In this document: positions 1 to 64,000 of the stretch, in pieces
Position numbering within the stretch: position 1 is the first letter of the stretch
Layout: each line of letters begins with the position of its first letter
Assembly (NCBI GenBank): GCA_964603585.1
Contig: CAZRVK010000004.1
Location: 64,438 to 128,437, forward strand
Length of the DNA stretch: 64,000 nt
Origin: an uncultured Planctomycetales bacterium
Lineage (GTDB): Bacteria > Omnitrophota > Gorgyraeia > Gygaellales > Profunditerraquicolaceae
Reading direction: 5' to 3'
Made by a program: the position numbers and the translations under genes
Notes under the pieces: generated by a model
The model's database searches: none
What the model saw: the letters and a program-made list of their open reading frames with translations, nothing else
Told to the model about the DNA's origin: nothing

Positions 1-2
1 CC

Positions 3-665
3 GGTGCCGGTACAGAGAAGGTCGAAAGTGAGCTTCATCGCCTGTTCCCGCAGGCTAAAATAAAAATGATCGCCGGAGATGAAAATAGCAGCATCGATCA
101 GGCCGATATTTTTGTTTCGACGGAATCCGTCACCAGGTCCATAGACCTGAAATTTGATTTGACCGTTGTGATGCAGGTAGATAATTTACTGAATCATGTG
201 GATTTTCGTTCCGCAGAGAAGACATTCCGGATATTGACAAATCTTTTGCATCTGACCGCAAAACGCATGATCATCCCTACGGCATTACCGCACCATCATT
301 GTTTTCTGGCGCTTGCAAGATCGAAACCGGATTTGTTTTATCTAAAGGAATTAGAGCAAAGAAAAAGCCTGGGATTCCCTCCTTATCGGCATTTATGCAT
401 CATTAAGCTCCGGGGTAAAAAAGCGGAAAAAGTCGAAAGTTTGTCAGAAGAGTTGTTTATTTGCCTCAATAAGTGGAACAAAAACAAGAATATCGAGATA
501 ATCTCTAATTCTCCTGGCCAGCCGGAGAAACTGCGCGATAATTTCTATTGGAGGATATTGATTAAGTGCCTGCGCCCGGAGGAATTGACGGAGTTCCTAA
601 AAATAAGCTTAAAAAAGATCAAGCATTCAGGTATAATAATCACTGTAGATATGGATCCGGTTTAA
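3..665 (+). CDS. priA: Primosomal protein N' (PriA) C-terminal fragment; the 5' end lies outside the window
   Basis: Reading frame 3 from the window edge gives GAGTEKVESELHRLFPQAKIKMIAGDENSS..., continuous with track ORF 66..665. The order of helicase-C-like segments (..DIFVSTESVTRSIDL.., ..FRSAEKTFRILTNLLHLTAKR.., ..LGFPPYRHLCIIKLRGK..) matches the C-terminal region of PriA. Divergent. Confidence 0.55.
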   Translation, partial: GAGTEKVESELHRLFPQAKIKMIAGDENSSIDQADIFVSTESVTRSIDLKFDLTVVMQVDNLLNHVDFRSAEKTFRILTNLLHLTAKRMIIPTALPHHHCFLALARSKPDLFYLKELEQRKSLGFPPYRHLCIIKLRGKKAEKVESLSEELFICLNKWNKNKNIEIISNSPGQPEKLRDNFYWRILIKCLRPEELTEFLKISLKKIKHSGIIITVDMDPV

Positions 666-815
666 TTTTTAGAGGTTAATTATCTTATGGATGATCAAAT
701 CAGATATCATGCGGGGTACAGCCTTTTCGGAAGATAAACAGCGGCCGGATTAATCTTAAAAACAAGGTTGCTTCGTCCCGCCGTTGGCGGGGCTGGTAAT
801 GACAGGGAATAAAAA

Positions 816-1763
816 ATGAAAATAATATTCCTGGGTAGTGGTGAGTTTGCAGTACCTTCTTTAGAGGCATTGGCTAGGTCTGGGGGACATATTCCTTTAG
901 TCGTGACCCAGCCGGATAAGCCTAAAGGCAGAGGGATGCATGCCCAGCCAACTCCGGTTAAGCAGGTTGCACAGCGATTAGGCATAGAGGTTTACCAGCC
1001 CGAGAAGATAAATGATCCCGAAACGGTTGCTCGATTGAAGACAATTGGTCCGGATCTATTTATCGTTATTGCTTATGGACAAATGTTTTCTTCGGAGGTT
1101 TTGGTTATCCCGAGGATATTCCCCATTAATATACACGCTTCACTTTTGCCAAAATACCGCGGAGCAGCTCCGGTTAACTGGGCAATTATAAACGGTGAGG
1201 AAATAACAGGTGTTACGGCAATTAAAATGTCGAAGAAAATGGATGCCGGAGAGATTATTTCTGCGAAAAGTTTAGAGGTGATGGCAGATGAAAATGCCCG
1301 GCAGCTTGAAGAAAGGCTGGCAATCTTAGGTTCCGAACTGCTCATGGAAAGCCTGGAATCCATAAAGAATAAAACCTTCCGGGTGGTGATGCAGGATGAA
1401 ACAAAATCAAGCTTTGCGCCTAAGATGCAGAAGAATACAGGGTTGATAAATTGGGGGGATAGCGCTGTCGAGATCAATAACCTGATCCGCGGTTGTTATG
1501 ACTGGCCTGGGGCGTTTACTTACTGGCGGGGGAAGCTGCTTAAGATCTTTAAAGCACAGGTTGATTTCGATAACGTCGAAGGAGGTTTGCGGCATAAAAA
1601 CGGTGAAGTAATAAAAGTTCTAAAGAGCGGCATTGTAGTTGCCTGTGGCCAGGGTAATTTGATCATCGAAGAATTACAGATTGAGGGGAAAAGGCGGATG
1701 CATGCCGAAGAATTTATTTTAGGGTATAGGATTGCACCTTCAGATATACTGGGTATGCATTAG
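816..1763 (+). CDS. fmt: Methionyl-tRNA formyltransferase
   Basis: N-terminus MKIIFLGSGEFAVPSLEAL..., HASLLPKYRGAAPVNWAIINGE formyltransferase core, and a C-terminal Fmt domain. 315 aa. Confidence 0.9.
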   Translation: MKIIFLGSGEFAVPSLEALARSGGHIPLVVTQPDKPKGRGMHAQPTPVKQVAQRLGIEVYQPEKINDPETVARLKTIGPDLFIVIAYGQMFSSEVLVIPRIFPINIHASLLPKYRGAAPVNWAIINGEEITGVTAIKMSKKMDAGEIISAKSLEVMADENARQLEERLAILGSELLMESLESIKNKTFRVVMQDETKSSFAPKMQKNTGLINWGDSAVEINNLIRGCYDWPGAFTYWRGKLLKIFKAQVDFDNVEGGLRHKNGEVIKVLKSGIVVACGQGNLIIEELQIEGKRRMHAEEFILGYRIAPSDILGMH

Positions 1764-1811
1764 ATGCTCGTCTTTTTTTTGTAACGGCCATCGCCAAATT
1801 TCAAAAAATGT

Positions 1812-1839
1812 TTGAATTTGGGATAAATCGTGTTACAAT
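1812..1839 (+). promoter_or_regulatory. Sigma70-like promoter candidate (TTGAAT, 16 nt spacer, TACAAT) upstream of the GalT-like pair
   Basis: ttgaat at 1812-1817 and tacaat at 1834-1839 with a 16 nt spacer, about 38 nt upstream of the ATG at 1877. Confidence 0.3.
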
Positions 1840-1876
1840 TATGAATCACTAACCTGATTTTTGAGCCGGGAAAATT

Positions 1877-2902
1877 ATGCCAGAATTACGAAAAGACCCG
1901 ATAATTGGCAGGTGGGTAATAATTGCTACTGAACGCGCCAGGCGTCCGGACCAGTTTGTTGTTTCCGAACCCGAAGGTCATGTAGATAAACCCTGTCCGT
2001 TCTGTGAAGGAAATGAATCACAGACTCCTCCGGAAATATTCGCCTTAAGGCCTAAACATACTCCATCTAATACCCCAGGCTGGGAGTTGCGCGTCGTGCC
2101 CAGTATTTCACCCTTTTTAAGGGTTGAGGGCGATCTTGACCGCAGGGGAAAGGGTTTATATGATATGATGAATGCGGTAGGGGCGCATGAAATGATCATT
2201 GAAAGTAAACAGCATATTGCGAACATGGCGGATCTGCCCGAGGATCAGATCACACGGGTTTTAAGCTGTTATATTGACCGGATCGTTGATCTGGAACGGG
2301 ATAAGCGTTTTAAATATGCCATGGTTTTCAAGAACCATGGCTGGATAGCGGGTGGAAGCGGGATCAATCATTCTAAATCACAGTTAATTGCTACTCCGGT
2401 TAATCCTAAACGGGTAAAAGAAGAACTGGTCGGGTGCAAACAGTATTATGAATATCATGAAAGATGTATTTATTGCGACCTGATAAAGCAGGAATTGGAA
2501 GCAAACGAGAGAGTAATCCTGGACCTTGACGGATTTGTAGCAGTTACTCCCTTTGCCGCCCGTTTTCCGTTTGAAACCTGGATTTTGCCTAAAAAGCACT
2601 CCTGTGATTTTGTAAGCCTCGATATGCCGGAGCGGGCGAATTTAGCCAAGATACTGAAAAGAGTATTGCAGAAATTAAAAAAAGGGCTTAAAGACCCTCC
2701 TTATAATTATGTGATCCATACTGCGCCATTTCGTCGCCCAAAGATCGGTTACTGGAAAAGCATCGATTATGATTATCATTGGCACATTGAGATCATCCCC
2801 CGCCTGACAAGGGTTGCGGGTTTTGAATGGGGTACGGGTTTTTATATTTGTCCTCTGCCCCCGGAAGATGCGGCTAAATTCCTAAGAGAGGTCCAGGTAT
2901 AA
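1877..2902 (+). CDS. GalT-family (HIT-like) hexose-1-phosphate nucleotidyltransferase paralog in which Lys replaces the nucleophile His (HSKSQ instead of HPHGQ)
   Basis: Zn-site-like CPFCEGNE, conserved FKNHGW..GSGINHSKSQLIATP and C-terminal YHWHIEIIPRLTRVAGFEWGTGFYI. Aligns residue for residue with the downstream paralog, but H-S-K takes the place of H-P-H. Confidence 0.65.
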   Translation: MPELRKDPIIGRWVIIATERARRPDQFVVSEPEGHVDKPCPFCEGNESQTPPEIFALRPKHTPSNTPGWELRVVPSISPFLRVEGDLDRRGKGLYDMMNAVGAHEMIIESKQHIANMADLPEDQITRVLSCYIDRIVDLERDKRFKYAMVFKNHGWIAGGSGINHSKSQLIATPVNPKRVKEELVGCKQYYEYHERCIYCDLIKQELEANERVILDLDGFVAVTPFAARFPFETWILPKKHSCDFVSLDMPERANLAKILKRVLQKLKKGLKDPPYNYVIHTAPFRRPKIGYWKSIDYDYHWHIEIIPRLTRVAGFEWGTGFYICPLPPEDAAKFLREVQV

Positions 2903-2904
2903 AT

Positions 2905-3900
2905 ATGGCTGAATTACGTCGGGATCCGATAGTGGCGCGCTGGGTGATCGTGGATAATGATCAGCCGTTCAAGCCGGAAGATTATCAGCATGAGCAATAT
3001 CTTCCTAAAGGCGGAGTTTGCCCGTTTTGTTACGGCAATGAAGCGTTGACACCTCCGGAGATCGATTCGGTCCGCCAACTGCATACTTCCGCAAACACTC
3101 CGGGCTGGCAGGTGCGGGTAGTGCCGAATAAATTTCCGGCGCTGCATGTTGAGGGGGAGCTTGACCGTAAAGGGATGGGGATCTACGACCTTTCGAACGG
3201 GATTGGCGCGCATGAAGTATTGATCGAAACCCCGTATCACCATAAGGATATTCCTGATCTGTTGCCGGAAGAAATAGAGAATTTCGTCATGATGTATTGC
3301 CGCAGGATGGCGGATCTGGAGCGTGATAAGCGGTTTAAGTATATTATGCTTTTCCGGAATTATGGTTTTGCCGCCGGGGCTTCTTTAGAACATCCGCATA
3401 CCCAGTTGATCGCGCTTCCTATGGTGCCTAAGAATGTCATGGAAGAGCTGAAAGGTGCCCAAAGTTACTTTGAATACCGGGAGCGGTGCCTGTTTTGTGA
3501 TATGATCCGTCAGGAGGCGCAGGAAAAGGAAAGGGTTATTATCGAAAATAAGTATTTCATCGTATTTTGCCCTTTCGTATCGCGGTTTCCGTTTGAGATA
3601 TGGATACTGCCTAAGAAGCACCATGGCCAGTTCTGCCAGATGTCGCATGAAGAATCAGTATCTTTTTCACTGGTTTTAAAGGAAACCATAACTAAGATCA
3701 AGAAGATATTTGTAAATTTGTCATATAACTTTATTTTGCATTCCGGGCCGATAAACGGCGATAGCGCCTCGGAAAGCTATCATTGGCATCTTGAATTTAT
3801 GCCGAAGTTGACACGCGTTGCAGGTTTTGAATGGGGCACGGGTTTTTACCTCGTTCCTACTCCGCCGGAGCTGGCTGCGTCATATTTAAAGGCCGTATAA
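2905..3900 (+). CDS. galT: Galactose-1-phosphate uridylyltransferase family protein (canonical HPHTQ active site)
   Basis: CPFCYGNE, FRNYGFAAGASLEHPHTQLIALP (HPH nucleophile motif intact), YHWHLEFMPKLTRVAGFEWGTGFYL. Starts 3 nt after the upstream paralog ends. Confidence 0.75.
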   Translation: MAELRRDPIVARWVIVDNDQPFKPEDYQHEQYLPKGGVCPFCYGNEALTPPEIDSVRQLHTSANTPGWQVRVVPNKFPALHVEGELDRKGMGIYDLSNGIGAHEVLIETPYHHKDIPDLLPEEIENFVMMYCRRMADLERDKRFKYIMLFRNYGFAAGASLEHPHTQLIALPMVPKNVMEELKGAQSYFEYRERCLFCDMIRQEAQEKERVIIENKYFIVFCPFVSRFPFEIWILPKKHHGQFCQMSHEESVSFSLVLKETITKIKKIFVNLSYNFILHSGPINGDSASESYHWHLEFMPKLTRVAGFEWGTGFYLVPTPPELAASYLKAV

Positions 3901-3937
3901 TTGATTTATAAACACATATATAAAAGGAGGAACAAAA

Positions 3938-4990
3938 ATGGGAGTCAAAGTTGGTATCAATGGGTTTGGCAGGATCGGTCGTCTGGTCGCGCGTTCAATC
4001 TTAGAACGCAAGGATACCGGTTTGGAACTGGTGGCGGTAAATGATCTTACGGATGCTAAGGCTAACGCCTATCTGTTTAAATATGATTCCGTGCACGGAA
4101 GGTTCCCGGGTGAGGTAAAGGTTGCAGGTGAAGATTCGATTTCAGTCGATGGCAAGCTAATTAAGGTATTGGCTAAACGTGACCCGGCGGAACTTCCCTG
4201 GAAAGATCTGGGGGTCCAGATTGTGGTGGAGTCCACCGGACTTTTTACAGTTAAAAAAGACGGCGTCAATAAAAAAGGCAAGGAAGTTAAAGGCGCGGAA
4301 AACCATATCACCAAAGGTGGAGCTAAAAAGGTGATCATTTCCGCTCCTGCAGAAGGCGAAGATATTACGGTGGTTATGGGTGTAAATGAAGATAAATACG
4401 ATCCCAAGAACCATCATGTGCTTTCGAATGCATCGTGCACTACGAATTGCCTGGCTCCGATTTCGAAGATAATGAATGATAAGTGGGGTATCTTAAAAGG
4501 ATTGATGACGACTATCCATTCTTATACGAATGACCAAAGGGTCCAGGATATGGCGCATTCTGATCTGCGCCGGTCTCGAGCAGCAGCAGTTTCCATGATC
4601 CCGACATCGACTGGCGCGGCGAAAGCGATTTCGCTGGTTATCCCTGAATTAAAGGGGAAGATGGATGGTTTTGCCATACGTGTCCCGACACCTAATGTGT
4701 CGGTTGTTGATTTAACCTGTACGTTCGCAAAGAAGGCCACGGTTGAAGAAATAAATGCCGCCTTTAAAGAGTTTGCCGACGGCAAAATGAAGGGGATTTT
4801 AGGATATACGGAAGATCCGGTAGTTTCGGTTGATTTTAACCACTGTGTTTTGAGCTCGATTGTGGATGCTAAGAGTACTAAAGCGATCGGTGACGATTTC
4901 TTTAAAGTGCTTGCCTGGTACGATAATGAGTGGGGATATTCAAACCGCGTCGTGGATTTAGCGGAATACCTGGTGAAAAAAGGTTTATAA
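3938..4990 (+). CDS. gap: Glyceraldehyde-3-phosphate dehydrogenase (type I)
   Basis: [15 protein letters not shown] Rossmann start and [13 protein letters not shown] catalytic Cys motif; C-terminal WYDNEWGYS. Carries a Lys-rich insert ([18 protein letters not shown]) before [11 protein letters not shown]. Confidence 0.95.
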
Positions 4991-5012
4991 AAAATAATCC
5001 GTAAATGAAAAT

Positions 5013-5073
5013 AAGGGAGGCACTTCTTTAAGATTTGCGATAATCTTTAGAAGTGCTTCCCTTTTAATTTTTT
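5013..5073 (+). terminator. Rho-independent terminator downstream of gap
   Basis: A long, nearly perfect inverted repeat, aagggaggcacttctttaagatt...aatctttagaagtgcttccctt (one G-U pair), followed by the T tract ttttaatttttt. Confidence 0.7.
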
Positions 5074-5223
5074 ATGGCTTGACGAATGATTTAAAAGCGG
5101 TGTTGCTTATTTTTTGTCATTACGGGCACAGCGGTTAAAAAGTGTTGTTTTTTAGTCCGTGTTATTACACGGGTCGCCAACAACGGGATGAAGTAATCCT
5201 GATAGAAGAGGTTGTTTAGTTAA

Positions 5224-6222
5224 ATGAAATACTCGATCGATAAAGATAACCGCTTGATTATTAGGCAAAACGGGAAAAATATCCCGGTTAATGGGTTTTT
5301 TGAGGTTGACGAGGCGAATCGCCTGATTTATTGGCTGAATGAGCCAGTGGTTTGGCGTAAGCAATACCGTTTTCCCGCAAAGATCGTTTTTACCGGTAAT
5401 TGGGTGCTTAATAATAATTATGACCTCGAAATGCATTTAACCGAAGACAAGACGAATGACAATCAGGAGATTTTGACCATTAAAGGTAAAATAATCTCTG
5501 TCGCCGCAGATAAATTGGTTTTTGAGGTAAAAACTTTTGATACCGGTGGACTTTTTAAACTTAGGCTATTGCAATTAAGCGGTACTTGGCAGGTGGATGA
5601 GTATAATCAACTGACTTTTAAGGTTAGCAAAAAAGATATGCCGGATATCTTAACGTTTCAAGGCGCCTGGACGCTGAATCAGAATCAGCAAATTGTTTAT
5701 TCTTTCGAAAAAACCGAATTAAAAAGAAGGAGCAAGGTTATTTCGGAGGTTGAATTTTCCGGTTTCTGGGAGGTTAACCAGGCTAATCGTCTGACCTATA
5801 TACTTTCGACTGCCACGAATTCCCGCTTTGATTTTCGTGCGCAACTGGAATCCCCAAACCTTTTTCCTAAAGAAGGGGTGATCAAATATCGTTTGGGTGC
5901 AGGTTTATGCAAGCCTAACCAATCCAATGTGCAAATAATCGAGCTTTACGGGGTCTGGAAATTCAGCCGTAAACTCGTTTTAAGCTTTGAAATGGAGTAT
6001 GCTTCTGGCGAATTCCACTCTTTATACTTTGGTGCCGAGGTGAGATTCGGTCAAAACAATCAGATCGAGTTTAATCTTTTGGATCGAGTAGGTGAAAAAA
6101 TGGGGGGTAGCCTGATTTTTACCCATAAATTCCTGAAGGAACTTAATGCGGATGCTTTTTTGAGGCTGAAAAAACTGAATACTGATTTCGGAGTGGATGT
6201 GGGCGTGCGAATACCATTTTAA
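5224..6222 (+). CDS. Hypothetical protein with about four internal ~75-aa repeats (motif G-F/W-W-E/Q-V-D/N-x-A/Y-N-R/Q-L-T/I-Y/F)
   Basis: Repeats GFFEVDEANRLIYWL, GTWQVDEYNQLTFKV, GFWEVNQANRLTYIL and GVWKFSRKLVLSF seen in the translation. No recognisable catalytic motif and no obvious signal peptide. Confidence 0.4.
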   Translation: MKYSIDKDNRLIIRQNGKNIPVNGFFEVDEANRLIYWLNEPVVWRKQYRFPAKIVFTGNWVLNNNYDLEMHLTEDKTNDNQEILTIKGKIISVAADKLVFEVKTFDTGGLFKLRLLQLSGTWQVDEYNQLTFKVSKKDMPDILTFQGAWTLNQNQQIVYSFEKTELKRRSKVISEVEFSGFWEVNQANRLTYILSTATNSRFDFRAQLESPNLFPKEGVIKYRLGAGLCKPNQSNVQIIELYGVWKFSRKLVLSFEMEYASGEFHSLYFGAEVRFGQNNQIEFNLLDRVGEKMGGSLIFTHKFLKELNADAFLRLKKLNTDFGVDVGVRIPF

Positions 6223-6235
6223 TCTGGAGGTATAA

Positions 6236-7024
6236 ATGTATTCTTTAGGATGCCGGAAGGATCCAAAAGACTTACGGGATATCCCGATGAGCATGGTGTT
6301 GCCGAAAATCCCAATTCCCGGCAGTTTCGATTATACTGCTAAAATGACTCCGGTAAGGGACCAGGGCAATGAGGGGACGTGTGTAGCTTTTGCGACGGTT
6401 GTCGGAGTTAAAGAGTATCAGGATAGCAAAGAATACCGTAAATTAGTAGGCCTTTCTCCCCGATTTGTATATAACTTATGCAAAAAATACGATGGGGTGC
6501 CGTTTGAAGAGGGGACGTATCCTCGGATTGCGATGAAAATGCTGGTAAAATTTGGCGTCTGCCTGGAGAGGTTTTGGCCGTATCGTCCCTTTCAGAAAGA
6601 TAAAGCAAAGCCCAATGCCGATAAAAACGCTACGGTTTACCGGATTAAGGCTTATGCCAGGATCAATGGTGTAGTCGAGATGAAAAGAAGCCTCTTGATA
6701 AATGGGCCGTTTTTAGCCGGGGTGATGGTTTTTAACTCCTGGTTTGGCAAAAGGCCGCAAAAAACCGGGTGTATTCCTATGCCGAAGGGTGGCGAGGAAG
6801 CAGTTGGCGGCCACGCGATTTGCATTGTCGGCTATAATGATGCGGCCAAACTTTTTAAATTCAAGAATTCCTGGGGTAAAAAATGGGCAGATCATGGCTA
6901 CGGATACCTGCCATATGCCTATCTGCAGAAGTATTGTTCGGATGCCTGGAGCGCTACGGATTTGATTAAGAATCCCGCAGATCTGGCGAAGATACGAGAG
7001 GCCATTCTACGTAAATTTGCCTGA
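6236..7024 (+). CDS. Papain-like (C1 family) cysteine peptidase
   Basis: Catalytic Cys block DQGNEGTCVAFA (compare QGxCGSCWAF), His block GGHAICIVGY, and Asn/Trp block NSWGKKWADHGYGYL. Confidence 0.6.
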   Translation: MYSLGCRKDPKDLRDIPMSMVLPKIPIPGSFDYTAKMTPVRDQGNEGTCVAFATVVGVKEYQDSKEYRKLVGLSPRFVYNLCKKYDGVPFEEGTYPRIAMKMLVKFGVCLERFWPYRPFQKDKAKPNADKNATVYRIKAYARINGVVEMKRSLLINGPFLAGVMVFNSWFGKRPQKTGCIPMPKGGEEAVGGHAICIVGYNDAAKLFKFKNSWGKKWADHGYGYLPYAYLQKYCSDAWSATDLIKNPADLAKIREAILRKFA

Positions 7025-7122
7025 AAAACACCGGCTTAAAAATCCGGGAGTATCTTTTTGTAACTTATCCAAGATCAGCAATTTACATCTTTTCTTAAAT
7101 AGGCAAATTACTGGAAAAAGGC

Positions 7123-7150
7123 TTGACATGGATAGTGTTTATGTTAGACT
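7123..7150 (+). promoter_or_regulatory. Sigma70-like promoter candidate (TTGACA, 16 nt spacer, TAGACT) at the start of the glycan island
   Basis: ttgaca at 7123-7128 and tagact at 7145-7150, about 10 nt upstream of the regulator ATG at 7160. Confidence 0.35.
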
Positions 7151-7153
7151 ATT

Positions 7154-7170
7154 TGTTCAATGATTGAACA
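7154..7170. promoter_or_regulatory. Perfect 8-1-8 palindrome TGTTCAAT-g-ATTGAACA that overlaps the start codon of the MarR-like regulator (putative operator)
   Basis: The reverse complement of TGTTCAAT is ATTGAACA, and the ATG at 7160-7162 sits at the palindrome centre. Confidence 0.3.
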
Positions 7171-7522
7171 GCCCCCAAAAGAAGAGATCCTGTATTTGAT
7201 CAAAGAAATAGATGTTCATCCTGCCTCAACACAGCGAACGATTTCGGCTAATTTAGGATTTTCCTTAGGCAAAACCAATTATATCCTTAAAGCCCTTATA
7301 AAACGTGGTTTAATTACGGTAAAAAATTTCTCTGCCAATCCGAATAAACTTCAGAAAATTCAATATTCACTTACTAAAAAAGGTATTCAGGAGAGGATCA
7401 ATTTGACCAGCCACTTCCTGGAAAGAAAAGAGATCGAATATAACCGGATGAAACAAGAGTGGGAGCAATTGGTGGGCGGTAAAAATCCAAGTATTTCTTA
7501 CGATAATGTTACTAAAGAATGA
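7160..7522 (+). CDS. Small winged-helix (MarR-like) transcriptional regulator of the kind found at the head of exopolysaccharide loci
   Basis: 120 aa with an HTH-like segment STQRTISANLGFSLGKTNYILKALIKRGLI followed by a wing (NPNKLQKIQYSLTKKG). First gene of the island. Confidence 0.5.
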   Translation: MIEQPPKEEILYLIKEIDVHPASTQRTISANLGFSLGKTNYILKALIKRGLITVKNFSANPNKLQKIQYSLTKKGIQERINLTSHFLERKEIEYNRMKQEWEQLVGGKNPSISYDNVTKE

Positions 7523-8545
7523 AAGGTGATATGATGAAACATTCAGAAACAATTCCAAATCTCCTGGGGGTAAGTTTTTACGATTATCTGAAGGTTTTTC
7601 TAAGGAGGAAGAACACATTTATTACGGTATTCCTGCTGATTATTGTCATTGGAGGGATACGTACTTACCTGTTTGTCCCTTCGCAATTATACCGTGCAAC
7701 GATTATGATCCAGCCGCCTGTTATTGGTGAGTCATTAACCGGCGCAAATGATCTAATTTCTGCCGAAAATCTGCGGAGTTTGATTAAAAATAATGTTTTT
7801 AGCTATCAGTTAAGGGATAAAAACTGGCCGGATTTGAATCCTGATGCTTTGGATTTCTCTGTAGAAATTCCTGAAAAAACCAATATTTTAAGAGTTAGCC
7901 TTGATCTGGATAGCACATCAAAAGATCGGGGTGCTGTAATATTAAAAAAACTATGTGAAGTTATTTCCCGGCATTTTGCTAAACGTATCGAAGCTAAGCT
8001 CACTGATCTTGATAATCAGATAAAGCAAAATGAACGTAATATCATAAATACCCGTGAACGCCAAAAGAATCTAAGGGTCCAAATTGATGAAATTACTAAT
8101 AGAGAAGATAAACTTAGGGAAGAACTAAAGGCAATAAGCAAGAATACGGAGCAAATCTTAAATAAACGGGAAGAATTGTTTGTCGGAAATTCTTCTACCG
8201 AAAGCGCTTCGACGTTGCTTCTCGCAAATTATTTGCAGAATAATTCAAGCTATCTTAATCAAGTAAATAATCAATTCAGTGCCTTATCGCTGCGCCGGGG
8301 CGATCTGGATTTAGAGATTAAAACCATCGATTCCCAGATAAGCGATTTTCAGATGGCGATAGAAAAACTTAATCTGAATAAAAGCTTTATTTCGAATCTA
8401 AAGATTATCGGAGAGCCAAAGATATATTTAACGTCTCCCTTGATAAGTAATAATAAAAAAATGGCGTTATACATGATGATCGGTTTATTGTTTGCGATAT
8501 TGGCAGTAATCTCGCACGAGTTCTGGATAAGAAAACTTGATAGGC

Positions 8546-8553
<8 letters not shown>
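7519..8553 (+). CDS. Polysaccharide chain-length determinant (Wzz/GumC-like) protein
   Basis: N-terminal TM ([21 protein letters not shown]), a long coiled-coil-like periplasmic region ([39 protein letters not shown]), and a C-terminal TM ([22 protein letters not shown]). Confidence 0.5.
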
Positions 8554-10644
<2,091 letters not shown>

Positions 10645-10659
10645 GCCAAGGAGTTTGAG

Positions 10660-11508
10660 ATGTCTATTTTTATCATTGCCGAGATTGGAATTAATCATAA
10701 TGGTGATATTGGCATTGCAAAACAGTTGATTGATGTCGCCAAAGATGCAGGCGCTGATGCTGTTAAATTTCAAAAAAGGACAATCGATCTGGTTTATACC
10801 AAGGAAATGCTTGATTCTTTCAGGGAAAGCCCCTGGGGAAATACGCAGAGGGCGCAAAAAGAAGGCCTTGAGTTCGGTTTAGATGAGTATAAACAGATCG
10901 ATGCCTATTGCCGGCTTAAGGGTATAGAATGGTTTGCTTCCGCCTGGGATATTGAAAGCCAGAAATTCCTGCGGCAGTTTGATTGCAACTATAATAAGAT
11001 AGCTTCGGCAATGATCGTTTACGAAGATTTACTTAAACAGGTTGCTTCCGAGAAAAAGCATACTTTTATTTCTACCGGCATGACTACATCTATGCATATC
11101 GACCGGGCAGTCGAAATATTCCGGCAGCAAAACTGTCCTTTTGAATTGATGCATTGCGTTTCGGTTTATCCGATGGAGGATGAGGAGGCTAATTTAAATT
11201 GCATTAAGACCTTGCGTGAACGTTATAAGTGTAATGTCGGTTATAGCGGGCATGAAGTTGGTTTAGCTGTATCCTATGCCGCATCGGCATTAGGAATTAC
11301 TTCTTTAGAGCGGCATATTACATTGGACCGGGCGATGTATGGTTCTGATCAAGCGGCTTCGGTAGAACCCATGGGTTTTAAAGCGCTTGTAGGTGCAATT
11401 CGTAAGATTGAGAAGGCAATGGGCAACGGCGAAATAAATATTAACCATAGGGAATTAACCATCGCAAAGAAATTGCGGGCGCATATCCCATTCGAATCTC
11501 ATCGCTAA
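10660..11508 (+). CDS. NeuB-family nonulosonic acid synthase paralog, short form without a C-terminal SAF domain
   Basis: IIAEIGINHNGDIGIAKQLIDVAKDAGADAVKFQKRT (NeuB TIM-barrel N-terminus). It is 282 aa and ends before the SAF/antifreeze-like domain present in the 22230 paralog. Good SD (aaggag) upstream. Confidence 0.6.
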   Translation: MSIFIIAEIGINHNGDIGIAKQLIDVAKDAGADAVKFQKRTIDLVYTKEMLDSFRESPWGNTQRAQKEGLEFGLDEYKQIDAYCRLKGIEWFASAWDIESQKFLRQFDCNYNKIASAMIVYEDLLKQVASEKKHTFISTGMTTSMHIDRAVEIFRQQNCPFELMHCVSVYPMEDEEANLNCIKTLRERYKCNVGYSGHEVGLAVSYAASALGITSLERHITLDRAMYGSDQAASVEPMGFKALVGAIRKIEKAMGNGEININHRELTIAKKLRAHIPFESHR

Positions 11509-11518
11509 GGGCAGGATA

Positions 11519-12214
11519 ATGTTGAATATTGTAGCGGTCATTTTAGCGCGAGGCGGGTCTAAAGGGATCCCGGGCAAGAATATAGTTGATTTTTGCGGGA
11601 AGCCTTTGATTGTCTGGACAATTGAGCAATTGCAGCGTGTAAAGAAAATACGTTCTATTTGGGTCAGCTCGGATAGTAAGGATATACTTGAGATCGGCAA
11701 ACGTTATGGTGTCGAGCCTATATTACGGCCAGAACAGATTTCAGGTGATTCTGCTACTTCGGAATCAGGGTGGCTGCATGCCTTGGAATATATTAACAGT
11801 AAAGGCATAAGTACAGATATTATTTTTGCTCCACAGGTTACATCCCCATTACGGACCACAGATGATATTGAACGGGGATTGTATGATTTCAAGCAAAAGA
11901 ACTGCGATTCTCTTTTTTCGGCCAGTATTGCCGCAGATTTATTTTTCTGGGAGGAACTGCCCGGCAATGCATTGCGGAGTATAAATTACGATTATACTAA
12001 CCGGAAACGCCGGCAGGAGATACCTGTGCAGTATATAGAAAACGGATCTTTCTATGTCTTTACTCCGGAAATAATAAGGCGCTGTAATAACCGTCTTGGC
12101 GGGAAAATTGGCATTACCCTGATGGAATATTGGAAGATGTTTGAAATAAATTCTATTGAGGACTATAAAATTTGCGAGGCCTTGATGAAAGCTTTTATAT
12201 TAAAGACAACATGA
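11519..12214 (+). CDS. CMP-nonulosonic acid synthetase (acylneuraminate cytidylyltransferase family), copy 1
   Basis: VAVILARGGSKGIPGKNIVDFCGKPLIVWTIEQ, the CMP-NeuAc/CMP-KDO-type nucleotidyltransferase N-terminus. Confidence 0.75.
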   Translation: MLNIVAVILARGGSKGIPGKNIVDFCGKPLIVWTIEQLQRVKKIRSIWVSSDSKDILEIGKRYGVEPILRPEQISGDSATSESGWLHALEYINSKGISTDIIFAPQVTSPLRTTDDIERGLYDFKQKNCDSLFSASIAADLFFWEELPGNALRSINYDYTNRKRRQEIPVQYIENGSFYVFTPEIIRRCNNRLGGKIGITLMEYWKMFEINSIEDYKICEALMKAFILKTT

Positions 12215-12248
12215 AGGTTTTTAAAACCGTAAAAACAGAGGATTTCTT

Positions 12249-13226
12249 ATGGCTAAAGAAAATGAACGGTTAGTATGGTTTAACGGTGAGTTGATACCGG
12301 AATCCCAGGCAAGAATATCGATTTATGATTCTGCTCTTATGTTTGGCGATATGGTTTTTGAAATGACAAGATCATTCAATAAAGTGCAATTTAAACTTCG
12401 CCAGCATCTGGAACGTTTGTATGCATCAATCAGATATCTCCGGATCCCCTTGGAAATGAGTATTGACAGGATGCAAGAGTGTGTGTATGAGACAATTGAG
12501 GCAAACGATCCCTTATTTAATGATGATGATGAGCACAGATTAATGATTGACGTCTCGCGGGGGATCCTTTCAATCTATCAGGGTGTTGTTGGTGTTCATA
12601 AGGGGCCGAACGTTATAATTGCGGATTTCCCTTTAAGGTGGACAGTTGCTGGGATGGGGAAGCTGTTTGACACGGGGATTAATGCAGTTATCCCTTCTCA
12701 AAGGGCAATCCCTGCCCAGTTACTTGAACCAAAAGTTAAGAATCGCAGCAGGATACATTATCTTATGGCGAATATAGAGGTTTCCCGTTATGCAGGAGAA
12801 AATAATTGGGCGTTGCTTGTTGATCCGGATGGTTTTATTGCGGAAGGTACGGGAGATAATTTCTTTATTGTCAAAGACAAAGTGATCATTACTCCAGAGC
12901 CACGGAATATTTTAAGAGGGATCAGCCGCGCGTATATATTTGATTTAGCAAGAAAAATCGGTATTGCCTGTATCGAAAAGAATATTGAACCTTATGATGT
13001 TGTTAACGCGGATGAAGCATTTATGACCGGTACCCCTTTTTGTGCCCTGCCGGTAACATCATTGAACGGTATTTCGATTGGCAGTGCTTCAATGGGGATG
13101 ATTACTTCTCAATTATTGGATTGCTGGAGTAAAGAAGTCGGGGTGGATATAATCGCTCAAATAAAGAACTGGGATTCCAGCCGGCTCATGCCGATATCGA
13201 AAGGCCCTTCGCCGTATTCTTTTTGA
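12249..13226 (+). CDS. Fold-type IV PLP-dependent aminotransferase (branched-chain/D-amino-acid aminotransferase-like)
   Basis: Overall length and motifs of class IV aminotransferases (..GDMVFEMTR.., ..ADEAFMTGT..). Unusual inside a sugar cluster. Confidence 0.55.
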   Translation: MAKENERLVWFNGELIPESQARISIYDSALMFGDMVFEMTRSFNKVQFKLRQHLERLYASIRYLRIPLEMSIDRMQECVYETIEANDPLFNDDDEHRLMIDVSRGILSIYQGVVGVHKGPNVIIADFPLRWTVAGMGKLFDTGINAVIPSQRAIPAQLLEPKVKNRSRIHYLMANIEVSRYAGENNWALLVDPDGFIAEGTGDNFFIVKDKVIITPEPRNILRGISRAYIFDLARKIGIACIEKNIEPYDVVNADEAFMTGTPFCALPVTSLNGISIGSASMGMITSQLLDCWSKEVGVDIIAQIKNWDSSRLMPISKGPSPYSF

Positions 13227-13246
13227 GCATGGGAAGCGGGTGTTTA

Positions 13247-14044
13247 ATGAAATATTTTAACGGGTTATATTGTATACATCTTGAATTGACCAGTCGCTGC
13301 AATAAGAATTGCTGGATGTGTGGAAGAAGGAAAATAGACCGGGATTATCCAGAATTAGCTCTTGAATATGGCGATATGGATTTTGATTTAGTAAAGAAGA
13401 TCGCTTTTCAGCTGCCAGAAAACATTGTAGTGCAATTCCATAATAATGGTGAACCTTTATGTTATCCGCGGTTTGGCGAGGCGGTAAGGTTATTTAAAAA
13501 GCAGATAAAATGTGTTGATACAAATGCCAAATTGATCGTTCAAAAAGCGGATGAAATAATCTCTAACTTAGATACGATAACCATATCGGTTATAGAGAAT
13601 GATCCAGAGATGGATGAACAGTATCGATTAGTTAAGCAATTTTTAAAACTGAAAAAAGATAAAAAGCCGAATGTAATTTATCGTTGTTTAGGGCAGATTG
13701 ATGTAAAACCATGGAAAGAGTTAGGCGGAATAATTGCGACCAGGACATTGCATAATCCGTTAGGCAGTTTTCAGTATAGAAGATCTCCTACTGTGCCAGA
13801 GATAGGGATATGTCTGGAGATATTAAATCATCTGGCAATCAATAGGTTGGGAAAGGTTTCTCTTTGTGTTCGTTTTGACCCTAAAGGTTTGGGGATTATC
13901 GGAGATGCTAATCTGATGCCATTGGTGGATATCTGGAATAGCGAGAAAAGGAAGGAATGGGTTAAACATCATATTCAGGGGAATAGGGTTAAAATACCTT
14001 TTTGCAGTCATTGTGATTATTGGGGGGTAGCAACTTCTTCATGA
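13247..14044 (+). CDS. Radical SAM protein (small; CxxxCxxC plus C-terminal Cys pairs)
   Basis: LTSRCNKNCWMCGRR contains CX3CX2C, and a C-terminal CSHCDYWG. The track start at 13223 is TTG; the ATG at 13247 is preferred. Confidence 0.5.
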   Translation: MKYFNGLYCIHLELTSRCNKNCWMCGRRKIDRDYPELALEYGDMDFDLVKKIAFQLPENIVVQFHNNGEPLCYPRFGEAVRLFKKQIKCVDTNAKLIVQKADEIISNLDTITISVIENDPEMDEQYRLVKQFLKLKKDKKPNVIYRCLGQIDVKPWKELGGIIATRTLHNPLGSFQYRRSPTVPEIGICLEILNHLAINRLGKVSLCVRFDPKGLGIIGDANLMPLVDIWNSEKRKEWVKHHIQGNRVKIPFCSHCDYWGVATSS

Positions 14045-14097
14045 ACATTATGATATCGTGAAAAATTGCTGTCGTAAATGAAAAAGGATGGTTATGA

Positions 14098-15633
14098 GTG
14101 AAGAAGATATTATTGATTTATCCTAATCAGCAGGAAGTTGGCTGTAAACCCCCGGCTGTTTCTACTTTAGCCGCGGTAGTTAAAAATGCCGGATATGGTT
14201 TTAAGCTGTTAGATTTAACCCCCTATGAAATTATCTCCGGGATAACTTCCAAGGAAATAGGAGAAGAACGGTTTGAATACAAGAAGGTATCTAATCCGGA
14301 ACGTTTTCCTGCGCGGATTAAAATGTCTTTCGATGATTTCAAAGAAATACTGCGCAAGGAGATAGAGTCGTACCATCCTGATCTGATAGGCTTTACCACT
14401 ATTATTCATTTCTTTTCTTTAGCGAAGAAGCTGGGTGAATTTATCAAGACTTTTTCATCTGTGCCTATCATTGTTGGTGGAGTGCATCCTACAGCTTGTC
14501 CGGAAGATGTTATCCGGGAATCCTTCGTTGATATTATCTGTATTGGTGAGGGAGAAGGGGCGTTGCTGGATTTAATGAATCGCATTGATGAGGGTAAAGA
14601 CATAACTCGGATAAAAAACCTTTGGGTAAAGCAAAATAACAAAATATATAAGAATCCCTTGCGTCCGATCATTGAGGATATAGATACTCTGCCGGTTCCA
14701 GATTGGGATGTATTCCCCCAAATACAGTTTTATAAGCCTTATATGGGGCACGTATATAAGTATGGGGATATTGAAAGAAGCCGGGGATGTCCTTTCAGCT
14801 GCGGTTATTGTATTAATCCTTATACGCATGCGTTATACGGCAAGAAAAGCTTTTACCGGGTAAAATCAACCGCTCGGATGATGGAAGAGCTAACGGTTCT
14901 TAAGGATAAATATAAATTAGAGTTCATCAGGTTTTGGGATGAGTTATTTGTCGCTAACCCTGATAAATTTGCCGAATTCAGCCGGGCATATGCCAAGCAA
15001 ATTAAACTGCCTTTTACGATAGAGACAACAGGTGAAAGCATTAATGACGAAACAGCTCGTCTGCTTAAGGATATGAATTGCCAAAGTGCCAGTATTGGAT
15101 TTGAGACCGGCAGTGAAGATTTACGTAAACGGATCTTAAATAAAAACACAAAAAATGCTGTTTATTTGAATGCTTTTAAGACTTTAAAGAAATTCGGCAT
15201 TCGCACGGTTGCCTTTATCATGCTGGCTATCCCGGAAGATAGCGAAGCGAATTATTGGCAAACAATACGTTTCCTTCAAGAGGCAGAAGCTGATACTATT
15301 TGCGTAAGTTTTTTATATCCCTTCCGGAATACCGCTATTCGCAATAATTATGCGCAGATATATCAAAAACTTTATCCTCACATTGATGAAGATATCGCAA
15401 ATACTAAGTTGGATATTTATCCGGTGTGTACAGATGTTCCTAAGGAAAGGTGGTTAGAATTTGGCAATTTAATGCCGATTTATAAGGAAATGCCTGAATG
15501 GCTTTGGCCCTTGATCAATAAGTGCGCTAAATCAAAAGATCCCAAAGATGCGGAATATTTGAGATTTCTGAAACAAATAATTTATAAGAAGAAATACGGT
15601 GAATGGCCTGATAATGATGATAACAGATCGTGA
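14098..15633 (+). CDS. B12-binding-domain radical SAM enzyme (class B radical SAM, putative methyltransferase), copy 1
   Basis: N-terminal cobalamin-binding Rossmann-like domain (KKILLIYPN..VGGVHPTACPED) and radical SAM site RSRGCPFSCGYCIN. GTG start. Confidence 0.7.
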   Translation: MKKILLIYPNQQEVGCKPPAVSTLAAVVKNAGYGFKLLDLTPYEIISGITSKEIGEERFEYKKVSNPERFPARIKMSFDDFKEILRKEIESYHPDLIGFTTIIHFFSLAKKLGEFIKTFSSVPIIVGGVHPTACPEDVIRESFVDIICIGEGEGALLDLMNRIDEGKDITRIKNLWVKQNNKIYKNPLRPIIEDIDTLPVPDWDVFPQIQFYKPYMGHVYKYGDIERSRGCPFSCGYCINPYTHALYGKKSFYRVKSTARMMEELTVLKDKYKLEFIRFWDELFVANPDKFAEFSRAYAKQIKLPFTIETTGESINDETARLLKDMNCQSASIGFETGSEDLRKRILNKNTKNAVYLNAFKTLKKFGIRTVAFIMLAIPEDSEANYWQTIRFLQEAEADTICVSFLYPFRNTAIRNNYAQIYQKLYPHIDEDIANTKLDIYPVCTDVPKERWLEFGNLMPIYKEMPEWLWPLINKCAKSKDPKDAEYLRFLKQIIYKKKYGEWPDNDDNRS

Positions 15634-15651
15634 GCTGCTTAGTACTTTATC

Positions 15652-17040
15652 ATGAAAATACTTTTGGTTGTATATGACAATGATTCTTGTGTTTCTGTAT
15701 TTCCGTTAGGGACTGCTTATATCGCAGCGGCTTGCCGTAATGCCGGACATGATGTCGAGATATATAATCAGGATGTTTATCATTGGCCAGAATCACATTT
15801 GGTTGAATTCTTAAACCGAGAACATTTTGATGCTGTTGGATTGGGCATAATCGGCGGGTATTATCAATACCGAAAATTATTATATATCTCTGAGGCAATA
15901 AACAAAGTAAAGAAAAAGCCTTTTTATATCCTGGGAGGTCATGGTCCCTCTCCGGAACCGGAGTTTTTCCTAAGAAAAACGAAAGCAGATGCGGTAGTTA
16001 TTGGTGAAGGGGAATCAACGATAGTTGATCTGCTTGAGGCGATTGAGAATAATAATGATTTATCTTCTGTGGAAGGTATAGTTTATCGTGATGGCGACAA
16101 ATGCAGTACAACGGCTATTAGAAAGCCAATCGCGGATATCGATAAAGTTATTTATCCTGCCTGGGATTTATTCCCGATTGATCACTACGTGCTTCTAAGA
16201 GACCCGGGAATGGTCAATAGCGATAGGTATATGGCAGTCATAACCGGAAGAGGGTGTCCTTTTAGCTGCAATTTTTGCTATCGGATGATGCCAGGATTTA
16301 GGCCAAGATCGATCGATAGTATCATAGAAGAAATTCGTATATTGCAGTTGGACTACGGCATCACGTATATCGAGTTTGTGGATGAGCTTTTGATGAGTTC
16401 TCTGCAGAGGACTATAGAACTTTGCGAGAGTTTTATAAAAGCAAATATTAAGTTGAAATGGAATTGCAATGGGCGTCTTAATTATGCGAAGCCTGATGTT
16501 TTAGCTCTGATGAAAAGAGCAGGCTGTGTTTTCATAAATTATGGTATCGAATCTTTGGATGAGACAGCTTTGAAGGCGATGAATAAAGCACTTACAGTTG
16601 ATCAAATCGTTAATGGTATAGATAATACCTTAAAGTCAGGAATAAGCCCGGGGTTCAACATAATTTTCGGCAATATTGGAGAGAACCGGGAGTCCTTGGC
16701 TAAAGGGGTAGATTTCTTGCTCAAATATGATAATCATGCTCAAATGCGGACAATAAGGCCGGTTACTCCTTATCCGGGTTCTGCGCTTTACTATTATGCA
16801 ATAAAAAAAGGTTTATTGAGGGATTGCCAGGATTTCTATGAGAACAAACATATTAATTCCGATCTGCTTTCGGTTAATTTTACAAGTTTAAGTGACGATG
16901 ATTTTCATGGCCTGCTTTATGAGGCAAACGAAAAACTAATCAGGAATTACTATTCCGCGAAACTTGATTCGACTTTAGACGCTGCAAGAAAACTATATTT
17001 GGAGCGTGATGTGTCTTTTCGCGGCTTCAGGCAGACTTAA
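15652..17040 (+). CDS. B12-binding-domain radical SAM enzyme, copy 2
   Basis: MKILLVVYDN..LGGHGPSPEPEFF (B12 domain) and TGRGCPFSCNFCYR. Confidence 0.7.
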   Translation: MKILLVVYDNDSCVSVFPLGTAYIAAACRNAGHDVEIYNQDVYHWPESHLVEFLNREHFDAVGLGIIGGYYQYRKLLYISEAINKVKKKPFYILGGHGPSPEPEFFLRKTKADAVVIGEGESTIVDLLEAIENNNDLSSVEGIVYRDGDKCSTTAIRKPIADIDKVIYPAWDLFPIDHYVLLRDPGMVNSDRYMAVITGRGCPFSCNFCYRMMPGFRPRSIDSIIEEIRILQLDYGITYIEFVDELLMSSLQRTIELCESFIKANIKLKWNCNGRLNYAKPDVLALMKRAGCVFINYGIESLDETALKAMNKALTVDQIVNGIDNTLKSGISPGFNIIFGNIGENRESLAKGVDFLLKYDNHAQMRTIRPVTPYPGSALYYYAIKKGLLRDCQDFYENKHINSDLLSVNFTSLSDDDFHGLLYEANEKLIRNYYSAKLDSTLDAARKLYLERDVSFRGFRQT

Positions 17041-17068
17041 ATGAAATGTATGAGAAATTTAAGGGGGG

Positions 17069-17932
17069 ATGATGCCTAAGTTGAAATCATGTTACCTTTG
17101 TAAAAGTACCAAGCTTAAGGAAAAAAATGGCCGGGTTCGGGATAATCCTAATTTAAAAATCATGGAGTGCAGTGAGTGCGGATTAGTTTTCTTATCCTGC
17201 TTCGATCATATCGGTAACAATTTCTACGAACAGTCATTGATCCATGAAAAACCTGTAAATATCCAATCTTTGCTTAAAGATACATCTTGTGATGATGAGA
17301 GAAGATTTACTTGCCACAGGAGGCTGATTGAGAATAAATCTTTGCTTGATTTTGGCTGTGGTGCTGGGGGGTTTCTCTGCCGTGCCCGATCAACGGCTGC
17401 TTCGGTTGTTGGCGTTGAGGTCGAGATGCGTTTTAAGCCCCATTTTCAGAAAGAAAACATAGATGTATTCACCAGTATTAACGATGTAAGTGGCCGGTTT
17501 GATGTAATAACTATTTTTCACGTGTTAGAGCATATGAAGGATCCGGTAGATACTCTACGCAGATTGTCGGGAAAGTTAAGCGAAAACGGCTGTATAATCG
17601 TAGAGGTCCCATCCTCTGATGATGCGCTTTTAAAACTCTATGAGAATCCGGCTTTTTCGCAATTTGCTTATTGGAGCTGTCATTTATTCCTTTTTAATCC
17701 CGGTTCTCTTTCGCGTATTGCCAGGAAAGCGGGATTAAAGGCAAATTATCTTAAGCAAATCCAGAGATACCCGCTATCAAACCATTTATATTGGCTGGCA
17801 AAGGGAAAATCAGGCGGACATAAGATATGGGGCTTCTTGGATTCGCATGAGCTTGATACGGCATACGAAAAACAACTGGCTGCACTTGGGCTTTGTGATA
17901 CGATTGTGGGAAGTTTTTCAAAAATCAAATAA
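17069..17932 (+). CDS. Class I SAM-dependent methyltransferase with an N-terminal Cys4 zinc ribbon
   Basis: CYLCKST...CSECG zinc ribbon; motif I LLDFGCGAGGF; motif post-I/II FDVITIFHVLEH. Confidence 0.6.
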   Translation: MMPKLKSCYLCKSTKLKEKNGRVRDNPNLKIMECSECGLVFLSCFDHIGNNFYEQSLIHEKPVNIQSLLKDTSCDDERRFTCHRRLIENKSLLDFGCGAGGFLCRARSTAASVVGVEVEMRFKPHFQKENIDVFTSINDVSGRFDVITIFHVLEHMKDPVDTLRRLSGKLSENGCIIVEVPSSDDALLKLYENPAFSQFAYWSCHLFLFNPGSLSRIARKAGLKANYLKQIQRYPLSNHLYWLAKGKSGGHKIWGFLDSHELDTAYEKQLAALGLCDTIVGSFSKIK

Positions 17933-17949
17933 TTATCTATTAAACGAGG

Positions 17950-19446
17950 TTGAATTTGGAATCTTACCGGACATTCATTAAAAATAATCGTAGCCTTTTG
18001 ATCGGTCATCTTTTGATTTATGCACAAGGGATCATTCTTATGCCCATAGTGATAAAGTCGGCTGGGGTGGTGGTTTATGGCGGATATATTTTACTTTCTG
18101 GTTTGGTCGGTTTTATCTTTGGGATCTCTTCTTTTGGAGTTGGGTTTAACTGCGGGCGTTTTCTCCCCGGGATCGAAGCCAGAGAAGAGAAGAGGGATAT
18201 TTTTTATCCCCAATTCTGGTTTCAATTCTTAATGCTTGTTATTTTGGCTTTGATCTTCGATCTTTTTTATCCAGGTTTGAACCGGTTTTTAATAAAGGGT
18301 GAATTTGTTTTTTCAAAATGGCTTGTATCTATCCTTCTGGTTTCGAATTTATTTTACAGTCAGGCAAGCAGCTACTTTTTATCTACTCATAGGATACATC
18401 ATTTTAACTTCGCAACTGTGGCGCTGCCGTACATCAATCTTTTCTTGATTTTGGCGATTTATTGGATCAAGAAAGACCTATCCTTGAATATGCTGTTTTT
18501 AACTCAGATAATTACCTATCTTCTGATTGGGATCCCGTTATCCGTATTACTTTTTCGCGAAATTGGGGTAAAGCTGATTTTGCCGGATCTTAAGCAGCTC
18601 AAGAATGATATGCGGCTTGGCATTCCTTTACGGCTTAATTTTATAATGGATGTTGTTTTATCCTTTAGTGACCGCTATGTAATAACCTATTTTTTAAGCG
18701 TAGCGGCAGTCGGTTATTATAACCCGGGTTATGCTATCGGCTCTTTGACCCTTTTTCTGCCACGGGTTTTGGGGGTTGTATTACTTCCGCTTTTATCTAA
18801 AGCCATTGACTCTCATAGGGAAAATGAGGCTTATAATATGTTAAGTTATGCGATTAAGGCTTTTCTCTTAGTATCTATCCCTTTTGTTTTTGGGTCTATT
18901 GTTTTGAGCGCTCCGCTATTGAATCTGTTTGCTAACGCCGAGGTTTCACAACGAGCCTATATGGTAACACCAATAATCGCATTAGCTACTCTTTTCTTTG
19001 GTTTGAATATTATTCTTTCCAATGTCCTGTGGGTTAGATTGAAAACAGCCATTATATTCAAGATGAATATGTTGGCGGCGCTCATTAATCTTATGCTTAA
19101 TCTTATTTTACTCAATCTGTTTCGTGATGTTAGAGTAGCCGCTCTTACTACCCTAATCAGTTATTTTATTGCATTTATTTTCATTTATAATGCCGTGATA
19201 AGAGTTTGGCCGATTCGCCTGCAATGGCAGGTTGTCGTAAAAATTGTCATTGCTGCGGTATTTATGTCGGGTTTTTTGTATGGGGTATCATTTTGCCCGG
19301 TTAAGAAAATATACAACCCCTGGTTTCTTCTGATAGAAATAATGGCCGCAATAATTGCATATCTTTTTGCGCTCGTTTTTCTTAAGGCTTTTTCCAGTAA
19401 GGAATTAAAGTATTTAAAGAACTCATTAGCCTTCGATCTTAGCTGA
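17950..19446 (+). CDS. Wzx-type oligosaccharide flippase (MOP superfamily)
   Basis: About 12 predicted TM helices throughout, with polysaccharide-biosynthesis-protein-like topology. TTG start as annotated by the track. Confidence 0.55.
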   Translation: MNLESYRTFIKNNRSLLIGHLLIYAQGIILMPIVIKSAGVVVYGGYILLSGLVGFIFGISSFGVGFNCGRFLPGIEAREEKRDIFYPQFWFQFLMLVILALIFDLFYPGLNRFLIKGEFVFSKWLVSILLVSNLFYSQASSYFLSTHRIHHFNFATVALPYINLFLILAIYWIKKDLSLNMLFLTQIITYLLIGIPLSVLLFREIGVKLILPDLKQLKNDMRLGIPLRLNFIMDVVLSFSDRYVITYFLSVAAVGYYNPGYAIGSLTLFLPRVLGVVLLPLLSKAIDSHRENEAYNMLSYAIKAFLLVSIPFVFGSIVLSAPLLNLFANAEVSQRAYMVTPIIALATLFFGLNIILSNVLWVRLKTAIIFKMNMLAALINLMLNLILLNLFRDVRVAALTTLISYFIAFIFIYNAVIRVWPIRLQWQVVVKIVIAAVFMSGFLYGVSFCPVKKIYNPWFLLIEIMAAIIAYLFALVFLKAFSSKELKYLKNSLAFDLS

Positions 19447-19482
19447 TGGATACGAACAATAATTTTACGAGGGACATGATAT

Positions 19483-20466
19483 ATGAACATTAAGAAGAAA
19501 GTTCTGGTTACGGGTGCCGGAGGATTTATTGGAAGCCATCTGGTGGAAAAATTGTCTGCAAGGGGATATCATATCAAAGCCTTTGTGCATTACAATTCGC
19601 GGAATTCATGGGGCTGGCTGGAAACTCTAAATTGTAAAACCCCTTTGGAGGTAATTACGGGAGACATTCGGGATATTGATATTGTAAGAGGCGCGATGCG
19701 CGATGTTAAAATGGTTTTTCATCTTGCCGCTTTAATAGGAATCCCATACTCATTCTGTTCTCCGCAAGCATATTTTCAGACTAACATTAAAGGATCTTTG
19801 AATATTTTACAATCTGCAATGGATTTGGATGTTAAAAAAATTATCATTACTTCTACAAGTGAAATCTATGGGACCGCCCAGTTTGTCCCGATCAGGGAAG
19901 ATCATCCGATTAACCCGCAATCTCCGTATGCGGCGACAAAATCCTCTGCTGATCTTATTGCCGTGTCATTCTACCGTTCTTTTAATTTGCCGGTTGCGAT
20001 TGTTAGACCGTTCAATACTTACGGTCCAAGACAATCGGCGCGGGCAGTAATTCCGACGATCATTACTCAAATGCTTAATTCTAACAATAAAATCAAACTC
20101 GGGGCTTTAAATCCAACTCGGGATTTTACATATGTTGAAGATACTGTCGAAGGATTCATCCTTGCCGGTGAATCTTCAAAGACTGCAGGAGAGATTATTA
20201 ATCTTGGAAGTGGTTCGGAGATATCAATTAGTGACTTGGCACGGTTAATCTCGAAATACCTCAATTGCAGTCTAAAAATAGAGTCTGAAGATGATCGGAA
20301 ACGCCCGGTCAATAGTGAAGTCACCAGGTTAATTGCGGATAACAGCAAGGCTAAGCGGCTATTGAAATGGATGCCTAAATACAACTTAGAAGCCGGTCTT
20401 AAAAAAACAATTGCCTGGTTTAAGAATAATCAAAGCCTTTATAAGCCCTGGATTTACAATGTATAA
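19483..20466 (+). CDS. NAD-dependent sugar-nucleotide epimerase/dehydratase (extended SDR)
   Basis: VLVTGAGGFIGSHLVEKL, the YAATKSSADL (YxxxK) motif, and a C-terminal substrate domain. Confidence 0.75.
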   Translation: MNIKKKVLVTGAGGFIGSHLVEKLSARGYHIKAFVHYNSRNSWGWLETLNCKTPLEVITGDIRDIDIVRGAMRDVKMVFHLAALIGIPYSFCSPQAYFQTNIKGSLNILQSAMDLDVKKIIITSTSEIYGTAQFVPIREDHPINPQSPYAATKSSADLIAVSFYRSFNLPVAIVRPFNTYGPRQSARAVIPTIITQMLNSNNKIKLGALNPTRDFTYVEDTVEGFILAGESSKTAGEIINLGSGSEISISDLARLISKYLNCSLKIESEDDRKRPVNSEVTRLIADNSKAKRLLKWMPKYNLEAGLKKTIAWFKNNQSLYKPWIYNV

Positions 20467-20498
20467 GACAGATACATTATAGACAAAATCAAAAGGGG

Positions 20499-21575
20499 AT
20501 GCTTGCGTTTATGGAACGACTAAAAAGAACTATTATTCCTTCCGGCCAAACAATAAAAAATGTTTTAAAACATATGGATGCTGTAGGCGAGAAGACAGTT
20601 TTCATCGTTGGAAGTAAAAACAGGCTTTTGGGGAGTGTTACGGACGGGGATATACGCAGATGGATATTGCGGGGCAAGAGCTTGATGCAAGATGTTGTTG
20701 AAGTCATGAATCCTAATCCGATATGCTTGACCTCGGGGTTTGAGCCTGAAATGGCTAAAACACTCATGATCGAGAATTCAGTAGAGTGTTTGCCGGTAAT
20801 AAATGATTCGAAGGAGGTTGTTTCTGCTATTCGCTGGATAGATCTTTTTGAGGATAAGTTAAAGAAAATTAAACCTCTGAAATCTGATGTTGTGATTATG
20901 GCTGGAGGGGAAGGTGTACGGTTACATCCTTTCACAAAAATACTTCCTAAACCTTTGATGCCGATAGGCGACAAGCCGATCATTGAGATAATCATAAACC
21001 GTTTCTTTGATTTTGGCTGTACTGATTTTTACCTCTCTTTGAATTATAAGTCCAGCATAATAAAGGCGTATTTCAGTGATTTTGAGCATGATTACAAGAT
21101 CAATTATATCATAGAAAGCAAGCCGTTAGGTACTGCTGGTAGCCTGAATTTGCTTAAGCATAAAATTAAAAAAACATTTTTTGTCAGCAATTGCGATATT
21201 TTAATTGAGGCTGATTACGCGGATATATTAAAATTCCACCGCCAAAGAAAAAATAAGATTACTATGGTCAGCTCAATGAAGAATTTTACGATTCCTTACG
21301 GGATCTGCGAGATCTATGATGGGGGTGTATTGAAAAGCATACAAGAAAAACCCGAGTATGACTTTTTAGTGAATACAGGGATGTACGTTTTAGAGCCCGA
21401 GGTGATCGATGATATACCAAAAAACAAATTTTACAATATTACTGATCTGATAAACGCATATTTAAGCGAATCAAAAAAGGTGGGTGTTTATCCAGTATCT
21501 GAAAAGTCATGGATTGATATTGGGCAAATGGAAGAGATGCAGAATACGTTGCGTAACATAAAGATCAATGAATAA
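20499..21575 (+). CDS. CBS-pair-containing sugar-1-phosphate nucleotidyltransferase (PtmE-like)
   Basis: N-terminal CBS domains (VTDGDIRRWIL.., ..CLPVINDSKEVVSAIRWIDL) fused to a nucleotidyltransferase domain (VIMAGGEGVRLHPFTKILPKPLMPIGDKPIIE). This architecture is known from PtmE in the Campylobacter legionaminic acid pathway. Confidence 0.6.
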   Translation: MLAFMERLKRTIIPSGQTIKNVLKHMDAVGEKTVFIVGSKNRLLGSVTDGDIRRWILRGKSLMQDVVEVMNPNPICLTSGFEPEMAKTLMIENSVECLPVINDSKEVVSAIRWIDLFEDKLKKIKPLKSDVVIMAGGEGVRLHPFTKILPKPLMPIGDKPIIEIIINRFFDFGCTDFYLSLNYKSSIIKAYFSDFEHDYKINYIIESKPLGTAGSLNLLKHKIKKTFFVSNCDILIEADYADILKFHRQRKNKITMVSSMKNFTIPYGICEIYDGGVLKSIQEKPEYDFLVNTGMYVLEPEVIDDIPKNKFYNITDLINAYLSESKKVGVYPVSEKSWIDIGQMEEMQNTLRNIKINE

Positions 21576-22227
21576 TGAACGTGTAGTGGTGTTTGCCAAG
21601 GAAAAATCTGGTTTACATCAGGCATTAAATTTCTTACGCAGGAATTTTTGTCGGGTCGATCTATTCAAAGGGGATCGTTTGGATGCCTTTCCAAGCAAGG
21701 CATATGACCGTAAGTATGATATTTGTGTATCGTATATGTCTCCCTGGGTCATCCCAGGTGATTTCTTATCCGGAATTAGTGGGTTTTCCATTAATTTTCA
21801 TCCCGGCACGCCCAAATACCGGGGTATTGGATGTACGAATTTTGCGATCTATAACAATGAGCGAAAATACGGAGTAACAGCTCATTTAATGGTGCCGAAT
21901 ATAGATTCCGGAAAAATAATCGATGTGAAATATTTCAGGATCTTGCCCGGAGATTCTTTGCTTGATGTAACTAAGAAATGTTACCAGTATATCCTTATGC
22001 AGTTTTATGATATTTTTAAATATTATTTTAAGCATGCAAGATTGCCTTTAAGTCATGAAAAATGGAGCCGACACTTGTACACGCGGGCAGAACTTGACCG
22101 CCTATGCCGGATCACGCCTAAAATGCCTTTATCTGAAGTTAAACGCCGGATTAAAGCCACAGATTTCCCCAATATGCCAAAGGCCTATGTTAAGATGTTC
22201 GGCTATCGTTTTGAATATAAGGAGTAG
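21568..22227 (+). CDS. Formyltransferase-family protein (Fmt/PurN-like catalytic domain)
   Basis: INFHPGTPKYRGIGCTNFAIYN...GVTAHLMVPNIDSGKII resembles the formyl-transferase core (HxSLLPxxRG...D). Confidence 0.5.
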   Translation: MNNERVVVFAKEKSGLHQALNFLRRNFCRVDLFKGDRLDAFPSKAYDRKYDICVSYMSPWVIPGDFLSGISGFSINFHPGTPKYRGIGCTNFAIYNNERKYGVTAHLMVPNIDSGKIIDVKYFRILPGDSLLDVTKKCYQYILMQFYDIFKYYFKHARLPLSHEKWSRHLYTRAELDRLCRITPKMPLSEVKRRIKATDFPNMPKAYVKMFGYRFEYKE

Positions 22228-22229
22228 GG

Positions 22230-23234
22230 ATGCAGAAGGTATTTATTATTGCGGAAGCAGGAGTTAATCATAACGGTTCAGTGAATCTGGCTAAGAAAAT
22301 GGTTGCTGCAGCAGCTTCTGCAGGAGCAGATGCGGTAAAATTCCAGTCTTTCTGTGCTGAAGAGATGGTTTCTATAAATGCGCCTAAGGCCGGGTATCAA
22401 AAAATAACTACCGGTGACGGCCAGAGCCACTTTGAAATGATAAAAAATCTGGAACTTGATACAAACGCCCACAGGCAATTGTATGCATATTGCCAAAAGA
22501 GAAAGGTGGTTTTTCTTTCTTCTCCCTTTGATTTAAAAAGTGTGGCGTTGTTAAATCGTTTAGGGTTAAAGATCTTTAAAATTCCTTCGGGAGAAATAAC
22601 TAACCTTCCGCTTTTATGCAAAATAGGATCCTTACGAAAAAAAGTAATTTTATCGACGGGCATGGCAAGCTTAAATGAGATTAAAGAGGCGATTGGGATT
22701 TTACGCAAAAGTGGCACGAAGAGTAAAGATATAACGATATTGCATTCGAATACGGAGTATCCTACGCCATTTGAAGATGCGAATTTGTTGGCAATGCTTA
22801 AGATAAAAGACCAGTTTAATCTTCGAGTTGGTTATTCTGACCATACCCCGGGGATCGAGGCAGCGATTGCGGCTGTAGCGTTAGGCGCGGTGGTAATTGA
22901 AAAACATTTTACCCTTGATAAGGATATGCTTGGTCCCGATCATAAGGCAAGTCTGGATTCTGCAGAGTTAAAGGCTTTGGTAAAAGCAGTACGTAATGTC
23001 GAAAAGGCCCTTGGGTTACCCCTTAAGAAAGCAACCCCTTCTGAACTGCCTAATCTTATGATTGTACGTAAGAGCATCGTTGCGGCAAGAGATATAAGCA
23101 AAGGCGAAACTTTTGATGAAAAGAATTTAGCTGTTAAACGCCCAGGAATGGGAATAAGCCCAATGAATTGGGAAAGAATATTGGGACGGAAGGCAAAAAG
23201 AGATTTTCTAAAGGATGAAATGATAGGGGTATGA
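22230..23234 (+). CDS. Nonulosonic acid synthase (NeuB/LegI/PseI family), full length with SAF domain
   Basis: FIIAEAGVNHNGSVNLAKKMVAAAASAGADAVKFQSF, and a C-terminal SAF-like KRPGMGISPMNWERILGRKA. Confidence 0.8.
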   Translation: MQKVFIIAEAGVNHNGSVNLAKKMVAAAASAGADAVKFQSFCAEEMVSINAPKAGYQKITTGDGQSHFEMIKNLELDTNAHRQLYAYCQKRKVVFLSSPFDLKSVALLNRLGLKIFKIPSGEITNLPLLCKIGSLRKKVILSTGMASLNEIKEAIGILRKSGTKSKDITILHSNTEYPTPFEDANLLAMLKIKDQFNLRVGYSDHTPGIEAAIAAVALGAVVIEKHFTLDKDMLGPDHKASLDSAELKALVKAVRNVEKALGLPLKKATPSELPNLMIVRKSIVAARDISKGETFDEKNLAVKRPGMGISPMNWERILGRKAKRDFLKDEMIGV

Positions 23235-24397
23235 TAAGAAAACTTTGTGTAGTAACCGGAAGTAGGGCAGAGTATGGCTTGTTTTATCCATTACTCATGG
23301 AAATAAGAAACAAAGATTTCTGTAAATTGCAAATTGTGGTTACAGGAATGCATTTGTCGAAAGCTTATGGTTTTACCTGCAAGGAAATATTAGATGACGG
23401 TTTTAGGATAAATGATAGAGTTAGGATCCCTTTGCATGATAATACTCCGGGCGGGGTCACGAAGGCAGTTGGCTCTGGGATAATTGGTTTTGCCGATGTC
23501 TTTAAACGGATAAGGCCGGATTTTATAATCCTGATCGGAGATAGATTTGAAACCTATGCGGCAGCAGTCGCAGCTTTTTTCGCGCAAATCCCAATAATAC
23601 ATATCCATGGAGGTGAGTTAACCGAAGGGGCTATTGATGATGCCTTGCGTCATTCGATCACGAAAATGAGCATTTTACATTTTACGTCCACTGAAGGTTA
23701 TCGGCGCAGAGTTATTCAGCTTGGGGAAAATCCCGACAAGGTATTTAATGTAGGGGCACTTGGAGTGGATAACATTAAGCATTTGAAGCTGCTGGCCCGT
23801 GATGAGTTAGAAGATGCGCTAAAGTTTAGCATGGACGGAAAGTTGATCTTAGTAACCTTTCATCCGGTAACTTTAGAACCTAATACTTCTCGAAACCAGT
23901 TTGAAGAGATTTTGTCTGCTTTAAGATCTGTGAAGGGTTTGAAGGTAGTTTTTACTAAGCCAAATTCTGATATGAACGGAAAGATTATAAGCGATTGTAT
24001 TGATCGATTCGTCAAAAATAATCCCGGCAGGGCTGTTGCTTTTGATTCCTTAGGCCGGATAAAATATTTGTCTCTGCTTAAATATACGGATGTTATGCTG
24101 GGAAATTCTTCAAGCGGAATCATTGAAATGCCTTATTTCGGTAAGCCGACAATTAATATCGGTGATCGCCAAAAGGGCAGAATCATAGCCGATAGCGTTA
24201 TTCAATCCGGCCCAACTAAAGCGGCAGTACTTAAAAGCTTGAAAAAAGCGTTTTCTTCAGAGTTCAGGCAAAAATGCCGAAAGGTTTCCAGTCCTTATGG
24301 TAGCGGAGTGGCTGCGCGGAGGATCGTTGTGATACTTAAAAAAGAGATGCCTAAGGTCAAAACCCTGAAAAAAAGCTTTTACGATTTTCGGGCTTAA
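23231..24397 (+). CDS. Hydrolysing UDP/GDP-N-acetylhexosamine 2-epimerase (NeuC/LegG family)
   Basis: CVVTGSRAEYGLFYPLLMEI, HIHGGELTEGAIDDALRHSITK, LGNSSSGIIEMPYFGKPTINIGDRQKGR. Confidence 0.8.
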   Translation: MIRKLCVVTGSRAEYGLFYPLLMEIRNKDFCKLQIVVTGMHLSKAYGFTCKEILDDGFRINDRVRIPLHDNTPGGVTKAVGSGIIGFADVFKRIRPDFIILIGDRFETYAAAVAAFFAQIPIIHIHGGELTEGAIDDALRHSITKMSILHFTSTEGYRRRVIQLGENPDKVFNVGALGVDNIKHLKLLARDELEDALKFSMDGKLILVTFHPVTLEPNTSRNQFEEILSALRSVKGLKVVFTKPNSDMNGKIISDCIDRFVKNNPGRAVAFDSLGRIKYLSLLKYTDVMLGNSSSGIIEMPYFGKPTINIGDRQKGRIIADSVIQSGPTKAAVLKSLKKAFSSEFRQKCRKVSSPYGSGVAARRIVVILKKEMPKVKTLKKSFYDFRA

Positions 24398-24418
24398 TAA
24401 ACAGGAGAGTCTGCGGTC

Positions 24419-25120
24419 ATGTATGCGAATAGGAGAATTTTGGCTTTGATCCCGGCCCGTGGCGGTTCAAAGGGAGTAGTACATAAAAATACCCGTTTAG
24501 TTGCCGGTAAGCCTCTTATATACTGGACAATTGAAGAATCAAGAAAGTCGAGGTTTATTGACCGGATAATTCTATCATCCGAAGACCCTCGGATCATAGC
24601 GATTGGCCGTAAGCTTGGAGTTAGTGTACCTTTTATCAGACCGTCTGAATTGGCAAGGGATGATGCATCAATGGGCGGAACGGTTTTACATGCAATATCG
24701 GCTTTAAAAGAAAAGTTCGACTATTTGGTTCTTTTGCAGCCGACTTCTCCATTAAGGATTACCGAGGATATTGATGGTTGCATCGCGAAATGTATTGATA
24801 AATCTGCTCCCGCATGTGTTACGGTCACAATCCCGGATAAGAACCCATTCTGGATGTATTCTCTGGATGCCAAAGAGAGGTTAGTTCCGGTTATTAAAAA
24901 TACAGGCCCGGTGTTATTAAGGCAGCAGATCAAGGGTATCTATGAACTTAACGGTGCAGTTTATGTAGTAAAGGTGCCATGGTTCATAAAAAAAAAGGTA
25001 TTTATCGCAAAAGATACCGTGGCATACCCTATGCCTGGGTTCAGATCGATTGATATTGACACAGAACTTGATTTAAAGATTTCGGATATGCTCTTAAAAA
25101 GCCGTGAACTAATGAAGTAA
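24419..25120 (+). CDS. CMP-nonulosonic acid synthetase, copy 2
   Basis: ILALIPARGGSKGVVHKNTRLVAGKPLIYWTIEE, LLQPTSPLR. Confidence 0.8.
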   Translation: MYANRRILALIPARGGSKGVVHKNTRLVAGKPLIYWTIEESRKSRFIDRIILSSEDPRIIAIGRKLGVSVPFIRPSELARDDASMGGTVLHAISALKEKFDYLVLLQPTSPLRITEDIDGCIAKCIDKSAPACVTVTIPDKNPFWMYSLDAKERLVPVIKNTGPVLLRQQIKGIYELNGAVYVVKVPWFIKKKVFIAKDTVAYPMPGFRSIDIDTELDLKISDMLLKSRELMK

Positions 25121-25140
25121 CTAAATGGGATCATTATAAA

Positions 25141-25995
25141 ATGGGTAAGAACATCAGGATCATAGCACGCCTGGATATAAAAGGGCCTAATCTTGTTAAG
25201 GGGATACATCTGGAAGGTTTGCGTGTCCTGGGGAAACCAGAACAATTCGCCAAGTATTATTATCAGGCCGGTGCGGATGAGCTTATGTATGTAGATGTTG
25301 TAGCCAGCTTGTATGGCCGCAATAATCTGCGCGAAATCGTTACAAAAACCGCCAAAGAGATATTTATCCCTCTTACTGTTGCTGGAGGGATTCGGAGTAT
25401 CGAAGATATTAGAGAGATGTTGCGCGCGGGAGCGGATAAGGTATCTTTAAACACTGCAGCCATCAAAAACCCGGATTTGATAAAGCAGGCTGCGAGGAAA
25501 TTTGGTTCTTCAACGATTGTTGTCACAATTGAAGCGATTAAACATGAAGACGGTTCTTATTTTGCATATACGGATAATGGACGGGAATATACGGCGGTAG
25601 AGGTTTTAGACTGGGCTAGACAGGTTGAGACTCTTGGCGCCGGTGAGATTGTAATTACCTCTGTTGATAGAGAGGGGACAGGAGAGGGCTTTGATCTTGC
25701 ATTAACAAAAATGGTTTCCCAGGCTGTGTCAATCCCGGTTATTGCGCATGGAGGCGCTGGTAAGGTAGAAGATGTGAAGGATGTTATTCAAGATGGGAAG
25801 TCGGATGCTGTTGCCTTAGCATCAATTCTGCATTATGAATTCATAGCCAAGAATCGAATATTAGATGATCTTGGAAAAGAAGGCAATGTAGAGTTTTTAA
25901 AGAGCGGGCGCACTTTTTCAAAGATCAAAATTGCGACCTTTCCGGAAATAAAGACATATCTTCATCGAAATAACATATCGTGCCGCCATAATTGA
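25141..25995 (+). CDS. HisF-like imidazole glycerol phosphate synthase cyclase homolog (WbuZ-type, acetamidino formation)
   Basis: IIARLDIKGPNLVKGIHLEGLRVLG...SLNTAAIKNPDL...HGGAG, the HisF TIM-barrel signature. Located in a glycan locus next to HisH-like and amidotransferase genes. Confidence 0.75.
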   Translation: MGKNIRIIARLDIKGPNLVKGIHLEGLRVLGKPEQFAKYYYQAGADELMYVDVVASLYGRNNLREIVTKTAKEIFIPLTVAGGIRSIEDIREMLRAGADKVSLNTAAIKNPDLIKQAARKFGSSTIVVTIEAIKHEDGSYFAYTDNGREYTAVEVLDWARQVETLGAGEIVITSVDREGTGEGFDLALTKMVSQAVSIPVIAHGGAGKVEDVKDVIQDGKSDAVALASILHYEFIAKNRILDDLGKEGNVEFLKSGRTFSKIKIATFPEIKTYLHRNNISCRHN

Positions 25996-26021
25996 ATGTT
26001 ATTCTAAACAGGAAATATTGT

Positions 26022-26690
26022 ATGTCAAAAGTTGCGATTGTAGACTACGGAGCAGGGAATTTATTTAGCGTTGAACAGGCTTGTAGAAGTGTTGGGCTGT
26101 CGGCAGTGGTTACCTCGGATCCGCAAGTGATACTTTCCGCGGATGCCTTGATTTTGCCCGGTGTGGGTGCGTTTGCGGATGCTATGCACAATCTTGAAAA
26201 ACTTAATTTGGTCAAGTCTCTTAAGGATTTTAGTCGTACAGGCAAGCCTTTTATGGGTATATGTCTCGGGATGCAGCTTTTATTTTCCAAAAGCAGCGAA
26301 TTCGGTGATCATGCAGGTCTTAATCTTATTGATGGCGAAGTCGTAAAGTTTGCTTGCCGCAATGCAAACGGGGAAAAGATCAAAGCCCCGCAGATTGGAT
26401 GGAATCAGATCTTTTCTCCTTCAGATTCAAAGGATATCTGGGATTCTACCCCTTTAACCGCGGTTAAAAATGGCGCCTTCATGTATTTTGTACATTCGTT
26501 CTATGTCTTGCCGCAAACGCCCGAGAATGTTCTTTCAATAACCGATTATCAGGGGATCGAATATTGTTCGGCAGTTATAAAGAAAAATATCTTTGCAGTC
26601 CAGTTCCATCCTGAAAAAAGTGGTGAGGAAGGATTAAAAATTTATCATTCCTGGATGAAGAAAATCAAAACCCATAAAAAGGGAATATAA
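26022..26690 (+). CDS. HisH-like glutamine amidotransferase (WbuY-type)
   Basis: MSKVAIVDYGAGNLFSV, LPGVGAFADAM, GICLGMQLL (catalytic Cys), VQFHPEKSG. The track start at 25992 is TTG; the ATG at 26022 is preferred. Confidence 0.75.
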   Translation: MSKVAIVDYGAGNLFSVEQACRSVGLSAVVTSDPQVILSADALILPGVGAFADAMHNLEKLNLVKSLKDFSRTGKPFMGICLGMQLLFSKSSEFGDHAGLNLIDGEVVKFACRNANGEKIKAPQIGWNQIFSPSDSKDIWDSTPLTAVKNGAFMYFVHSFYVLPQTPENVLSITDYQGIEYCSAVIKKNIFAVQFHPEKSGEEGLKIYHSWMKKIKTHKKGI

Positions 26691-27916
26691 TGACTGAAAA
26701 ATTAGAAGCCAAATACGGCCTTCCGGAAAAGGTGATCTTTTGTAAACGTTGTGTCATGTCCAACCAGCGGCCTGCTTCAACAGTTGAGTTTAAGCACACC
26801 ATAAAAAGCCAAAAAACCACCATGAAAATAGATGTGGATGGAGTATGCGATGCCTGCCGGCAGGCAGATACGAAAGAGCAGATTGATTGGAAGAAAAGGG
26901 AAGATGAACTCTTTGTATTACTGGATAAGTATAGACGTAAAGATGGGTTTTATGATTGCATTGTTCCCGGCAGCGGGGGTAAAGATAGTGCGTTCCAGTC
27001 GCATATTTTAAAGTATAAATATGGAATGCATCCGTTAACTGTAACCTGGCCGCCGGTTTTATATACGGATTACGGGTATCGCAATTTTAGGAAATGGATA
27101 GAGATCGGAGGCTTCGATAATATAAGTTTTAATCAAAACGGGAAGGTTATCAAATTACTTACGCGTTTATCTATAGAAAATCTTCTTCATCCATTCCAAA
27201 CCTTCATGCTGGGGCAAAAGGTGCTTGCTCCTAAAATCGCCTTGCGATATAAAATACCACTCATTTTTTACGGTGAAAATGAAGCGGAATATGGTAACCC
27301 CATAGCGGATAATGCATCTTCTTTGCGGGATAAAGCATATTTCAGTATGAAGAACATCGACGAGATATATCTTGGGGGAGTCTCAATAGGGGAAATAAGA
27401 AAACGATATGATGTTGATTTAAACGATTTAATGGCGTATTTGCCTCCGCCGGCTGAAGAATTGGCAAAATCCGATATCCAGGTCCATTATTTGGGGTATT
27501 ATTTAAAATGGGTCCCTCAAGAAGTCTATTATTATGCTGTGGAAAATACTGGATTTAAAGCCAGACCGTTCAGGACTCAAGGAACATACAGTAAATATAA
27601 TAGTATTGACGATAAAATCGACGATCTGCATTATTATACAACTTTCATAAAATTCGGCATTGGCCGAGCCACCTATGATGCCTCGCAGGAAATCAGGAAT
27701 AAACATCTTACCCGTGAAGAAGGTATGGCTTTGGTAAAACGTTTTGATGGCGAATTTCCAGGCCGATATTTCAGCGAGGTAATGGATTATATCGGGATCG
27801 ATCCGGAAAGGTTTATGCAGTTATGCGATGACTTCCGTTCTCCGCATCTATGGGCGAAGATAGACGGACAATGGAAGCTAAGGCATACGGTTAATCTTGA
27901 TGGGGTTAATGATTAA
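26690..27916 (+). CDS. N-acetyl sugar amidotransferase (WbuX/PseA/WbpG family, PP-loop ATPase)
   Basis: N-terminal Cys cluster CKRCVMSN..CDACRQ and PP-loop CIVPGSGGKDSAFQSH. Adjacent to the HisH/HisF homologs, as in acetimidoyl-sugar pathways. Confidence 0.7.
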   Translation: MTEKLEAKYGLPEKVIFCKRCVMSNQRPASTVEFKHTIKSQKTTMKIDVDGVCDACRQADTKEQIDWKKREDELFVLLDKYRRKDGFYDCIVPGSGGKDSAFQSHILKYKYGMHPLTVTWPPVLYTDYGYRNFRKWIEIGGFDNISFNQNGKVIKLLTRLSIENLLHPFQTFMLGQKVLAPKIALRYKIPLIFYGENEAEYGNPIADNASSLRDKAYFSMKNIDEIYLGGVSIGEIRKRYDVDLNDLMAYLPPPAEELAKSDIQVHYLGYYLKWVPQEVYYYAVENTGFKARPFRTQGTYSKYNSIDDKIDDLHYYTTFIKFGIGRATYDASQEIRNKHLTREEGMALVKRFDGEFPGRYFSEVMDYIGIDPERFMQLCDDFRSPHLWAKIDGQWKLRHTVNLDGVND

Positions 27917-27945
27917 ACCCAAGATATATTTTACACAGGAGTTTA

Positions 27946-29427
27946 ATGTTATTTAATTCGTTAAGTTTTGTATTTTTCTTTCCTCTGGTAACCGCTTTGT
28001 ATTTTATAACCGCGCATAAATACCGTTGGCAGCTATTGTTATTGGCGAGCTGTTATTTTTACATGTGTTTTATTCCTCAGTATATTCTTGTGTTAGCAAT
28101 TACGATCATTATTGATTACTTCGCTGGGATAATGATTGAAAAAGCAGAGAAAAAAAACAAGAAGAAGTATTTGATCATAAGTATTATTTCCACATGTTTA
28201 GTCCTTTTTATCTTTAAGTATTTTGACTTCTTTAATTCTAATTTTGCAAAAATCGCTGAAATGCTTGGTTTGCATTATCCGGTGAAGATGATAAATATTA
28301 TTCTGCCGATTGGACTTTCCTTCCATACCTTCCAAAGCCTCTCTTATGTCATAGAAGTTTATAGGGGGAAGCAGAAAGCGGAGCATAATTTCGGGATATA
28401 CTCATTATATGTGATGTTTTACCCGCAACTTGTTGCGGGGCCGATCGAAAGGCCTCAAAACTTATTGCATCAATTCCGGGAAAGGCATTTTTTTGATTAT
28501 GTAAGGGTGACTGATGGATTAAAGTTGATGGTTTGGGGTATGTTCAAGAAAGTAGTTATTGCAGATAGACTGGCAATCTTGGTAAATCAGGTATATGCTG
28601 ATCCGTCTGGTCAGCCAGGGATCATTTTGATGCTGGCTACTTTTTTCTTTGCTATCCAGATCTACTGTGATTTTTCCGGGTATTCGGATATCGCGATCGG
28701 AGCAGCTGAAGTTATGGGCTTTAAACTGATGAAAAACTTCAATCTACCTTATCTGGCAACATCAATCAGCGATTTCTGGAAAAGATGGCATATTTCCCTT
28801 TCAAGCTGGTTTCGTGATTATCTTTATATCCCGCTTGGCGGAAGTCGCTGCCAATTTTGGCGCTGGCAATTTAATCTAATCCTTACATTTCTGATAAGTG
28901 GGCTTTGGCATGGGGCTAATTGGACTTATGTTATCTGGGGAGGATTAAATGGGTTTTATCTTATTTTTTCGCTATGGACCCGGGGCTTAAGGCAGAATTT
29001 AATCCTAAAGATGGGATTAAATGACAAGGGGATGTTTCTAAGATTTTCTCGTAGGATTACGACATTTTCCCTTATCTGTTTTTCCTGGATATTCTTCCGG
29101 GCAAAAGACCTCGACCAGGCTTTTTTTATCGTGCGCCATCTGTTTGATGGGATTCCGGAAACCATTAAAAAAATTATTACTTCGCATTCATTGACCGGAT
29201 TGGGATATTTTTCTGCTCTGCCTAATGATCGGAGCTATTACCTGATTTCGTTTTCCTTGGTTTTTGTATTAGCCGCCGTGAATTTATTTCAGCGCAATAT
29301 GGATCTACGTGTTGTATTGAGCCGAAAGCCACTTTTGGTCAGATGGTTGGTTTATTACACTCTTGTAGGCGGGGTATTGCTTCTCGGAGTGTTTAATAAC
29401 ACAGAGTTTATTTATTTTCAATTTTAA
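27946..29427 (+). CDS. MBOAT-family membrane-bound O-acyltransferase (AlgI/DltB/PatA-like)
   Basis: Multi-TM with the signature DFWKRWHISLSSWFRDYLYIPLGGS and a conserved His region LWHGANW. Confidence 0.8.
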   Translation: MLFNSLSFVFFFPLVTALYFITAHKYRWQLLLLASCYFYMCFIPQYILVLAITIIIDYFAGIMIEKAEKKNKKKYLIISIISTCLVLFIFKYFDFFNSNFAKIAEMLGLHYPVKMINIILPIGLSFHTFQSLSYVIEVYRGKQKAEHNFGIYSLYVMFYPQLVAGPIERPQNLLHQFRERHFFDYVRVTDGLKLMVWGMFKKVVIADRLAILVNQVYADPSGQPGIILMLATFFFAIQIYCDFSGYSDIAIGAAEVMGFKLMKNFNLPYLATSISDFWKRWHISLSSWFRDYLYIPLGGSRCQFWRWQFNLILTFLISGLWHGANWTYVIWGGLNGFYLIFSLWTRGLRQNLILKMGLNDKGMFLRFSRRITTFSLICFSWIFFRAKDLDQAFFIVRHLFDGIPETIKKIITSHSLTGLGYFSALPNDRSYYLISFSLVFVLAAVNLFQRNMDLRVVLSRKPLLVRWLVYYTLVGGVLLLGVFNNTEFIYFQF

Positions 29428-29434
29428 ACGTATA

Positions 29435-30595
29435 ATGATATCAAGATTTTTTGTTAAATTAACTATTTTACTGGTGCCATTTTTGATCATTGGGGGCATT
29501 TTGTTCTTATTCTTAACAAGGTCGGGAGAGTTATACTACAGCTACGATCAATTGGTATCGGCGATAAAGTCAAAGGATACGGTTCTTATGGGGTTAGCTC
29601 ATACAAATCCCATAATCCCTGTTAAAATCCTTATTCTAAGGCAAAATAAATTTGAGGTGATTGCCCTAGGGACATCGCGGGTTATGGGTTTTAGAAGCGC
29701 ATTCTTTAAGGAAGGAGTTTTTTATAATTGTGGTGGATGTATCGCACGTATCAAAAATCTAAGGAATTTTCTTTCCCGGATACCAAAAGAAAATTACCCT
29801 AAATTGATTATCTTGGGTTTAGATCAAAATTTTTTTAATGTAAAATGGGATTATATCTACGATTCTGATTCTGCCTATCTTCATGACTTGGACCGTTTGT
29901 ATTCATTTGCAGATGTAGTTCAAGCCGGAATTTTGGGCTTATTGATGGACATAAGGGAATATAAGGTCAATTTAAAGAACTACAATATAGTTTTTGGTTG
30001 CGCCGGTTATCAGAAGATTGGCTTGACCGCTTTTTATAAAAGCGATGGCTATTTGAACGATGGAAGCTATTATTATGGAAGCGTTGTGGAGCATCCTTTT
30101 GACCGGCAATCTTCGGATTATGAGTTTAGAGATACTTTTGCTCGGATTGCAAATGGTAACAGGCTTTTCGAATACGGTCAGGAAATAAACCCCGCGGCGA
30201 TTGAGGAATTGGATAACTTTTTGGAGGAGTGCAGGAAGAATCATATTCATGTTGTAGGATTCCTTCCTCCTTATGCACAGGCAGTTCATGATAAAATGAA
30301 ACTAATGGGGGATAAATATTCTTATATCCCCAAAATCATTCCGGCTCTTTCAGATCTATTTCACCGGTATGGATTTGTCGTAATGGATTTTACGGATATG
30401 ACGGCATTTGGTGCATCGTCTTTAGAGGTAATTGATGGAATTCATGCTTCAGAAAAGGCCTATTTGAGGATTTTACTTGAATTATCCGATAATGATCAAT
30501 TCTTGCGAGGTTTTATAAAGGATGAAAAATATTTAAGATCACGGCTGTTAAATTCCAGAACCCCATTTATGGTGTTCTCAAAGGATGAGAGGTGA
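29435..30595 (+). CDS. DltD/AlgJ-like periplasmic partner of the MBOAT (SGNH-like fold), putative O-acyltransferase
   Basis: N-terminal TM anchor, then ALGTSRVMGF (Ser block) and a C-terminal DGIHASE (D-x-x-H block), immediately downstream of the MBOAT gene. Confidence 0.4.
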   Translation: MISRFFVKLTILLVPFLIIGGILFLFLTRSGELYYSYDQLVSAIKSKDTVLMGLAHTNPIIPVKILILRQNKFEVIALGTSRVMGFRSAFFKEGVFYNCGGCIARIKNLRNFLSRIPKENYPKLIILGLDQNFFNVKWDYIYDSDSAYLHDLDRLYSFADVVQAGILGLLMDIREYKVNLKNYNIVFGCAGYQKIGLTAFYKSDGYLNDGSYYYGSVVEHPFDRQSSDYEFRDTFARIANGNRLFEYGQEINPAAIEELDNFLEECRKNHIHVVGFLPPYAQAVHDKMKLMGDKYSYIPKIIPALSDLFHRYGFVVMDFTDMTAFGASSLEVIDGIHASEKAYLRILLELSDNDQFLRGFIKDEKYLRSRLLNSRTPFMVFSKDER

Positions 30596-30654
30596 TCTCT
30601 TGATCCGTGCCGGTATTTTTTAAAAAACGGTAAAAATCTAAGCTGGAGGAGGCG

Positions 30655-31428
30655 ATGGTAAAAGAGAGGTGGAAGATTTGGGATAATGATAAAGCCTATG
30701 GGAAAGTTTTTTATAAACGCGCAATCGGCAAATTATCAGAAATGGAAAGCAGCCGTGCAGCCGCTAAAATTGTTGCCAGAATCATTAAGGCGAATGATAA
30801 GATCCTAGATGTAGGCTGTGGCTCGGGGCATTATTTGGTATCTTTGGATAATAATGTGAATGTGCCGTTTAGTTATCATGGAATAGATCCAACCGCATAT
30901 TATATCAAGATGGCGAAAAAGGCCTTTTTGGAGAAATTTAATCATAATCCTCTAAGAAAAGAATGTAAATTTCAGGTGGGAGATGTTTTTAACTTGGATT
31001 TGGCAAATAATTATGCGGATTTAGTGATGTGTAATAATGTATTGCTGCATTTACCATCGATTAAGAAGCCGATCCGGGAATTATGGCGAGTAACTCGGAA
31101 ATACCTTCTTATCCGTACACTTATAGGAAAAAATTCTTTTCGGATAAAACAAGTAAATCAGCCTGAAGAATATGGAGCGGATGGGGAACCGCATAATTTC
31201 CATTTTTTTAATATTTATTCCACCGATTATATGGTGCGCCTGATCAATGAATTGAAAGGGGTTAAACGATGGCGGTTGATAGATGATAAGGATTATGACC
31301 CAAAGAATATCGGTGCGGCAAACTATAAAAATGCTAAAAAGCCCCATGATCTGACAATTGTCGTTAGCGGGATGCAAATCAATAACTACATAGTTCAACC
31401 ATGGAAGTTCTTAATAATCGAGAAATAA
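30655..31428 (+). CDS. Class I SAM-dependent methyltransferase
   Basis: ILDVGCGSGHYLV motif I; DLVMCNNVLLHLP. Confidence 0.6.
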   Translation: MVKERWKIWDNDKAYGKVFYKRAIGKLSEMESSRAAAKIVARIIKANDKILDVGCGSGHYLVSLDNNVNVPFSYHGIDPTAYYIKMAKKAFLEKFNHNPLRKECKFQVGDVFNLDLANNYADLVMCNNVLLHLPSIKKPIRELWRVTRKYLLIRTLIGKNSFRIKQVNQPEEYGADGEPHNFHFFNIYSTDYMVRLINELKGVKRWRLIDDKDYDPKNIGAANYKNAKKPHDLTIVVSGMQINNYIVQPWKFLIIEK

Positions 31429-33072
31429 ATGAGTAAATTGGCTAATATTACTGTTTTGCGGTATCTTCATGATAAACTGGTTTATCCTTTCTACCTGCTC
31501 CGCAATAAGAAGATATTCTCGAATTTGCGAAAGTCGGTTAAAATTGATAATAAAATTGTGCTTTTTCTTACGGTCAGGACGTTTGTTGCAAATCCACAGA
31601 CATATTTAGAGGCTACTTTGGCCCATGCCTTGGAGGCTTCGGGGCTAAGAGTTTTGATGCTGTATTGCGACAGCGTGCTTTGCTCTTGTGATGCGGATAC
31701 GCATATTGATTTAAAGAAACGCCGAATTTTATGCAATCGTTGTAAAAATAACCGGAAACAATTGATTGAATCTTTATGTCTTGAATATTGTTCATACCGT
31801 CAATTCTTAACCAAAGATATTTTAAAGAAAATTGATGATCTTTTAAATTCCACTTCCCATGGTATTGAAGATTTAAGAAATCTTACGCTTTATGGAGTTA
31901 ATGTCGGTGAACATGCTGTAACATCGGTTGTTCGGTATTTTCTTACGCATTCATTTAATGACAATGACCCCAGGCATCTCAAGGTTTTTAAGGAGAAACT
32001 TTATACGGCTTGTGCGTCAGTTGAATTGGCTAATCAGCTTTATGCGGCATATGGGAGTAAAATCGGGCATGTGATTATGGTTCATGGTGTATATTCGACC
32101 TGGGGGCCTTTCTATGACTATTTCAAATCAAGGGGTATCGATTCAGTGATCTATTCCCTGGGGATAATTCATCCTGGTTCCATGGCATTCCACCGGAATG
32201 GAAGGGAATGGGAACGCTTTTATCCGGATACCTGGAAGAAATTAAAGCTTCGCGATTTAACCTCGGAAGAGTTGAAGGATGTGGATGACTATATAAATAA
32301 CCGTTTTTTCAATAACCTCGGGATCGATCTGATGCTATATAATCAAGTTGCAACGGGTGAGAAAAAGAAGGTTTTAGATAATCTAAACCGAAAAACCTAT
32401 AGTAATCGGTATGTGTTTTATACGCATATGATCTGGGATTCTGTCCTTGAGAATCAATCCCGGGCGTTTAACGGTTTTATCGATATGTTCAATAAAACTG
32501 TTGAGTATTTTCTCAGAAATCCACAAAAACAATTGGTTATTAAAGTGCATCCCGCGGAACTGGTTTGGGAAAAAGGATCTTATAGTATGTTAGATTATAT
32601 ACGGGATAATTTCCCGGAATTGACAGATAATATATATGTTTTGCCTCCTTCTACCCCTGTAAGTTCATACGAAATATTGAATAAGGAAACTGTTGGACTG
32701 ACTTATGTGGGGTCTATCGGTTATGAATTATCAGCTATTGGTGTGCCGGTTTTAGTCGGAGGATCTATCCATTATCAAAACGAAGGCGGGGTAGGAGTGG
32801 GGATTGAGTCACTGGCGCATTACTATGCTTTACTGGATGATCCGAAAGAGGCTTTTGAAATTAGCAGGAAGAATATAGGGTTGGCGAAGAAATGGTGCTA
32901 TTATTTCTACTACATGCTTCATTTTGATTTCCCGGTTTCTGCCAGTGATTGTTATGCCAAAATTGACTGGAAACAGATGGGTAAGTTGCGCACAATGCTT
33001 GCCGATAAGGAGTCATCTTTAAATAAAATTTGCCGAAAGATAAAAGAAAAAACCGATATTGTAAATGATTAA
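31429..33072 (+). CDS. Putative GT-B glycosyltransferase with an HP motif (capsule-biosynthesis/sialyltransferase-like); function unresolved
   Basis: QLVIKVHPAE..., similar to the HP motif of bacterial sialyl/Kdo transferases. No other diagnostic motif. Sits between the NulO modules and the glycosyltransferases. Confidence 0.3.
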   Translation: MSKLANITVLRYLHDKLVYPFYLLRNKKIFSNLRKSVKIDNKIVLFLTVRTFVANPQTYLEATLAHALEASGLRVLMLYCDSVLCSCDADTHIDLKKRRILCNRCKNNRKQLIESLCLEYCSYRQFLTKDILKKIDDLLNSTSHGIEDLRNLTLYGVNVGEHAVTSVVRYFLTHSFNDNDPRHLKVFKEKLYTACASVELANQLYAAYGSKIGHVIMVHGVYSTWGPFYDYFKSRGIDSVIYSLGIIHPGSMAFHRNGREWERFYPDTWKKLKLRDLTSEELKDVDDYINNRFFNNLGIDLMLYNQVATGEKKKVLDNLNRKTYSNRYVFYTHMIWDSVLENQSRAFNGFIDMFNKTVEYFLRNPQKQLVIKVHPAELVWEKGSYSMLDYIRDNFPELTDNIYVLPPSTPVSSYEILNKETVGLTYVGSIGYELSAIGVPVLVGGSIHYQNEGGVGVGIESLAHYYALLDDPKEAFEISRKNIGLAKKWCYYFYYMLHFDFPVSASDCYAKIDWKQMGKLRTMLADKESSLNKICRKIKEKTDIVND

Positions 33073-33089
33073 ATTACCGAGGATCCCTA

Positions 33090-34286
33090 ATGAAATTCTA
33101 CTGTATAGCAGGTGAGCCTAGCTCTTTTATGACAATGGCCAATATGGCTCATTTGCTCAAGAAACTTAGCCCCGAATATACTGTTGAGGCAATTATCCCA
33201 CGGCATGATTTTTTGATGAAAATGTCCGTCGAGGAGTTTTTAAATGAATTTGACCGGGTATGGTATCTCCCCTTGTGTGATTTTCAGCGTAATGTATTCA
33301 AGGGATTACGTCGCGGCCGGGCATTTAAACGCGGATTAAAGAACATCGTGTTCGACAAGAACTCAATTGTTTTTGCGTTTATCAGTATGGAAATGAGCTT
33401 GAACCTGGCGATCAAGTTCGTAAGCGACAATCATAAGACGATTAAGATAGTGTTTTTAAGTTATACCGACAATCAAATTGAAATTACGAGTTTTGGAGGA
33501 AGATTAAGCATACTAATGACTGCGCTTAATTTATTTTATGCGTTGATCCTTAGATGTGCTCCCATGAAAAGTTATGTCGCATCAAACGGCCAGTTAATGT
33601 ATCGGGAATATTTTAAGCAACCTGCGTTTACCCGCATGGTATTATTACCGAACCAGGAAAACCCTGCCAGAGAGCCGAAAATGTATCAAGAGGGTGATGT
33701 CGTTTTGCCGTATCCGGCTGTGATAAGGGACAGTGCACTTAATAACATCAAGATGGATAAATTTGTAGTTTTCTTTGGGGATGCCAATATGACAGATTTT
33801 TATACGCAGTTAGACCGGGATTTTCTTTTTTCTCGTACTTTTGAATACATACGTGCTATCCATGATTATTATCGCCGCAAGGATATAACCGTTTATTATA
33901 AACCTCATCCGTTTGATGGGGATAAAATTATGCCTGGATGTGAATCGGTGAAACTCCCGATCTTTTCGGAAAAGATTAATGCGGAAATGCTTTTCTCAAA
34001 ATATCACTCCAGTATTGTTGCCGTATATACAGTTTCTTCACATTCGGTACTTTTTGGAGCTAAAAACGGAATCCCGGGATACTGGGCTCATGAGATTTGT
34101 TTTAGCGACGAGAGATTGAAATGCTCTTTTCGCAAATTCAACTTGGATAATACAGCCAATTTATTTAAAAGTCTTACTTGTTTTGGGGAAATCGGTACGA
34201 TTGATGGTAATAAAATTAATGTGGATATGGCTAAGTTGATGGAAAATTGGAAAAAGGGGATAAGTGTTTTACTCAAAAATACTTGA
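33090..34286 (+). CDS. Putative GT-B glycosyltransferase with an HP motif, paralog-like to the previous gene
   Basis: ITVYYKPHPFDGDK followed by VYTVSSHSVLFGAKNGIP. Confidence 0.3.
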   Translation: MKFYCIAGEPSSFMTMANMAHLLKKLSPEYTVEAIIPRHDFLMKMSVEEFLNEFDRVWYLPLCDFQRNVFKGLRRGRAFKRGLKNIVFDKNSIVFAFISMEMSLNLAIKFVSDNHKTIKIVFLSYTDNQIEITSFGGRLSILMTALNLFYALILRCAPMKSYVASNGQLMYREYFKQPAFTRMVLLPNQENPAREPKMYQEGDVVLPYPAVIRDSALNNIKMDKFVVFFGDANMTDFYTQLDRDFLFSRTFEYIRAIHDYYRRKDITVYYKPHPFDGDKIMPGCESVKLPIFSEKINAEMLFSKYHSSIVAVYTVSSHSVLFGAKNGIPGYWAHEICFSDERLKCSFRKFNLDNTANLFKSLTCFGEIGTIDGNKINVDMAKLMENWKKGISVLLKNT

Positions 34287-34301
34287 AGGGATTTTTTAAA
34301 A

Positions 34302-35852
34302 ATGGAACGGAAAGAAATCCTGCTTGTTAACGCAGTTAATCCCGGTGGACGGATCCAGGTCCCGGTAGGGTTAGTTTACCTTGCCAGCAATCTAAAGCGG
34401 CATGGCTATGACTGTGAGGTTTTTCATGTTATTGATTCATGTACGTTAGGTATCTGCCGGAATAAAATACTTTCTAATCGTTACCTTTTTGTTGGTTTTT
34501 CTTTTTGGATGGGGCCATCGGCTTTAGATCTTTTGACCCTTGCGGAAGCCGCTAAATCCCGGGGAATCCCAACGGTAGTGGGTGGTAAGTTTATCAGTAG
34601 TTTAAAAGCGGATGCAATGAAGGAAAATTCTATCGATATCGCAGGGATCGGGTATTGTGAAGATACGATTGTGCAGATCGCGGCGGCCTTATCGAACAAG
34701 GAAAAGCTTTCGAATATCCCGGGGATCATTTATCGTGATGATTCCAAAGGGATAATTACTGCGGCACAAAGAATTTGCACGGACAAGGATCTTGACCGGT
34801 TTGATTACGATCTTAGTTTTATAAAGGATTGGAGCCTGTATCTGCAAAGGGATCATAGCGGTCTGGTCCTTTTGGACCCTCTTGAAACACAGCGGGGGTG
34901 TTTATTTAATTGCAGTTTTTGTTTCCATAGCAAGGATGCGATTTACCGTGACGAAAACGGTAAAAAAAGTGTTTTGACGCATTCTGTGGATTATGTGATC
35001 GATAAGGCAAAGTATTTAAAGAGAATAACTGGTGTTAATAAGATCACTTTTTGTGATGATGAGTTCTGGATCGATGGCAAGCGTTCGCTTATGATCATGG
35101 AAAAGTTGAAACAAATAGGGATCGAGCTTCTATATATGCGTATCAGATTTTCGAGTATCGATAAGGATATGCTGAAAGAATTGAAGAGATTGAATGTCAA
35201 TTCGGTTGCCTGCGGGCTGGAATCCGGATCAAAACGCATCTTCAAATTAATGAATAAAGGGCAATCCTTCGAGACTATAGAAAAGAAACTAAAGACTTTA
35301 AACGATGAGAAAATGAAGGTAAATACTTCGATTATTCTGGGTAATCCGACCGAAACAAAGATGGAAGTGATTGAGAGTGTGAGGTATGCGCTTAGTTTAC
35401 GTAAAATTAATCCGAGTTTAAATATCGTTGCCTTTGTTTATGCTGCCTTGCCGGCAACGGTTTTTGGAGAATTAGCGGAACAGGAAGGATTCAGGAAACC
35501 AGACAGCATTAAGGGGTGGGTCATTGCCAGTGCCGAAAATCATGAAATCCTTCAGCAATGGTTGCCTTGGTATAATGAGAAAGAAAAGAAATTCATGAAA
35601 AGGCGGGATGATTATTTCAGTATCAATTCTTCCCTGGTAGAGATCTTGTATGGTTACCGGAAGCGGCCAGCCTATATGCGCCTGCTTACGCCTGTGTTTT
35701 ATTTGTTCGAACGAATAACATTTTATAGGCTATATTATTGGAATTTTTCCTTTCCTTTCGATGCGAAATTGTTTTTGCTGGCATCTTTGATTTTCCGCCG
35801 TTTACGCCTGCATTGGATGAGAGGAAAGTCTTCAATTCACAAACCGAGATGA
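34302..35852 (+). CDS. B12-binding-domain radical SAM enzyme, copy 3
   Basis: N-terminal B12-like domain (EILLVNAVNPGG..VGGKFISS) and TQRGCLFNCSFCFH. Confidence 0.7.
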   Translation: MERKEILLVNAVNPGGRIQVPVGLVYLASNLKRHGYDCEVFHVIDSCTLGICRNKILSNRYLFVGFSFWMGPSALDLLTLAEAAKSRGIPTVVGGKFISSLKADAMKENSIDIAGIGYCEDTIVQIAAALSNKEKLSNIPGIIYRDDSKGIITAAQRICTDKDLDRFDYDLSFIKDWSLYLQRDHSGLVLLDPLETQRGCLFNCSFCFHSKDAIYRDENGKKSVLTHSVDYVIDKAKYLKRITGVNKITFCDDEFWIDGKRSLMIMEKLKQIGIELLYMRIRFSSIDKDMLKELKRLNVNSVACGLESGSKRIFKLMNKGQSFETIEKKLKTLNDEKMKVNTSIILGNPTETKMEVIESVRYALSLRKINPSLNIVAFVYAALPATVFGELAEQEGFRKPDSIKGWVIASAENHEILQQWLPWYNEKEKKFMKRRDDYFSINSSLVEILYGYRKRPAYMRLLTPVFYLFERITFYRLYYWNFSFPFDAKLFLLASLIFRRLRLHWMRGKSSIHKPR

Positions 35853-36772
35853 ATAGACGATTAAAAGAGCATTTAAAGCTGCTCTTTAGGAAAATATTTG
35901 AGGCAGGGCAGAATATTAATATGAATATTCTGCCCTGCCATTGGTATTCCGAGGTCCCTTATATTAAAGATCTTCGTTCTAACGATTATTGGAAAAGTCC
36001 ATATAGCATGTTTGGGATTCATGGTATTGATATAGCCGATCAGCTTGCTTTCCTGGGAAAATGTTGTAAAGATGAATTGATAGACAGGCAGAAAAAACAG
36101 GATATTTATGCTAAGGCATGCCGGTTTAACGGAGAAACAGGTTTTGGGCCTATCGAGGGGGATTTTTTATATTGTTTCATACGTACAGTAATGCCGTTAA
36201 AGATCGTGCAGGTAGGTTGTGGAGTTTCTACCGCAGTCATGCTGCTGGCGGCAGAAGAGGCAGGGTATTCTCCGGAGATAATTTGCATTGATCCTTATCC
36301 TACACGTTTTTTAATCCAAATGCATAATTCCGGGAAAATTAAGCTTGTGCAGGAAAAGGCGCAATTAGTGCCAATCGAGTTATTACTGGATATGGGCACT
36401 AATGGGTTCTTGTTTATTGATTCTACCCATACTGTCAAGCCCGGGAGCGAGGTAAATCGTTTAATTTTAGAGGTTTTACCAAGATTAGCAAAAGGTATCT
36501 GGGTGCATTTTCATGATATCTATTTCCCTTATGATTATTCTAGGAATATTTTGACCAAAGACTTATTTTTTACGAATGAAAGCGTTTTGCTGCATAGCTT
36601 CCTCATAAATAACCGTCAGTTCTCGCTGATGTTGAGCTTGAGTATGCTGCATTATTCGGTCCCAGAAAAGGTGAAGGAATTTCTTCCTAATTACGATCCA
36701 GAGAAGAATGAATGCGGCCTTGCTCTTTCTAAAGGGCATTTTCCTTCTTCGCTATATTTAAAATCGATGTGA
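35849..36772 (+). CDS. Class I SAM-dependent methyltransferase (Methyltransf_24/CmcI-like)
   Basis: IVQVGCGVSTAVML and FLFIDSTHTVKPGSE. The track ORF begins at 35738 and overlaps the upstream gene; the ATG at 35849 (ATGA overlap with the upstream stop) is preferred. Confidence 0.45.
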   Translation: MNRRLKEHLKLLFRKIFEAGQNINMNILPCHWYSEVPYIKDLRSNDYWKSPYSMFGIHGIDIADQLAFLGKCCKDELIDRQKKQDIYAKACRFNGETGFGPIEGDFLYCFIRTVMPLKIVQVGCGVSTAVMLLAAEEAGYSPEIICIDPYPTRFLIQMHNSGKIKLVQEKAQLVPIELLLDMGTNGFLFIDSTHTVKPGSEVNRLILEVLPRLAKGIWVHFHDIYFPYDYSRNILTKDLFFTNESVLLHSFLINNRQFSLMLSLSMLHYSVPEKVKEFLPNYDPEKNECGLALSKGHFPSSLYLKSM

Positions 36773-36782
36773 ACGTCCGAAA

Positions 36783-37685
36783 ATGAATAAATTCTCAAAT
36801 AAAAATATACGAAATTTTGTGTCGGATCTGGAGTTATCCGGATCTGTTATTTTAAAACAGGATGTTGTTTGGCCGCGAATTTCTATTGTTACCCCTTCTA
36901 TGAACCAGGCTAAGTTCTTAGAACGGACGATTTTAAGTGTCCTGAACCAAAATTACCCCAACTTGGAATATATCATAATAGATGGGGGTTCAACTGATGG
37001 CAGTCTGGAAATAATACGAAAATATGAGAGATATCTGTCTTATTGGGTAAGTGAGCCGGATAATGGCCAAGCTCATGCAATCAATAAAGGATTTAAGAAT
37101 AGTACTGGAGACATTCAGGCCTGGCTTTGTTCGGATGACCTGTATTTGCCGGGATCCTTGCTTAAAGTCGGCCGCATATATGCGCATAAAACGGCGGATC
37201 TTATCTATGGTAATTTTTATTTAATTGACCAGTGGGATAAAATCATTGATGAGTACCGGCATGTTCAATATTCGCGGTTATTCTCGAAATCCGCAATTAT
37301 CCATGGCTTGTTCAGTATTGCCCAACCAGCAATGTTTTGGAGCAAAAAACTGTTTTTAAAGGTTGGCGGAATCGATGAGAAATTTTGTAATGTCCTTGAT
37401 AATGATTTGATAATAAAATTTTTACTATCGAATCCAATTGTAATCCATTCTCGCCAGTTTTTTGCGTGTGAACGCATACATCCGGGACGTAAGACTGAAA
37501 GGCTAAAGCATATTGCGGTTTCGGAAATTGAATCGGTTAGAAAGGTATATGCCGTGGGGGTAAAAACAGGATTCTCTCTTAGATCATCGGTTTATTTGCT
37601 AAAGCTGTTTTTGTTTCTCAAACAAGGTGATCTTTTTTGGTTGCTAAGCCGTATCCTCCGGCGTGTTTGTTCCAAGAAAACTTAA
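36783..37685 (+). CDS. Family 2 glycosyltransferase
   Basis: RISIVTPSMNQAKFLERTILSVLNQNYPNLEYIIIDGGSTDGS, then a DxD-like CSDD. Confidence 0.8.
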   Translation: MNKFSNKNIRNFVSDLELSGSVILKQDVVWPRISIVTPSMNQAKFLERTILSVLNQNYPNLEYIIIDGGSTDGSLEIIRKYERYLSYWVSEPDNGQAHAINKGFKNSTGDIQAWLCSDDLYLPGSLLKVGRIYAHKTADLIYGNFYLIDQWDKIIDEYRHVQYSRLFSKSAIIHGLFSIAQPAMFWSKKLFLKVGGIDEKFCNVLDNDLIIKFLLSNPIVIHSRQFFACERIHPGRKTERLKHIAVSEIESVRKVYAVGVKTGFSLRSSVYLLKLFLFLKQGDLFWLLSRILRRVCSKKT

Positions 37686-37717
37686 CTTAATGCGTGTGAT
37701 CACGCGATTATATAATT

Positions 37718-39028
37718 ATGCCAAATCGCATATCTCTGAATAAAAGATGGCTTGAACTATTCCCCGTTTCTCTGATAGTTGCTGCTTTTGGACCTTATAT
37801 ATTCCCGGGATATGGTATCCGATTTGAACATATCTGGATTTATTCTTTGCTATTGTTTATTTTCCCTTTATTCATTTTAGACCAACGGTCGATGTTATGG
37901 CCTTCGGCTTTATTGAAAATCCTTATACTGTTGTTTGGGATCACGTTTTGGACTTTAGGTGCTTCTTTTTTCGGCGGATACCCAAGAGAGTCTTTCTTGA
38001 AGTATGTTTCCTCAATAGAAAATTATATCCAGCCAGCGGCAATCATCATTTTGATGGCCGCATTGGCAAAATATCAGGGATACGAATATTTTTTTCATTG
38101 TTTGCGCCGGTTGTGCATAGTCCTTATATCGCTGCTTTGTCTGAATTCTATTATTGCGGTACTTTCCATCTTTTTAAGTGTAGAGAATGTCATGCGCCCG
38201 TTTGTCGAAAGCTGTTTTGGCGGAAAATCGGTTTGGGAGCTTGCTTTTTCGATGGGGAGGTATTCGGGGATTTTTAATCAGCCTGTTGAAAGCGGATTGA
38301 TGTATTCTTTAGGCCTTCTTGCCTGGGGTTATCTTAACCGTATTTCAAAACAAACCGGCTTTTGGGAATATATTATACTGTTTTTTTTGCTCATTGGCGG
38401 AGCCTTATCTGTTTCTAAAGTGTTAATCTTTGGAGGGATCCCTTTACTGATCATTTATTGGAACCCGTTCTTAGATTTTCGTAAGAACTTTAATGTTCAG
38501 TTTATTCTGGCTGCAATTGTCGCCTGGGCAGGGATACTCTATATTACCCATTTCTGGGATGGTTTGAGTTTCTTGACCATGTTTTTTACGGTAAAGGGAA
38601 ATACTAATTTGCTGGAACTCTATACTGCGGGTAGATTTGGGGCCGAATACAGTACCATGATATCGCATTTTAATGAGGTGTGGCAGAAATCCCCATTATA
38701 TGGTTTTGGTTTCGGGGCTATTTCTTGTTTTGATAACGCTTATTTGGAGTTCTTTTTACAAGGAGGTTTAGTTGCTTTGACCGGATATTTGACTTTACTT
38801 GTGGTATATTTTCGTTATAGTTTAAGTGCGTTTAGAAAAGGGTATGAGGAAGGCAGATTATTATTAGGAATGTTTGTTTTGGTAATGGGGGGAAGTTTAG
38901 GTGCTCCGGTTTTGACGATAAACCGTTTTTCAACGGTTTTTTGGGTGTTTAGTGCGGTTCTTATGTTTATGTCGCAAGCACATTTAAGGATGAGCACAAT
39001 AGACCGGCCTTCATCTGAAGGATATTGA
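37718..39028 (+). CDS. Wzy-like polysaccharide polymerase / O-antigen-polymerase-family integral membrane protein
   Basis: About 10-11 TM helices with a large loop near the C-terminus. No soluble catalytic motif. Confidence 0.4.
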   Translation: MPNRISLNKRWLELFPVSLIVAAFGPYIFPGYGIRFEHIWIYSLLLFIFPLFILDQRSMLWPSALLKILILLFGITFWTLGASFFGGYPRESFLKYVSSIENYIQPAAIIILMAALAKYQGYEYFFHCLRRLCIVLISLLCLNSIIAVLSIFLSVENVMRPFVESCFGGKSVWELAFSMGRYSGIFNQPVESGLMYSLGLLAWGYLNRISKQTGFWEYIILFFLLIGGALSVSKVLIFGGIPLLIIYWNPFLDFRKNFNVQFILAAIVAWAGILYITHFWDGLSFLTMFFTVKGNTNLLELYTAGRFGAEYSTMISHFNEVWQKSPLYGFGFGAISCFDNAYLEFFLQGGLVALTGYLTLLVVYFRYSLSAFRKGYEEGRLLLGMFVLVMGGSLGAPVLTINRFSTVFWVFSAVLMFMSQAHLRMSTIDRPSSEGY

Positions 39029-39030
39029 AC

Positions 39031-40215
39031 ATGCAGTATCCCAGGCTTAAGATTCTTGTATTTGTTGGATATTATATTCCAGGATATAAAGGGGGAGGGC
39101 CATTACGTGCCTTAGTTAATATGGTTGCTAAAATTGGGGGTGAATTTGATTTTAAAATTTTTACCTCTGATAGGGATTTACAGGAAAAACACCCTTATCC
39201 TGGGGTTTGCATTGATAATTGGAATAAAGTTGGTCAATCACGGGTTTTTTATAGCTCGTTGAAATCACGTTCATTTCGTGGGATCAGAAAGATCCTATTT
39301 TTTGCTCATCCGGATATACTTTATTTAAACAGTTTTTTCTCACCCGATTTTACCATCAAGCCTTTATTGCTTAGAAGATTGCGCCTGATTCCCAGGATGC
39401 CGGTAATTATGGCAGTCAGAGGGGAGTTTTCTCCAGCTGCGCTTTCCATAAAATGGCTTAAGAAAATGGTATATATTCTAATCTCAAAGGTCCTTGGCTT
39501 ATACGATGGGGTTATCTGGCAGGCATCGAGTGGGTATGAAGAAAAATATATCCGTCGCTGGTTTGGAAAGAAAGTCGCGGTCGAGATAGTTGCAGATTTA
39601 CCTCCGTCTCTGTCATTTTTATCCATTGATCCAGCGTTAAAACATAAAAAGGCCGAAAATTCCCTAAAAATGGTTTTTTTGTCCCGAATTTCTCGAATGA
39701 AGAATTTAGATGGTGCCTTAAAGATCTTGCACGGAGTAAAAGGCCAGATCTATTTTAATATATACGGGCCGGTTGAAGATAATAGATATTGGATGGAATG
39801 CCTTAAGATTATCCGCACGTTGCCAAGAAATATTGAAGTTAATTATTGTGGGAATCTTCCGCATGAGCAGGTTTTAGATTTACTTGGAACCCATGATTTG
39901 TTCTTTTTACCCACGTTAGGAGAGAACTTTGGTCATGTTATTATCGAATCATTGTGTGCCGGATGTCCTGTTTTGATCAGTGATAAGACTCCTTGGCGAG
40001 GTTTAGCGAAAAAAGGTGTGGGATGGGATTTGCCGCTTGATCAAATAGGCTTATTCCGGGATATTATTCATCAGTGTATTAATATGGATCATCTGCAGCA
40101 AATGGAATTGTCCGAAAGGGCTAGAGCATACGGTTTAGGAGTTGTTACTGATGAAACCCTGGTTAAAAGAAATCGTTCGCTTTTTTATAACACAATGCAT
40201 ATAATAAGAATGTAA
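39031..40215 (+). CDS. Family 4 (GT-B) glycosyltransferase
   Basis: C-terminal FFLPTLGENFGHVIIESLCAGCPVLISD (the E-x7-E-like GT4 motif). The ATG at 39031 is preferred over the track TTG at 39025. Confidence 0.7.
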   Translation: MQYPRLKILVFVGYYIPGYKGGGPLRALVNMVAKIGGEFDFKIFTSDRDLQEKHPYPGVCIDNWNKVGQSRVFYSSLKSRSFRGIRKILFFAHPDILYLNSFFSPDFTIKPLLLRRLRLIPRMPVIMAVRGEFSPAALSIKWLKKMVYILISKVLGLYDGVIWQASSGYEEKYIRRWFGKKVAVEIVADLPPSLSFLSIDPALKHKKAENSLKMVFLSRISRMKNLDGALKILHGVKGQIYFNIYGPVEDNRYWMECLKIIRTLPRNIEVNYCGNLPHEQVLDLLGTHDLFFLPTLGENFGHVIIESLCAGCPVLISDKTPWRGLAKKGVGWDLPLDQIGLFRDIIHQCINMDHLQQMELSERARAYGLGVVTDETLVKRNRSLFYNTMHIIRM

Positions 40216-40260
40216 TGGTAAAACTTTCGTGCCTATTAGGCGGTTATTCTATACTTATTC

Positions 40261-41409
40261 ATGAAGGTATGTTTCCACATGTTTCCATATGATTTTTTAC
40301 TAAGAAACAAGTCGCGTTATTTTCTAGGATTCCTTTTAGCCGTTTTTTTTCTAATTTCTTTTCTAACCAAATATGCGGATTGGAAAATATATCGCTTAGA
40401 AGTTACTAATTCCGCCACAAATGATGGATTGAAGTATAAAAATATAGCCCAGCAGTTCTTAAGTGGAGAGGAACCTGCTGTTTATCTGAATAATTTCAGT
40501 TTAAGGCCGGCATTCATAATTTATTTAGCCGGTTTAATCGGGGTTTTTGGGTATAATTCTGATTTTATAATTTCCTTTATCAATATTGTTATAATTTCGT
40601 TTTTTTTGACTTTACTGGCATATGTTATTTTCAAAAAATACGGATTAAAAGGCTATTTATTGCCTTTTTCTGCAGCGGTTATACTTATCCTGGGTAATCC
40701 TTTGATATTGTTCTGGGCGCCTTTTATTTTGACTGAAATTCCGGCATTGAGCCTATTGATTTTGGGTTTTTGGATTTATTTCCGGGTGGATAATAAATTG
40801 AAATATTTGTTTTTGGGGATTGTCTATGCTTTGGCTTTTCAGGTAAGGGAAGTATCGGTTATCAATTTTTTGGCATTGCTTATAACCATGCTGATCACAA
40901 AAGAATCAAAATGGAATATTGCAATAACCATTTTTTTCTATTTTGCTGTGATTATTCCCTGGATAGTATATCTTTATGTGCATAACGTGGAATTGCCATT
41001 TTTAAGCCATTTAGGTCGTGCGATATCTGCCAGGGAAATCATTAATCATACTGGGGCAATGCCAGTTTTACCTCGATTCCTGACTAATATAGCAAAGCAT
41101 TACTACTTATATATCAGTGATAGCACTTCAATTGATACCCATGGATATTATTCGATTGCGTATACTTTCTTCATGTATCTTATGGGATGTATAGGATTAA
41201 GGCAACTTTCTTCCGGAACGGACAAAAAAGAATTCTATTTAATAGTTTTATCCTTGTTTTTAACTGCTATTTTCTATGGTTTTGTAGGGGAAAGCCCGTA
41301 TATGAGAGGGCGGGTTTTAGTGGAATATTTGCTAATCTATTCAGGGACAGTTGGTTTGATTTCTCTCTTGGAAGGTTTAAGGCAAAAACGCGGGCAAAAG
41401 CTATGTTAA
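40261..41409 (+). CDS. Polytopic membrane protein, possibly a GT-C-type glycosyltransferase (ArnT/PMT-like topology)
   Basis: About 10 TM helices and an early extracytoplasmic loop with acidic residues (LSGEEPAVYLNNFSLRP). No firm motif. Confidence 0.3.
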   Translation: MKVCFHMFPYDFLLRNKSRYFLGFLLAVFFLISFLTKYADWKIYRLEVTNSATNDGLKYKNIAQQFLSGEEPAVYLNNFSLRPAFIIYLAGLIGVFGYNSDFIISFINIVIISFFLTLLAYVIFKKYGLKGYLLPFSAAVILILGNPLILFWAPFILTEIPALSLLILGFWIYFRVDNKLKYLFLGIVYALAFQVREVSVINFLALLITMLITKESKWNIAITIFFYFAVIIPWIVYLYVHNVELPFLSHLGRAISAREIINHTGAMPVLPRFLTNIAKHYYLYISDSTSIDTHGYYSIAYTFFMYLMGCIGLRQLSSGTDKKEFYLIVLSLFLTAIFYGFVGESPYMRGRVLVEYLLIYSGTVGLISLLEGLRQKRGQKLC

Positions 41410-42824
41410 AAGCTTTACTCATTAATCCTGTAAGATTCAATATGATAAAACCACCGGTCCCGGAAAGTGTAAATGACCCTAAAGAAGCGGGGTATTATCC
41501 TCCGATAGGCCTGCTTTATATCGCGTCGATGGCAGAAAATGTTTCTGGATGCTCGGTTAAGGTTTTAGATGCCGATGCAGAACAATTCAATTATCTCCAA
41601 ATCGAAGAATTTATCAGCAAGGAATCCCCTGATATCGTCGGTATCCAAACAATGACCTATACTTTGATTGATTCTTTAGAAACTGCCAGGATAGCAAAAA
41701 AGGTCGATAAAAATATCCACGTTTGCCTGGGAGGTCCGCATATCAGCATTTATCCCGAAGAAACATTGAGATTTCCGCAGGTTGATTCGGTGATTCAGGG
41801 TGAAGGAGAATATGTGTTCGCTGATCTGCTGGATGCGATCATCAAAAACAAGGATTTATCTTTAGTCCCGGGGATTATATTTAAGAAAAACGGCCGTATA
41901 ACCTCAACTGGTTATCGGGGTTTAATCGAAGATATTGATTCTTTACCATTCCCTGCGCGCCACTTGGTTTCGATGAATAAGTATTGGTCGATTTTATCAG
42001 GTTCATCTGGCGTTACTACTATTATTACCAGCCGCGGCTGTCCTTTTAATTGTATTTTTTGTGAACGGCCTCATTTGGGTAAGAAATTTCGTTTTCGTTC
42101 AGCAGGCAATGTGGTTGACGAGTTGCAGCAGTCTTATGAAAATGAGGTCAGGTCATTTATTTTTTATGACGACACTTTTACTCTTAATAAAAACCGGGTA
42201 TATGATATTTGTGATGAGATACTAAAACGCAGGCTTAAAATTGATTGGAGCATTCGTGCACGAGTAGATTCGATAGACAAGGCAATGCTGGCTAAATTGA
42301 AATCTGCCGGGTGCCGGACTATTAATTTTGGAGTAGAATCCGGTAATCCGCAGATCCTTAAGGCCTTACGTAAAGATATCAACATTGAACAGATAAGAAA
42401 TGCTTTTTCCTGGTCGAGAGAACTTGGGATAAAAACATTGGCGTATTTTATGATCGGTAATCCTACAGAAAGCAAAGAACAAATAATGGAAACAATTGCC
42501 TTTGCCAAGGATTTATCTCCGGATTATATCAATGTAAGCCTTACTACTCCTTTTCCTGGAACTGATCTATATAAGCTGGGTATGGAAACTGGTTTATTCA
42601 AGTCAGATTATTGGGCAGAGTTTGCGCGTAACCCTGTGAAAGGGTTTTCGCCCAGGCTTTGGGAAGAAAAGCTTAGTTCGGAAGAACTTCATGATTTGCT
42701 CGCGTATGCTTATAAAAGCTTCTATTCCCAGCCGCGCCTGCTTTTACGGCAACTTTTGTCAGTCAGAGATCCAAGAGATTTAGTTAGGAAGATAAAAATG
42801 GGAATGAGGCTAATATTAAAGTGA
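41403..42824 (+). CDS. B12-binding-domain radical SAM enzyme, copy 4
   Basis: B12 domain (LKALLINP..IGLLYIAS..CLGGPHISIYPEE) and TSRGCPFNCIFCERP. Start at ATG 41403, an ATGTTAA overlap with the upstream stop; the track start at 41187 is rejected. Confidence 0.7.
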   Translation: MLKALLINPVRFNMIKPPVPESVNDPKEAGYYPPIGLLYIASMAENVSGCSVKVLDADAEQFNYLQIEEFISKESPDIVGIQTMTYTLIDSLETARIAKKVDKNIHVCLGGPHISIYPEETLRFPQVDSVIQGEGEYVFADLLDAIIKNKDLSLVPGIIFKKNGRITSTGYRGLIEDIDSLPFPARHLVSMNKYWSILSGSSGVTTIITSRGCPFNCIFCERPHLGKKFRFRSAGNVVDELQQSYENEVRSFIFYDDTFTLNKNRVYDICDEILKRRLKIDWSIRARVDSIDKAMLAKLKSAGCRTINFGVESGNPQILKALRKDINIEQIRNAFSWSRELGIKTLAYFMIGNPTESKEQIMETIAFAKDLSPDYINVSLTTPFPGTDLYKLGMETGLFKSDYWAEFARNPVKGFSPRLWEEKLSSEELHDLLAYAYKSFYSQPRLLLRQLLSVRDPRDLVRKIKMGMRLILK

Positions 42825-42831
42825 GGAGACA

Positions 42832-43755
42832 ATGGAAAAGTATCCAAGCCCGGTTTCGGTTATTATTCCAGCATATAATGAAGAGAAAGGGTTAGCAGAA
42901 ATTCTACCGCAATTAGTCCAAAAACAGCATCAGTTTGGCTGGGAGATAATCGTTGTTAATGATGGTTCGAATGATTCAACTGCTGAAGTGGTGAGAAAAC
43001 TCGCACCTGAAGCGATTTTGATTAATCATAAGGCTAATTTAGGATATGGAGCTTCAATCAAATCTGGTATTCGTTTGGCGCGTTCATCCTGGATTGCTAC
43101 TTTTGATGCTGACGCCCAGCATCAAATAAGTGATTTGGATAAATTACTGGATAATCGCAATGGCTATGACGCGGTAATCGGGATGCGGGCAAATATCCTT
43201 CATTTGAGTTTTTGGAGGATCCCGGGTAAATTGATCCTCAAATTCGCGTTTCGCATTATTACGGGACAAGATGTAAAAGATATAAATTGTGGTTTAAGGG
43301 TTTTGAAACGCAAAGTTCTATTCAAGATTTTTGGCCTTACCTGCGATCGATTCTCATTTTCTACCAGTTCAACCATTGCTTTATTGAATCTTGGTTATGC
43401 GGTTAATTTTGTTGAAATCAATGCCAGGAAACGGATCGGTAAAAGTTCTGTACAGCAGTTTCGGGATGGGGGAGAAACGATCCTGCTAATGCTTAGGTTA
43501 ATAACCTTATTTAATCCTTTGCGCGTATTTTTGCCTCTTGCAGGATTTTTGCTGCTTTTAGGCTTAGTTTATCAAATAACGGCGATATTTATCTACGGCT
43601 TTACCGTCCATAAATCGGCATTGCTTTTTATAATATGCGGATTGATGCTTTTTTTATTTGCCTTACAGCAAGATCAGATCTCTTCGATTAGACGGGAGAT
43701 TGCAAGTTTTGAATTGGATCCTTTGAAAGAAGATCCTTCAGCGGAAAATGAATGA
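42832..43755 (+). CDS. GT2 polyprenyl-phosphate glycosyltransferase (ArnC/GtrB/DPM1-like) with C-terminal TM helices
   Basis: VSVIIPAYNEEKGLAEILPQLV..IIVVNDGSNDSTAEV, FDADAQH, then two C-terminal TM helices. Confidence 0.7.
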   Translation: MEKYPSPVSVIIPAYNEEKGLAEILPQLVQKQHQFGWEIIVVNDGSNDSTAEVVRKLAPEAILINHKANLGYGASIKSGIRLARSSWIATFDADAQHQISDLDKLLDNRNGYDAVIGMRANILHLSFWRIPGKLILKFAFRIITGQDVKDINCGLRVLKRKVLFKIFGLTCDRFSFSTSSTIALLNLGYAVNFVEINARKRIGKSSVQQFRDGGETILLMLRLITLFNPLRVFLPLAGFLLLLGLVYQITAIFIYGFTVHKSALLFIICGLMLFLFALQQDQISSIRREIASFELDPLKEDPSAENE

Positions 43756-44329
43756 TACCATAGGAAAAAAATTGTCAAAAATCAGGCTGGATTATGTATA
43801 TCCGTATATTAAAGGCAGATTGTTAGACATAGGATGTGGAAATAATGCCTTAGTAGGCAGGTATAAGAACGGTATTGGGATTGACACTTATGATTGGGGT
43901 GGCGCGGATATCCTGGTCAAGGATTCTTCATGTCTAGAATTCAATAATCGTGAATTTGACACAATCACTATTATTGCAGCTTTAAACCATATCCCGAACC
44001 GCAAAGAAGTATTGCTTGAATGTAACCGCCTATTAGCCGATGACGGCAGGCTCATTATAACGATGATTTCTCCTATGATAGGATTTATTTGGCATAAATT
44101 GCGTTATCCGTGGGACGCAGACCAGCGTATAAGGAAAATGAAAACAGATGAGGCTTATGGTTTATCAAAACGGTATATTTTGGCACTTGCGGACTCGCAG
44201 GGTTTTGTTTTGGAAACAAACAAACGGTTTATGCTGGGTTTAAATACAATGTATATATTCAGGAAAAAACTTTATCTTAAAGGACCAAAAATAGTTAAGA
44301 TTGTAAAATCAAGCCGGAGGATGGGATGA
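43748..44329 (+). CDS. Class I SAM-dependent methyltransferase (Methyltransf_11-like)
   Basis: RLLDIGCGNNALVGRY motif I; FDTITIIAALNHIPN; LLADDGRLIIT. Confidence 0.5.
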   Translation: MNDTIGKKLSKIRLDYVYPYIKGRLLDIGCGNNALVGRYKNGIGIDTYDWGGADILVKDSSCLEFNNREFDTITIIAALNHIPNRKEVLLECNRLLADDGRLIITMISPMIGFIWHKLRYPWDADQRIRKMKTDEAYGLSKRYILALADSQGFVLETNKRFMLGLNTMYIFRKKLYLKGPKIVKIVKSSRRMG

Positions 44330-45255
44330 ATATTCTGGTTACAGGCGGCGGAGGTTTTATTGGCACAAATTTATGCAATGAACTTCGTTTACGTAAGCAC
44401 AAGGTAATAGCAGTGGATCTTTATAATACTGACCGCCAGGATTATTTAAGGTGTGACGTAAGGAATTATCGGCAGTTAGAAGGTGTTTTTACAGAATATG
44501 GGCCTTTTGATTTTGTCTATCACCTTGCAGCCGAGTATGGCAGATGGAACGGCGAGGCATATTATGAAAATCTCTGGCAGACAAATATGATTGGATCCAA
44601 GCATTTATTGAGATTACAGGAAAAGTATAAATTCCGCATGATTTTCTTTTCTTCCGCGGAGGTCTATGGCGACTACTCTGGGCAAATGACAGAGGCAGTG
44701 ATGGCAGAGAACAAGATAGAAGATACTTATCAAATGAACGATTACGCGATATCAAAATGGGCGGGAGAATTGATGTGCATGAATTCTGCGCGGATGTTTG
44801 GCACGCAAACGGTACGTGTGCGTCCAGTTAATTGTTACGGGCCGTATGAGGAATATACTCCTTACAGGGGGTTTATCCCAAAATTCATTTATCATGCGTT
44901 GCACAAGAAACCTTATGTAGTTTATAAAGGGCATAGGAGAATAATTGATTTTGTCGGGGATACCTGCAGGACGTTTGCTAATATCGTTGAAAATTTCATT
45001 CCCGGAGAGGTGTATAATATAGGAGGCAAGGTAGAGTGGGAAATGGATATTAAGGAGTATTCAGATTTGATCCTTGAGTCCGTAGGAGCGCCTGAATCAC
45101 TGGTGACCTATAAGCAGGCGGAACCCTTTACCACTAAAATAAAAACCATGGATTTTTCTAAGGCGATAAATGATTTACGGCATAACCCAACTATCGCTCC
45201 GCGAGAAGGAATCAGAAAGACGGTTGATTGGATGAAATGGTTTTATCGTATATAA
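44326..45255 (+). CDS. NAD-dependent epimerase/dehydratase (SDR)
   Basis: MNILVTGGGGFIGTNLCNEL; YAISKWAGE (YxxxK). Confidence 0.7.
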   Translation: MNILVTGGGGFIGTNLCNELRLRKHKVIAVDLYNTDRQDYLRCDVRNYRQLEGVFTEYGPFDFVYHLAAEYGRWNGEAYYENLWQTNMIGSKHLLRLQEKYKFRMIFFSSAEVYGDYSGQMTEAVMAENKIEDTYQMNDYAISKWAGELMCMNSARMFGTQTVRVRPVNCYGPYEEYTPYRGFIPKFIYHALHKKPYVVYKGHRRIIDFVGDTCRTFANIVENFIPGEVYNIGGKVEWEMDIKEYSDLILESVGAPESLVTYKQAEPFTTKIKTMDFSKAINDLRHNPTIAPREGIRKTVDWMKWFYRI

Positions 45256-45271
45256 TTTCGAAGGTTCTACA

Positions 45272-46435
45272 ATGAAGAATAAAAAGAAAAAGCTCCTATT
45301 TATCTTTGGTACCCGCCCGGAGGCTATAAAAATGATCCCGGTTGTGATGGAATTTAAGAAAAACTCACAAAGGTTCGCAGTTTGTATCTGTGTGACCGCT
45401 CAACATAGACAAATGCTGGATCAGGTTTTGGGATTGTTTCTGATAAGGCCTCAATATGATCTTGACCTGATGACTAAAAAACAATCGTTATCCCGGATCA
45501 ATGCTTCGGTTTTAGTAAGTGTTACAGGGATAATGCTAAAAGAAAAACCTGATTTGGTTTTTGTACAGGGTGATACGACTACGACACTGGCAGCAGCTCA
45601 AGCGGCGTTTTATTTAAAAATACCGGTTGCCCATATTGAGGCTGGATTACGTACGCATAACAAGTTCAGTCCATTTCCCGAAGAGATAAATCGCCGCCTT
45701 ACCAGTGTGTTATCGGATTTGCATTTTGCTCCGACTTTAAGTGCCAAAGAAAATCTGATACGGGAGGGAATTGACAGGAGTTCGATTCATGTTACGGGCA
45801 ATACTGTTATCGATGCACTTCGGTTAATTCAAAACAGGCATTTGGGGTCCGAGGCAAGTAAAAAATGGGTGGAATGGTTTTTAGTTAACTATAATGTGAT
45901 ATTAGCGAAAAATGCCAGAGTGATATTGGTAACTGGCCATAGACGAGAGAGTTTTGGAAGTGGTTTTCGCAATATTTGCAAGGCAATATCTATTTTAGCA
46001 AAGAATAATCCGGATGTGCGATTTGTGTATCCCGTGCACCTTAACCCTAATGTGCAAAGACCGGTATATTCTATCTTAGGAAAACTAAAAAATGTACAGC
46101 TGCTTCCTCCTCTTGAGTATGAACCGTTTGTTTTTTTGATGAAGATGTCAACGCTCATCCTTACTGATTCTGGAGGTATCCAGGAAGAGGCCCCGGCGTT
46201 AGGTGTACCAGTCCTGGTCATGCGTCAAACCTCGGAAAGGATTGAAGGGATAAGGTCAGGATCTGCAGTTTTAGTTGGAACAAACATAAATGAGATCGTA
46301 AAAAGGACCCAGATACTCCTGGACAATAAGGATGACTATGAAAAGATATCAAAAGTAAGGAATACCTATGGAGATGCCAAGGCAAGCAAACGGATCGTAA
46401 AAACCGTAATTGAATATTTCAGGAGGCAAATATGA
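45272..46435 (+). CDS. wecB: UDP-N-acetylglucosamine 2-epimerase (non-hydrolysing)
   Basis: KLLFIFGTRPEAIKMIPVV, HIEAGLRT, LILTDSGGIQEEAPALGVPVLVMR. Confidence 0.85.
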   Translation: MKNKKKKLLFIFGTRPEAIKMIPVVMEFKKNSQRFAVCICVTAQHRQMLDQVLGLFLIRPQYDLDLMTKKQSLSRINASVLVSVTGIMLKEKPDLVFVQGDTTTTLAAAQAAFYLKIPVAHIEAGLRTHNKFSPFPEEINRRLTSVLSDLHFAPTLSAKENLIREGIDRSSIHVTGNTVIDALRLIQNRHLGSEASKKWVEWFLVNYNVILAKNARVILVTGHRRESFGSGFRNICKAISILAKNNPDVRFVYPVHLNPNVQRPVYSILGKLKNVQLLPPLEYEPFVFLMKMSTLILTDSGGIQEEAPALGVPVLVMRQTSERIEGIRSGSAVLVGTNINEIVKRTQILLDNKDDYEKISKVRNTYGDAKASKRIVKTVIEYFRRQI

Positions 46436-47550
46436 ATGTTCTCGGACAGGATAGGGTAGAGTGGGTAGATGAGTATTTGGCGAAGCTGGGTTTAAGAGGT
46501 AAAATCCTCGATTATTACCAGGGGAAAAATGTCCTGGTAACCGGTGGGGCTGGGGCAATCGGCAGTAATTTGGCTATTGCATTATCAAGATTAGTAGGTG
46601 CTGAAGGGAAAGTGGTAATTTTAGATAATTTGTCATCGATAAAAGAAAAAAAACCATGGAATATTCCTGCATTGAACAATATTATGTTCGTAGAGGGGGA
46701 TATTAGAAATGATATTGATCTGAAAAGGGTTTTTAAGGAAGATATTTTCATTGTTTTTCATCTGGCCGCTTTTTTTGCTAATCAGAATTCGGTTGATTAT
46801 CCAGAAATCTCTGCGGAAGTTGATATATTAGGATTAGTAAAATTGCTGGAATATGCGCGGCTTACGAAGGTAGAAAGGTTTATTTATGCTTCAAGCGGGT
46901 GTGCGATCTACGGCTCATATCCCAAGCTTCCTTTAGAAGAAAATTTCATTTCCATGCATCTTACTACTCCATATCAAATAAATAAAATGGCAGGAGAGAT
47001 GTATTGTAATTTCTATGCGCATCATTATGGCATGAAAACCGTTAATTGCCGTTTTTTTAATTCTTACGGCCCGGGAGAAGTTCCCGGGCAGTATCGGAAC
47101 GTGATCCCTAATTTTATTTATTGGGCAATAAAAAAACAGCCTTTGCCGATCACTGGTACAGGAGAGGAAACCAGGGATTTTTCCTATGTTCTTGATTTGG
47201 TGCAAGGCCTTTTAAAGAGCGCTTTTTATCCGGAAGCCGTATGTGAGAATTTTAATTTAGCTGCTGGAAGGGAAATAAGCATTATGGAAATGGCCAGGCT
47301 GGTCAACGAAACAACTGGCAATACCTCGGGTTTGTTATCCTTACCGAGGAGAAAATGGGATACTAAACCCAGGTTATTAGCCTCGATTAAGAAGGCACAG
47401 GAATTAATAGAATATACTCCGTTGGTTGATTTCAAGGAAGGTTTTATGAAAAATATTGAGTGGTTTAAAAATAACTGGGAGATAATCTTAAATTTAGCAG
47501 ATTTTCCTCCGGGAATGAGTAGTGCCTTGCGAAGTAAAGGTTCTGGATGA
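46432..47550 (+). CDS. NAD-dependent epimerase/dehydratase (SDR)
   Basis: VLVTGGAGAIGSNLAIALSR and YQINKMAGE (YxxxK). Confidence 0.7.
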   Translation: MNVLGQDRVEWVDEYLAKLGLRGKILDYYQGKNVLVTGGAGAIGSNLAIALSRLVGAEGKVVILDNLSSIKEKKPWNIPALNNIMFVEGDIRNDIDLKRVFKEDIFIVFHLAAFFANQNSVDYPEISAEVDILGLVKLLEYARLTKVERFIYASSGCAIYGSYPKLPLEENFISMHLTTPYQINKMAGEMYCNFYAHHYGMKTVNCRFFNSYGPGEVPGQYRNVIPNFIYWAIKKQPLPITGTGEETRDFSYVLDLVQGLLKSAFYPEAVCENFNLAAGREISIMEMARLVNETTGNTSGLLSLPRRKWDTKPRLLASIKKAQELIEYTPLVDFKEGFMKNIEWFKNNWEIILNLADFPPGMSSALRSKGSG

Positions 47551-48785
47551 TGCGTATTTTACTATTAACTCAATGGTTTAATCCCGAACTTTGTTTTAAA
47601 GGCGTGCCATTTGCACAAGAATTGGTCAAATTGGGACATGAGGTGCAAGTCTTAACCGGATTTCCTAATTATCCGGGAGGAAGGGTTTATCCGGGATATA
47701 AAATAAAATTGTTTCAACATGAAATCCTGGATGGGATACCGGTTTTTCGAGTCCCTTTATACCCCAGCCATGATAGTAAAGTGCTAAAGCGCATTGCCAA
47801 TTACGCAAGTTTTGCATTATCTGCGGTTTTTTTAGGCGCCTGGAGGGTAAAAAGGCCGGATATAATTTATGTTTATCATCCGCCAGCAACCATTGGTTTA
47901 CCCGCTATATTCCTGCATTTGTTACATCGAGCACCTTTTGTCTATGATATCCAGGATTTATGGCCGGATACCTTACCGGCAACCGGAATGATGAAAAACC
48001 GCATCCTTATCTGGTTAATTGAGAAATGGTGTCAGTTTATATATTGGAAAGCAGCCAAGATAGTTGTTTTATCACCGGGATTCAAGGATGTATTGGTTAA
48101 AAGAGGGGTTTTGGAACGTAAAATAGAAGTAATCTATAACTGGTGTGAGGAAGCCCACTTAAAAACGATAAAAAAAGATGAGGCCTTAGCGAGAAAACTG
48201 GGAATTGCCGGTAAGTTTAATTTGGTATTTGCCGGGACTATGGGAAGTGCTCAAGCCCTCGGTTCAGTTTTGGATGCGGCAGGCTTAGTACAAGATAAAT
48301 TCCCCGATATACAGTTTGTCTTTGTAGGAGGAGGAATAGATGTTGAAAGGCTTAAGGATAAGAAAACCGAGAAGAATCTAAATAATGTTTGTTTTCTCCC
48401 TTGGCGTCCGATGAGCGAAATCGGAAGTATCCTTGGATTAGCAGATGTGCTTTTTGTGCATTTAAAAGATGATCCTCTTTTTCAGATCACAATACCGGGA
48501 AAAACGCAGGCTTATATGGCAGCCGGTCGTCCTATCTTAATGGCGGTTAAAGGAAATGCCGCTGCGTTGATTGAAAAATCTGGGGCTGGTTTGACTTGCA
48601 TCCCGCAAGATCCAGACGATATCGCGCGAAAGATAGAAGAGTTGTATAAAATGCCCCGAAACCGTCTTGAGCTTATGGGGGAAAATGGCAAGATCTTTTA
48701 TGAGCGGTACTTATCTCTTTCTGTTGGGGCAAGACGCTTTGAAAAAGTATTTCAATCAGTAGTAAATCCGGGAAGGAGAAAATAA
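47547..48785 (+). CDS. Family 4 glycosyltransferase (WbuB/WcaI-like)
   Basis: MMRILLLTQWFNPE..GFPNYPGGRVYPGY, the typical WbuB-like N-terminus, and a C-terminal GT-B nucleotide-binding domain. Confidence 0.7.
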   Translation: MMRILLLTQWFNPELCFKGVPFAQELVKLGHEVQVLTGFPNYPGGRVYPGYKIKLFQHEILDGIPVFRVPLYPSHDSKVLKRIANYASFALSAVFLGAWRVKRPDIIYVYHPPATIGLPAIFLHLLHRAPFVYDIQDLWPDTLPATGMMKNRILIWLIEKWCQFIYWKAAKIVVLSPGFKDVLVKRGVLERKIEVIYNWCEEAHLKTIKKDEALARKLGIAGKFNLVFAGTMGSAQALGSVLDAAGLVQDKFPDIQFVFVGGGIDVERLKDKKTEKNLNNVCFLPWRPMSEIGSILGLADVLFVHLKDDPLFQITIPGKTQAYMAAGRPILMAVKGNAAALIEKSGAGLTCIPQDPDDIARKIEELYKMPRNRLELMGENGKIFYERYLSLSVGARRFEKVFQSVVNPGRRK

Positions 48786-48789
48786 ATAA

Positions 48790-49440
48790 TTGAATCAATT
48801 ACTGGATTCCAAAAGAAATTATGAATGGCTGAAGAGGGTTTTTGACCTGGTTTTTGCGTCTTTTTTGATCATTGTTCTTTCCCCTTTTTTCTTGCTAATT
48901 TGTTTTTTGGTATGGGTAGAAGTTGGTACCCCTGTATTTTTTAGGCAGCTTCGTCCCGGTAAAGATGAGAGACCGTTTACAATTATCAAATTCCGGACTA
49001 TGACCAATGCACGCAATAAAGATGGATTTTTGCTTGCGGAAACAGAAAGGCTTCGGCCTTTAGGGCGTTTTTTGCGGAAATTTAGCCTTGACGAACTCCC
49101 TGAATTGCTAAATGTTCTTATGGGACAGATGAGTTTTGTCGGCCCTCGCCCATTACTTATGCAATATTTGGGGTATTATACTCCTTTACAGGCCAGGCGG
49201 CATGCTGTTAAACCCGGTATTACAGGATGGGCACAAATTCATGGGCGTAATAATACTCCGTTCAGTAAAAGGTTTGAGATGGATGTTTGGTATGTGGATA
49301 ATCGTTCGTTTCCCCTGGATCTGAAAATACTCATTCTTACTATTATTAAGGTCTTTAAACGTGAAGGGGTTAGGGATGATCTTGGGTATTGTTATAAACA
49401 GGTTAATGATTGCGGCTTGCCAAATGATATTATAGAATAA
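48790..49440 (+). CDS. Small polyprenyl-phosphate hexose-1-phosphate transferase (bacterial sugar transferase family, PglC/WbaP C-domain type): the initiating phosphoglycosyltransferase
   Basis: Single N-terminal TM, then PVFFRQLRPGKDERPFTIIKFRTM and DELPELLNVLMGQMSFVGPRP. TTG start as in the track. Confidence 0.8.
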   Translation: MNQLLDSKRNYEWLKRVFDLVFASFLIIVLSPFFLLICFLVWVEVGTPVFFRQLRPGKDERPFTIIKFRTMTNARNKDGFLLAETERLRPLGRFLRKFSLDELPELLNVLMGQMSFVGPRPLLMQYLGYYTPLQARRHAVKPGITGWAQIHGRNNTPFSKRFEMDVWYVDNRSFPLDLKILILTIIKVFKREGVRDDLGYCYKQVNDCGLPNDIIE

Positions 49441-49468
49441 GATCCTGCTCTTCCTTCCTTTCTATTAG

Positions 49469-49497
49469 TTGACAAACCTTTGATAACTTGCTAAACT
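49469..49497 (+). promoter_or_regulatory. Internal sigma70-like promoter candidate (TTGACA, 17 nt spacer, TAAACT) ahead of the GNAT gene
   Basis: ttgaca at 49469-49474 and taaact at 49492-49497, followed by SD ggagg at 49516-49520 and the ATG at 49526. Lies in a 75-nt intergenic gap. Confidence 0.35.
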
Positions 49498-49525
49498 GAA
49501 AAAAACTAGTCTATTGGAGGAAACG

Positions 49526-50131
49526 ATGATCAGAGGGAAAAAGATTGTTCTGCGGCCTCTTGAAGAAGATGATTTGGATTTCTGCCAAAGCCTTTATAAC
49601 GATCCACATATCCGGAACATGGTGGTAGGCTGGGATTTCCCGGTTTCAAAGAAAAAGCAAAAGATATGGTTTGATTCTTTACTTAACGATAAGTTTAATG
49701 TTCGGTTTATTGTTGAGTCAAAGGATGCCGGTTTGATCGGTTTGACCGGGTTTTGGGATATTGATTGGCATAATAGAAACGCTTTGATGGCGGTAAAACT
49801 TTTGACTGCAAGGAAAACAAAAGGGAAGGGTTATGGCAGGGATGTAATTATGACTATGTCCGCTTTTGCATTTTTTAATATGGGACTGCATAAATTATGG
49901 TGTGAAATACTGGATTATAATGTTCCTTCACTTAAGTGCTATGTAGAAAAAAGCGGCTGGAAGATAGAAGGAAAGTTACGGAAGCACATTTTTCGAAACG
50001 GGTTGTTTCACGACCTTTATTATCTCGGTTGTTTAAAAGAAGATTTCCTGGCTATTGCTGATTCCAGTGAGTATGTACCTCCGGGTGTACCCGCAGGTAT
50101 GAAGAGAGTCAACCGAGAAATCCGGCTGTAA
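49526..50131 (+). CDS. GNAT-family N-acetyltransferase
   Basis: MIRGKKIVLRPLEEDDLDFCQSLYNDP (RimL-like N-terminus) and acetyl-CoA site RKTKGKGYGRDVIM. The ATG at 49526 is preferred over the track TTG at 49514. Confidence 0.7.
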   Translation: MIRGKKIVLRPLEEDDLDFCQSLYNDPHIRNMVVGWDFPVSKKKQKIWFDSLLNDKFNVRFIVESKDAGLIGLTGFWDIDWHNRNALMAVKLLTARKTKGKGYGRDVIMTMSAFAFFNMGLHKLWCEILDYNVPSLKCYVEKSGWKIEGKLRKHIFRNGLFHDLYYLGCLKEDFLAIADSSEYVPPGVPAGMKRVNREIRL

Positions 50132-50208
50132 TTGTCTTATCCTGGATAACTTGTTTTATCCAATAACGAAATAGCGTCTTCATAAAATTTAATCTGCGCA
50201 AGGCTATT

Positions 50209-51279
50209 GTGGCTAACGAAACAAAATCAACTGAAATCGGCAGTGAATTTGATTGGCCAGGATTACTGGAAGGGCCTTTTTTGCCATGGAGCAGTCCTTT
50301 CTTATTTATGGCCTTAGGGCGTGATGCTATTCCACTTTTATTTAAGAAAACAAGAAAATATTCCCGGACTGTATTTATTCCAGATTATTTCTGCCATGAA
50401 GTAAGTTTGTATTGGAAAAAGAATGGCATAAAAATACGCTATTATCAGGATGATCCGCGCTGGGTACAGCCTGATTGGGGATCATTATCTCCGAAACGCG
50501 GGGATTTTGTCTTGGCGGTAAATTATTTTGGCGTTAAAAATGGAATGGCTTGGCAAAGGTGGAAAAAGAATAATCCCGGGATCGTTTTGGTAGAGGATCA
50601 TTCGCATGACCCTTTATCTACCTGGGCCCGCAATTCAAACGCCGATTATGCCTTTGCTTCATTGAGAAAAACTTTTCCAGCTCCTGATGGAGCCATTTTG
50701 TGGTCGCCGCGGAAATTTCCTTTGCCTGCCGAGCCGGAAAACCGCAATTGTGCTGGAAGCGCTTTAAAACTTGCGGCCATGATTTGGAAGACCCAATATT
50801 TGAATTCTCAAAAGAACCTTCCATATCTTAAAGAAATCTATCGCAAATTACAGGTCGAAGGTGAAAGATATTTCTTAAAGAATACGGATTTACGTATATC
50901 TGATTGGAGCCGTTTTTTGCTTTTAAAAGGATTCCCTGCTTTTTGGAGAAAAAGCAGGGAAAAAAATGTGCGTTTATTGCTTCGATTGCTGGAATCAAAA
51001 GGGGATTTCGAGCCATTGTTCCAGGAGTGGCCAAAGGGGCATTGTCCGTTTAATTTAATATTGGTATTTAAAACGCATGCTTTGCGCGAAACTTTCCGGA
51101 GTGGCCTTATTCATCGAGGAATCTTTACCCCGGTTCATTGGCAGGGATCTGCCGGAGATCATCAGCACGTTATGGATTTAGCCTGCCGAATTTTAACCAT
51201 TCCTGTAGATCATAGGTACGGCAAGAAGGAAATGGGATTGATAGCTAAAACGATTTCCAAAATCACCAGATCAAAATGA
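50209..51279 (+). CDS. Divergent DegT/DnrJ/EryC1-like (fold-type I PLP) protein, shortened
   Basis: Weak similarity to sugar aminotransferases, including a Lys in ASLRKTFPAPDGAIL (compare FSFHxxKxL). Otherwise degenerate. Confidence 0.3.
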   Translation: MANETKSTEIGSEFDWPGLLEGPFLPWSSPFLFMALGRDAIPLLFKKTRKYSRTVFIPDYFCHEVSLYWKKNGIKIRYYQDDPRWVQPDWGSLSPKRGDFVLAVNYFGVKNGMAWQRWKKNNPGIVLVEDHSHDPLSTWARNSNADYAFASLRKTFPAPDGAILWSPRKFPLPAEPENRNCAGSALKLAAMIWKTQYLNSQKNLPYLKEIYRKLQVEGERYFLKNTDLRISDWSRFLLLKGFPAFWRKSREKNVRLLLRLLESKGDFEPLFQEWPKGHCPFNLILVFKTHALRETFRSGLIHRGIFTPVHWQGSAGDHQHVMDLACRILTIPVDHRYGKKEMGLIAKTISKITRSK

Positions 51280-52211
51280 CAATCAGTAAAAAACCCGATA
51301 TCCATGGGAATTTCTTCCGTCCAGCCCGGTTTTATCGAAATGCGCGTTCGGGATTTAAGGAATTTATGAGGGAATTCTTGAATGGCAGATCCGGGAAGGT
51401 ATTGCTTCCTGCATACATTGGATGGTCATCTAACGAAGGTTCTGGAGTATTTGACCCGGTAGCCGAACTTAAATTGGAATATGTTTTTTATAAGGTTACA
51501 GATGAACTGTATATAGATATGGAAGATGTATCCAGGTGTTTAAATAGAAATGATATTGCTTTAGCGGTAATCATTCATTATTTCGGGTATGTAGACCCTG
51601 CGTATGAAATTTTTATATCCGAGGCACGCAAGGCGGGGGTTGCAGTTGTTGAAGATGAAGCACATGCGATGCTTAGTGATTTGGTTGGCGGGGTTTGCGG
51701 CCGGTTGGCAGATGTATGCATATTTTCATTGCATAAATTACTGCCTTTTAGAAACGGAGGAATGCTGGTTTTTAATAATCCTGCGCGGGAGCTTCTAACA
51801 GGGATGCAACGTCAATCGCATGACATCCTATCTTATTTTGAGTATGATTTATTTGAGATTGCCAGAAGGCGAAGAGAAAACACGAATATATTTTTGGAAC
51901 AGCTTAAGGATTTTTCTGATGAAATCGATGTTTTACGTCCGGTTTTAAGAGAGGGAATAGTTCCACAAACACTTCCAGTAATCATGAAAAATGTGCCCAG
52001 GGACAGGCTCTACAATTTAATGAATTCCAAAGGTTACGGGGTGGTAAGTTTGTATCATACTTTGATCAAAGAGATAAAGACCGAAGAATTCCCTGTTTCG
52101 CATCTGCTGTCACGGAAGATCATTAACTTGCCGGTTCATCAGGATATCAACAAAGAACAGATTTGTGGTTTGTTAGATTGTCTTAAATCTTCTATTTATG
52201 ATTTAAGGTGA
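51276..52211 (+). CDS. Divergent DegT/DnrJ/EryC1-like protein (311 aa)
   Basis: VVEDEAHAMLS and CIFSLHKLLPFRNGGML resemble the DegT D-x-A-H and FSFH-K blocks. Confidence 0.35.
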   Translation: MTISKKPDIHGNFFRPARFYRNARSGFKEFMREFLNGRSGKVLLPAYIGWSSNEGSGVFDPVAELKLEYVFYKVTDELYIDMEDVSRCLNRNDIALAVIIHYFGYVDPAYEIFISEARKAGVAVVEDEAHAMLSDLVGGVCGRLADVCIFSLHKLLPFRNGGMLVFNNPARELLTGMQRQSHDILSYFEYDLFEIARRRRENTNIFLEQLKDFSDEIDVLRPVLREGIVPQTLPVIMKNVPRDRLYNLMNSKGYGVVSLYHTLIKEIKTEEFPVSHLLSRKIINLPVHQDINKEQICGLLDCLKSSIYDLR

Positions 52212-53323
52212 TAAAAACCGATAATGTTTTAATGCAAACGAAAATAGTGCAAAATCCTGGTTTTGAGATCTTAGGATCAGCAAATGAGCTGGAAAAGAAG
52301 AAATGGCTGGATATCTGGTTGTCTTGGCCGGAAAAAGATATCTTTGCACATCCTGAATATTTAGGCATATTCGAAACAAGGGATGAGCGGGCTTTCGCCG
52401 CGGTTTATTCTGCAGATAGAGCGACTATCCTGTATCCTTTTTTAAAACGGAGTTTTAATTCTTTATCCTGGATTTCTGATGGTTTTCGGGAGTGCTTCGA
52501 TATAGCTTCTCCGTATGGTTATGGCGGAGCTTATTATTGGGGTGATCCCGCGCTTAAGACCGCAGTTTCGGGTTTTTTCTGGACGGCCTATAATGAATGG
52601 CTAAGAATCAATCAATGTATCAGTGAATTTACAAGGTTTCATCTTTTTGAACAGGATTTAGCAGTTTATCCAGGAGAAAAAGTGTTGCGGGGTAAGAATG
52701 TTGTGCGGTCTCTTTATTTATCTAAAGATGAGATATGGATGGATTTTGAACATAAAGTCCGTAAGAATATAAAAAAGTCGGAAAGATCCGGTTTAAAATG
52801 TTTACTTGATGAGCATGGCAAGTATCTGGAAGAGTTTATAAAAATATATGAAAGTACGATGCACCGGCGTAAGGCGAGAGGATTTTATTTCTTTGACCGG
52901 AGTTTTTTCGAATCTATATCCCGGCGTTTACCCCGGAACAGTATTTTCTTTCATGTCTTGGACGGTAATAAGATTGTTTCTACGGAGTTAGTACTTTTTT
53001 CCAAGAATACAGCTTATTCGTTTTTAGGCGGGACTTTGGAAGACGCTTTTGACAAGCGGCCCAATGAGCTGCTTAAATATACAGTGATCTCCTGGGCAAA
53101 AGATCAAGGGATATCTAATTATGTGTTGGGAGGAGGATATAATCCTGAAGATGGGGTTTACCGCTATAAGCTGTCTTTTGCTCCAGGGGGAGAGTATCCT
53201 TTTTATACCGGTCAGAGGATTATTGATGAAGATAAATTCAATGATGTGATCAGCATAAGAAGACATAGTTCGAAAAAAAAATGGGAACCGGAAAAGGGGT
53301 ATTTTCCGCCATACCGCTCATGA
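52208..53323 (+). CDS. FemAB-like / Acetyltransf_6 (BioF2-like) family protein, possible aminoacyl or acyl transferase acting on the glycan
   Basis: Size and segments (..ILYPFLKRS.., ..KNIKKSERSGLK.., ..LLKYTVISWAKDQGISNYVLGGG..) are typical of FemAB-fold GNAT proteins found in EPS loci. GTG start at 52208 (alternative ATG at 52232). Confidence 0.35.
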   Translation: MIKTDNVLMQTKIVQNPGFEILGSANELEKKKWLDIWLSWPEKDIFAHPEYLGIFETRDERAFAAVYSADRATILYPFLKRSFNSLSWISDGFRECFDIASPYGYGGAYYWGDPALKTAVSGFFWTAYNEWLRINQCISEFTRFHLFEQDLAVYPGEKVLRGKNVVRSLYLSKDEIWMDFEHKVRKNIKKSERSGLKCLLDEHGKYLEEFIKIYESTMHRRKARGFYFFDRSFFESISRRLPRNSIFFHVLDGNKIVSTELVLFSKNTAYSFLGGTLEDAFDKRPNELLKYTVISWAKDQGISNYVLGGGYNPEDGVYRYKLSFAPGGEYPFYTGQRIIDEDKFNDVISIRRHSSKKKWEPEKGYFPPYRS

Positions 53324-53366
53324 TATTTGGCTTTACGGTTTATAACCGAAAATTTATTATTTTAAA

Positions 53367-54518
53367 ATGTTAAAACGGATCTTACTTTCTCCTCCCCATA
53401 TGGGCACAGAGGAAATGAAATTCATCCGGGAGGCGTTTAAAAGCAACTATATTGTTCCTCTTGGTCCGCAAGTAGATGCTTTTGAAAAAGAAGTGGCCGA
53501 ATATATTGGGATACCATATACCTTGGCGCTTTCTAGCGGGACCGCTGCTATTCATTTGGCAATGCGTCTTCTGGGCGTAGGAATAAACGATGAAGTGATT
53601 GCTTCCACTTTGACTTTTATCGGTAGCGTTACGCCGGCGGTTTTTCAAGGAGCTAAACTTACCTTTGTGGATTGTGATCGTGTTTCCTGGAACATTTCCG
53701 CTGACCTTCTTGAAACCGCACTTAAAGATTCCAGAAATTGCGGAAGGACTGTTAAGGCGGTCATCCCAACCGATTTATATGGACAGTGTGCGGATTACAG
53801 AAAGATACTGGCAGTTTCTAAAAAGTACGGTGTTCCGGTGGTGATAGATGCGGCCGAAGCGATGGGGGCACGATATCATAATGTTCATGCTGGTGTCGGG
53901 GGAGATGCCGCGGTATTTTCGTTCAACGGGAACAAGATCATTACTACCTCTGGGGGAGGGATACTCGCTTCAAAGGATAAAGATTTCATTGAACATGCAC
54001 GTAAACTTTCTCAACAAGCACGCGAAGCATTCCCTTACTATGAACATTCAGAAATAGGATATAACTATCGATTAAGTAATATTTTAGCCGCGATTGGTCG
54101 CGGACAACTAAGGGTACTAAATAGACGGTTAAAGAGAAAAAAAGAAATTTTCGATTATTATAAAAAGTCGCTGTCGGGCTTGCCTGGGATCGAGTTCATT
54201 CCCGAATCACCTTATGGTGAATCTAATCATTGGTTAACAGTTATCCTGATTACCAAAGAAAGTTTTGGGGTTGATCGGGAAACACTGCGACTGGCCTTGG
54301 AAAAGGCAAATGTGGAATCACGCCCGGTTTGGAAACCGATGCATCTGCAACCAGTGTTTCAGGGAAAAAGCCGGGTGTTTGGCGGCGAAGTGGCAGAAGA
54401 CCTGTTTTGCAGGGGTTTATGCCTGCCTTCGGGAACCGCATTGACGAATGCCGATCTAAACCGCATAATCGACATAATCGTGCAATGTCACCGGCATCAT
54501 CGAGAATGCAGTTATTAG
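53367..54518 (+). CDS. DegT/DnrJ/EryC1/StrS-family sugar aminotransferase (PglE/PseC/WbpE-like)
   Basis: PPHMGTEEMKFIREAF, ALSSGTAAIHLAM, DAAEAMG, FSFNGNKIITTSGGG (PLP Lys). Confidence 0.85.
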   Translation: MLKRILLSPPHMGTEEMKFIREAFKSNYIVPLGPQVDAFEKEVAEYIGIPYTLALSSGTAAIHLAMRLLGVGINDEVIASTLTFIGSVTPAVFQGAKLTFVDCDRVSWNISADLLETALKDSRNCGRTVKAVIPTDLYGQCADYRKILAVSKKYGVPVVIDAAEAMGARYHNVHAGVGGDAAVFSFNGNKIITTSGGGILASKDKDFIEHARKLSQQAREAFPYYEHSEIGYNYRLSNILAAIGRGQLRVLNRRLKRKKEIFDYYKKSLSGLPGIEFIPESPYGESNHWLTVILITKESFGVDRETLRLALEKANVESRPVWKPMHLQPVFQGKSRVFGGEVAEDLFCRGLCLPSGTALTNADLNRIIDIIVQCHRHHRECSY

Positions 54519-54528
54519 AGTAAGCGCT

Positions 54529-56364
54529 ATGAAAACAGTCTACAAAATGCTTGTTTTAAAATATCGCCGTGTTTTGATTATTTTAACTAATTTATGTTTG
54601 GTTTCATTTTCCTATTATGTCAGTTTTTTGCTGCGCTTCGATTCTAATCTTCCGAACGATTATTTTAAGATCTTTCTTAAAACCCTGCCTTTATTGATTA
54701 TCGTTAAAATCGTAGTTTTTTATTATTTTGGTTTATTCCGCGGTCTTTGGAGATATGTAAGTATATATGATCTGTGGCAGATAATAAAGGCCAATTTACT
54801 CGCCACAAGTGTTTTTATTCTTATCAATGTTTTTTCTTACGGGACACATATCGTCCCACGGTTTATAATCCTGAATGATTTCATTATCTGCACATCTTTC
54901 ATAGGCGGAATACGTTTCTTAACCCGACTGATACGAGAGCGATATAACCGTCCTCTTATTCAAAACGAACAGATTAATGTCCTTATTGTGGGTGCCGGTG
55001 AAGCCGGAATATTACTTTTAAAAGAATACCGTAATAATCCTGCTTTGGGGGAAGTAGTGGGTTTTATCGATGATGATAAAGTAAAATATAATGAATCCAT
55101 TAATGGTGTAAAGATCTTAGGGGATAGGAAATCGATTTCAAAGGTTGCCAGGGATTATAATGTCAAGGAAATCATCTTAGCAATTCCTTCGGCAAACGGG
55201 ATCATCATCAGGGATTTGATTACATATTGCCAGGTCCCTAATGTCAAGTTAAAGATAATCCCGGGAATGTCTAAGATCTTGAGCGGAGAACTCGAAATAG
55301 GCTTGAGAGAAGTAAGACCAGAGGATCTTTTAGGCAGGGAAACGGTTAATATTAACGAAAGTGAAATAGGCGGGTATTTGAAGGAAAAGGTGATTTTAGT
55401 TACTGGCGCCGCTGGTTCTATTGGTTCCGAATTATGCCGTCAGATCGCAATATTTTCTCCAAAAGCGATCATTTTGATCGATCATAATGAAAATAACCTC
55501 TATTTTTTGAATATAGAACTTAGAGCCAGATTTAAGAGATTGCAGATAAGATTGGTCATTGGTGATATTAATGATATAGGTTTATTAAAAGAGGTTTTTT
55601 CCACCTATAGACCACAGGTAGTTTTCCATGCGGCGGCATATAAACATGTTCCTCTTATGGAGGAAAACCCGATTGCCGCCTTCAAAAATAACGTTTTAGG
55701 AAGTAGATCCTTGATTTATGCCTCGCATCACTATAATGTAGAGAAGTTTGTTTTAATTTCGACTGATAAAGCAGTTAACCCGATCAATATCATGGGAATA
55801 AGTAAAAGATTTGCTGAAATGTTTCTACAGGCAAAGTCAAAGCGAAGCAGAACCAAATTTATGGCTGTTCGTTTCGGCAATGTTTTAGGGTCTGATGGCA
55901 GTGTTGTCCCATTATTTAAAAAACAGATCGATGCCGGCGGGCCGATAACTATAACTCATCCGGAGACAACCCGCTATTTTATGAGTATAAAAGAAGCTGT
56001 TTTGTTGGTCCTTCAAGCCGGTGCGATCGGAAACGGGGGAGAAATATTCATTTTGGATATGGGGGAGCAAATAAAAATAGTGGATTTAGCCAGGAATTTA
56101 GTAACATTATCCGGGTTGGAGTTAGGCAAGGATATTATGGTAGAATATATAGGCTTACGCCCTGGAGAGAAAATCCGAGAGGAGTTATTGCTGGATAAAG
56201 ATAGAGATAAAATCACGAAACATGATAAGATTTATATCAGCAAAGCGGATGATTTTGATCTGCAAATGCTAAGGCAGCAAATTAAAGAACTTAAGAAAAT
56301 AGCTTCCCTAAAAGATGCCCCGGCCATTGTCCAAAAAATGAAGGAGATTATTGCCCCAAAATGA
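54529..56364 (+). CDS. Membrane-anchored UDP-N-acetylhexosamine 4,6-dehydratase (PglF/CapD/WbpM family)
   Basis: Four N-terminal TM helices, then VILVTGAAGSIGSELCRQ, VFHAAAYKHVPLME, GTTRYFMSIKEAVLLVLQA. Confidence 0.85.
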   Translation: MKTVYKMLVLKYRRVLIILTNLCLVSFSYYVSFLLRFDSNLPNDYFKIFLKTLPLLIIVKIVVFYYFGLFRGLWRYVSIYDLWQIIKANLLATSVFILINVFSYGTHIVPRFIILNDFIICTSFIGGIRFLTRLIRERYNRPLIQNEQINVLIVGAGEAGILLLKEYRNNPALGEVVGFIDDDKVKYNESINGVKILGDRKSISKVARDYNVKEIILAIPSANGIIIRDLITYCQVPNVKLKIIPGMSKILSGELEIGLREVRPEDLLGRETVNINESEIGGYLKEKVILVTGAAGSIGSELCRQIAIFSPKAIILIDHNENNLYFLNIELRARFKRLQIRLVIGDINDIGLLKEVFSTYRPQVVFHAAAYKHVPLMEENPIAAFKNNVLGSRSLIYASHHYNVEKFVLISTDKAVNPINIMGISKRFAEMFLQAKSKRSRTKFMAVRFGNVLGSDGSVVPLFKKQIDAGGPITITHPETTRYFMSIKEAVLLVLQAGAIGNGGEIFILDMGEQIKIVDLARNLVTLSGLELGKDIMVEYIGLRPGEKIREELLLDKDRDKITKHDKIYISKADDFDLQMLRQQIKELKKIASLKDAPAIVQKMKEIIAPK

Positions 56365-57599
56365 TATCCGGGATAACTAAAGCTCTTAATTTCCTGCTAT
56401 TGCTTGATTTTTCTTTTTTCCTTGTGATTGCCCCGTATTCCAAGATAGCCGTTAAAATTGTTTTATATGTCGCATTGTTCCTTGGAACGCTGCTAATTAT
56501 AATGAATTCTTACGGGGTTTTTTACAAAAAGGATACGATTTGCAGGGAATTCTTTAGAGGCTTTATCCCCAGGAACCCTGTAAGCAAGGCTACCTTGTTC
56601 TTTTTGTCCATTGCCTTGGTTGCGGCAGGGACAAGCATTAATTTTCTGCACAGTCAGCGTATTTTTTTCGAACGTTATCTCCCATATTTGCTGTTTTTTG
56701 CCTTTGGGGTTTATTCGGCTAAATCCCGGAATGTCCCTTTTATACTGACGGTTATCTTCTTTATTAATATCATTGTTTTCAGCCTGGGGATATCGATCGA
56801 TCATTTGAAATCGCCAGATATTCGGATTTCTACTTCCTTTGGCCGTTCATTGAATTTATCAAATTACTTGATCCTGGCGGCTCCTTTCAGCTCAATAGTT
56901 TTTGTTTTTACAAAGAGCCGTATTTTGCGGATCTGTGGGTTTTTTACTGCTTTTTTATCTTCGATCTCTTTAATCTGGATTGAATCCAGAGCTGGGTGGT
57001 TAGCTGTACCGATCGCAACTTTGCTTGTTTGTTTCCGCCGTAATATCAAAGCCGGTTTCCTTCTTACGGTGATCCTGGTTGTTGCCGCTAATTTCCTCGG
57101 ACCGGTATATAAAATCCGTGCATTAACAACCTTTGATGTTTCCAGTTGGAGCCGAATTGAGTTATATGAGACAGCGTTGCGAATATTTAAAAGTTACCCT
57201 GTATTAGGTTCTGGTCCAGGGATGTATGAGAAACTTGTAAATAGTGTAGAATTTCGGCCGATTAATGGATATTTGGGGCAGGTGGTTCATCCCCATGCCC
57301 ATAATACTTATTTAGAAATTCTTTCGGAAATGGGGATTGTGGGCTTAATTGGTTTTTCGAGTATTTTTATTGCTTTCTTTAGTTTTTTGTTCAAATCTAA
57401 GAAAATTTGGGATGAAACAGTGGGTGAACAAAGCGTTTTACTGATTGGGATATCCGGATCAATTTTGGCAACGTTGATCTTTGCTTTGGCGTCGACGATT
57501 ATCACAGTGGGAATGCAGGATGCCCCAGTTTTTTGGTTCCTGTTTGGGATTGCCAGCGGGTTATTGCCACCGTTTTTTATTGATAAGCGTTCCGTTTAG
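56361..57599 (+). CDS. Wzy_C-domain protein: O-antigen ligase (WaaL) family, which also includes PglL-type O-oligosaccharyltransferases
   Basis: Multi-TM with the Wzy_C signature loop HPHAHNTYLEILSEMGIVGLIGF. Confidence 0.6.
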   Translation: MISGITKALNFLLLLDFSFFLVIAPYSKIAVKIVLYVALFLGTLLIIMNSYGVFYKKDTICREFFRGFIPRNPVSKATLFFLSIALVAAGTSINFLHSQRIFFERYLPYLLFFAFGVYSAKSRNVPFILTVIFFINIIVFSLGISIDHLKSPDIRISTSFGRSLNLSNYLILAAPFSSIVFVFTKSRILRICGFFTAFLSSISLIWIESRAGWLAVPIATLLVCFRRNIKAGFLLTVILVVAANFLGPVYKIRALTTFDVSSWSRIELYETALRIFKSYPVLGSGPGMYEKLVNSVEFRPINGYLGQVVHPHAHNTYLEILSEMGIVGLIGFSSIFIAFFSFLFKSKKIWDETVGEQSVLLIGISGSILATLIFALASTIITVGMQDAPVFWFLFGIASGLLPPFFIDKRSV

Positions 57600-57629
57600 G
57601 TATTCGGTTCATTTCTTTGGGGATATTAA

Positions 57630-59906
57630 ATGATAAGGGAAATAATGCAATCGAATAAAAGGCGGCTTGAGCCGCCTTTTTTGCTCGTTGCCGGGATTAC
57701 CGGCTTTGCTGGTGTCGTGGCCCAGGTTTTGCTTTTACGTGAGATGTTAGTCAGTTTCTTAGGCAATGAATTTATCTGGAGCTTGATCTTGGCAAATTGG
57801 GTGATCTTAGAAGCCGCAGGGGTTTTTATCTTTGGAAAGATCATCGATGACAGGCGAAATTACGCCAATTTGTTCATTACCTTGCAAATGATGTTTTCAC
57901 TATTCTTGCTGTTTTCCATTTTCCTTACCCGATCATTTAAGAGTGTTTTGGGATTCGGTTTTGGTGAAAATATCGGGCTACTCCTTGTTTTCCTTTCATC
58001 ATTACTGCTGATTTTTCCGGTTAGTTTTTGCCATGGAGCTTTGTTTAGTTTGCTCTGTAAAATGGCGGATAACGTCGAGAAAGTTTATGCCTGGGAAATT
58101 ATCGGAAGCGCATGCTCCGGCATCCTAGTTACCTTTCTTTTTGTCCCGTATTTTTCCTGCTTTGAGATCGCTTTTGGGGTAGCATTCATAAATTTTGCTT
58201 TATGTTTTTTCTTTTTTTTTCAGGTTAGAAGTTTCTTGAAATACGTGTTCCTGTTTTCTTTGTTTTTCTTGATCGTGTTTTCTTCTTTTGGAGGGACCAA
58301 GATCTTGGAGGATGTTTCTTTAGAACAACGCTGGGGCAGCCAACAAGTCCTGGAATCTCAAAGCTCCGTTTACGGGGACATTACAGTTACTACCCGGAAC
58401 AAGCAATTAACTGTTTTTTATAATGGGACACCGAGTATTTTATCACCATATCCGGATATGGCTTTTATCCAGGATTTTGTGCATCTGCCACTGCTTTTTC
58501 AGGTTAATCCAAAACGGCTGCTTGTATTAGGTTCAGGAGCAGGGGGGGTGATCCATGAAGCCTTAAAGCATCCTTTACAGCGAATTGATTATGCGGAACT
58601 TGACCCTTTAATCCTGAAAGTCCTCAAGAAGCATGCGTCTGCGCTGATTAACAAGGAATTAAATGATCCGAGGGTTAAAATCAGCAATATTGATGGGCAT
58701 AGATTTTTAAGAAAGACTAACGATGAATATGACGTGATTTTGATCGGTTTGTCCAGACCTGCAGACCTTTCCTCAAATCGTTTCTTCACCCAGGATTTCT
58801 TTGTAATAGCAAAGCGGCATCTTTCGAAAAATGGAATTTTAGCTTTTACTCTGCCGGGATCGCCAACTTATATTGGCACGGATCTAAGAGACCTTAATGC
58901 CTGTATTTTGGCAGGACTTAGGAATGTGTTTGCCTTTATCAAGGTTATTCCTGGGGGATACAATTTGTTTTTAGCTTCGGATCATCGCGGGATCATGGAA
59001 CTCACGCCGGATTCGATATTACACCGGCTTGAGCAGCGGGAAGTCCGTACTGATATCATAAGCTTGAATTACTTGAAACATCGTCTGGATAGTGAAAAAC
59101 AATTATGGTTTTTGAAGTCCCTCAAGGATCATACGAAAAAAATAAATAGGGATTTCGAGCCTTTCGCGGTTTTTATAAACGTTTTGATTTGGAATAGGAA
59201 GATGGGCGGTATGTTGGTGGAAGTTCTGGAGATAGCTAAAACCATAAAACCCGGTATAATCGCTTGGTTCTTAATTCTGCTTACTACAGGGTTTATTTTG
59301 GGGTGGCGTAAGAAACCAGATAGATTGAGATTAGGTATCGTTTATTGTATTTTTACCACGGGATTTTTCGGGATGCTGACAAATATAGTCTTGATATTTG
59401 TTTTTCAGGTTTTTTACGGAGTTATTTATTCCCATATCGGACTGCTTATCAGCAGCTTTATGGCAGGCGTTGCCATGGGAAGTTTTTGGATCAATCGTTT
59501 TGCCAACGCTTATAAGAATGATATGCGTCTATTCATCAGTCTTGAATACGGGGTAGTGATATCTATTTCAATTTTGACTTTCGTCTTGTTTCAGGCAGAT
59601 AAATCGCTGATTGGTTCATTTTGGTTTATTATTCCGGCTATTTTTATCCCAGGGGTACTGGTTGGCACGGAGTTTGCTTTATCCAGCCGAATATTCTTGC
59701 AAAACAACCAAAGAATTGGCCAGACGGTCGGATTGCTTTATAGCGCGGATCTATCTGGTACTTGGCTGGCTGGGATTATCGGGGGAGTGATTTTTCTGCC
59801 GGTTTTGGGTTTTTTTTATACATGTTTGTTAACAGTTATGTTAAAATTAAGCAGCTTGTTGATCTTGATTATTTTTAAATATAGGGGAGCAGTTGCACAA
59901 CAATAA
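57630..59906 (+). CDS. Polytopic membrane protein fused to a spermidine-synthase-like (aminopropyltransferase fold) domain
   Basis: N-terminal ~7 TM, central RLLVLGSGAGGVIHEALKHPLQRIDYAELDP...YDVILIGLSRPADLSSNRFFTQDFF (spermidine synthase-like SAM-fold), and C-terminal ~6 TM. Confidence 0.55.
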   Translation: MIREIMQSNKRRLEPPFLLVAGITGFAGVVAQVLLLREMLVSFLGNEFIWSLILANWVILEAAGVFIFGKIIDDRRNYANLFITLQMMFSLFLLFSIFLTRSFKSVLGFGFGENIGLLLVFLSSLLLIFPVSFCHGALFSLLCKMADNVEKVYAWEIIGSACSGILVTFLFVPYFSCFEIAFGVAFINFALCFFFFFQVRSFLKYVFLFSLFFLIVFSSFGGTKILEDVSLEQRWGSQQVLESQSSVYGDITVTTRNKQLTVFYNGTPSILSPYPDMAFIQDFVHLPLLFQVNPKRLLVLGSGAGGVIHEALKHPLQRIDYAELDPLILKVLKKHASALINKELNDPRVKISNIDGHRFLRKTNDEYDVILIGLSRPADLSSNRFFTQDFFVIAKRHLSKNGILAFTLPGSPTYIGTDLRDLNACILAGLRNVFAFIKVIPGGYNLFLASDHRGIMELTPDSILHRLEQREVRTDIISLNYLKHRLDSEKQLWFLKSLKDHTKKINRDFEPFAVFINVLIWNRKMGGMLVEVLEIAKTIKPGIIAWFLILLTTGFILGWRKKPDRLRLGIVYCIFTTGFFGMLTNIVLIFVFQVFYGVIYSHIGLLISSFMAGVAMGSFWINRFANAYKNDMRLFISLEYGVVISISILTFVLFQADKSLIGSFWFIIPAIFIPGVLVGTEFALSSRIFLQNNQRIGQTVGLLYSADLSGTWLAGIIGGVIFLPVLGFFYTCLLTVMLKLSSLLILIIFKYRGAVAQQ

Positions 59907-59917
59907 ACAGGTGAAAG

Positions 59918-61480
59918 ATGAAGACTTCGGTCGCAGTGGTTGGTGCCGGAAGATGGGGCAGTAATTTAGTGCGGAATTTTGCTGAATTAGGAATATTACG
60001 GACGATTTGTGATCTGGACCGGGAACTTTTATCAGGGTTTTTAAGCAAATATCCTAAAGTTGCCCTGACCGATTCTTATACAAATGTGTTGCAGGATAGA
60101 TCTATCGCGGGGGTAGTCATTGCCACTCCATCGGTTAAACATTATGAGATGGCTTTATCAGCGTTGATAGCAGGGAAACATGTTTTTGTAGAGAAACCAA
60201 TGTCTTTGGATGTATTGCAGGCGAAGGAATTGATCCTTTTGGCTGAAAAGAAAAAACTGGTATTGATGGTAGGGCATTTATTAGAATATCATCCCGCGGT
60301 AATTAAATTAAAGAAAATAATAGATTCTGGCGGTTTAGGCAAGATCAACTATATTTATTCTAACCGGCTTAATCTGGGTAAGGTGCGCAAGGAAGAAAAT
60401 ATTTTATGGAGTTTTGCCCCGCATGATATTTCAGTAGTGCGTATGCTTCTGGAAGAAGATCCAGTAGAAGTCACTGCGGTAGGCGCAAATTATTTAAGCC
60501 CGCAGCTATCAGATATTACGATCTCAACTTTAAGTTTTAAAAACGGGGTCAAGGCGCACATCTTTGTTAGTTGGCTGCATCCTTTCAAAGAACAAAGGCT
60601 GGTAGTAGTTGGGGACAAAAAAATGGCTGTTTTTGAAGATAGCGCAAAGGATAAATTAAAAATTTATGATCAAAGGTTTGTATGGAAGAACCGTGTCCCT
60701 GTCGCGCATACGAAAGGGCAGAAAGTAATAAGATTTGATTCGCGCGAACCTTTAAGGCTGGAATGCCTGCATTTTATAAAATGCATCCGCCAAGAGATCA
60801 CTCCAAAGACTGATGGTAAGAGTGGCCTGAAAGTCTTGGAAGTATTAAAAGCTTGCCAAAAATCATTGGAGAATAGAGGTACACCGGTAAGTTTATCGGA
60901 GTTAGTTCAAGATAAAGATTATTTTGTGCATCCAACGGCAATAGTCGATGATTTTTGTAAAATAGGTCAGGGGTGCAAAATTTGGCATTATTCGCATATT
61001 ATGCGTGGGGCATCCATTGGCCGAAATTGTTCGATAGGCCAAAATGTATATGTTGGATCAAAAGCGGTAATCGGCAATAATGTAAAAATACAAAACAACG
61101 TATCTATTTATGATGGTTTGGTTATAGAAGATAATGTTTTTTGCGGGCCATCCGCAGTTTTTACAAACGTTTTTACTCCCCGGAGTTTCATCGATAGACG
61201 GAATAAATTCCAACTGACGCGTCTATGTACGGGATCTTCCATAGGGGCAAATGCCACAGTGGTTTGTGGCAATAATATCGGCGCTTATGCCCTGGTCGGT
61301 GCTTCTGCTGTGGTTACAAAAAACATCCCTGACTATGCCCTGGTTTATGGCAATCCAGCAAGGATAAAAGGCTGGGTTTGCCAATGCGGGAATAAGTTGC
61401 GGTTTGTAAAGAAATCAGCAACTTGTAACGCATGTGGCAGGCATTATAAAAAAACCTCGAAGCAAGTAAGGATGATATGA
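59918..61480 (+). CDS. Bifunctional fusion of a Gfo/Idh/MocA NAD-dependent sugar oxidoreductase (WbpB-like) and a hexapeptide-repeat N-acetyltransferase (WbpD/PglD-like), with a C-terminal Cys4 zinc ribbon
   Basis: N-terminus SVAVVGAGRWGSNLVRNF...HVFVEKPM. C-terminus left-handed beta-helix repeats (IGQGCKIWHYSHIMRGASIGRNCSIGQNVYVGSKAVIGNNVKIQNNVSIYDG). Tail CQCGNK...CNACGRHY. Confidence 0.7.
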   Translation: MKTSVAVVGAGRWGSNLVRNFAELGILRTICDLDRELLSGFLSKYPKVALTDSYTNVLQDRSIAGVVIATPSVKHYEMALSALIAGKHVFVEKPMSLDVLQAKELILLAEKKKLVLMVGHLLEYHPAVIKLKKIIDSGGLGKINYIYSNRLNLGKVRKEENILWSFAPHDISVVRMLLEEDPVEVTAVGANYLSPQLSDITISTLSFKNGVKAHIFVSWLHPFKEQRLVVVGDKKMAVFEDSAKDKLKIYDQRFVWKNRVPVAHTKGQKVIRFDSREPLRLECLHFIKCIRQEITPKTDGKSGLKVLEVLKACQKSLENRGTPVSLSELVQDKDYFVHPTAIVDDFCKIGQGCKIWHYSHIMRGASIGRNCSIGQNVYVGSKAVIGNNVKIQNNVSIYDGLVIEDNVFCGPSAVFTNVFTPRSFIDRRNKFQLTRLCTGSSIGANATVVCGNNIGAYALVGASAVVTKNIPDYALVYGNPARIKGWVCQCGNKLRFVKKSATCNACGRHYKKTSKQVRMI

Positions 61481-61504
61481 TTAAAGTTATCAATGAGGTA
61501 TCTC

Positions 61505-61533
61505 TGCATTCTTAGAATGCAAACCTTTATTTT
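61505..61533 (+). terminator. Weak hairpin plus T-rich tract downstream of the fusion gene (possible attenuating terminator)
   Basis: tgcattc-tta-gaatgca (7 bp stem) followed by aacctttatttt. Confidence 0.2.
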
Positions 61534-61536
61534 CAA

Positions 61537-64000
61537 ATGTTCCTGACTGCCTTTAAAAGAAAGATCCTTGTGTTTGCTCTAATCGCACTTTTGTCGTGCG
61601 GTATCGGAGTTTATTTTAGGTTGTATCCGATCTTGGGCAAGAATGAGCAAAAAGCCAGGAATATTGCTCAAAAAAAAGTTTATACCTATCTGAAAAATAA
61701 AATAGCCGTTGAGTTTGAAGCAAAATCAGGATACCTGTCAAAACTGCAAAAAACGCGGTTGGTGAATCAAAATTTCCGAAAAATGCTTAGAAGTAATCAT
61801 TCGCAAATAGAATCTATGATTACTGAAGGGAAACAACAGCTTTTAGGTTATGATCCGGATTGGGCTGGATCTTTTCTGCTTGATGGTGATTCTTATTTTT
61901 ACTACAGCCAGACTGAAAGCCTTTGGCATACTAAAAACGTTAAGGAAACGGGAGTCATTTTCGATTCACTCCACCCCTATACCGGGTTTTATCTGCATAA
62001 GATCATATCATTTTTTACTCCGGAAGCATCGGTATTCCACTCAATCCAATATCCCGGTATTATTCTTTCTGTCCTGGCAACCTTATTGTTTATAATTGCT
62101 TGTTATCTGCTTGAGATTTCTCCAGTTGTTACTTTTACCGCCAGCATTTTCTTTTGCTTGTCCGCTTTCTTTACGCAAAAGACAACTTTTGCCTGTTATG
62201 ATACTGATGTATATAATGTGCTATTTCCGGCTGCGATATCCCTTTTTATCTATATTTTCCTAAAAAATTTAAGGCAGAAATCAATAGTTATTGTATCTGC
62301 TGTATGCGCATCTTTTTTGACTGTGGCATATAAAATATTCTGGTCAGGCGGAGGGTATTTTTTTCTGATCATTATTTTATCCGCGCCTTTTTTTTTGTTA
62401 TTGGACCGTAAGCTCAATAATTCTGGTCATACTAAAGCAATATTTACATTCCTGGCCGTATATTTTCTACTCCCATTGATCGGCGCAAGTCTGTTAGGGC
62501 ATAGAATTAATCCTGTGAATATGCTTATTGAAGGAGGGAGTAAACTTGCCCAGTATCATTATTCTACAAATGGTGTCTGGCCGAATATGCTTTTAACAGT
62601 CGCAGAAACTCAACCGTCAACCATCGCTGGATCTGCCTTTCTGCTTTTGGGAAACAAATTACTGTTTTATCTGGCTTGCCTTGGCTGTATAATTTATTTC
62701 CTTCGCTCATTGCGTTCGAAAAACCTGTTTTTAAGCTTTTGCAGTTTATCCGTATTCTTATGGATCGCCTGTATTTCTTTTGTTTCTTTTCGATCATTGC
62801 GTTTTTTGGTCCTTTTGACGTTTCCCATATCGATCTCCTTTACTATGTTCCTGCAATGCCTGTTTATATTTTTGCAGCAAAGGATAAACGGCGGTTTAAA
62901 GATCCGATCTGCTAAGGCAGGTTTTTTTAAAAAAGCGATCCCTGCGGTTATTTTGATATCAGGGATCATTTTACCGCTAAATACTGCAGACAGGTATTTC
63001 TTAAACATACATCCTTTTTTTAACCGGCCTTGGGATGCCGTGCTTTTAAAGATCAAACAAATGACTCCTGGCGATTCTATTATCAATTCATGGTGGTCTC
63101 CGGGCTATCTTGTTTCAGCAGTTGCAAAAAGAAATGTTGTCCTAAATGGAGGGACACAAGGATCTTCGCGGAATTACTGGATGGCAAGGGTTTTTTTGTC
63201 CGATGATGAGAAAACCGCTATAGGATTACTCCGGATGATTGATTTATCCGGAGAGGGGGTAATATATATATTGCGGGATACCTGCGGGATGACTCTTTCA
63301 GAGGCGATTGATTTCACAAAACAGCTTGTTGTCCTGGACAGGCAGTCTGCACGGAAAATCCTGGTATCCCGGGAATTAAAAGAAAAAGACATTGATTTAA
63401 TCCTGAATATGCTGTACCAGAACCCAAAACCGGCATATTTCCTGGTTTATGATGATTTACTAAACGAGTTTTTTACGCTTTCCTATATCGCAAACTGGAG
63501 TTTTAGTGCGATTAATAACAATAAATCAATGGATACGCGTGGTTTCGGTAATAATATAACCGGTATGGTCAAATGTATGATTAAAAGTGACAGCGGTTCC
63601 GTATCCTGCAGCCCGGAGATTAAAGAGGTGTCTCGAGTAGGGGATATTATCGGCTTTGAAAATAATTTTTATTTTAACGTGAGAACGAAAGAAAGTTTTT
63701 TGCTTGATCCTTTAAATAATAATTATGCTCGTATTCAGAGTTTATTTTTTATAGAAAATGGCGAGTTAAGGGAAATCATTTGTGGCCAGGACAATACCAT
63801 ACCTTTTTCCGTGTTAGTTATTGAAAAAGCAGGATCCTACTATTGCATTTTTTTTGATCGTGCTTTTATAAAAACCTTGCTTTTTAAATTGCTTTATCTG
63901 GACGGAAAAGACTTAATCTATTTTACCCCATGGATCACTGAAACAGATCCGATTTCCAGAAAAACAGTGCGTGTTTATAAGATTAACTGGGGACCGCAAA
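61537..64000 (+). CDS. STT3/PglB/AglB-like oligosaccharyltransferase homolog (5' part; the ORF runs off the window end and is absent from the ORF track because it has no stop)
   Basis: Frame-1 ATG at 61537 with no in-frame stop to position 64000 (at least 821 aa). N-terminal polytopic domain with DGDSYFYY in the first extracytoplasmic loop and CYDTDVYN (compare the PglB DxD region YDTDM). Then a soluble domain beginning INSWWSPGYLVS (compare WWDYG). Confidence 0.5.
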   Translation, partial: MFLTAFKRKILVFALIALLSCGIGVYFRLYPILGKNEQKARNIAQKKVYTYLKNKIAVEFEAKSGYLSKLQKTRLVNQNFRKMLRSNHSQIESMITEGKQQLLGYDPDWAGSFLLDGDSYFYYSQTESLWHTKNVKETGVIFDSLHPYTGFYLHKIISFFTPEASVFHSIQYPGIILSVLATLLFIIACYLLEISPVVTFTASIFFCLSAFFTQKTTFACYDTDVYNVLFPAAISLFIYIFLKNLRQKSIVIVSAVCASFLTVAYKIFWSGGGYFFLIIILSAPFFLLLDRKLNNSGHTKAIFTFLAVYFLLPLIGASLLGHRINPVNMLIEGGSKLAQYHYSTNGVWPNMLLTVAETQPSTIAGSAFLLLGNKLLFYLACLGCIIYFLRSLRSKNLFLSFCSLSVFLWIACISFVSFRSLRFLVLLTFPISISFTMFLQCLFIFLQQRINGGLKIRSAKAGFFKKAIPAVILISGIILPLNTADRYFLNIHPFFNRPWDAVLLKIKQMTPGDSIINSWWSPGYLVSAVAKRNVVLNGGTQGSSRNYWMARVFLSDDEKTAIGLLRMIDLSGEGVIYILRDTCGMTLSEAIDFTKQLVVLDRQSARKILVSRELKEKDIDLILNMLYQNPKPAYFLVYDDLLNEFFTLSYIANWSFSAINNNKSMDTRGFGNNITGMVKCMIKSDSGSVSCSPEIKEVSRVGDIIGFENNFYFNVRTKESFLLDPLNNNYARIQSLFFIENGELREIICGQDNTIPFSVLVIEKAGSYYCIFFDRAFIKTLLFKLLYLDGKDLIYFTPWITETDPISRKTVRVYKINWGPQ

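Follow-up and report, generated by a model that had tools for sequence, protein, structure and literature searches.

Two putatively independent CMP-ulosonic acid branches, one a radical-SAM-associated NeuB cassette and one Leg-type, in a polysaccharide operon of an uncultured Planctomycetales bacterium

In a surface-polysaccharide operon of an uncultured Planctomycetales bacterium, a GDP-route legionaminic acid (Leg) pathway with a WbuX/Y/Z amidotransferase trio (module B) is preceded by a second group of genes (module A). Judged by sequence comparison, module A belongs to a cassette that is widespread but uncharacterised, and it differs from a nonulosonic acid (NulO) pathway of the ordinary kind. 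We consider it reasonably probable that the cassette (branch A) and the Leg-type genes (branch B) are independent, each ending in a CMP-activated 3-deoxy-2-ulosonic acid, with substrates, products and step order that we infer. All coordinates refer to the window, the whole stretch of 64,000 nt that was analysed (GCA_964603585.1 CAZRVK010000004.1:64438-128437), in which both modules lie on the + strand inside a single operon of >50 kb. The twelve ORFs named in the original prediction were all recovered on this strand in the positions it gave, and strong domain matches support the domains it assigned to them.

The first gene of the operon encodes an HTH_24 (MarR-like) regulator (7160..7522; Pfam HTH_24), is preceded by a promoter-like TTGACA-16-TAGACT at 7123-7150, and has a comparable counterpart heading the cluster in locus L002. 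It is followed by the gene of a Wzz-like chain-length protein (7519..8553), a non-enzyme without Pfam or NCBIfam match that was assigned by reading its sequence, with a TM segment at either end and a coiled coil between them. Directly upstream of module A lies a pair (8537-10644) consisting of GDP-mannose 4,6-dehydratase (Gmd; 8537..9691; TIGR01472, 542 bits, above the cut-off of 415) and an Fcl-like homologue of GDP-L-fucose synthase (9676..10644), which matched GDP-L-fucose synthases of the PDB at E=1e-67 to 1e-58 and scored 294 bits with the NCBIfam Fcl model, below its cut-off of 500. Neither this pair nor the five genes between the modules, which encode a radical-SAM/SPASM protein, two B12-binding radical-SAM enzymes (B12a and B12b), a methyltransferase and a flippase, featured in the original prediction. 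The flippase (17950..19446), of Wzx/MurJ type with matches to MatE, Polysacc_synt and MurJ, separates module A from module B.

Module A had been drawn as a three-gene unit (10660-13226), whereas the cassette also takes in the adjacent BtrN-like radical-SAM gene and thus extends at least to 14044 and probably to 17932. Its PEP-condensing synthase, a NeuB-family protein of 282 aa without a SAF domain in Pfam (NeuB282; 10660..11508; Pfam NeuB E=3.6e-71), is followed by a NeuA-like CMP-ulosonic acid synthetase (CTaseA; 11519..12214; CTP_transf_3) that appears far closer to NeuA than to KdsB, with PDB matches to CMP-sialic acid synthetases at E=2e-26 to 2e-17 versus 9e-7 for KdsB. The third gene encodes a BCAT/R-amine-transaminase-like aminotransferase of fold type IV (AT4; 12249..13226; Aminotran_4 E=1.2e-45), which matched BCATs of the PDB at E=3e-47 and R-amine transaminases at ~1e-27, retains the Schiff-base Lys, reaches the cut-off of no NCBIfam model, and is replaced at the same position in other loci by a class III aminotransferase.

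The radical-SAM/SPASM protein (265 aa; 13247..14044, with its ATG at 13247 in an ORF that opens at 13223) is a candidate alcohol dehydrogenase. Its top PDB sequence match was BtrN, over the full length and with a modest E-value of 8.5e-7, and a structural model of only moderate quality (pLDDT 71, TM 0.49-0.59) gave BtrN (E=3.5e-6) and then SpeY as its top Foldseek matches. BtrN/BtrS of butirosin and SpeY of spectinomycin biosynthesis represent twitch radical-SAM alcohol dehydrogenases feeding an aminotransferase. Like BtrN and SpeY, to which it is equal in size, the protein adjoins an aminotransferase; its CX3CX2C motif and six more cysteines are invariant, and four invariant cysteines align with the auxiliary-cluster residues C169, C187, C232 and C235 of BtrN. 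In contrast, identity is ~17%, and the gene forms part of a polysaccharide operon, within a CMP-ulosonic acid cassette, instead of an aminoglycoside cluster. Downstream lies the gene of B12a (14098..15633; Pfam B12-binding and Radical_SAM), whose best PDB matches were a methyltransferase, CysS, at E=6e-10 and AprD4 at E=3e-9, and B12b (15652..17040), which also has a B12-binding domain, is nearer to the sugar diol dehydratase AprD4 (best PDB match, E=2.9e-21) than to any methylase. The SAM-dependent methyltransferase MT287 (17069..17932; Methyltransf_23 E=3e-21) follows.

These genes travel together across genomes. The cytidylyltransferase gene was located <=6 kb from the synthase gene in 67/82 loci, and MT287 was found in 16 of the 82. 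An Omnitrophota MAG (L013) conserves the entire block Wzz-Gmd-Fcl-NeuB-CTase-AT4-rSAM-B12a-B12b-MT, with 33% identity for the Wzz-like protein and 58-82% for the other nine genes (B12a, 78%), and the gene order Gmd-Fcl-NeuB-CTase-AT4-rSAM was seen again there and in the archaeal locus L094. A search from the radical-SAM side returned three contigs, one of them archaeal, all with adjoining NeuB, CTase and aminotransferase genes, and the radical-SAM gene was accompanied by an aminotransferase in 12/14 loci (p=1e-4). B12b homologues with 61-73% identity occur in cassette loci L012, L013 and L016; both B12-radical-SAM genes and the methyltransferase gene are probably part of the cassette. Genes for a SIS isomerase, a xylose-isomerase-like TIM barrel and an SDR, frequent companions of the synthase elsewhere, were all absent from the window. 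Among 32 aminotransferase-bearing loci, the SDR family was present in none of the 12 with the radical-SAM gene versus 15 of the 20 others (p=3e-5), a mutual exclusion expected if an SDR can replace the radical-SAM enzyme as dehydrogenase. Because the TIM-barrel gene is missing together with the SDR gene where the radical-SAM gene occurs, the replacement may span more than one step.

The likely product of branch A is a CMP-activated amino-ulosonic acid. The SAF-less synthase would join PEP to an aldose or aldose phosphate, the BtrN-like enzyme would turn a sugar hydroxyl into a ketone, AT4 would make an amine from this ketone, and the NeuA-like enzyme would form the CMP sugar. Possibly, the sugar is further altered by the B12 radical-SAM pair, through C-methylation and/or AprD4-like deoxygenation, and then by the methyltransferase, through N- or O-methylation. 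In the Shewanella Kdo8N pathway, the alcohol oxidase KdnB and the aminotransferase KdnA act before CMP activation. Branch A would follow the same logic, in which a hydroxyl of an ulosonic acid is oxidised, transaminated and the product CMP-activated, but module A has no KdnB-type metal alcohol dehydrogenase, its synthase is of the NeuB family and not KdsA, and its cytidylyltransferase is NeuA-like and not KdsB-like.

It is possible, if doubtful, that the radical-SAM/SPASM protein is instead an epimerase or another radical tailoring enzyme and that the aminotransferase receives its ketone from another source, for example from B12b, with its diol dehydratase match, or as the 4-keto GDP sugar made by Gmd, whose gene immediately precedes the cassette in the window as well as in L013 and L094. 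The absence of the radical-SAM gene from 20/32 aminotransferase loci and the limited confidence of its model are in line with such a role. However, its top matches in both sequence and fold are dehydrogenases, it excludes SDR dehydrogenases, and minimal cassettes of the L002 type keep AT4 and the radical-SAM gene with neither a B12 enzyme nor Gmd. We favour the dehydrogenase assignment.

A B12b homologue of 63% identity adjoins Leg/acetamidino genes in L090, so that branch B, alone or together with branch A, may be where the B12 enzymes act. That the tailoring genes of module A, with no separate pathway of their own, modify the Leg-type sugar of module B or supply the 4-amination for which module B has no LegC is improbable. 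Although SAF-less NeuB genes are mixed with Leg genes in L042, L046 and L078, the NeuB-CTase-AT-rSAM group also stands in loci without flanking LegB, SAF-NeuB or NeuC genes, among 48 loci just 11 have LegB-like genes and 4 have SAF-NeuB genes, and the cassette has a synthase and a CMP transferase of its own.

Module A did not hold up as a standard NulO pathway. An ordinary second pathway with a short synthase, leading to pseudaminic acid, Neu5Ac or Kdn, would agree with the NeuB-domain match of NeuB282, with PseI as its second-best PDB match after the SAF-less protein 6ncs, and with the NeuA-like cytidylyltransferase; Leptospira, in addition, makes several NulOs and likewise possesses a pair of synthases and a pair of CMP synthetases (PMC3438082). 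This reading is nevertheless unlikely: NeuB282 scored 247 bits against the NeuB cut-off of 400 and 195 bits against the PseI cut-off of 340 (NCBIfam), it forms its own clade with changes in the active site (E134 to Met, D214 to Gly, F112 to Trp), PseB/C/H/G and a second NeuC were not found in or near module A, and it is tightly linked to a radical-SAM enzyme and to an aminotransferase of fold IV or class III, both of which known NulO routes lack. As E134 is one of three glutamates proposed to be catalytic in NmNeuB (PMC8208679), the chemistry of NeuB282 may be altered. The sugar may also start as a Kdn-type core that is tailored later. A similar arrangement is the second NulO module of Leptospira, in which a SAF-less NeuB-family synthase with a dedicated CMP synthetase and an additional aminotransferase accompany a Leg pathway (PMC3438082); unlike in module A, the L. 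interrogans synthase carries a fused phosphatase, and a radical-SAM partner is undescribed there. NeuB282 is only 36% identical to 6ncs, which falls outside its clade.

NeuB282 retains metal, PEP and catalytic residues (E25, K53, Q55, K129, S132, S154, Y186, S213, H215, E234, H236 and D247 are kept); at least 583 relatives were found in species genomes, and identity across >15 phyla is 50-85%. A decayed or inactive copy, as the missing SAF domain and the Met at position 134 might suggest, is almost certainly not what the gene represents and appears effectively refuted by conservation: close relatives form >120 protein clusters at 83-91% identity, all of 281-283 aa, H215 and H236, the metal ligands, do not vary, nor do the residues that bind PEP, a crystal structure exists for one SAF-less relative (6ncs), and ~30% of NeuB sequences have no SAF domain (PMC8208679). 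As originally proposed, there are two synthase/CMP-transferase pairs, and they are unrelated. The synthases, neither of them a pseudogene, share 34% identity and fall into different clades, and the cytidylyltransferases share 30%; the pairs are therefore not recent duplicates.

Module B begins with a LegB-type NDP-GlcNAc 4,6-dehydratase gene (19483..20466; TIGR04180, 471.3 bits, cut-off 475) and a PtmE-like sugar-1-P guanylyltransferase gene (20499..21575), whose CBS + NTP_transferase architecture recurs in the Leg clusters of L090-L092. After a formyltransferase-like gene (FT219; 21568..22227), it continues with a full-length NeuB/LegI-type synthase (22230..23234; NeuB + SAF; TIGR03569, 487 bits, above the cut-off of 400, and 301 bits with the PseI model, below 340), a NeuC/LegG-type hydrolysing 2-epimerase (23231..24397; TIGR03568, 458 bits, cut-off 236) and a LegF-like CMP-NulO synthetase (24419..25120; CTP_transf_3). 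The trio consists of a WbuZ/HisF-like cyclase subunit (25141..25995; TIGR03572, 275 bits, cut-off 300; His_biosynth E=1.6e-65), a WbuY/HisH-like glutaminase subunit (25992..26690; TIGR01855, 204 bits, cut-off 105) and a WbuX-family PP-loop N-acetyl-sugar amidotransferase with the motif SGGKDS (26690..27916; TIGR03573, 361 bits, cut-off 203). Together with this motif, the LegB, NeuB/LegI, NeuC and WbuX model scores bear out the earlier assignment as a Leg-type module with an acetamidino trio.

As drawn, however, the module is incomplete. Compared with the GDP-route Leg pathway of Campylobacter jejuni (PtmE, LegB, LegC, LegH, LegG, LegI and LegF, with acetamidino formation by PtmG), it has PtmE-type, LegB, LegG, LegI and LegF homologues and a WbuX/PtmG-family amidotransferase, but contains neither the aminotransferase LegC nor the acetyltransferase LegH, carries a WbkC-like formyltransferase where the N-acyltransferase is needed, and has HisH/HisF-like partners for its amidotransferase. 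The sole full-length DegT aminotransferase of the window, a candidate LegC (53367..54518; TIGR04181, 340 bits, below the cut-off of 420), is the only LegC-family gene and lies 25 kb from module B. Its neighbour (54529-56364) is Polysacc_synt_2/PglF-like, and this location, like the absence of LegC from the module, speaks against branch B.

The formyltransferase reading of the 219-aa FT219, which has a partial Formyl_trans_N match and occupies the place of LegH, was well supported. N76, H78 and D113, the Asn-His-Asp triad, are invariant across 25 relatives; WbkC was matched in the PDB at E=1.4e-7; and the top 20 Foldseek hits of the AF2 model (pLDDT 95.6) were all NDP-4-amino-4,6-dideoxyhexose 4-N-formyltransferases (TM ~0.76), best among them Brucella WbkC, Rv3404c, VioF and WbtJ, which formylate the 4-amine of these sugars. 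FT219 shares their fold and triad, and its predicted substrate, a GDP-linked 4-amino-6-deoxy sugar, is of the type used by WbkC, but it is only 17-22% identical to them and shorter at the N terminus. FT219 belongs to a distinct family of ~650 members found in NulO clusters. The three relatives examined (L090, L091 and L092) are all embedded in Leg-type clusters, with LegB(/LegC) on one side and NeuB-NeuC-PtmE-CTase(-WbuX/HisH/HisF) on the other, and no LegH-type hexapeptide acetyltransferase was found near them.

The predicted product of branch B is a 5-acetamidino-7-formamido Leg-type NulO. The PtmE-like guanylyltransferase would act first, followed by the LegB dehydratase and a 4-amination that we infer, for which the gene at 53367 is the sole LegC-family candidate. 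FT219 would then N-formylate the 4-amine instead of the acetylation by LegH, LegG would hydrolyse and 2-epimerise, LegI would condense the sugar with PEP, LegF would provide CMP activation, and WbuX/Y/Z would turn the N-acetyl group into an acetamidino group. A deacetylase is absent from the window, so that formylating the free 4-amine (later N7) is more economical than a swap at N5. Because WecB and PglF/E-like genes are also present in the operon, the acetamidino trio may act on another N-acetyl sugar made there instead. Formylated Leg-type sugars have precedents in 5-N-formyl-Leg of Halorubrum sp. PV6 (PMC6137143) and in the formylated CMP-NulOs reported for Ca. Kuenenia, whose Leg-like cluster has a deacetylase and a formyltransferase (bioRxiv 10.64898/2026.04.20.719630). 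As in these systems, the formyltransferase gene of the window lies within a Leg-type cluster and formylation would take place at the nucleotide-sugar level; unlike them, the window combines it with an acetamidino trio and no deacetylase. Both arrangements are present in L091.

Nonulosonic acids (NulOs) affect the recognition of bacterial and archaeal surfaces by phages, host organisms and other cells, and to our knowledge only a few routes for their biosynthesis are known, namely those for Neu, Kdn, legionaminic acid (Leg), Pse and their epimers. All twelve genes that the original prediction had listed were recovered by Pfam and NCBIfam matches where it had placed them and with the domains it had assigned, including two separate pairs of synthase and cytidylyltransferase (CTase) genes, one in module A (core 10660–14044, probably extending to 17932) and one in module B (19483–27916). 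The two synthases are 34% identical to each other and the two CTases 30%. Overlooked had been five genes between the modules, a Gmd/Fcl pair upstream, and the lack of LegC and LegH in module B. Dual NulO modules are already known, for example from Leptospira (PMC3438082), and so are N-formyl and acetamidino derivatives of Leg. What appears to be undescribed is a conserved cassette joining a clade of NeuB synthases without SAF domain, a BtrN-like radical-SAM enzyme and an aminotransferase, as well as the breadth of this cassette across phyla and its alternation between radical-SAM and SDR proteins. In the full-text literature, we found no paper combining nonulosonic acids or NeuB with radical SAM.

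The synthase of module A, NeuB282 (282 aa, 10660–11508), carries a Pfam NeuB domain (E=3.6e-71) with its metal and PEP ligands kept (H215, H236, K53, K129, S132, S154, S213), stops 24 residues past this domain and has no C-terminal SAF domain. In canonical NulO synthases (NeuB, LegI and PseI), the SAF domain supplies R314 to the partner active site. Comparison in N. meningitidis NeuB numbering showed that NeuB282 keeps E25, K53, Q55, K129, S132, S154, Y186, S213, H215, E234, H236 and D247, while its clade shares the substitutions E134 to Met (65 of 68 members with at least 56% identity), D214 to Gly (all members) and F112 to Trp. Three glutamates are considered potential catalytic residues, E134 among them, and the SAF domain is missing from about 30% of NeuB sequences (PMC8208679). 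NeuB282 stayed below the equivalog cut-offs for both NeuB/LegI (247 bits vs about 400) and PseI (195 vs 340), and its best PDB match was 6ncs, a SAF-less Leptospira protein with 36% identity. The phylogeny suggested for the two NeuB copies, here a neighbour-joining tree, resolved them into separate clades, with that of NeuB282 lying apart from the SAF-bearing synthase of the window, PseI, NmNeuB, SpsE and 6ncs. NeuB282 is also not a remnant: its close relatives form more than 120 protein clusters that are 83–91% identical and all 281–283 aa long.

A scan of one genome per species, which gives a lower bound, confirmed at least 583 relatives of NeuB282 in species genomes. The best 80 of these are 50–85% identical and come from Pseudomonadota, Planctomycetota, Omnitrophota, Elusimicrobiota, Leptospirales, Acidobacteriota, Actinomycetota, Bacillota, SAR11, SAR86 and CPR bacteria, among others; among the matches listed, Omnitrophota MAGs hold the nearest named relatives of the window proteins. 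The significance of the cassette lies in this breadth (at least 583 species-level genomes, with SAR11, SAR86, Omnitrophota, Planctomycetota, Leptospirales, CPR bacteria and a Thermoplasmatota archaeon) and in the unusual conservation of its synthase. At 24 loci (for example L062, 9962–10657, minus strand), the SAF-less NeuB gene contains a conserved ORF of about 231 aa in antisense orientation, which is most likely a by-product of the strong conservation of the NeuB gene rather than a real gene. A cultured isolate, Alteromonas sp. a30 (NZ_JABEPE010000011.1), encodes a SAF-less NeuB with 65% identity, whose gene precedes those for a HAD-like hydrolase, a cytidylyltransferase, three SDRs and a xylose-isomerase-like TIM barrel, and could serve as an experimental handle for this family.

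Gene neighbourhoods revealed a recurrent unit around the SAF-less NeuB, consisting of a CTP_transf_3 enzyme, an aminotransferase and a radical-SAM (rSAM)/SPASM protein of about 266 aa. The aminotransferase belongs either to class IV, as in the window, or to class III, in which case a glyoxalase-fold protein and a methyltransferase usually accompany it. Clustering of all ORFs up to 6 kb from the synthase in 82 non-redundant loci detected a cytidylyltransferase at 67 of them, followed by the SDR family (41), a xylose-isomerase-like TIM barrel (34), a SIS isomerase and an aminotransferase (32 each), a methyltransferase of the type found in module A (MT287; 16), rSAM/SPASM (14) and B12-radical-SAM proteins (11). 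In one Omnitrophota MAG (L013), the whole block from the Wzz-like gene to the methyltransferase is present, with 33% identity for the Wzz-like gene and 58–82% for the rest. The rSAM protein in turn belongs to a family of 1779 proteins at 70–79% identity, and a search from the rSAM side recovered the NeuB-CTase-aminotransferase genes beside it in all three long contigs examined, one of them from a Thermoplasmatota archaeon. Because the CTase of module A is much nearer to CMP-sialic acid synthetases (E=2e-26) than to KdsB (E=9e-7), it points to an ulosonic acid of the nine-carbon type and not to Kdo. Branch A probably produces a CMP-activated ulosonic acid that differs from Neu, Leg and Pse.

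Two candidate sources of clues to the synthase substrate were not adopted. SIS_2 isomerase, xylose-isomerase-like TIM barrel, SDR and HAD partners, which would hint at a sugar phosphate, are frequent near the synthase elsewhere, and none of them lies near module A of the window. The Gmd and Fcl homologues form a standard GDP-L-fucose pair, and their genes immediately precede the cassette in the window as well as in L013 and an archaeal locus (L094). They may supply the aldose, but this reading was not adopted, since the pair occurs in only two of 48 cassette loci and no GDP-sugar hydrolase is present.

The rSAM protein of module A (265 aa, 13247–14044) gave BtrN as its top PDB sequence match, end to end (E=8.5e-7), and its AF2 model, although moderate (pLDDT 71), likewise returned BtrN (E=3.5e-6) and then SpeY as top radical-SAM fold matches. 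The CX3CX2C motif (C18, C22, C25) is invariant in the family, and so are C189, C207, C253 and C256, which align with BtrN C169, C187, C232 and C235, residues that we take to be the ligands of its auxiliary [4Fe-4S] cluster. BtrN and SpeY both oxidise a secondary alcohol on a carbohydrate-like ring, and in butirosin synthesis the ketone from the BtrN step is then transaminated. The fold-IV aminotransferase of the cassette keeps the Schiff-base lysine and the equivalent of BCAT Arg97, with Glu at the Tyr95 position, when motifs of keto-acid-type versus amine-type enzymes are compared.

The distribution of these genes lends indirect support to a BtrN-like alcohol oxidation feeding the aminotransferase. 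Of the 14 loci with an rSAM gene, 12 also carry an aminotransferase gene (p=1e-4), and the other two are a CPR genome and a fragment of 2 kb. In the 32 loci that bear an aminotransferase, neither an SDR nor a TIM barrel accompanies rSAM (0 of 12 each), whereas an SDR is present in 15 of the 20 loci lacking rSAM (p=3e-5); the remaining five, without rSAM and without SDR, are contigs of at most 11 kb. This alternation is what one expects when a redox step is replaced by a non-orthologous enzyme, and it resembles the known radical-SAM/dehydrogenase pair of BtrN and the NAD-dependent NeoA. Because the TIM-barrel gene is exchanged together with the SDR gene, the replacement may involve more than one step. 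We propose, tentatively, that branch A uses a radical-SAM dehydrogenase feeding an aminotransferase. In such a pathway, the SAF-less synthase would condense PEP with an aldose or aldose phosphate, a hydroxyl would be oxidised by the radical-SAM enzyme, and the fold-IV enzyme would transaminate the product before CMP activation, with deoxygenation, C-methylation and N/O-methylation as optional further steps. If this logic holds, it would constitute a new means of introducing nitrogen into an ulosonic acid and a second example of a BtrN/NeoA-type swap between a radical-SAM enzyme and an NAD-dependent dehydrogenase.

Downstream of the cassette, B12a (14098–15633) and B12b (15652–17040) both combine an N-terminal B12-binding domain with a Radical_SAM domain (Pfam), and no NCBIfam model scored above its cut-off for either. 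The best PDB match of B12b was AprD4, a radical-SAM sugar diol dehydratase (E=2.9e-21), and the closest PDB relatives of B12a were the methylase CysS (best) and AprD4. Homologues of B12b follow the cassette in three other loci (L012, L013 and L016; 61–73% identity), and another, with 63% identity, adjoins Leg/acetamidino genes in L090, indicating that the B12 enzymes are associated with NulO clusters; they may act in either branch. CMP-activated ulosonic acids with a C10 backbone and a +CH2 series have been detected by mass spectrometry in Magnetospirillum gryphiswaldense, with no genes assigned (bioRxiv 10.64898/2026.04.20.719630). B12-radical-SAM genes in NulO clusters are obvious candidates for such C10-backbone compounds, and their co-location provides a genetic hypothesis for these unexplained higher-carbon CMP-ulosonic acids. 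We consider it unlikely, however, that the full scheme applies, in which the cassette and its B12-radical-SAM partners would make a new class of CMP-ulosonic acids, aminated in a radical-SAM-dependent manner and with an extended or C-methylated skeleton, and would supply the genes for the M. gryphiswaldense C10 ulosonic acids. The operon contains two further genes with B12-binding and radical-SAM domains (34302–35852 and 41187–42824), and none of the four matches a characterised family; 41187–42824 reached 237 bits with the HpnJ model and 138 bits with the AprD4 model, both below the cut-off.

Branch B is very probably of the Leg type, with a gene set that corresponds to the GDP-route pathway of legionaminic acid. 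LegB (19483–20466) scored just under the 475 cut-off of TIGR04180 (471.3 bits, E=1e-141), and the SAF-bearing LegI synthase (TIGR03569, 487 bits) and the hydrolysing 2-epimerase LegG (NeuC; TIGR03568, 458 bits) scored above theirs. Candidates for the PtmE-type guanylyltransferase (CBS plus NTP_transferase) and the CMP synthetase LegF (CTP_transf_3) agree in domain architecture, with no equivalog model above cut-off. The Leg-type gene set and the WbuX/WbuY/WbuZ trio described in the original prediction stood, whereas it had missed that two members of the pathway are absent from the module. No DegT aminotransferase (LegC) is encoded within 19483–27916; the sole full-length DegT gene of the window (53367–54518) adjoins a PglF-like dehydratase gene and reached 340 bits with the LegC-family model TIGR04181 (cut-off 420). 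LegH is lacking as well, as no hexapeptide or NeuD-type protein is encoded in or near module B, and a formyltransferase-like gene holds the slot.

The acetamidino genes are contiguous or overlapping. By its sequence, the PP-loop amidotransferase, with 361 bits for TIGR03573 (cut-off 203) and an SGGKDS motif, can be assigned to the bona fide WbuX family; the HisH-like glutaminase WbuY scored 204 bits (TIGR01855, cut-off 105) and the HisF-like subunit WbuZ 275 bits, below the cut-off of 300 (TIGR03572). Adjacency in the window and synteny in L090 and L091 suggest that the trio may act on the Leg-type sugar, although the operon also makes other N-acetyl sugars that could be its target.

The formyltransferase proposed for module B, FT219 (219 aa, 21568–22227), is well supported by both its active site and its fold. 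It belongs to a family of about 650 proteins of about 219 aa each, and the Asn-His-Asp catalytic triad of formyltransferases (N76, H78, D113) is invariant in 25 relatives. Its best PDB sequence match was WbkC, a GDP-perosamine N-formyltransferase. Searching Foldseek with an AF2 model (pLDDT 95.6) yielded 20 top matches (TM about 0.76), including WbkC, Rv3404c, VioF, WbtJ and enzymes from Shewanella and Pseudomonas, all of which formylate the 4-amino group of NDP-4-amino-4,6-dideoxyhexoses. In three independent contexts (L090, L091 and L092), relatives of FT219 lie inside Leg-type clusters beside LegB, or LegB and LegC, and NeuB-NeuC-PtmE-CTase genes; HisH/HisF/WbuX are present in two of these three and a LegH-type acetyltransferase in none. 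Based on the WbkC match, the triad, the fold matches and these contexts, we read FT219 as the enzyme that takes over N-acylation from LegH. The presence of FT219 where LegH would be expected would offer a clean genomic marker by which N-formyl Leg-type sugars can be predicted.

As to the position of the formyl group, we somewhat favour N7: FT219 would formylate the 4-amine of the hexose, which becomes N7 of the NulO. Formylation at N5 has been proposed for Kuenenia, where formylated CMP-NulOs were reported and an N5 swap would involve a cluster containing a deacetylase (bioRxiv 10.64898/2026.04.20.719630). In contrast to that cluster and to L091, the window contains no deacetylase gene. N-formyl Leg is also known from Halorubrum, whose cluster includes a candidate formyltransferase (PMC6137143), and given these two cases branch B would add a new member or variant to a known group. 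In the Leg-type locus L091 (8001–10211), two formyltransferases, an FT219-like protein of 214 aa and a 297-aa protein with Formyl_trans N and C domains, flank a PIG-L deacetylase. The same combination of deacetylase and formyltransferase was reported for Kuenenia, which suggests that the product of L091 is di-N-formylated or N5-swapped.

Both modules are part of a polysaccharide operon on the plus strand that occupies almost the whole window (GC about 0.40 over 64 kb). Housekeeping genes (PriA C-terminus, Fmt, two GalT-like genes and GAPDH) finish near 5 kb; the GalT-like genes (1877–2902 and 2905–3900) are tandem paralogues of the GalT/HIT family (galactose-1-phosphate uridylyltransferase-like) located 5' of GAPDH and outside the operon. 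A papain-family (C1) cysteine peptidase gene (6236–7024) lies immediately 5' of the operon, whose genes are tightly packed or overlapping from an HTH_24 regulator at 7160 to beyond 61 kb and encode glycosyltransferases, a Wzy-like protein, PglC/PglE/PglF-like proteins, WecB and several methyltransferases besides the four B12-binding radical-SAM proteins. A promoter-like site (7123–7150) precedes HTH_24, while the promoter and terminator scan of the window showed no excess over shuffled sequences, and Rfam and tRNA scans of the window gave no match, cobalamin riboswitches included. Ahead of polysaccharide clusters in L016 (5230–6381) and L092 (3779–4812), a winged-helix regulator is followed by a NusG paralogue, which may represent an antitermination pair of the LoaP/RfaH type; the counterpart in the window consists of the HTH gene (7160–7522) only. 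Two ORF overlaps, of 115 bases (34302–35852 and 35738–36772) and 223 bases (40261–41409 and 41187–42824), indicate that the mechanical ORF calls probably place the starts of the downstream genes too early.

Directly after the acetamidino genes, a DltB-like MBOAT (27946–29427; TIGR04091, 149 bits, below cut-off) is followed by a membrane-anchored protein of 386 aa (29435–30595) with only a faint GDSL-like match, and the two look like an O-acylation pair. The products of 29435–30595, 31429–33072 and 33090–34286 had no significant Pfam or NCBIfam match, even at E=1. Weak homologues (19–24% identity) of the 547-aa protein encoded at 31429–33072 adjoin SAF-less NeuB and cytidylyltransferase genes in Nitrospiraceae and Anaerolineales (L078 and L084–L087), making it a candidate ulosonic acid transferase. 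No homologue of the PFTS_polysacc and LIC12162 proteins, candidate NulO transferases encoded after the cassette elsewhere, was detected in the window by BLAST. Further downstream, a 758-aa protein with a spermidine-synthase-like domain is encoded at 57630–59906, 3' of a Wzy/O-antigen-ligase-like gene. At the far end of the window (59918–61480), a GFO/IDH/MocA oxidoreductase is fused to a hexapeptide acetyltransferase (WbpB-WbpD-like), and the same architecture is found directly upstream of the cassette in L002 (7597–9189).

Follow-up and report, generated by a model that had tools for sequence, protein, structure and literature searches.

Distinct B12-binding radical SAM enzymes in a NulO-containing glycan locus of an uncultured anaerobe

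What do five radical SAM enzymes do in a locus for glycan assembly, and do they form a single methylation programme? The source of the window analysed here (64,000 nucleotides) is an uncultured anaerobe, and the window shows its closest synteny with Candidatus Omnitrophota. We read it as a single long locus, with its genes on the same strand, for the assembly of a glycan of the O-antigen, S-layer, or capsule type; within it lie five radical SAM and four class I methyltransferase genes (Table 1).

A conserved locus with four unlike B12-type enzymes

As the first-pass annotation had proposed, ORFs 14098, 15652, 34302, and 41403 each combine a B12-binding domain (PF02310) with a radical SAM domain (PF04055), both above the gathering score, and each CX3CX2C motif it quoted is present once. 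In the fifth radical SAM protein, 13247, a SPASM/twitch domain scores 35.3 bits, whereas the Radical_SAM score, at 28.5 bits, is slightly below the 29.5-bit cutoff. Pfam domains confirm the four class I methyltransferases at their proposed positions, and family annotation bears out the interleaving of the radical SAM genes with glycosyltransferases and with synthases (10660 and 22230) of nonulosonic acids (NulOs), which are sialic-acid-like sugars. The gene order of the window is kept in a Candidatus Omnitrophota MAG at 46–83% amino acid identity, where the radical SAM genes rank near the top in conservation (66–79%), above the glycosyltransferases. Because gene content and gene order recur in this MAG, the pattern is not due to chance, and Pfam and synteny together support the presence of class-B-type radical SAM proteins within a NulO-containing glycan locus. 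The starts used by the first-pass annotation for 35849 and for 41403 (rather than 41187) are likely the true ones: each overlaps the stop codon of the upstream gene, and start 41403 is favoured because its 473-residue product matches the length common to its homologues.

The four B12-type enzymes had been described as four copies, but pairwise alignment gives identities of 23–31%, which indicates old paralogues of different subfamilies rather than duplicates. Recent duplication or decay, leaving redundant or functionless genes, has as its sole support the presence of several copies in one locus, and we give it virtually no credence: in addition to the low identities, each enzyme has a 66–79% orthologue in the second MAG, the CX3CX2C motif is intact and the ORF full-length in every copy, and family size and genomic context differ for each of the four. 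The radical SAM enzymes are split into separate modules, 2 linked to NulO genes and 1 to polyprenyl-phosphate-sugar genes, that is to say, they do not form a single methylation programme.

Table 1. Features of the window, with positions counted from its first nucleotide (L002 and L043 are loci compared with it).
Feature	Coordinates	Strand	Evidence
Gmd, GDP-mannose 4,6-dehydratase, first gene of the cassette	8537..9691	+	Pfam GDP_Man_Dehyd 463 bits; 72% identity, syntenic in L043
GDP-L-fucose-synthase-like epimerase/reductase	9676..10644	+	Pfam Epimerase; NCBIfam GDPFucSynFcl 294 bits (cutoff 500); 67%, syntenic in L043
NeuB-like ulosonic acid synthase, 282 aa, without C-terminal SAF domain	10660..11508	+	Pfam NeuB 240 bits; NCBIfam NeuB 247 (cutoff 400)
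CMP-ulosonic acid cytidylyltransferase	11519..12214	+	Pfam CTP_transf_3; NCBIfam PseF partial match, 103 bits
Class IV (BCAT/D-amino-acid type) aminotransferase	12249..13226	+	Pfam Aminotran_4 156 bits; NCBIfam partial matches below cutoff
BtrN-like twitch radical SAM, probable sugar alcohol dehydrogenase	13247..14044	+	CNKNCWMC; SPASM; BtrN match
B12-binding radical SAM, narrow subfamily B14098	14098..15633	+	Pfam 50.5 (B12-binding) and 81.3 (Radical_SAM) bits; CPFSCGYC
B12-binding radical SAM, widespread NulO-pathway-linked 462-aa family B15652	15652..17040	+	Pfam 64.1 (B12-binding) and 77.9 (Radical_SAM) bits; CPFSCNFC
Class I SAM methyltransferase, closing gene of the cassette	17069..17932	+	Pfam Methyltransf_23 76 bits; 58%, syntenic in L043
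Wzx/MATE-type flippase	17950..19446	+	Pfam MatE, Polysacc_synt, MurJ; 13 TM-like segments
Legionaminic-acid-type NulO (Leg) pathway: LegB 19483; PtmE-like CBS-nucleotidyltransferase 20499; short formyltransferase-like 21568; LegI/NeuB+SAF 22230; LegG/NeuC 23231; CMP-transferase 24419; HisF-like 25141; HisH-like 25992; WbuX amidotransferase 26690	19483..27916	+	Pfam; NCBIfam: LegB 471 bits (cutoff 475), NeuB 487 (>400), NeuC 458 (>236), WbuX 361 (>203)
MBOAT acyltransferase (27946-29427) and single-TM partner (29435-30595)	27946..30595	+	Pfam MBOAT 93 bits
Class I SAM methyltransferase	30655..31428	+	Pfam Methyltransf_11, _31, _25; 68%, syntenic in L002
Two conserved proteins, 547 and 398 aa	31429..34286	+	L002 synteny, 65% and 56%
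B12-binding-like radical SAM, rare lineage B34302	34302..35852	+	Pfam; CLFNCSFC; 75% orthologue in L002
Methyltransf_24 class I methyltransferase	35849..36772	+	Pfam 49.6 bits; ATG overlaps 34302 stop codon
Soluble GT2 (36783), nine-TM protein, possible polymerase (37718), GT1/GT4 (39025)	36783..40215	+	Pfam, hydropathy, synteny
Polytopic membrane protein, probable GT-C glycosyltransferase	40261..41409	+	8 TM-like segments; L002 orthologue
B12-binding radical SAM, very large ~470-aa family B41403	41403..42824	+	Pfam 89.2 (B12-binding) and 96.2 (Radical_SAM) bits; CPFNCIFC
ArnC/GtrB/DPMS/AglJ-like polyprenyl-phosphate GT2, C-terminal TM helices	42832..43755	+	Pfam Glycos_transf_2
Small class I methyltransferase	43748..44329	+	Pfam; recurs beside the GT2-rSAM pair in some loci

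Radical SAM enzymes linked to NulO pathways

In the cassette at 8537-17932, the 265-residue protein 13247 matches BtrN (4m7t; 270 residues), the 2-deoxy-scyllo-inosamine dehydrogenase of butirosin biosynthesis, weakly (E 9e-7, 32 bits) but over the full length, with the CX3CX2C motif and 4 auxiliary-cluster cysteines aligned. BtrN forms an oxidation–transamination sequence with an aminotransferase, and 13247 likewise adjoins an aminotransferase gene, which accompanies it always (class IV in the window and L043; class III in L015, L021, and L022). Comparison of the two systems revealed that (i) the substrate of BtrN is an aminocyclitol, whereas that of 13247 would be a NulO or NulO precursor; and (ii) the BtrN partner is of the DegT type, whereas that of 13247 belongs to class IV or class III. 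Thus 13247 is probably a dehydrogenase acting with the adjacent aminotransferase and not a methylase; it would convert a sugar hydroxyl to a ketone, which the aminotransferase would convert to an amine. Orthologues of 13247 (62–71%) adjoin those of 15652 in L015, L021, L022, and L043. The class IV aminotransferase stays adjacent to the 282-residue NeuB-like synthase in L043 and L045, and orthologues of this synthase adjoin those of 15652 or 14098 in 6 loci (L015, L008, L030, L038, L043, and L045). ORF 14098 has about 15 close orthologues, with only Omnitrophota among those named, and these orthologues and its 39–40% relatives are located in NulO clusters.

The 15652 family has a constant length of 462 residues and shares 59–80% identity across Firmicutes, Omnitrophota, anammox Planctomycetes, Nitrospirae, Chloroflexota, Proteobacteria, Patescibacteria, and one archaeal (Woesearchaeota) MAG. 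A NeuB or CMP-transferase gene lies within 10 kb in 27 of the 29 family loci and in none of the 40 controls (p = 3.6e-17). The orthologues often stand between LegB/LegC and PtmE/LegG/LegI; Maf, the flagellin NulO transferase, is beside them in 13 loci, and in Desulfoscipio geothermicus the orthologue lies between Maf and the Leg genes. These associations indicate that, in many anaerobes, operons of the legionaminic acid type include this family as an integral component. Compared with the canonical Leg pathway (LegB, C, H, G, I, F, and PtmE), the window has LegB, PtmE-like, LegI, LegG, CMP-transferase, and WbuX/HisH/HisF-type amidotransferase genes, and Leg gene sets and Maf flagellin glycosylation islands elsewhere contain 15652 orthologues. 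Because its family belongs to Leg-type operons, 15652 may also serve this second NulO pathway (19483-27916). The neighbouring MBOAT protein and its single-TM partner, in which a domain scan gave only a faint GDSL hint, are a probable O-acylation pair; in L034 this pair adjoins a 15652 orthologue.

We propose that this first module is a conserved cassette of nine genes yielding a modified CMP-activated ulosonic acid. The SAF-less NeuB-like synthase and the cytidylyltransferase would make and then activate the acid, and 14098, 15652, and the methyltransferase 17069 would introduce modifications further to those of 13247 and its aminotransferase.

Lipid-linked sugar genes and a rare lineage

The statement in the first-pass annotation that such enzymes are rare in polysaccharide clusters fails for uncultured anaerobes: 41403 has more than 6,691 homologues, relatives are encoded on at least 583 metagenome stretches, and 15 of the 40 sampled loci have 2–6 B12-type radical SAM paralogues. 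The presence of several such enzymes in one locus is common in anaerobes. Among the 15 loci with upstream DNA, 13 have a GT2 gene 1–3 genes away from the 41403 orthologue, and the operon in L046–L049 reads PMT_2-GT2-rSAM-LPG_synthase_TM. The GT2 protein 42832 has PDB matches to ArnC (9bhc, 3e-18), DPMS (5mlz), and GtrB (5ekp) and partial NCBIfam matches to AglJ, ArnC, and PpgS, and its TM-like segments lie between residues 216 and 280. The polytopic protein 40261 has no direct Pfam or PDB match, and its L002 orthologue (51% identity) has a precomputed PF13231 PMT_2 match; since this match and hydropathy are the whole basis, 40261 is only a probable GT-C protein. Homologues of the small methyltransferase 43748 (50–51%) adjoin the GT2-rSAM pair in L051 and L077.

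The pairing of 41403 with an ArnC/GtrB-like GT2 and a GT-C protein suggests tailoring of a lipid-linked sugar. The arrangement resembles the ArnC/ArnD/ArnT and GtrA/GtrB/GtrC systems, with 42832 being ArnC/GtrB-like and 40261 the polytopic GT-C-like component. The tailoring step between loading and transfer is taken by a deformylase in the case of ArnD and would be taken here by a B12-type radical SAM enzyme and a small methyltransferase. In this second module (40261-44329), 42832 would put a monosaccharide on polyprenyl phosphate, 41403, perhaps with 43748, would modify the lipid-linked sugar at the cytoplasmic face, and 40261 would then move the modified sugar onto the glycan outside the membrane.

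ORF 34302 stands apart. Its B12-binding score (35.4 bits) is marginal relative to the cutoff of 32.1, with Radical_SAM at 72.3 bits; it is without the GEGE motif of the other 3 enzymes; and its relatives comprise only 108 representatives at E<1e-30, about 8 of them above 35% identity, among 1.84 billion. For the 2 upstream proteins (31429 and 33090), sequence searches of Pfam, NCBIfam, and PDB gave nothing significant, the adjoining methyltransferase 35849 has no orthologue in the syntenic Omnitrophota locus L002, and neither family searches nor neighbour genes yielded a functional clue to 34302. A third module (30655-36772), in which 34302, the 2 conserved proteins, and 2 methyltransferases act together, may provide an additional tailoring step.

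That the radical SAM enzymes modify a lipid, peptide, or cofactor and are mere residents of the locus is quite improbable overall and unlikely for 3 of the 4 B12-type enzymes. Such a role would fit the uninformative context of 34302 and the partial matches to lipid enzymes (ladderane, HpnJ, and HpnR) and RiPP enzymes (ApyD and rSAM_ocin_1), but 15652 is consistently found within Leg operons of unrelated phyla, the relatives of 14098 occur in NulO clusters, and the 41403 orthologues adjoin a polyprenyl-phosphate GT2. Moreover, overlapping start and stop codons join the enzymes to glycan genes, and untargeted ORF and protein-family scans of the window showed no precursor-peptide-like or lipid-pathway gene.

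Possible chemistries of the B12-type enzymes

The 4 enzymes have in common with GenK, GenD1, Fom3, and MoeK5 an N-terminal B12-binding-type Rossmann domain, a radical SAM core, and the CX3CX2C motif. The substrate of Fom3 is CMP-linked, as CMP-NulOs would be. GenK, GenD1, Fom3, and MoeK5 are class B (cobalamin-dependent) radical SAM C-methyltransferases (PMC12931638), which also act in carbohydrate pathways, but in those of antibiotics, whereas the pathway here is of the cell-surface glycan or flagellin NulO type. The first-pass annotation had named the GenK, Fom3, and TsrM types as methylating class B enzymes, but none of the 4 is close to these. None of the 4 enzymes reaches the cutoff of any curated NCBIfam subfamily model; the best partial matches (BchE, HpnJ, PhpK, ladderane, and ApyD) and the methylase models of the PhpK, KedN5, TsrM, and HpnR types all fall far short of cutoff, partial matches extend to HpnR and rSAM_ocin_1, and no curated model for GenK, GenD1, Fom3, or MoeK5 is among the matches. 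With the closest matches far from GenK, Fom3, and TsrM and AprD4 as the nearest structure, methylation does not follow from family placement. Structure does not settle the chemistry either, because the fold scores of 15652 and 41403 for AprD4, TsrM, CysS, MgmA, and OxsB are nearly equal, and according to a recent review neither sequence nor structure separates the non-methylating superfamily members from the methylases (PMC12931638).

C-methylation by the B12-type enzymes is a plausible hypothesis. The reading that we prefer, with a chance somewhat above even, is that the 5 radical SAM enzymes tailor sugars at 3 stages and that the B12-type ones do so most likely by class B C-methylation. In this reaction, a 5'-deoxyadenosyl radical would abstract hydrogen from an unactivated carbon of the sugar, which would then receive a methyl group from methylcobalamin; here we infer substrates, stage of action, cobalamin use, and methyl transfer, going beyond the observed architectures, motifs, distinctness, synteny, and genomic associations.

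Some or all of the 4 enzymes may instead perform non-methylating radical chemistry on the same sugars, such as deoxygenation through the dehydration of a diol or amino alcohol, in the manner of AprD4, contraction of the ring of a lipid-linked amino sugar, in the manner of HpnJ, epimerisation, or chain-extending C–C bond formation; we consider this unlikely, yet by far not negligible. AprD4 (PDB 6fd2), the radical SAM 1,2-diol dehydratase of apramycin biosynthesis, acts on a sugar; it is the solved structure closest to 15652 and 41403 and ranks first for both proteins in sequence as well as structure comparisons. However, the sequence similarity covers the radical SAM core only, the NCBIfam model gives the window enzymes 94–138 bits against a cutoff of 500, no AprD3-type reductase gene adjoins 15652 or 41403, and AprD4 binds no cobalamin (PMC12931638). 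The N-terminal domains of the window enzymes, by contrast, score well as B12-binding and resemble corrinoid proteins (4jgi, 1y80, MtaC, and MetH for the 41403 AF2 model, pLDDT 88.5; the 15652 model has a pLDDT of 85).

In the hopanoid cyclitol ether pathway (HpnI/HpnJ/HpnK), a GT2 loads an amino sugar (glucosamine) on a lipid, and HpnJ then remodels the lipid-linked sugar by ring contraction. Of the curated models, HpnJ gives 41403 its best partial match, over the full length, although at 237 bits this is far under the cutoff of 578. The combination of a GT2 with a B12-type radical SAM enzyme in the HpnJ pathway mirrors the pairing here, and a Polysacc_deac_1 (deacetylase) gene lies near the 41403 relative in L046. 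The HpnJ lipid is bacteriohopanetetrol, whereas that of 41403 would be polyprenyl phosphate, and unlike the HpnJ system the window has a probable GT-C transferase, implying that the sugar is passed on. HpnJ, BchE, and the ladderane enzyme, which are among the best partial matches, are not methylases, and the superfamily group to which non-methylating enzymes belong is both its largest and its least explored; against this, every similarity-network group in which any member has a characterised function includes C-methyltransferases (PMC12931638). M. gryphiswaldense has been reported to contain a CMP-linked ulosonic acid whose backbone is extended to C10 (bioRxiv 10.64898/2026.04.20.719630), so unexplained carbon-skeleton chemistry exists for such sugars.

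A locus comparable to the window occurs in Kuenenia stuttgartiensis, with 4 B12-type radical SAM enzymes and 3 class I methyltransferases. Reports on this bacterium describe methylated glycans and +14 Da NulOs, and the 3 class I methyltransferases could explain the +14 Da. The first-pass annotation had called such chemistry undescribed for NulO glycans; in agreement with it, literature searches found no paper describing this chemistry and none connecting radical SAM enzymes with NulO or legionaminic acid pathways. The presence elsewhere of B12-type relatives beside genes for NulOs or lipid-carried sugars points to unstudied sugar tailoring, which is testable in culturable bacteria.

Gene content and conservation of the glycan locus

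ORF listing and Pfam/NCBIfam scans revealed that nearly the whole window is a single, closely packed glycan locus, encoded on the same strand at ~40% GC. The locus is more structured than the first-pass annotation supposed and consists of separate modules (see the table). According to the NCBIfam scores of the legionaminic acid (Leg)-type pathway, (i) the LegB-type 4,6-dehydratase scored 471.3 bits against a TIGR04180 cutoff of 475; (ii) 22230, a NeuB/LegI-type synthase with the C-terminal SAF domain, exceeded the TIGR03569 cutoff (487 versus 400 bits); (iii) 23231, a hydrolysing 2-epimerase of the NeuC/LegG type, exceeded the TIGR03568 cutoff (458 versus 236 bits); and (iv) WbuX also exceeded its cutoff. 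Searches of Pfam, NCBIfam, and PDB sequences yielded nothing significant for five proteins (29435, 31429, 33090, 37718, and 40261).

Features of the window and of comparison loci discussed in the text
Position	Feature	Location or context
Window start	PriA, fmt, GAPDH, and a few others	Before the glycan locus
1877-3900 (+)	GalT-like HIT-family nucleotidyltransferases, a tandem pair of paralogues (341 and 331 aa)	Before GAPDH; not part of the glycan locus proper
5224-7024 (+)	Lipocalin-like protein and papain-family (C1) cysteine peptidase	Immediately upstream of the locus
7160-7522	Small winged-helix regulator	After the C1 peptidase
7519	Wzz-like protein	Opens the locus
	Gmd, then GDP-fucose-synthase-like protein	After the Wzz-like protein
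8537-17932	Ulosonic-acid cassette	Module 1
	NeuB-like synthase without SAF domain (10660), cytidylyltransferase, class IV aminotransferase (12249)	After the GDP-fucose-synthase-like protein
	Radical SAM/SPASM protein (13247), two B12-binding radical SAM proteins (14098, 15652), methyltransferase, flippase	After the aminotransferase
	Leg-type pathway: LegB, PtmE-like, short formyltransferase-like, NeuB-type synthase, NeuC/LegG, WbuX, HisF/HisH-like	After the flippase
21568-22227 (+)	Short formyltransferase-like protein (219 aa)	Between the PtmE-like gene and LegI
30655-36772		Module 3
	MBOAT pair, methyltransferase, two proteins of unknown family, third B12-binding radical SAM protein (34302), Methyltransf_24	After the Leg-type pathway
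	GT2, nine-TM protein, GT1, eight-TM protein (40261), fourth B12-binding radical SAM protein (41403)	After Methyltransf_24
40261-44329		Module 2
	GT2 with C-terminal TM helices (42832), small methyltransferase (43748), UDP-sugar epimerases and dehydratases	After the fourth B12-binding radical SAM protein
	GT4, initiating Bac_transf transferase, GNAT, DegT, FemAB-like, PglF-like dehydratase, Wzy_C family protein	Last part of the locus
50209-51279 (+)	356-aa protein of no known family
52208-53323 (+)	FemAB/Acetyltransf_6-like protein
57630-59906 (+)	758-aa protein, ~14 TM-like segments around a spermine/spermidine-synthase-like domain	Directly 3' of the Wzy_C family gene
L130, 11475-13259	LIC12162 (Pfam) protein, ~600 aa
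L132, 12387-14186	LIC12162 protein
L133, 5546-7345	LIC12162 protein
L035, 2722-4530	LIC12162 protein	Recognised by BLAST similarity to the Kuenenia protein

A Candidatus Omnitrophota MAG carries the corresponding genes in matching order, with identities to the window of 66-79% for the radical SAM proteins and 46-59% for the glycosyltransferases. This retention of gene content and order argues that the arrangement is under selection.

Several further genes lie in or beside the locus. The winged-helix regulator could control the operon. The short formyltransferase-like protein parallels the formyltransferase of the Leg cluster of Kuenenia, which was reported to make N-formylated nonulosonic acids (NulOs) bearing an unmodified amine (bioRxiv 10.64898/2026.04.20.719630); the legionaminic acid of the window may be N-formylated, may bear an acetamidino group added by WbuX/HisH/HisF, or both. 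The domain embedded in the multi-TM protein next to the Wzy_C family gene has the class I methyltransferase fold and could conceivably transfer an aminopropyl or related group onto the glycan.

Family placement of the radical SAM proteins

All five radical SAM proteins contain the CX3CX2C motif, and each motif quoted in the first-pass annotation was found exactly as given in its ORF. The PF02310 and PF04055 domains of 14098, 15652, 34302, and 41403 all exceeded their gathering scores, with 72-96 bits for PF04055 and 50.5, 64.1, 35.4, and 89.2 bits for PF02310 (cutoff 32.1, to which 34302 is marginal). The assignment of 13247 as a further radical SAM protein was borne out by its CNKNCWMC motif and SPASM/twitch domain, the four class I methyltransferases are real, and the proposed start codons of 13247, 35849, and 41403 are likely the true ones.

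The predicted models of 15652 and 41403 show an N-terminal alternating strand-helix (Rossmann-type) pattern, and fold searches matched the 41403 model to the corrinoid proteins 4jgi, 1y80, 2i2x, and 1bmt. The same type of search placed AprD4, which has a related domain yet binds no cobalamin (PMC12931638), level with or above true B12 enzymes. The four proteins share an N-terminal domain of the B12-binding type fused to the radical SAM core, and are predicted to bind cobalamin.

The four genes had been described as copies. Pairwise alignment gave identities of only 23-31%, which identifies them as distinct subfamilies and rules out recent duplication. Neither the five radical SAM proteins nor the four methyltransferases fell into any curated NCBIfam family. 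The best partial matches of the B12-type proteins were BchE, HpnJ, PhpK, the ladderane enzyme, and ApyD, and their scores fell short of the cutoffs as follows: (i) for HpnJ (TIGR03471, cutoff 577.6 bits), 41403 scored 236.7 bits and the other three 86-112 bits; (ii) for BchE (TIGR02026, cutoff 481 bits), the scores were 204, 146, 112, and 64 bits; (iii) for AprD4 (NF033070, cutoff 500 bits), 41403, 15652, 14098, and 34302 scored 138, 94, 34.5, and 28 bits, respectively; and (iv) all four were below cutoff for the methylase models PhpK, KedN5, HpnR, MgmA (TIGR04014), TsrM, and rSAM_ocin_1. The nearest solved structures by sequence (AprD4, MgmA, CysS, TokK, and OxsB) are all distant. The enzymes are best regarded as members of the established superfamily of class B radical SAM enzymes.

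Radical SAM enzymes of the ulosonic-acid cassette

Homologues of 15652 share 59-80% identity, and nearly all are exactly 462 aa long. They occur in Firmicutes (Desulfoscipio geothermicus, Heliobacterium chlorum, Desulfosporosinus, Syntrophomonas, Thermincola, and Wukongibacter), Omnitrophota, WOR-1, anammox Planctomycetes, Nitrospirae, Chloroflexota, Gemmatimonadota, Chitinophagales, Proteobacteria, Patescibacteria, and one Woesearchaeota MAG. Magnetospirillum was not among the 36 matches of the genome scan, which used exact peptide patterns and does not show absence.

For 36 genome loci, the ORFs were compared with the proteins of the window, and the 29 that span at least 9 kb were counted. 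A homologue of NeuB and/or the CMP-NulO cytidylyltransferase lay within 10 kb of the 15652 orthologue in 27 of these 29, compared with none of 40 control loci of the 41403 family (Fisher p=3.6e-17). The orthologue often sits inside the pathway, for example, in the order LegB-LegC-rSAM-PtmE-LegH-LegI, and Maf, the flagellin NulO transferase, is also present in 13 loci. In D. geothermicus, it is flanked by flagellins and Maf on one side and by a complete set of LegB-C-H-G-I, PtmE, and LegF on the other. In a second type of context, to which the window arrangement belongs, the orthologue accompanies a SAF-less NeuB, a cytidylyltransferase, an aminotransferase, and a 13247-type radical SAM gene (L015, L021, L022, L008, L030, and L038).

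Three loci of the second type (L008, L030, and L038, from Woesearchaeota, Wolfebacteria, and Nitrospirae MAGs) contain GHMP kinase genes in the vicinity of the SAF-less NeuB and of the 15652 orthologue, and L008 and L030 also contain SIS-domain isomerase genes there, a content that resembles a heptose pathway. In view of these genes, the substrate that the SAF-less synthase joins to PEP may not be a hexosamine. The 356-aa and FemAB-like proteins of the window co-occur beside NeuB and the 15652 orthologue in loci of Desulfosporosinus and other Firmicutes (L018, L019, and L032), an association suggesting that the NulO may be decorated with aminoacyl groups or peptides.

The 14098 family is narrow, with ~15 close orthologues, of which the only named ones are from Omnitrophota. 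The Omnitrophota MAG keeps all nine cassette genes, Gmd through methyltransferase. Elsewhere, a 63% orthologue is flanked on one side by a cytidylyltransferase and on the other by a SAF-less NeuB with a class IV aminotransferase, at a site where 15652 is absent, and relatives of 39-40% identity occur in NulO clusters beside NeuB, Epimerase_2, CTP_transf_3, and further B12-radical SAM genes. The contexts of 14098 and 15652 together show that at least two different B12-type subfamilies are recurrent components of NulO clusters.

BtrN is the radical SAM dehydrogenase of butirosin biosynthesis. The PF04055 score of 13247 is 28.5 bits against a cutoff of 29.5, and both a SPASM domain and a BtrN match are present. 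The alignment with BtrN (4m7t) is weak overall (E 9e-7); it spans the full length and holds CX3CX2C and all four auxiliary-cluster cysteine residues in register, and 13247 has the compact ~270-aa BtrN-type layout with the cysteine set of one auxiliary [4Fe-4S] cluster. Wherever a 13247-type gene was found, an aminotransferase was nearby, of class IV for the window and L043 and of class III for L015, L021, and L022. In L045, the 13247-type gene is absent and two SDR dehydrogenases are found instead. The simplest reading of these features is that 13247 would oxidise a sugar hydroxyl that is then transaminated; it is unlikely to be a methylase. 14098, 15652, and the BtrN-like putative dehydrogenase 13247 all belong to the ulosonic-acid cassette.

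Predicted polyprenyl-phosphate-sugar module and candidate chemistry

The 41403 family is very large: it has more than 6,691 homologues at E<1e-10, including hundreds of ~470 aa with ~50% identity, and at least 583 stretches of the metagenome collection encode relatives. A homologue of the GT2 protein 42832 lies within 1-3 genes on the same strand in 13 of the 15 41403-orthologue loci that have upstream DNA. ArnC, DPMS, GtrB, AglJ, and PpgS load sugar onto polyprenyl phosphate, and 42832 is most similar to these enzymes (PF00535, 96.6 bits; PDB matches to ArnC, DPMS, and GtrB), with TM-like segments within residues 216-280 corresponding to the expected C-terminal TM helices; its scores are below the curated equivalog cutoffs for AglJ (94 versus 325) and ArnC (76 versus 529). 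Upstream of 41403, the candidate GT-C glycosyltransferase 40261 has 8 TM-like segments, and its 51% orthologue in the syntenic Omnitrophota locus L002 carries a precomputed PF13231 (PMT_2) match. A Deltaproteobacteria MAG operon combines PMT/PMT_2 (GT-C), GT2, radical SAM, and LPG_synthase_TM genes, with a polysaccharide deacetylase nearby. The module resembles the ArnC/ArnD/ArnT and Gtr systems, the tailoring slot being occupied by a radical SAM enzyme, and the pairing of GT2 with 41403 mirrors HpnI/HpnJ, HpnJ being the best curated partial match of 41403. By its gene context, 41403 is assigned to a predicted polyprenyl-phosphate-sugar module. Extreme paralogue stacking was seen in one metagenome contig (Ga0315274_10002614, ~1-14.7 kb), in which seven ORFs, five of them consecutive, match 41403 best beside a 42832-like GT2 and a 43748-like methyltransferase. 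The remaining enzyme, 34302, represents a rare lineage (only 108 matches at E<1e-30 among 1.84 billion representatives); its neighbours are proteins without a family match, and a second MAG has a 75% orthologue.

Such enzymes had been considered rare in polysaccharide clusters. The survey contradicts this for uncultured anaerobes: of 40 metagenome loci sampled, each at least 9 kb long, 15 carry 2-6 B12-type paralogues, and organisms of this kind commonly have several such genes in one locus. One glycan locus of Kuenenia stuttgartiensis contains four B12-type enzymes, including a 70% orthologue of 15652, along with another radical SAM gene, three class I methyltransferases, YfhO, GT2, and GT4. 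In NulO loci of Kuenenia and other MAGs, a LIC12162 protein is encoded directly beside B12-radical SAM and/or CMP-transferase genes and may be a NulO transferase; the window has no LIC12162 homologue.

The genomic links of these radical SAM enzymes to NulO and polyprenyl-phosphate-sugar genes are firm. In the literature searched, nothing relevant tied radical SAM enzymes to legionaminic acid, NulO, flagellin glycosylation, or polysaccharide, in agreement with the first-pass view that such chemistry is undescribed for NulO glycans, and the terms "radical" and "radical SAM" are absent from the Kuenenia glycan and NulO papers cited here. A non-glycan substrate is rejected for three of the four B12-type enzymes on genomic context. 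C-methylation is the most likely single chemistry, with a chance that we place at or slightly below even for 15652 and 14098 and lower for 41403. Kuenenia NulO variants give oxonium ions at 261, 275, and 289 (bioRxiv 10.1101/2020.12.03.409086), and its CMP-NulOs with +14.01 Da were read as O-methylated (bioRxiv 10.64898/2026.04.20.719630). Dehydration or rearrangement in place of methylation is a serious rival: the largest B12-radical SAM group is unexplored, and it includes non-methylating BchE, HpnJ, and ladderane-type members that are indistinguishable from methylases (2026 review, PMC12931638). A CMP-linked ulosonic acid with a C10 backbone was reported in M. gryphiswaldense (bioRxiv 10.64898/2026.04.20.719630).

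A broader proposal has two parts: the 462-aa family of 15652 would be an unrecognised, widespread enzyme of Leg-type NulO biosynthesis, acting on the nucleotide sugar either to add a methyl group to carbon or to extend or rearrange the carbon skeleton in another way, and the 41403 family would carry out general radical tailoring of polyprenyl-phosphate-linked sugars. Taken jointly, these two parts are doubtful. If they hold, C-alkylated or C10 sialic-acid-like sugars would be common on the flagella, S-layers, and lipopolysaccharides of anaerobic bacteria and some archaea, and unassigned +14 Da and extended-backbone ulosonic acids seen by mass spectrometry would be explained. The lead is directly testable in cultured anaerobes; isolated strains with public genomes and a 15652 orthologue include Desulfoscipio geothermicus DSM 3669, Heliobacterium chlorum DSM 3682, and Wukongibacter baidiensis. 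It is also testable in K. stuttgartiensis, whose CMP-NulOs and glycopeptides already have mass spectra on record.

NulOs cap bacterial flagella, S-layers, and lipopolysaccharides and shape phage recognition, immune recognition, and surface charge. To our knowledge, the groups described on them to date are N-acyl, amidino, O-acetyl, and O-methyl, all introduced by conventional enzymes. A radical enzyme conserved in NulO pathways across many phyla would add a new class of modification, of the carbon skeleton, and two sizeable groups of B12-type radical SAM proteins that are still uncharacterised would gain a biological role.

Follow-up and report, generated by a model that had tools for sequence, protein, structure and literature searches.

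A conserved cassette predicted to make a modified bacillosamine-type starter sugar at the 3′ end of an Omnitrophota surface-polysaccharide island

The window, by which we mean the whole 64-kb stretch of DNA that was analyzed, carries a Wzx/Wzy-type surface-polysaccharide island of approximately 50 kb in a Candidatus Omnitrophota genome, flanked by the gene gap on one side and the SpeE-like/pgk/tpi/secG backbone on the other. Positions 48790-61480 form the 3′ end of this large island of an uncultured Omnitrophota bacterium. The island also includes a Wzx flippase gene (17950), a Wzz-like match (7519), and nonulosonic-acid and radical-SAM genes, while the 64-kb window contains no lipid A or core genes and no pilin gene. 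All ten open reading frames between 48790 and 61480 lie on the + strand at their listed coordinates, and the genes named in an earlier, sequence-only reading of the region are where that reading had placed them. The features considered here are as follows.

47547..48785, + strand: GT4 glycosyltransferase, WcaI-like (Pfam Glyco_trans_4_4 and Glycos_transf_1)
48790..49440, + strand: small monotopic phosphoglycosyl transferase (PGT), PglC-like, probable ‘aromatic-box’ class (Bac_transf PF02397, 216 bits, residues 15-190)
49469..49497, + strand: sigma-70-like promoter candidate, TTGACA-17-(TGc)TAAACT, with an extended -10 (TGn), in an 85-nt gap
49526..50131, + strand: GNAT acetyltransferase (Pfam Acetyltransf_3; RimJ/L, SpeG, PseH-like)
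50209..51279, + strand: DegT-related protein A, 356 aa, no Pfam match, Asp...SLRK Lys motif kept
51276..52211, + strand: DegT-related protein B, shortened, 311 aa (Pfam DegT, 49 bits, residues 61-170 only)
52208..53323, + strand: FemX-like double-GNAT transferase (Pfam Acetyltransf_6 and FemAB)
53367..54518, + strand: PglE-like sugar 4-aminotransferase, DegT family (DegT, 306 bits)
54529..56364, + strand: PglF/WbpM-like membrane-anchored UDP-GlcNAc 4,6-dehydratase (CoA_binding_3 and Polysacc_synt_2)
56361..57599, + strand: Wzy_C-family ligase, WaaL-like, 412 aa, ~12 transmembrane (TM) helices (PF04932, 75.9 bits)
57630..59906, + strand: protein with 14 TM segments and a degenerate domain resembling spermidine synthase (Spermine_synth, 82 bits)
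59918..61480, + strand: Gfo/Idh/MocA sugar 3-dehydrogenase (WbpB/WlbA-like) fused to an LbH 3-N-acetyltransferase (WbpD/WlbB-like), by Pfam
61537..63999, + strand: STT3/PglB/AglB-family gene, at least 821 aa, running off the window and lying beyond the region covered by the sequence-only reading (PF21436, 24.4 bits, cut-off 23)

The genes between 47547 and 56364 constitute a single functional cassette whose conservation extends well outside Omnitrophota, in the order GT4, small PGT, GNAT, one or two DegT-like genes, FemX-like, PglE-like and PglF-like. Relatives of the Fem-like protein are encoded in at least 356 metagenome loci, and we counted neighbors in 80 fetched loci, with denominators of 25 to 39 per gene. 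A PGT gene resides no more than 3 kb upstream of the Fem-like gene in 27 of 34 loci, a DegT-like gene of the 50209 or 51276 type adjoins it in 25 of 34 (in several loci a 50209 homologue is immediately upstream), and a GT4 homologue (49-72% identity) occurs within 4.5 kb upstream in 21 of 34. Downstream, a PglE-like gene is found in 21 of 39 loci (adjacent in 19) and a PglF-like gene in 10 of 25. Two Omnitrophota loci, L054 and L055, have a gene order identical to that of the window. We found no characterised polysaccharide example of this cassette in the searchable literature. The GT4 gene 47547, whose 171-bit match to the NCBIfam WcaI family falls under the cut-off, is the first gene of the cassette and the probable second-sugar transferase. 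The most informative genes of the region are 50209, 51276 and the FemX-like 52208, which the sequence-only reading had passed over.

That reading had instead proposed a 3′ sub-operon with its own promoter at 49469-49497. The string TTGACA-17-TAAACT is indeed present there, together with a TGn extended -10; it matches the sigma-70 consensus at 10 of 12 hexamer positions, has a 17-nt spacer and lies upstream of a gene. For the GNAT gene, ATG 49526, which is preceded by GGAGG, is the most likely start, ahead of TTG 49514. The number of such motifs is not above chance, because a generic sigma-70 scan of positions 44001-64000 gave 44 sites when 51.3 +/- 7.2 were expected, and the exact pattern TTGACA-N16-18-TAnnnT occurs three times in the window when 1.99 were expected. 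Intergenic DNA makes up 1,466 nt, yet it holds two of these three matches, both in coding-strand orientation: one at 49469-49497 and one at 7123-7150, ahead of the first gene of the island. Shuffling the intergenic sequence yields a mean of 0.027 matches, with P(>=2) = 0.00035 for a pattern defined post hoc from 49469-49497 itself. Compared with L054, the 85-nt gap represents an insertion of roughly 70 nt; in that locus, and in L052 as well, the PGT gene overlaps the GNAT gene. The motif is absent from close relatives, given this overlap in L054 and a 39-nt gap without the motif in L055. A promoter at this site is plausible, and its position is inside the cassette, which begins at GT4 47547 and spans it. 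If active, it would be a lineage-specific internal promoter within the cassette, not the start of a separate module.

Comparisons with solved structures bear out the PglC-, PglE- and PglF-like assignments made previously. First, the top solved relative of the PGT 48790 is Campylobacter PglC (8G1N, 193 bits, versus 115 bits for WbaP), to which it aligns without gaps over residues 12-196. The class of PglC enzymes specific for UDP-diNAcBac has a Bac_transf catalytic domain of ~200 aa with one re-entrant helix at its N-terminus, a domain type that 48790 shares, and carries an aromatic box (Y118, Y122, W150, F154 and F197 in C. concisus), a GLLLP loop and a C-terminal extension of ~14 residues that is missing in non-diNAcBac PGTs (Anderson et al. 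2023, PMC10186338). In 48790, four of the five aromatic-box positions have aligned counterparts (Y126, Y130, F158 and F162), and the fifth falls in the unaligned C-terminal tail, which extends 20 aa past the aligned core and offers Y200 and Y202 as candidates. Its loop reads GFLLA where the PglC class has GLLLP; the equivalent is GNLLP or GKLLS in close relatives and G[RE]LLP in many cassette PGTs. The cassette-linked PGTs retain the aromatic box, a GxLLP-like loop and the C-terminal tail; all three are missing from Omnitrophota island PGTs that occur without PglE and Fem partners. Second, the best solved relatives of 53367 are C. jejuni PglE structures (1O61/4ZTC, 312-317 bits, versus 130 for WbpE and 89 for PseC). 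Third, 54529 is most similar to PglF (5BJU, 316 bits) and has 4-5 TM segments at its N-terminus; its orthologues (58-61% identity) adjoin the Wzy_C gene in four other loci (L003, L004, L006 and L007).

These sequence relationships support a predicted PglC/PglE/PglF-type route to a 2-acetamido-4-amino-2,4,6-trideoxyhexose starter sugar. It would be bacillosamine-type, its C4 stereochemistry (bacillosamine versus FucNAc4N) not being readable from sequence. The window shares with the Campylobacter pgl system (PglF, PglE, PglD, PglC) a membrane-anchored PglF-type 4,6-dehydratase, a PglE-type aminotransferase and a small PGT of the PglC type, which has a C-terminal tail and aligns at four aromatic-box positions. 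In contrast to that system, the window has no PglD, it places a GNAT gene, two shortened DegT-like genes and a FemX-like gene between the PGT and PglE genes, and its island extends over ~50 kb with a Wzx-type flippase, Wzz-like and Wzy candidates, and nonulosonic-acid and radical-SAM genes.

The additional cassette genes suggest how the sugar might be modified. The GNAT protein 49526 scores 55.8 bits against the PseH model (cut-off 93.1), and its best solved matches are SpeG-type, with PseH 4RI1 reaching just E = 5e-4. The two DegT-related proteins are recognizably similar to each other by BLASTP (E = 2e-5), and the Schiff-base lysine of 51276 aligns with that of 53367. For 52208, an AF2 model (pLDDT 92.6) searched with Foldseek retrieved FemX (TM 0.69/0.76), Sbb17/Sba18, FemA and MprF among its top matches, and all of the top 11 matches are Fem-type or Sbb/Sba enzymes, as expected for a double-GNAT fold whose substrate site lies between the two domains. 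The top structural matches are all transferases that depend on aminoacyl-tRNA, and some of them aminoacylate the amino sugar of streptothrisamine. A profile of the 52208 family matches FemX with E = 5.7e-13, and in this alignment the invariant K321 (YRYK) of the family coincides with Lys305 (YVFK), the catalytic lysine of FemX(Wv). We therefore predict that 52208 is an aminoacyl-tRNA-dependent N-acylase of the 4-amino sugar. Given this fold and this lysine, the 4-amine probably receives an aminoacyl or other acyl group, rather than an acetyl group from a PglD. Precedents for the proposed role are FemX, which acts on a UDP-linked substrate, and Orf11, which acts on a sugar amine; 52208 has the same double-GNAT fold and Lys305 equivalent, but shares only 12-15% identity with them and is encoded in a polysaccharide-initiation cassette.

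It is possible, though doubtful, that 52208 is instead an ordinary acyl-CoA-dependent N-acyltransferase whose product, a 4-N-acyl (e.g. acetyl) bacillosamine, would be equivalent to diNAcBac. The protein does belong to the GNAT superfamily, some of its relatives are named ‘GNAT family N-acetyltransferase’ or ‘CelD/BcsL acetyltransferase’, and CoA-dependent tandem GNATs are among the Foldseek matches. However, those enzymes rank clearly lower (TM 0.38-0.46, versus 0.57-0.69 for Fem-type enzymes), the profile match to FemX with its invariant lysine favors the Fem-type assignment, and a separate GNAT gene always accompanies the Fem-like gene in the cassette.

The sequence-only reading had completed a three-enzyme UDP-diNAcBac set by assigning PglD to the C-terminal half of 59918. 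Whereas the PglE- and PglF-like members of that set stand, the PglD assignment does not. The best match of the hexapeptide half (residues 337-514) is WlbB (3MQG, 206 bits, full length), no PglD occurs among the 60 best solved chains, PglD_N (PF17836) gives no match, and TIGR03570 covers only the LbH core with 92.7 bits against a cut-off of 160.8. A PglD identity is further contradicted by the Gfo/Idh/MocA N-terminal half, and the protein scores 172 bits against a UDP-GlcNAc 3-dehydrogenase model. We consider 59918, which has an orthologue with 67% identity in L004, to represent a separate predicted 2,3-diacetamido-sugar route acting at C3. It joins a Gfo/Idh/MocA 3-dehydrogenase-like half and a WlbB-like half as expected for the WbpB/WbpE/WbpD (WlbA/C/B) pathway, but differs from that pathway in that both activities are fused into a single chain, no WbpE-type aminotransferase or WbpA dehydrogenase is nearby, and the gene is located past 57630. 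The latter encodes a protein with degenerate spermidine-synthase motifs (GSGAGG for GGGDGG, and GLSRPAD for DSTDP) whose relatives, with 42-54% identity, make up over 120 clusters from Omnitrophota. In L133 its homologue lies upstream of pgk with no glycan island there. Gene 57630 is an Omnitrophota backbone gene that probably stands outside the pathway.

Starting 56 nt past 59918, the STT3-family gene 61537 bears on the earlier suggestion that the island might encode both N- and O-linked protein glycosylation. Among the members of its family, 34 of 35 match PF02516 STT3. The protein has two DXD-type motifs (D116-G-D118 in EL1 and D222-T-D224, YDTD, in EL2) and a TIXE-type motif of EL5 (T354-V-A-E357); across 134 sequences, D118, D222, D224 and E357 do not vary. 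In common with PglB/AglB/STT3 enzymes, 61537 combines multiple TM helices and a soluble C-terminal domain with the EL1 Asp, the EL2 DxD and the TIXE Glu. The family departs from these enzymes in carrying WW[PS]PG rather than WWDYG (consensus WWPPGHF; WWSPG in 61537), DG[AG]T rather than DGGK (NGGT in 61537), and a length of ~845 aa. PglB is roughly 710 aa long. The family also occurs in a pilus/T2SS-like context elsewhere: in another Omnitrophota lineage, a 31%-identical relative belongs to a T2SS/T4P-like cluster, where it neighbors a pair of small GT2 and DUF2304 genes. This arrangement hints that the relative draws on a polyprenyl-monophosphate sugar donor and not on an island glycan.

The N-linked half of the suggestion thus gains some basis, and the island could be read as a pgl-like protein N-glycosylation system in which 61537 transfers a bacillosamine-type glycan and the Wzy_C protein serves LPS or is redundant. 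We find this rather unlikely. The proximity of an STT3-family gene with an invariant EL1 Asp, EL2 DxD and TIXE Glu to PglC/E/F-like genes, as in Campylobacter, speaks for it. Against it, no STT3-family gene is present at this position in L004, L133 or L134, the neighbors of the 31%-identical relative hint at another donor, and a classical N-X-S/T acceptor appears unlikely because the Ser/Thr-binding WWDYG is replaced by WWSPG and DGGK by NGGT.

The Wzy_C-family gene 56361, which overlaps the PglF-like gene, had been described as encoding either WaaL or a PglL-type O-oligosaccharyltransferase with an HPHAHNTYLE loop. The loop is present (residues 310-319), and the evidence points toward the first of these identities. 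WaaL from Cupriavidus metallidurans (7TPG) is the sole solved match (E = 3e-6) and superposes on the AF2 model (pTM 0.83) with TM 0.62 and a Foldseek probability of 1.0. The two proteins are alike in length (~412 versus 413 aa) and in having ~12 TM helices, and R265 and H314 of 56361 correspond to 7TPG residues R265 and H313, placing the H-x-H loops in register. WaaL ligases carry two Arg and one His conserved in periplasmic loops, and R210, R265, H312 and H314 are invariant across 15 sequences of the 56361 family. They differ in that identity is ~16%, 56361 satisfies none of the curated WaaL models, and its gene lies inside a variable glycan island, with a lipid A-core acceptor being putative here. 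The family is confined to Omnitrophota, and orthologues with 50-56% identity occupy the 3′ end of islands that differ in gene content (L003, L004, L005 and L134); L005 also carries a GT9 heptosyltransferase-family gene. A published Omnitrophota cassette combines an LPS exporter with heptosyltransferase II and an O-antigen ligase. We conclude from sequence and model comparisons that 56361 is WaaL-like, and we propose a conserved acceptor for it, most likely lipid A-core.

An unlikely alternative is that 56361 transfers the island glycan to Ser/Thr residues of pilins or other periplasmic proteins. This would accord with the HxHAHN loop and the Arg/Arg/His set, which are common to WaaL and PglL, with the nearly universal occurrence of type IVa pili in Omnitrophota, and with a lineage-restricted family whose best NCBIfam match is ‘putative O-glycosylation ligase, exosortase A-associated’ (40.6 bits, versus a cut-off of 188). 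However, PglL_A (PF15864) and Wzy_C_2 give no match in any of 15 family members even at E <= 10, and the 412-residue protein ends directly after its last helix (388-401) with no C-terminal periplasmic domain, unlike PglS, which carries one at residues 438-548. Moreover, pglL genes are recognized by PglL_A/Wzy_C_2 domains and a location outside LPS loci (PMC3643930), whereas the locus around 56361 is a polysaccharide locus that includes Wzx and Wzz-like genes, and neither a pilin nor a target gene adjoins it. The PglL-type reading is not sustained, and O-oligosaccharyltransferase activity of 56361 is unlikely.

It is also quite unlikely that 53367 and 54529 chiefly feed nonulosonic-acid synthesis rather than making a starter sugar. 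A legionaminic-acid-type block upstream (19483-27916) encodes LegB (471 bits, cut-off 475), a PtmE-like protein, NeuB, a NeuC-type enzyme, a CMP-transferase and WbuX/Y/Z, yet has no aminotransferase, a gap that 53367 might fill. Among NCBIfam models, 53367 scores highest against the LegC family (340 bits), and in E. coli O161 the synthesis of Leg5Ac7Ala involves a dehydratase, an aminotransferase and an ‘alanyltransferase’. But this LegC score is under the cut-off of 420, dozens of loci from many phyla pair the two genes with those for a PGT and a GT4, and the PGT 48790 carries features of the bacillosamine-type signature. In addition, the PglF/WbpM architecture is UDP-GlcNAc-specific, whereas LegB and PtmE point to a GDP route. 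Finally, that 56361 is the O-unit polymerase (Wzy) of the island is highly improbable: Pfam Wzy_C includes many polymerases and no other island ORF reaches a Wzy model, but polymerases are unit-specific and the 56361 orthologues (50-56%) occur in islands with differing glycosyltransferase sets and initiating enzymes, L005 has a second, shorter Wzy_C gene, and the window has two further polytopic ORFs without family matches, 40261 and 37718, of which the latter has a weak FDNAYLE... motif and is probably the Wzy of the island.

Taken together, these observations lead us to favor, with moderate confidence, a proposal in which the cassette makes a modified bacillosamine-type starter, a WaaL-like ligase transfers the finished glycan, and 59918 and 57630 stand apart. 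From the earlier picture it keeps the PglC/PglE/PglF-like enzymes, the Wzy_C gene and the promoter string, and it drops PglD, the module boundaries, the inclusion of 57630 (present in L133 with no island) and the PglL-type reading. By close homology to the solved Campylobacter enzymes, PglF-like 54529 would convert UDP-GlcNAc to the 4-keto-6-deoxy sugar, and PglE-like 53367 would convert this to the UDP-4-amino sugar. As suggested by fold, catalytic lysine and gene order, FemX-like 52208 would then acylate the 4-amine, most likely with an amino acid from aminoacyl-tRNA, GNAT 49526 would probably cap the new alpha-amine, and the DegT-like proteins 50209 and 51276 may play auxiliary roles. PglC-like 48790 would load the sugar phosphate onto undecaprenyl phosphate and GT4 47547 would attach the next sugar. 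Upstream glycosyltransferases, Wzx (17950), the probable Wzy (37718) and the Wzz-like protein (7519) would act before WaaL-like 56361 hands the Und-PP-linked glycan over to its proposed conserved acceptor, for which lipid A-core is the most likely candidate. The genes from GT4 to PglF would accordingly represent a widespread, uncharacterised cassette for a modified bacillosamine-type starter sugar.

The sequence-only reading had taken positions 48790-61480 as a sub-operon for a pgl-like diNAc sugar. All ten of its ORFs were found, and its observation was confirmed in part and its interpretation supported in part; the key to the module lies in genes that it had not considered. The Fem-like protein 52208 (genes are named by their start coordinates) matches both Acetyltransf_6 and FemAB, and its family is very large, with 2,049 proteins at E <= 1e-10 among those candidates that were scored. 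Its relatives occupy at least 356 loci in a metagenome scan, 80 of which were fetched and searched for neighbours by tblastn with the window's proteins. The order that recurs is a GT4 gene of the 47547 type, a small phosphoglycosyltransferase (PGT), a GNAT, a DegT-like gene (50209-type and/or 51276-type), the Fem-like gene, a PglE-like gene and a PglF-like gene. Among loci with sufficient flank, 27 of 34 have a PGT no more than 3 kb upstream of the Fem-like gene, 25 of 34 have a DegT-like gene next to it, and 21 of 34 have a GT4 gene upstream; downstream, a PglE-like gene is found in 21 of 39 (adjacent in 19 of these) and a PglF-like gene in 10 of 25. Homologues carry names that include Acidobacteria, Armatimonadota, Longimicrobium, Firmicutes and Arthrobacter (also loci L051 and L052), and in L085 the 50209-type gene is absent and another GNAT stands ahead of the 51276-type gene. 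The gene order of the window is reproduced exactly, at 55-72% identity, in L054 and L055, two loci from Omnitrophota. From this recurrent order and these two loci, we conclude that the conserved functional unit is 47547-56364 rather than 48790-61480.

Several enzyme assignments within this unit stand as originally proposed. The best solved match of PGT 48790 is Campylobacter PglC (8G1N, 193 bits, versus 115 for WbaP), that of 53367 is C. jejuni PglE (1O61/4ZTC, 312-317 bits, versus 130 for WbpE and 89 for PseC), and that of 54529 is PglF (5BJU, 316 bits), with N-terminal TM segments and a CoA_binding_3 domain as in the PglF/WbpM architecture. The intervening 50209 and 51276 proteins are shortened DegT relatives that retain the PLP lysine, and the GNAT 49526 is of the Acetyltransf_3 type (RimJ/L, SpeG, PseH).

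PGTs specific for UDP-diNAcBac are recognized by an aromatic box (Y118/Y122/W150/F154/F197), a GLLLP loop and a C-terminal extension (PMC10186338). The 48790 protein aligns to PglC free of gaps, places Y126, Y130, F158 and F162 at four aromatic-box positions, reads GFLLA at the position of the loop, and has a tail of 20 residues. When 58 PGTs from the fetched loci were compared, those linked to the Fem/PglE cassette retained the diNAcBac fingerprints; fingerprints and tail are missing in the PGTs of L003, L004, L005 and L134, which are Omnitrophota islands that have no PglE and Fem partners. These characteristics support a bacillosamine-type substrate as the predicted one for 48790, although a degenerate loop, and a fifth box position for which no counterpart can be placed, keep the protein from strict assignment to the diNAcBac class.

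The proposal that the C-terminal LbH half of 59918 is a PglD-like acetyltransferase had to be abandoned. This half matches WlbB (3MQG, 206 bits) over its full length, no PglD occurs among its 60 best chains, and the PglD_N domain is absent. The N-terminal half is a Gfo/Idh/MocA oxidoreductase whose best model is UDP-GlcNAc 3-dehydrogenase. Judged by these matches, 59918 is predicted to combine steps 1 and 3 of a WbpB/E/D-type 2,3-diacetamido-sugar route in one fused chain, and is not a 4-N-acetyltransferase. A role as a GnnA-like lipid A enzyme is not favoured, given that the fused LbH half is strongly WlbB-like. A homologue in L004 shares 67% identity, and no aminotransferase was found near it. 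It is unsafe to call hexapeptide proteins PglD from the neighbourhood of PglE and PglF.

The structure of the Fem-like protein suggests aminoacyl-tRNA as a candidate acyl donor. Its AlphaFold model is confident (pLDDT 92.6), and the top eleven PDB matches consist entirely of transferases that depend on aminoacyl-tRNA, among them W. viridescens FemX (TM 0.69/0.76), Sbb17/Sba18 complexed with streptothrisamine, and FemA and FemX of S. aureus. MprF aminoacyl-PG synthase domains come next in the ranking, and CoA-dependent tandem GNATs are clearly lower. A 16-member family profile matches FemX (E = 5.7e-13), and K321 of the YRYK motif, which is invariant in the family, aligns with FemX Lys305, the single reactive residue of the FemX active site (PMC12945691). 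A precedent is Orf11 in BD-12 biosynthesis, which glycylates a sugar amine in a tRNA-dependent manner (PMC12945691). In most loci the Fem-like gene immediately precedes the PglE-like gene, and from this position we infer, as the simplest case, that 52208 would acylate the 4-amino group created by 53367; the GNAT 49526 would then cap the new amine. No paper in the literature searched links FemAB with bacillosamine, and a broader search gave nothing relevant. FemAB-like proteins, ExoG and ExoI, reportedly figure in a study of the Myxococcus spore coat. To our knowledge, the recruitment of charged tRNA to build such structures has so far been documented in peptidoglycan, membrane lipids and a small number of antibiotics, and nowhere else.

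Nearly all genes of the window lie on the + strand as one array, which leads from housekeeping genes into a polysaccharide island:

Window 5' end: housekeeping genes (priA C-terminus, fmt, two galT-like genes, gap)
~5.2 kb to 57.6 kb: polysaccharide island
7519-8553: Wzz-like protein, probable co-polymerase (weak PF02706 match, E = 0.0019)
17950: Wzx flippase, an island gene
19483-27916: legionaminic-acid-type block (LegB 471 bits versus a cut-off of 475; WbuX 361 bits)
37718-39028: polytopic ORF, best Wzy candidate, no family match, weak Wzy_C-like FDNAYLE motif
40261-41409: polytopic ORF, no family match

The island holds two NeuB-type blocks, four B12-radical-SAM enzymes, methyltransferases, an MBOAT protein and several glycosyltransferases. 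The legionaminic-acid-type block comprises LegB, a CBS-nucleotidyltransferase, a formyltransferase-like protein, NeuB, a NeuC-type epimerase, a CMP-transferase, HisF/HisH-like proteins and the WbuX amidotransferase; it lacks an aminotransferase, and the sole LegC-like protein of the window is 53367. The other NeuB-type block (8537-17932) is of unusual make-up, with Gmd, a reductase, a short NeuB that has no SAF domain, a cytidylyltransferase, a class-IV aminotransferase, a SPASM radical-SAM enzyme, two B12-radical-SAM enzymes and a methyltransferase. The B12-binding radical-SAM enzymes of the island, at 14098, 15652, 34302 and 41187, suggest C-methylation or other radical chemistry of sugars, and L004 and L005 have such genes too. 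At the 5' edge of the island lies a lipocalin-like, repeat-rich protein (5224-6222), a homologue of which directly follows the Wzy_C gene in L007 (3916-4941). That placement in L007 led us to consider the protein as a glycoprotein target, an idea we rejected because a signal peptide is lacking.

Proteins homologous to those of the region bear the name Candidatus Omnitrophota, and both a 215,030-bp NCBI contig and Logan contigs from SRR15237810/11 encode identical proteins. In L133 the island is absent, and the order is fmt, two galT-like genes and gap, then, after a few small genes, the SpeE-like gene followed by pgk, tpi and secG; L134 and L004 carry other islands, each stopping just ahead of the SpeE-like gene. 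Comparison of these three loci with the window therefore indicates that the interval from gap to pgk is a hotspot for a variable glycan island. The site is fixed between gap (3938-4990 in the window) and SpeE-like/pgk/tpi/secG, and its content is wholly different among Omnitrophota genomes. The SpeE-like protein itself (57630-59906) has 758 aa, with a spermidine-synthase-like domain set among 14 predicted TM segments. Canonical SpeE proteins carry GGGDGG and DSTDP as dcSAM and catalytic motifs; 57630 has GSGAGG and GLSRPAD in their place. Its adjacency to the ligase gene in L004, L008 and L134 made it a candidate ligase partner, which we rejected given these degenerate motifs and its retention beside pgk in L133. 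Since it is also conserved across Omnitrophota (> 120 clusters, 42-54% identity), we treat it as a backbone gene.

The Wzy_C protein 56361, whose gene overlaps the PglF-like gene, was thought to be either WaaL or a PglL-type enzyme. It has 412 aa and about 12 helices, and its only PDB match, by sequence or by structure, is WaaL 7TPG (E = 3e-6; TM 0.62). R210, R265, H312 and H314 are invariant in its family; of these, R265 corresponds to R265 and H314 to H313 in the alignment with the WaaL chain. The catalytic residues of the Wzy_C type are common to PglL (PMC3643930), and for this reason the HPHAHNTYLE loop does not discriminate between the two. The features that do discriminate point away from PglL, and it is the WaaL-like half of the proposal that survives. 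Because type IV pili are common in the phylum, a role as protein O-oligosaccharyltransferase keeps some probability, but we regard it as improbable: PglL_A (PF15864) and Wzy_C_2 match none of 15 family members even at E <= 10, the chain ends directly after the last helix with no PglS-like C-terminal periplasmic domain, and the gene is embedded in a polysaccharide locus that has no pilin gene close by. A role as polymerase (Wzy) is unlikely, because orthologues of 50-56% identity stand at the 3' end of islands that differ in glycosyltransferases and even in initiating enzymes, and the window has other polytopic candidates in 37718 and 40261. For the WaaL-like ligase, LPS is a candidate acceptor with indirect support from a GT9-family gene in L005 and from a report in which one Omnitrophota cassette combines heptosyltransferase II and an LPS exporter with an O-antigen ligase. 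Read from its genes, the region is best described as a predicted bacillosamine-type initiation module in which PglD is replaced by a Fem-type transferase cassette, joined to a WaaL-like ligase in an Omnitrophota glycan island.

The suggestion that the region might also serve N-linked glycosylation has a real basis in a gene at the window's end, which a six-frame check delimits as follows:

61537-63999, + strand: STT3/PglB/AglB-family ORF, running off the end (at least 821 aa; open frame from 61516, ATG at 61537)

This ORF matches the STT3/PglB/AglB core domain (24.4 bits versus a cut-off of 23), and a full phmmer search gave 1,386 cluster representatives, typically 820-860 aa, with end-to-end matches. 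Pfam STT3 is matched by 34 of 35 aligned members, and the nearest relatives that carry a name are STT3-domain proteins of Omnitrophota. Among the motifs whose roles are described for STT3 (PMC8342417), the EL1 Asp, EL2 DxD and TIXE Glu are invariant in a 134-sequence alignment. The acceptor-binding motifs, however, speak against a sequon of the classical kind: the family has WW[PS]PG for WWDYG and DG[AG]T for DGGK, and the window protein itself, which keeps the catalytic DxD, DxD and TIXE residues, has WWSPG and NGGT. An STT3-family gene is absent from this position in L004, L133 and L134, and Rfam and repeat scans of 61400-64000, a coding stretch, found nothing. In one Omnitrophica relative, a family member of 31% identity (10001-12550 in L136, 3662-6211 in L137) lies inside a T2SS/T4P-like cluster with T2SSE, T2SSF, pseudopilins, PilM/N and T2SSK, adjoined by a divergent small GT2 and DUF2304 pair, an arrangement that hints at the use of a polyprenyl-phosphate sugar to glycosylate pilins or pseudopilins.

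The promoter string that had been proposed to drive the sub-operon is present at 49469-49497. Generic promoter-like sites (44 found versus 51.3 +/- 7.2 expected) do not exceed chance, nor do exact matches to the pattern when the window is taken as a whole (3 found versus 1.99 expected). Two of the three exact matches, at 49469 and 7123, lie on the coding strand in intergenic DNA, which totals 1,466 nt (P(>=2) = 0.00035 in shuffled intergenic sequence, for a pattern defined post hoc from the 49469 site), and each combines an extended -10 (TGn) with a TA[AG]ACT -10 hexamer. The only other intergenic match is:

7123-7150: TTGACA-N16-(TGt)TAGACT, immediately ahead of the gene that opens the island (HTH, 7160)

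Two matches in so little intergenic DNA therefore make the 49469 site a reasonable candidate. As the start of a separate sub-operon it fares less well, for it lies inside the cassette, within an insertion of ~70 nt that is missing in the nearest relatives: the PGT and GNAT genes overlap in L054 and L052, and the 39-nt gap of L055 lacks the motif. No terminator-like site was found ahead of it. If active, it would be a candidate lineage-specific promoter internal to the functional cassette.

A broader reading, which we offer tentatively as possible rather than probable, is that the FemX-like enzyme aminoacylates the 4-amine of a UDP-bacillosamine-type sugar from aminoacyl-tRNA. This would represent a widespread tRNA-dependent decoration of the initiating sugar, at hundreds of loci in many phyla and always with a dedicated aromatic-box PGT and GT4; here, the resulting Und-PP-glycan would be used by both the WaaL-like ligase and a WW(S/P)PG-type STT3 protein with a non-canonical acceptor. 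The existence of a large STT3 clade that lacks the sequon-binding WWDYG bears on the extent of bacterial protein N-glycosylation, and the analysis adds that Omnitrophota have a hypervariable glycan island with a fixed gap-pgk site and a conserved WaaL-like ligase. N-aminoacyl 4-amino-6-deoxy sugars are known chemically in O-antigens. Should the FemX-like step hold true, a route to these sugars would be explained, glycoengineering would gain a new PGT/substrate pair, and charged tRNA, a part of the translation machinery, would serve in building the first surface-glycan sugar in many uncultured and soil lineages.
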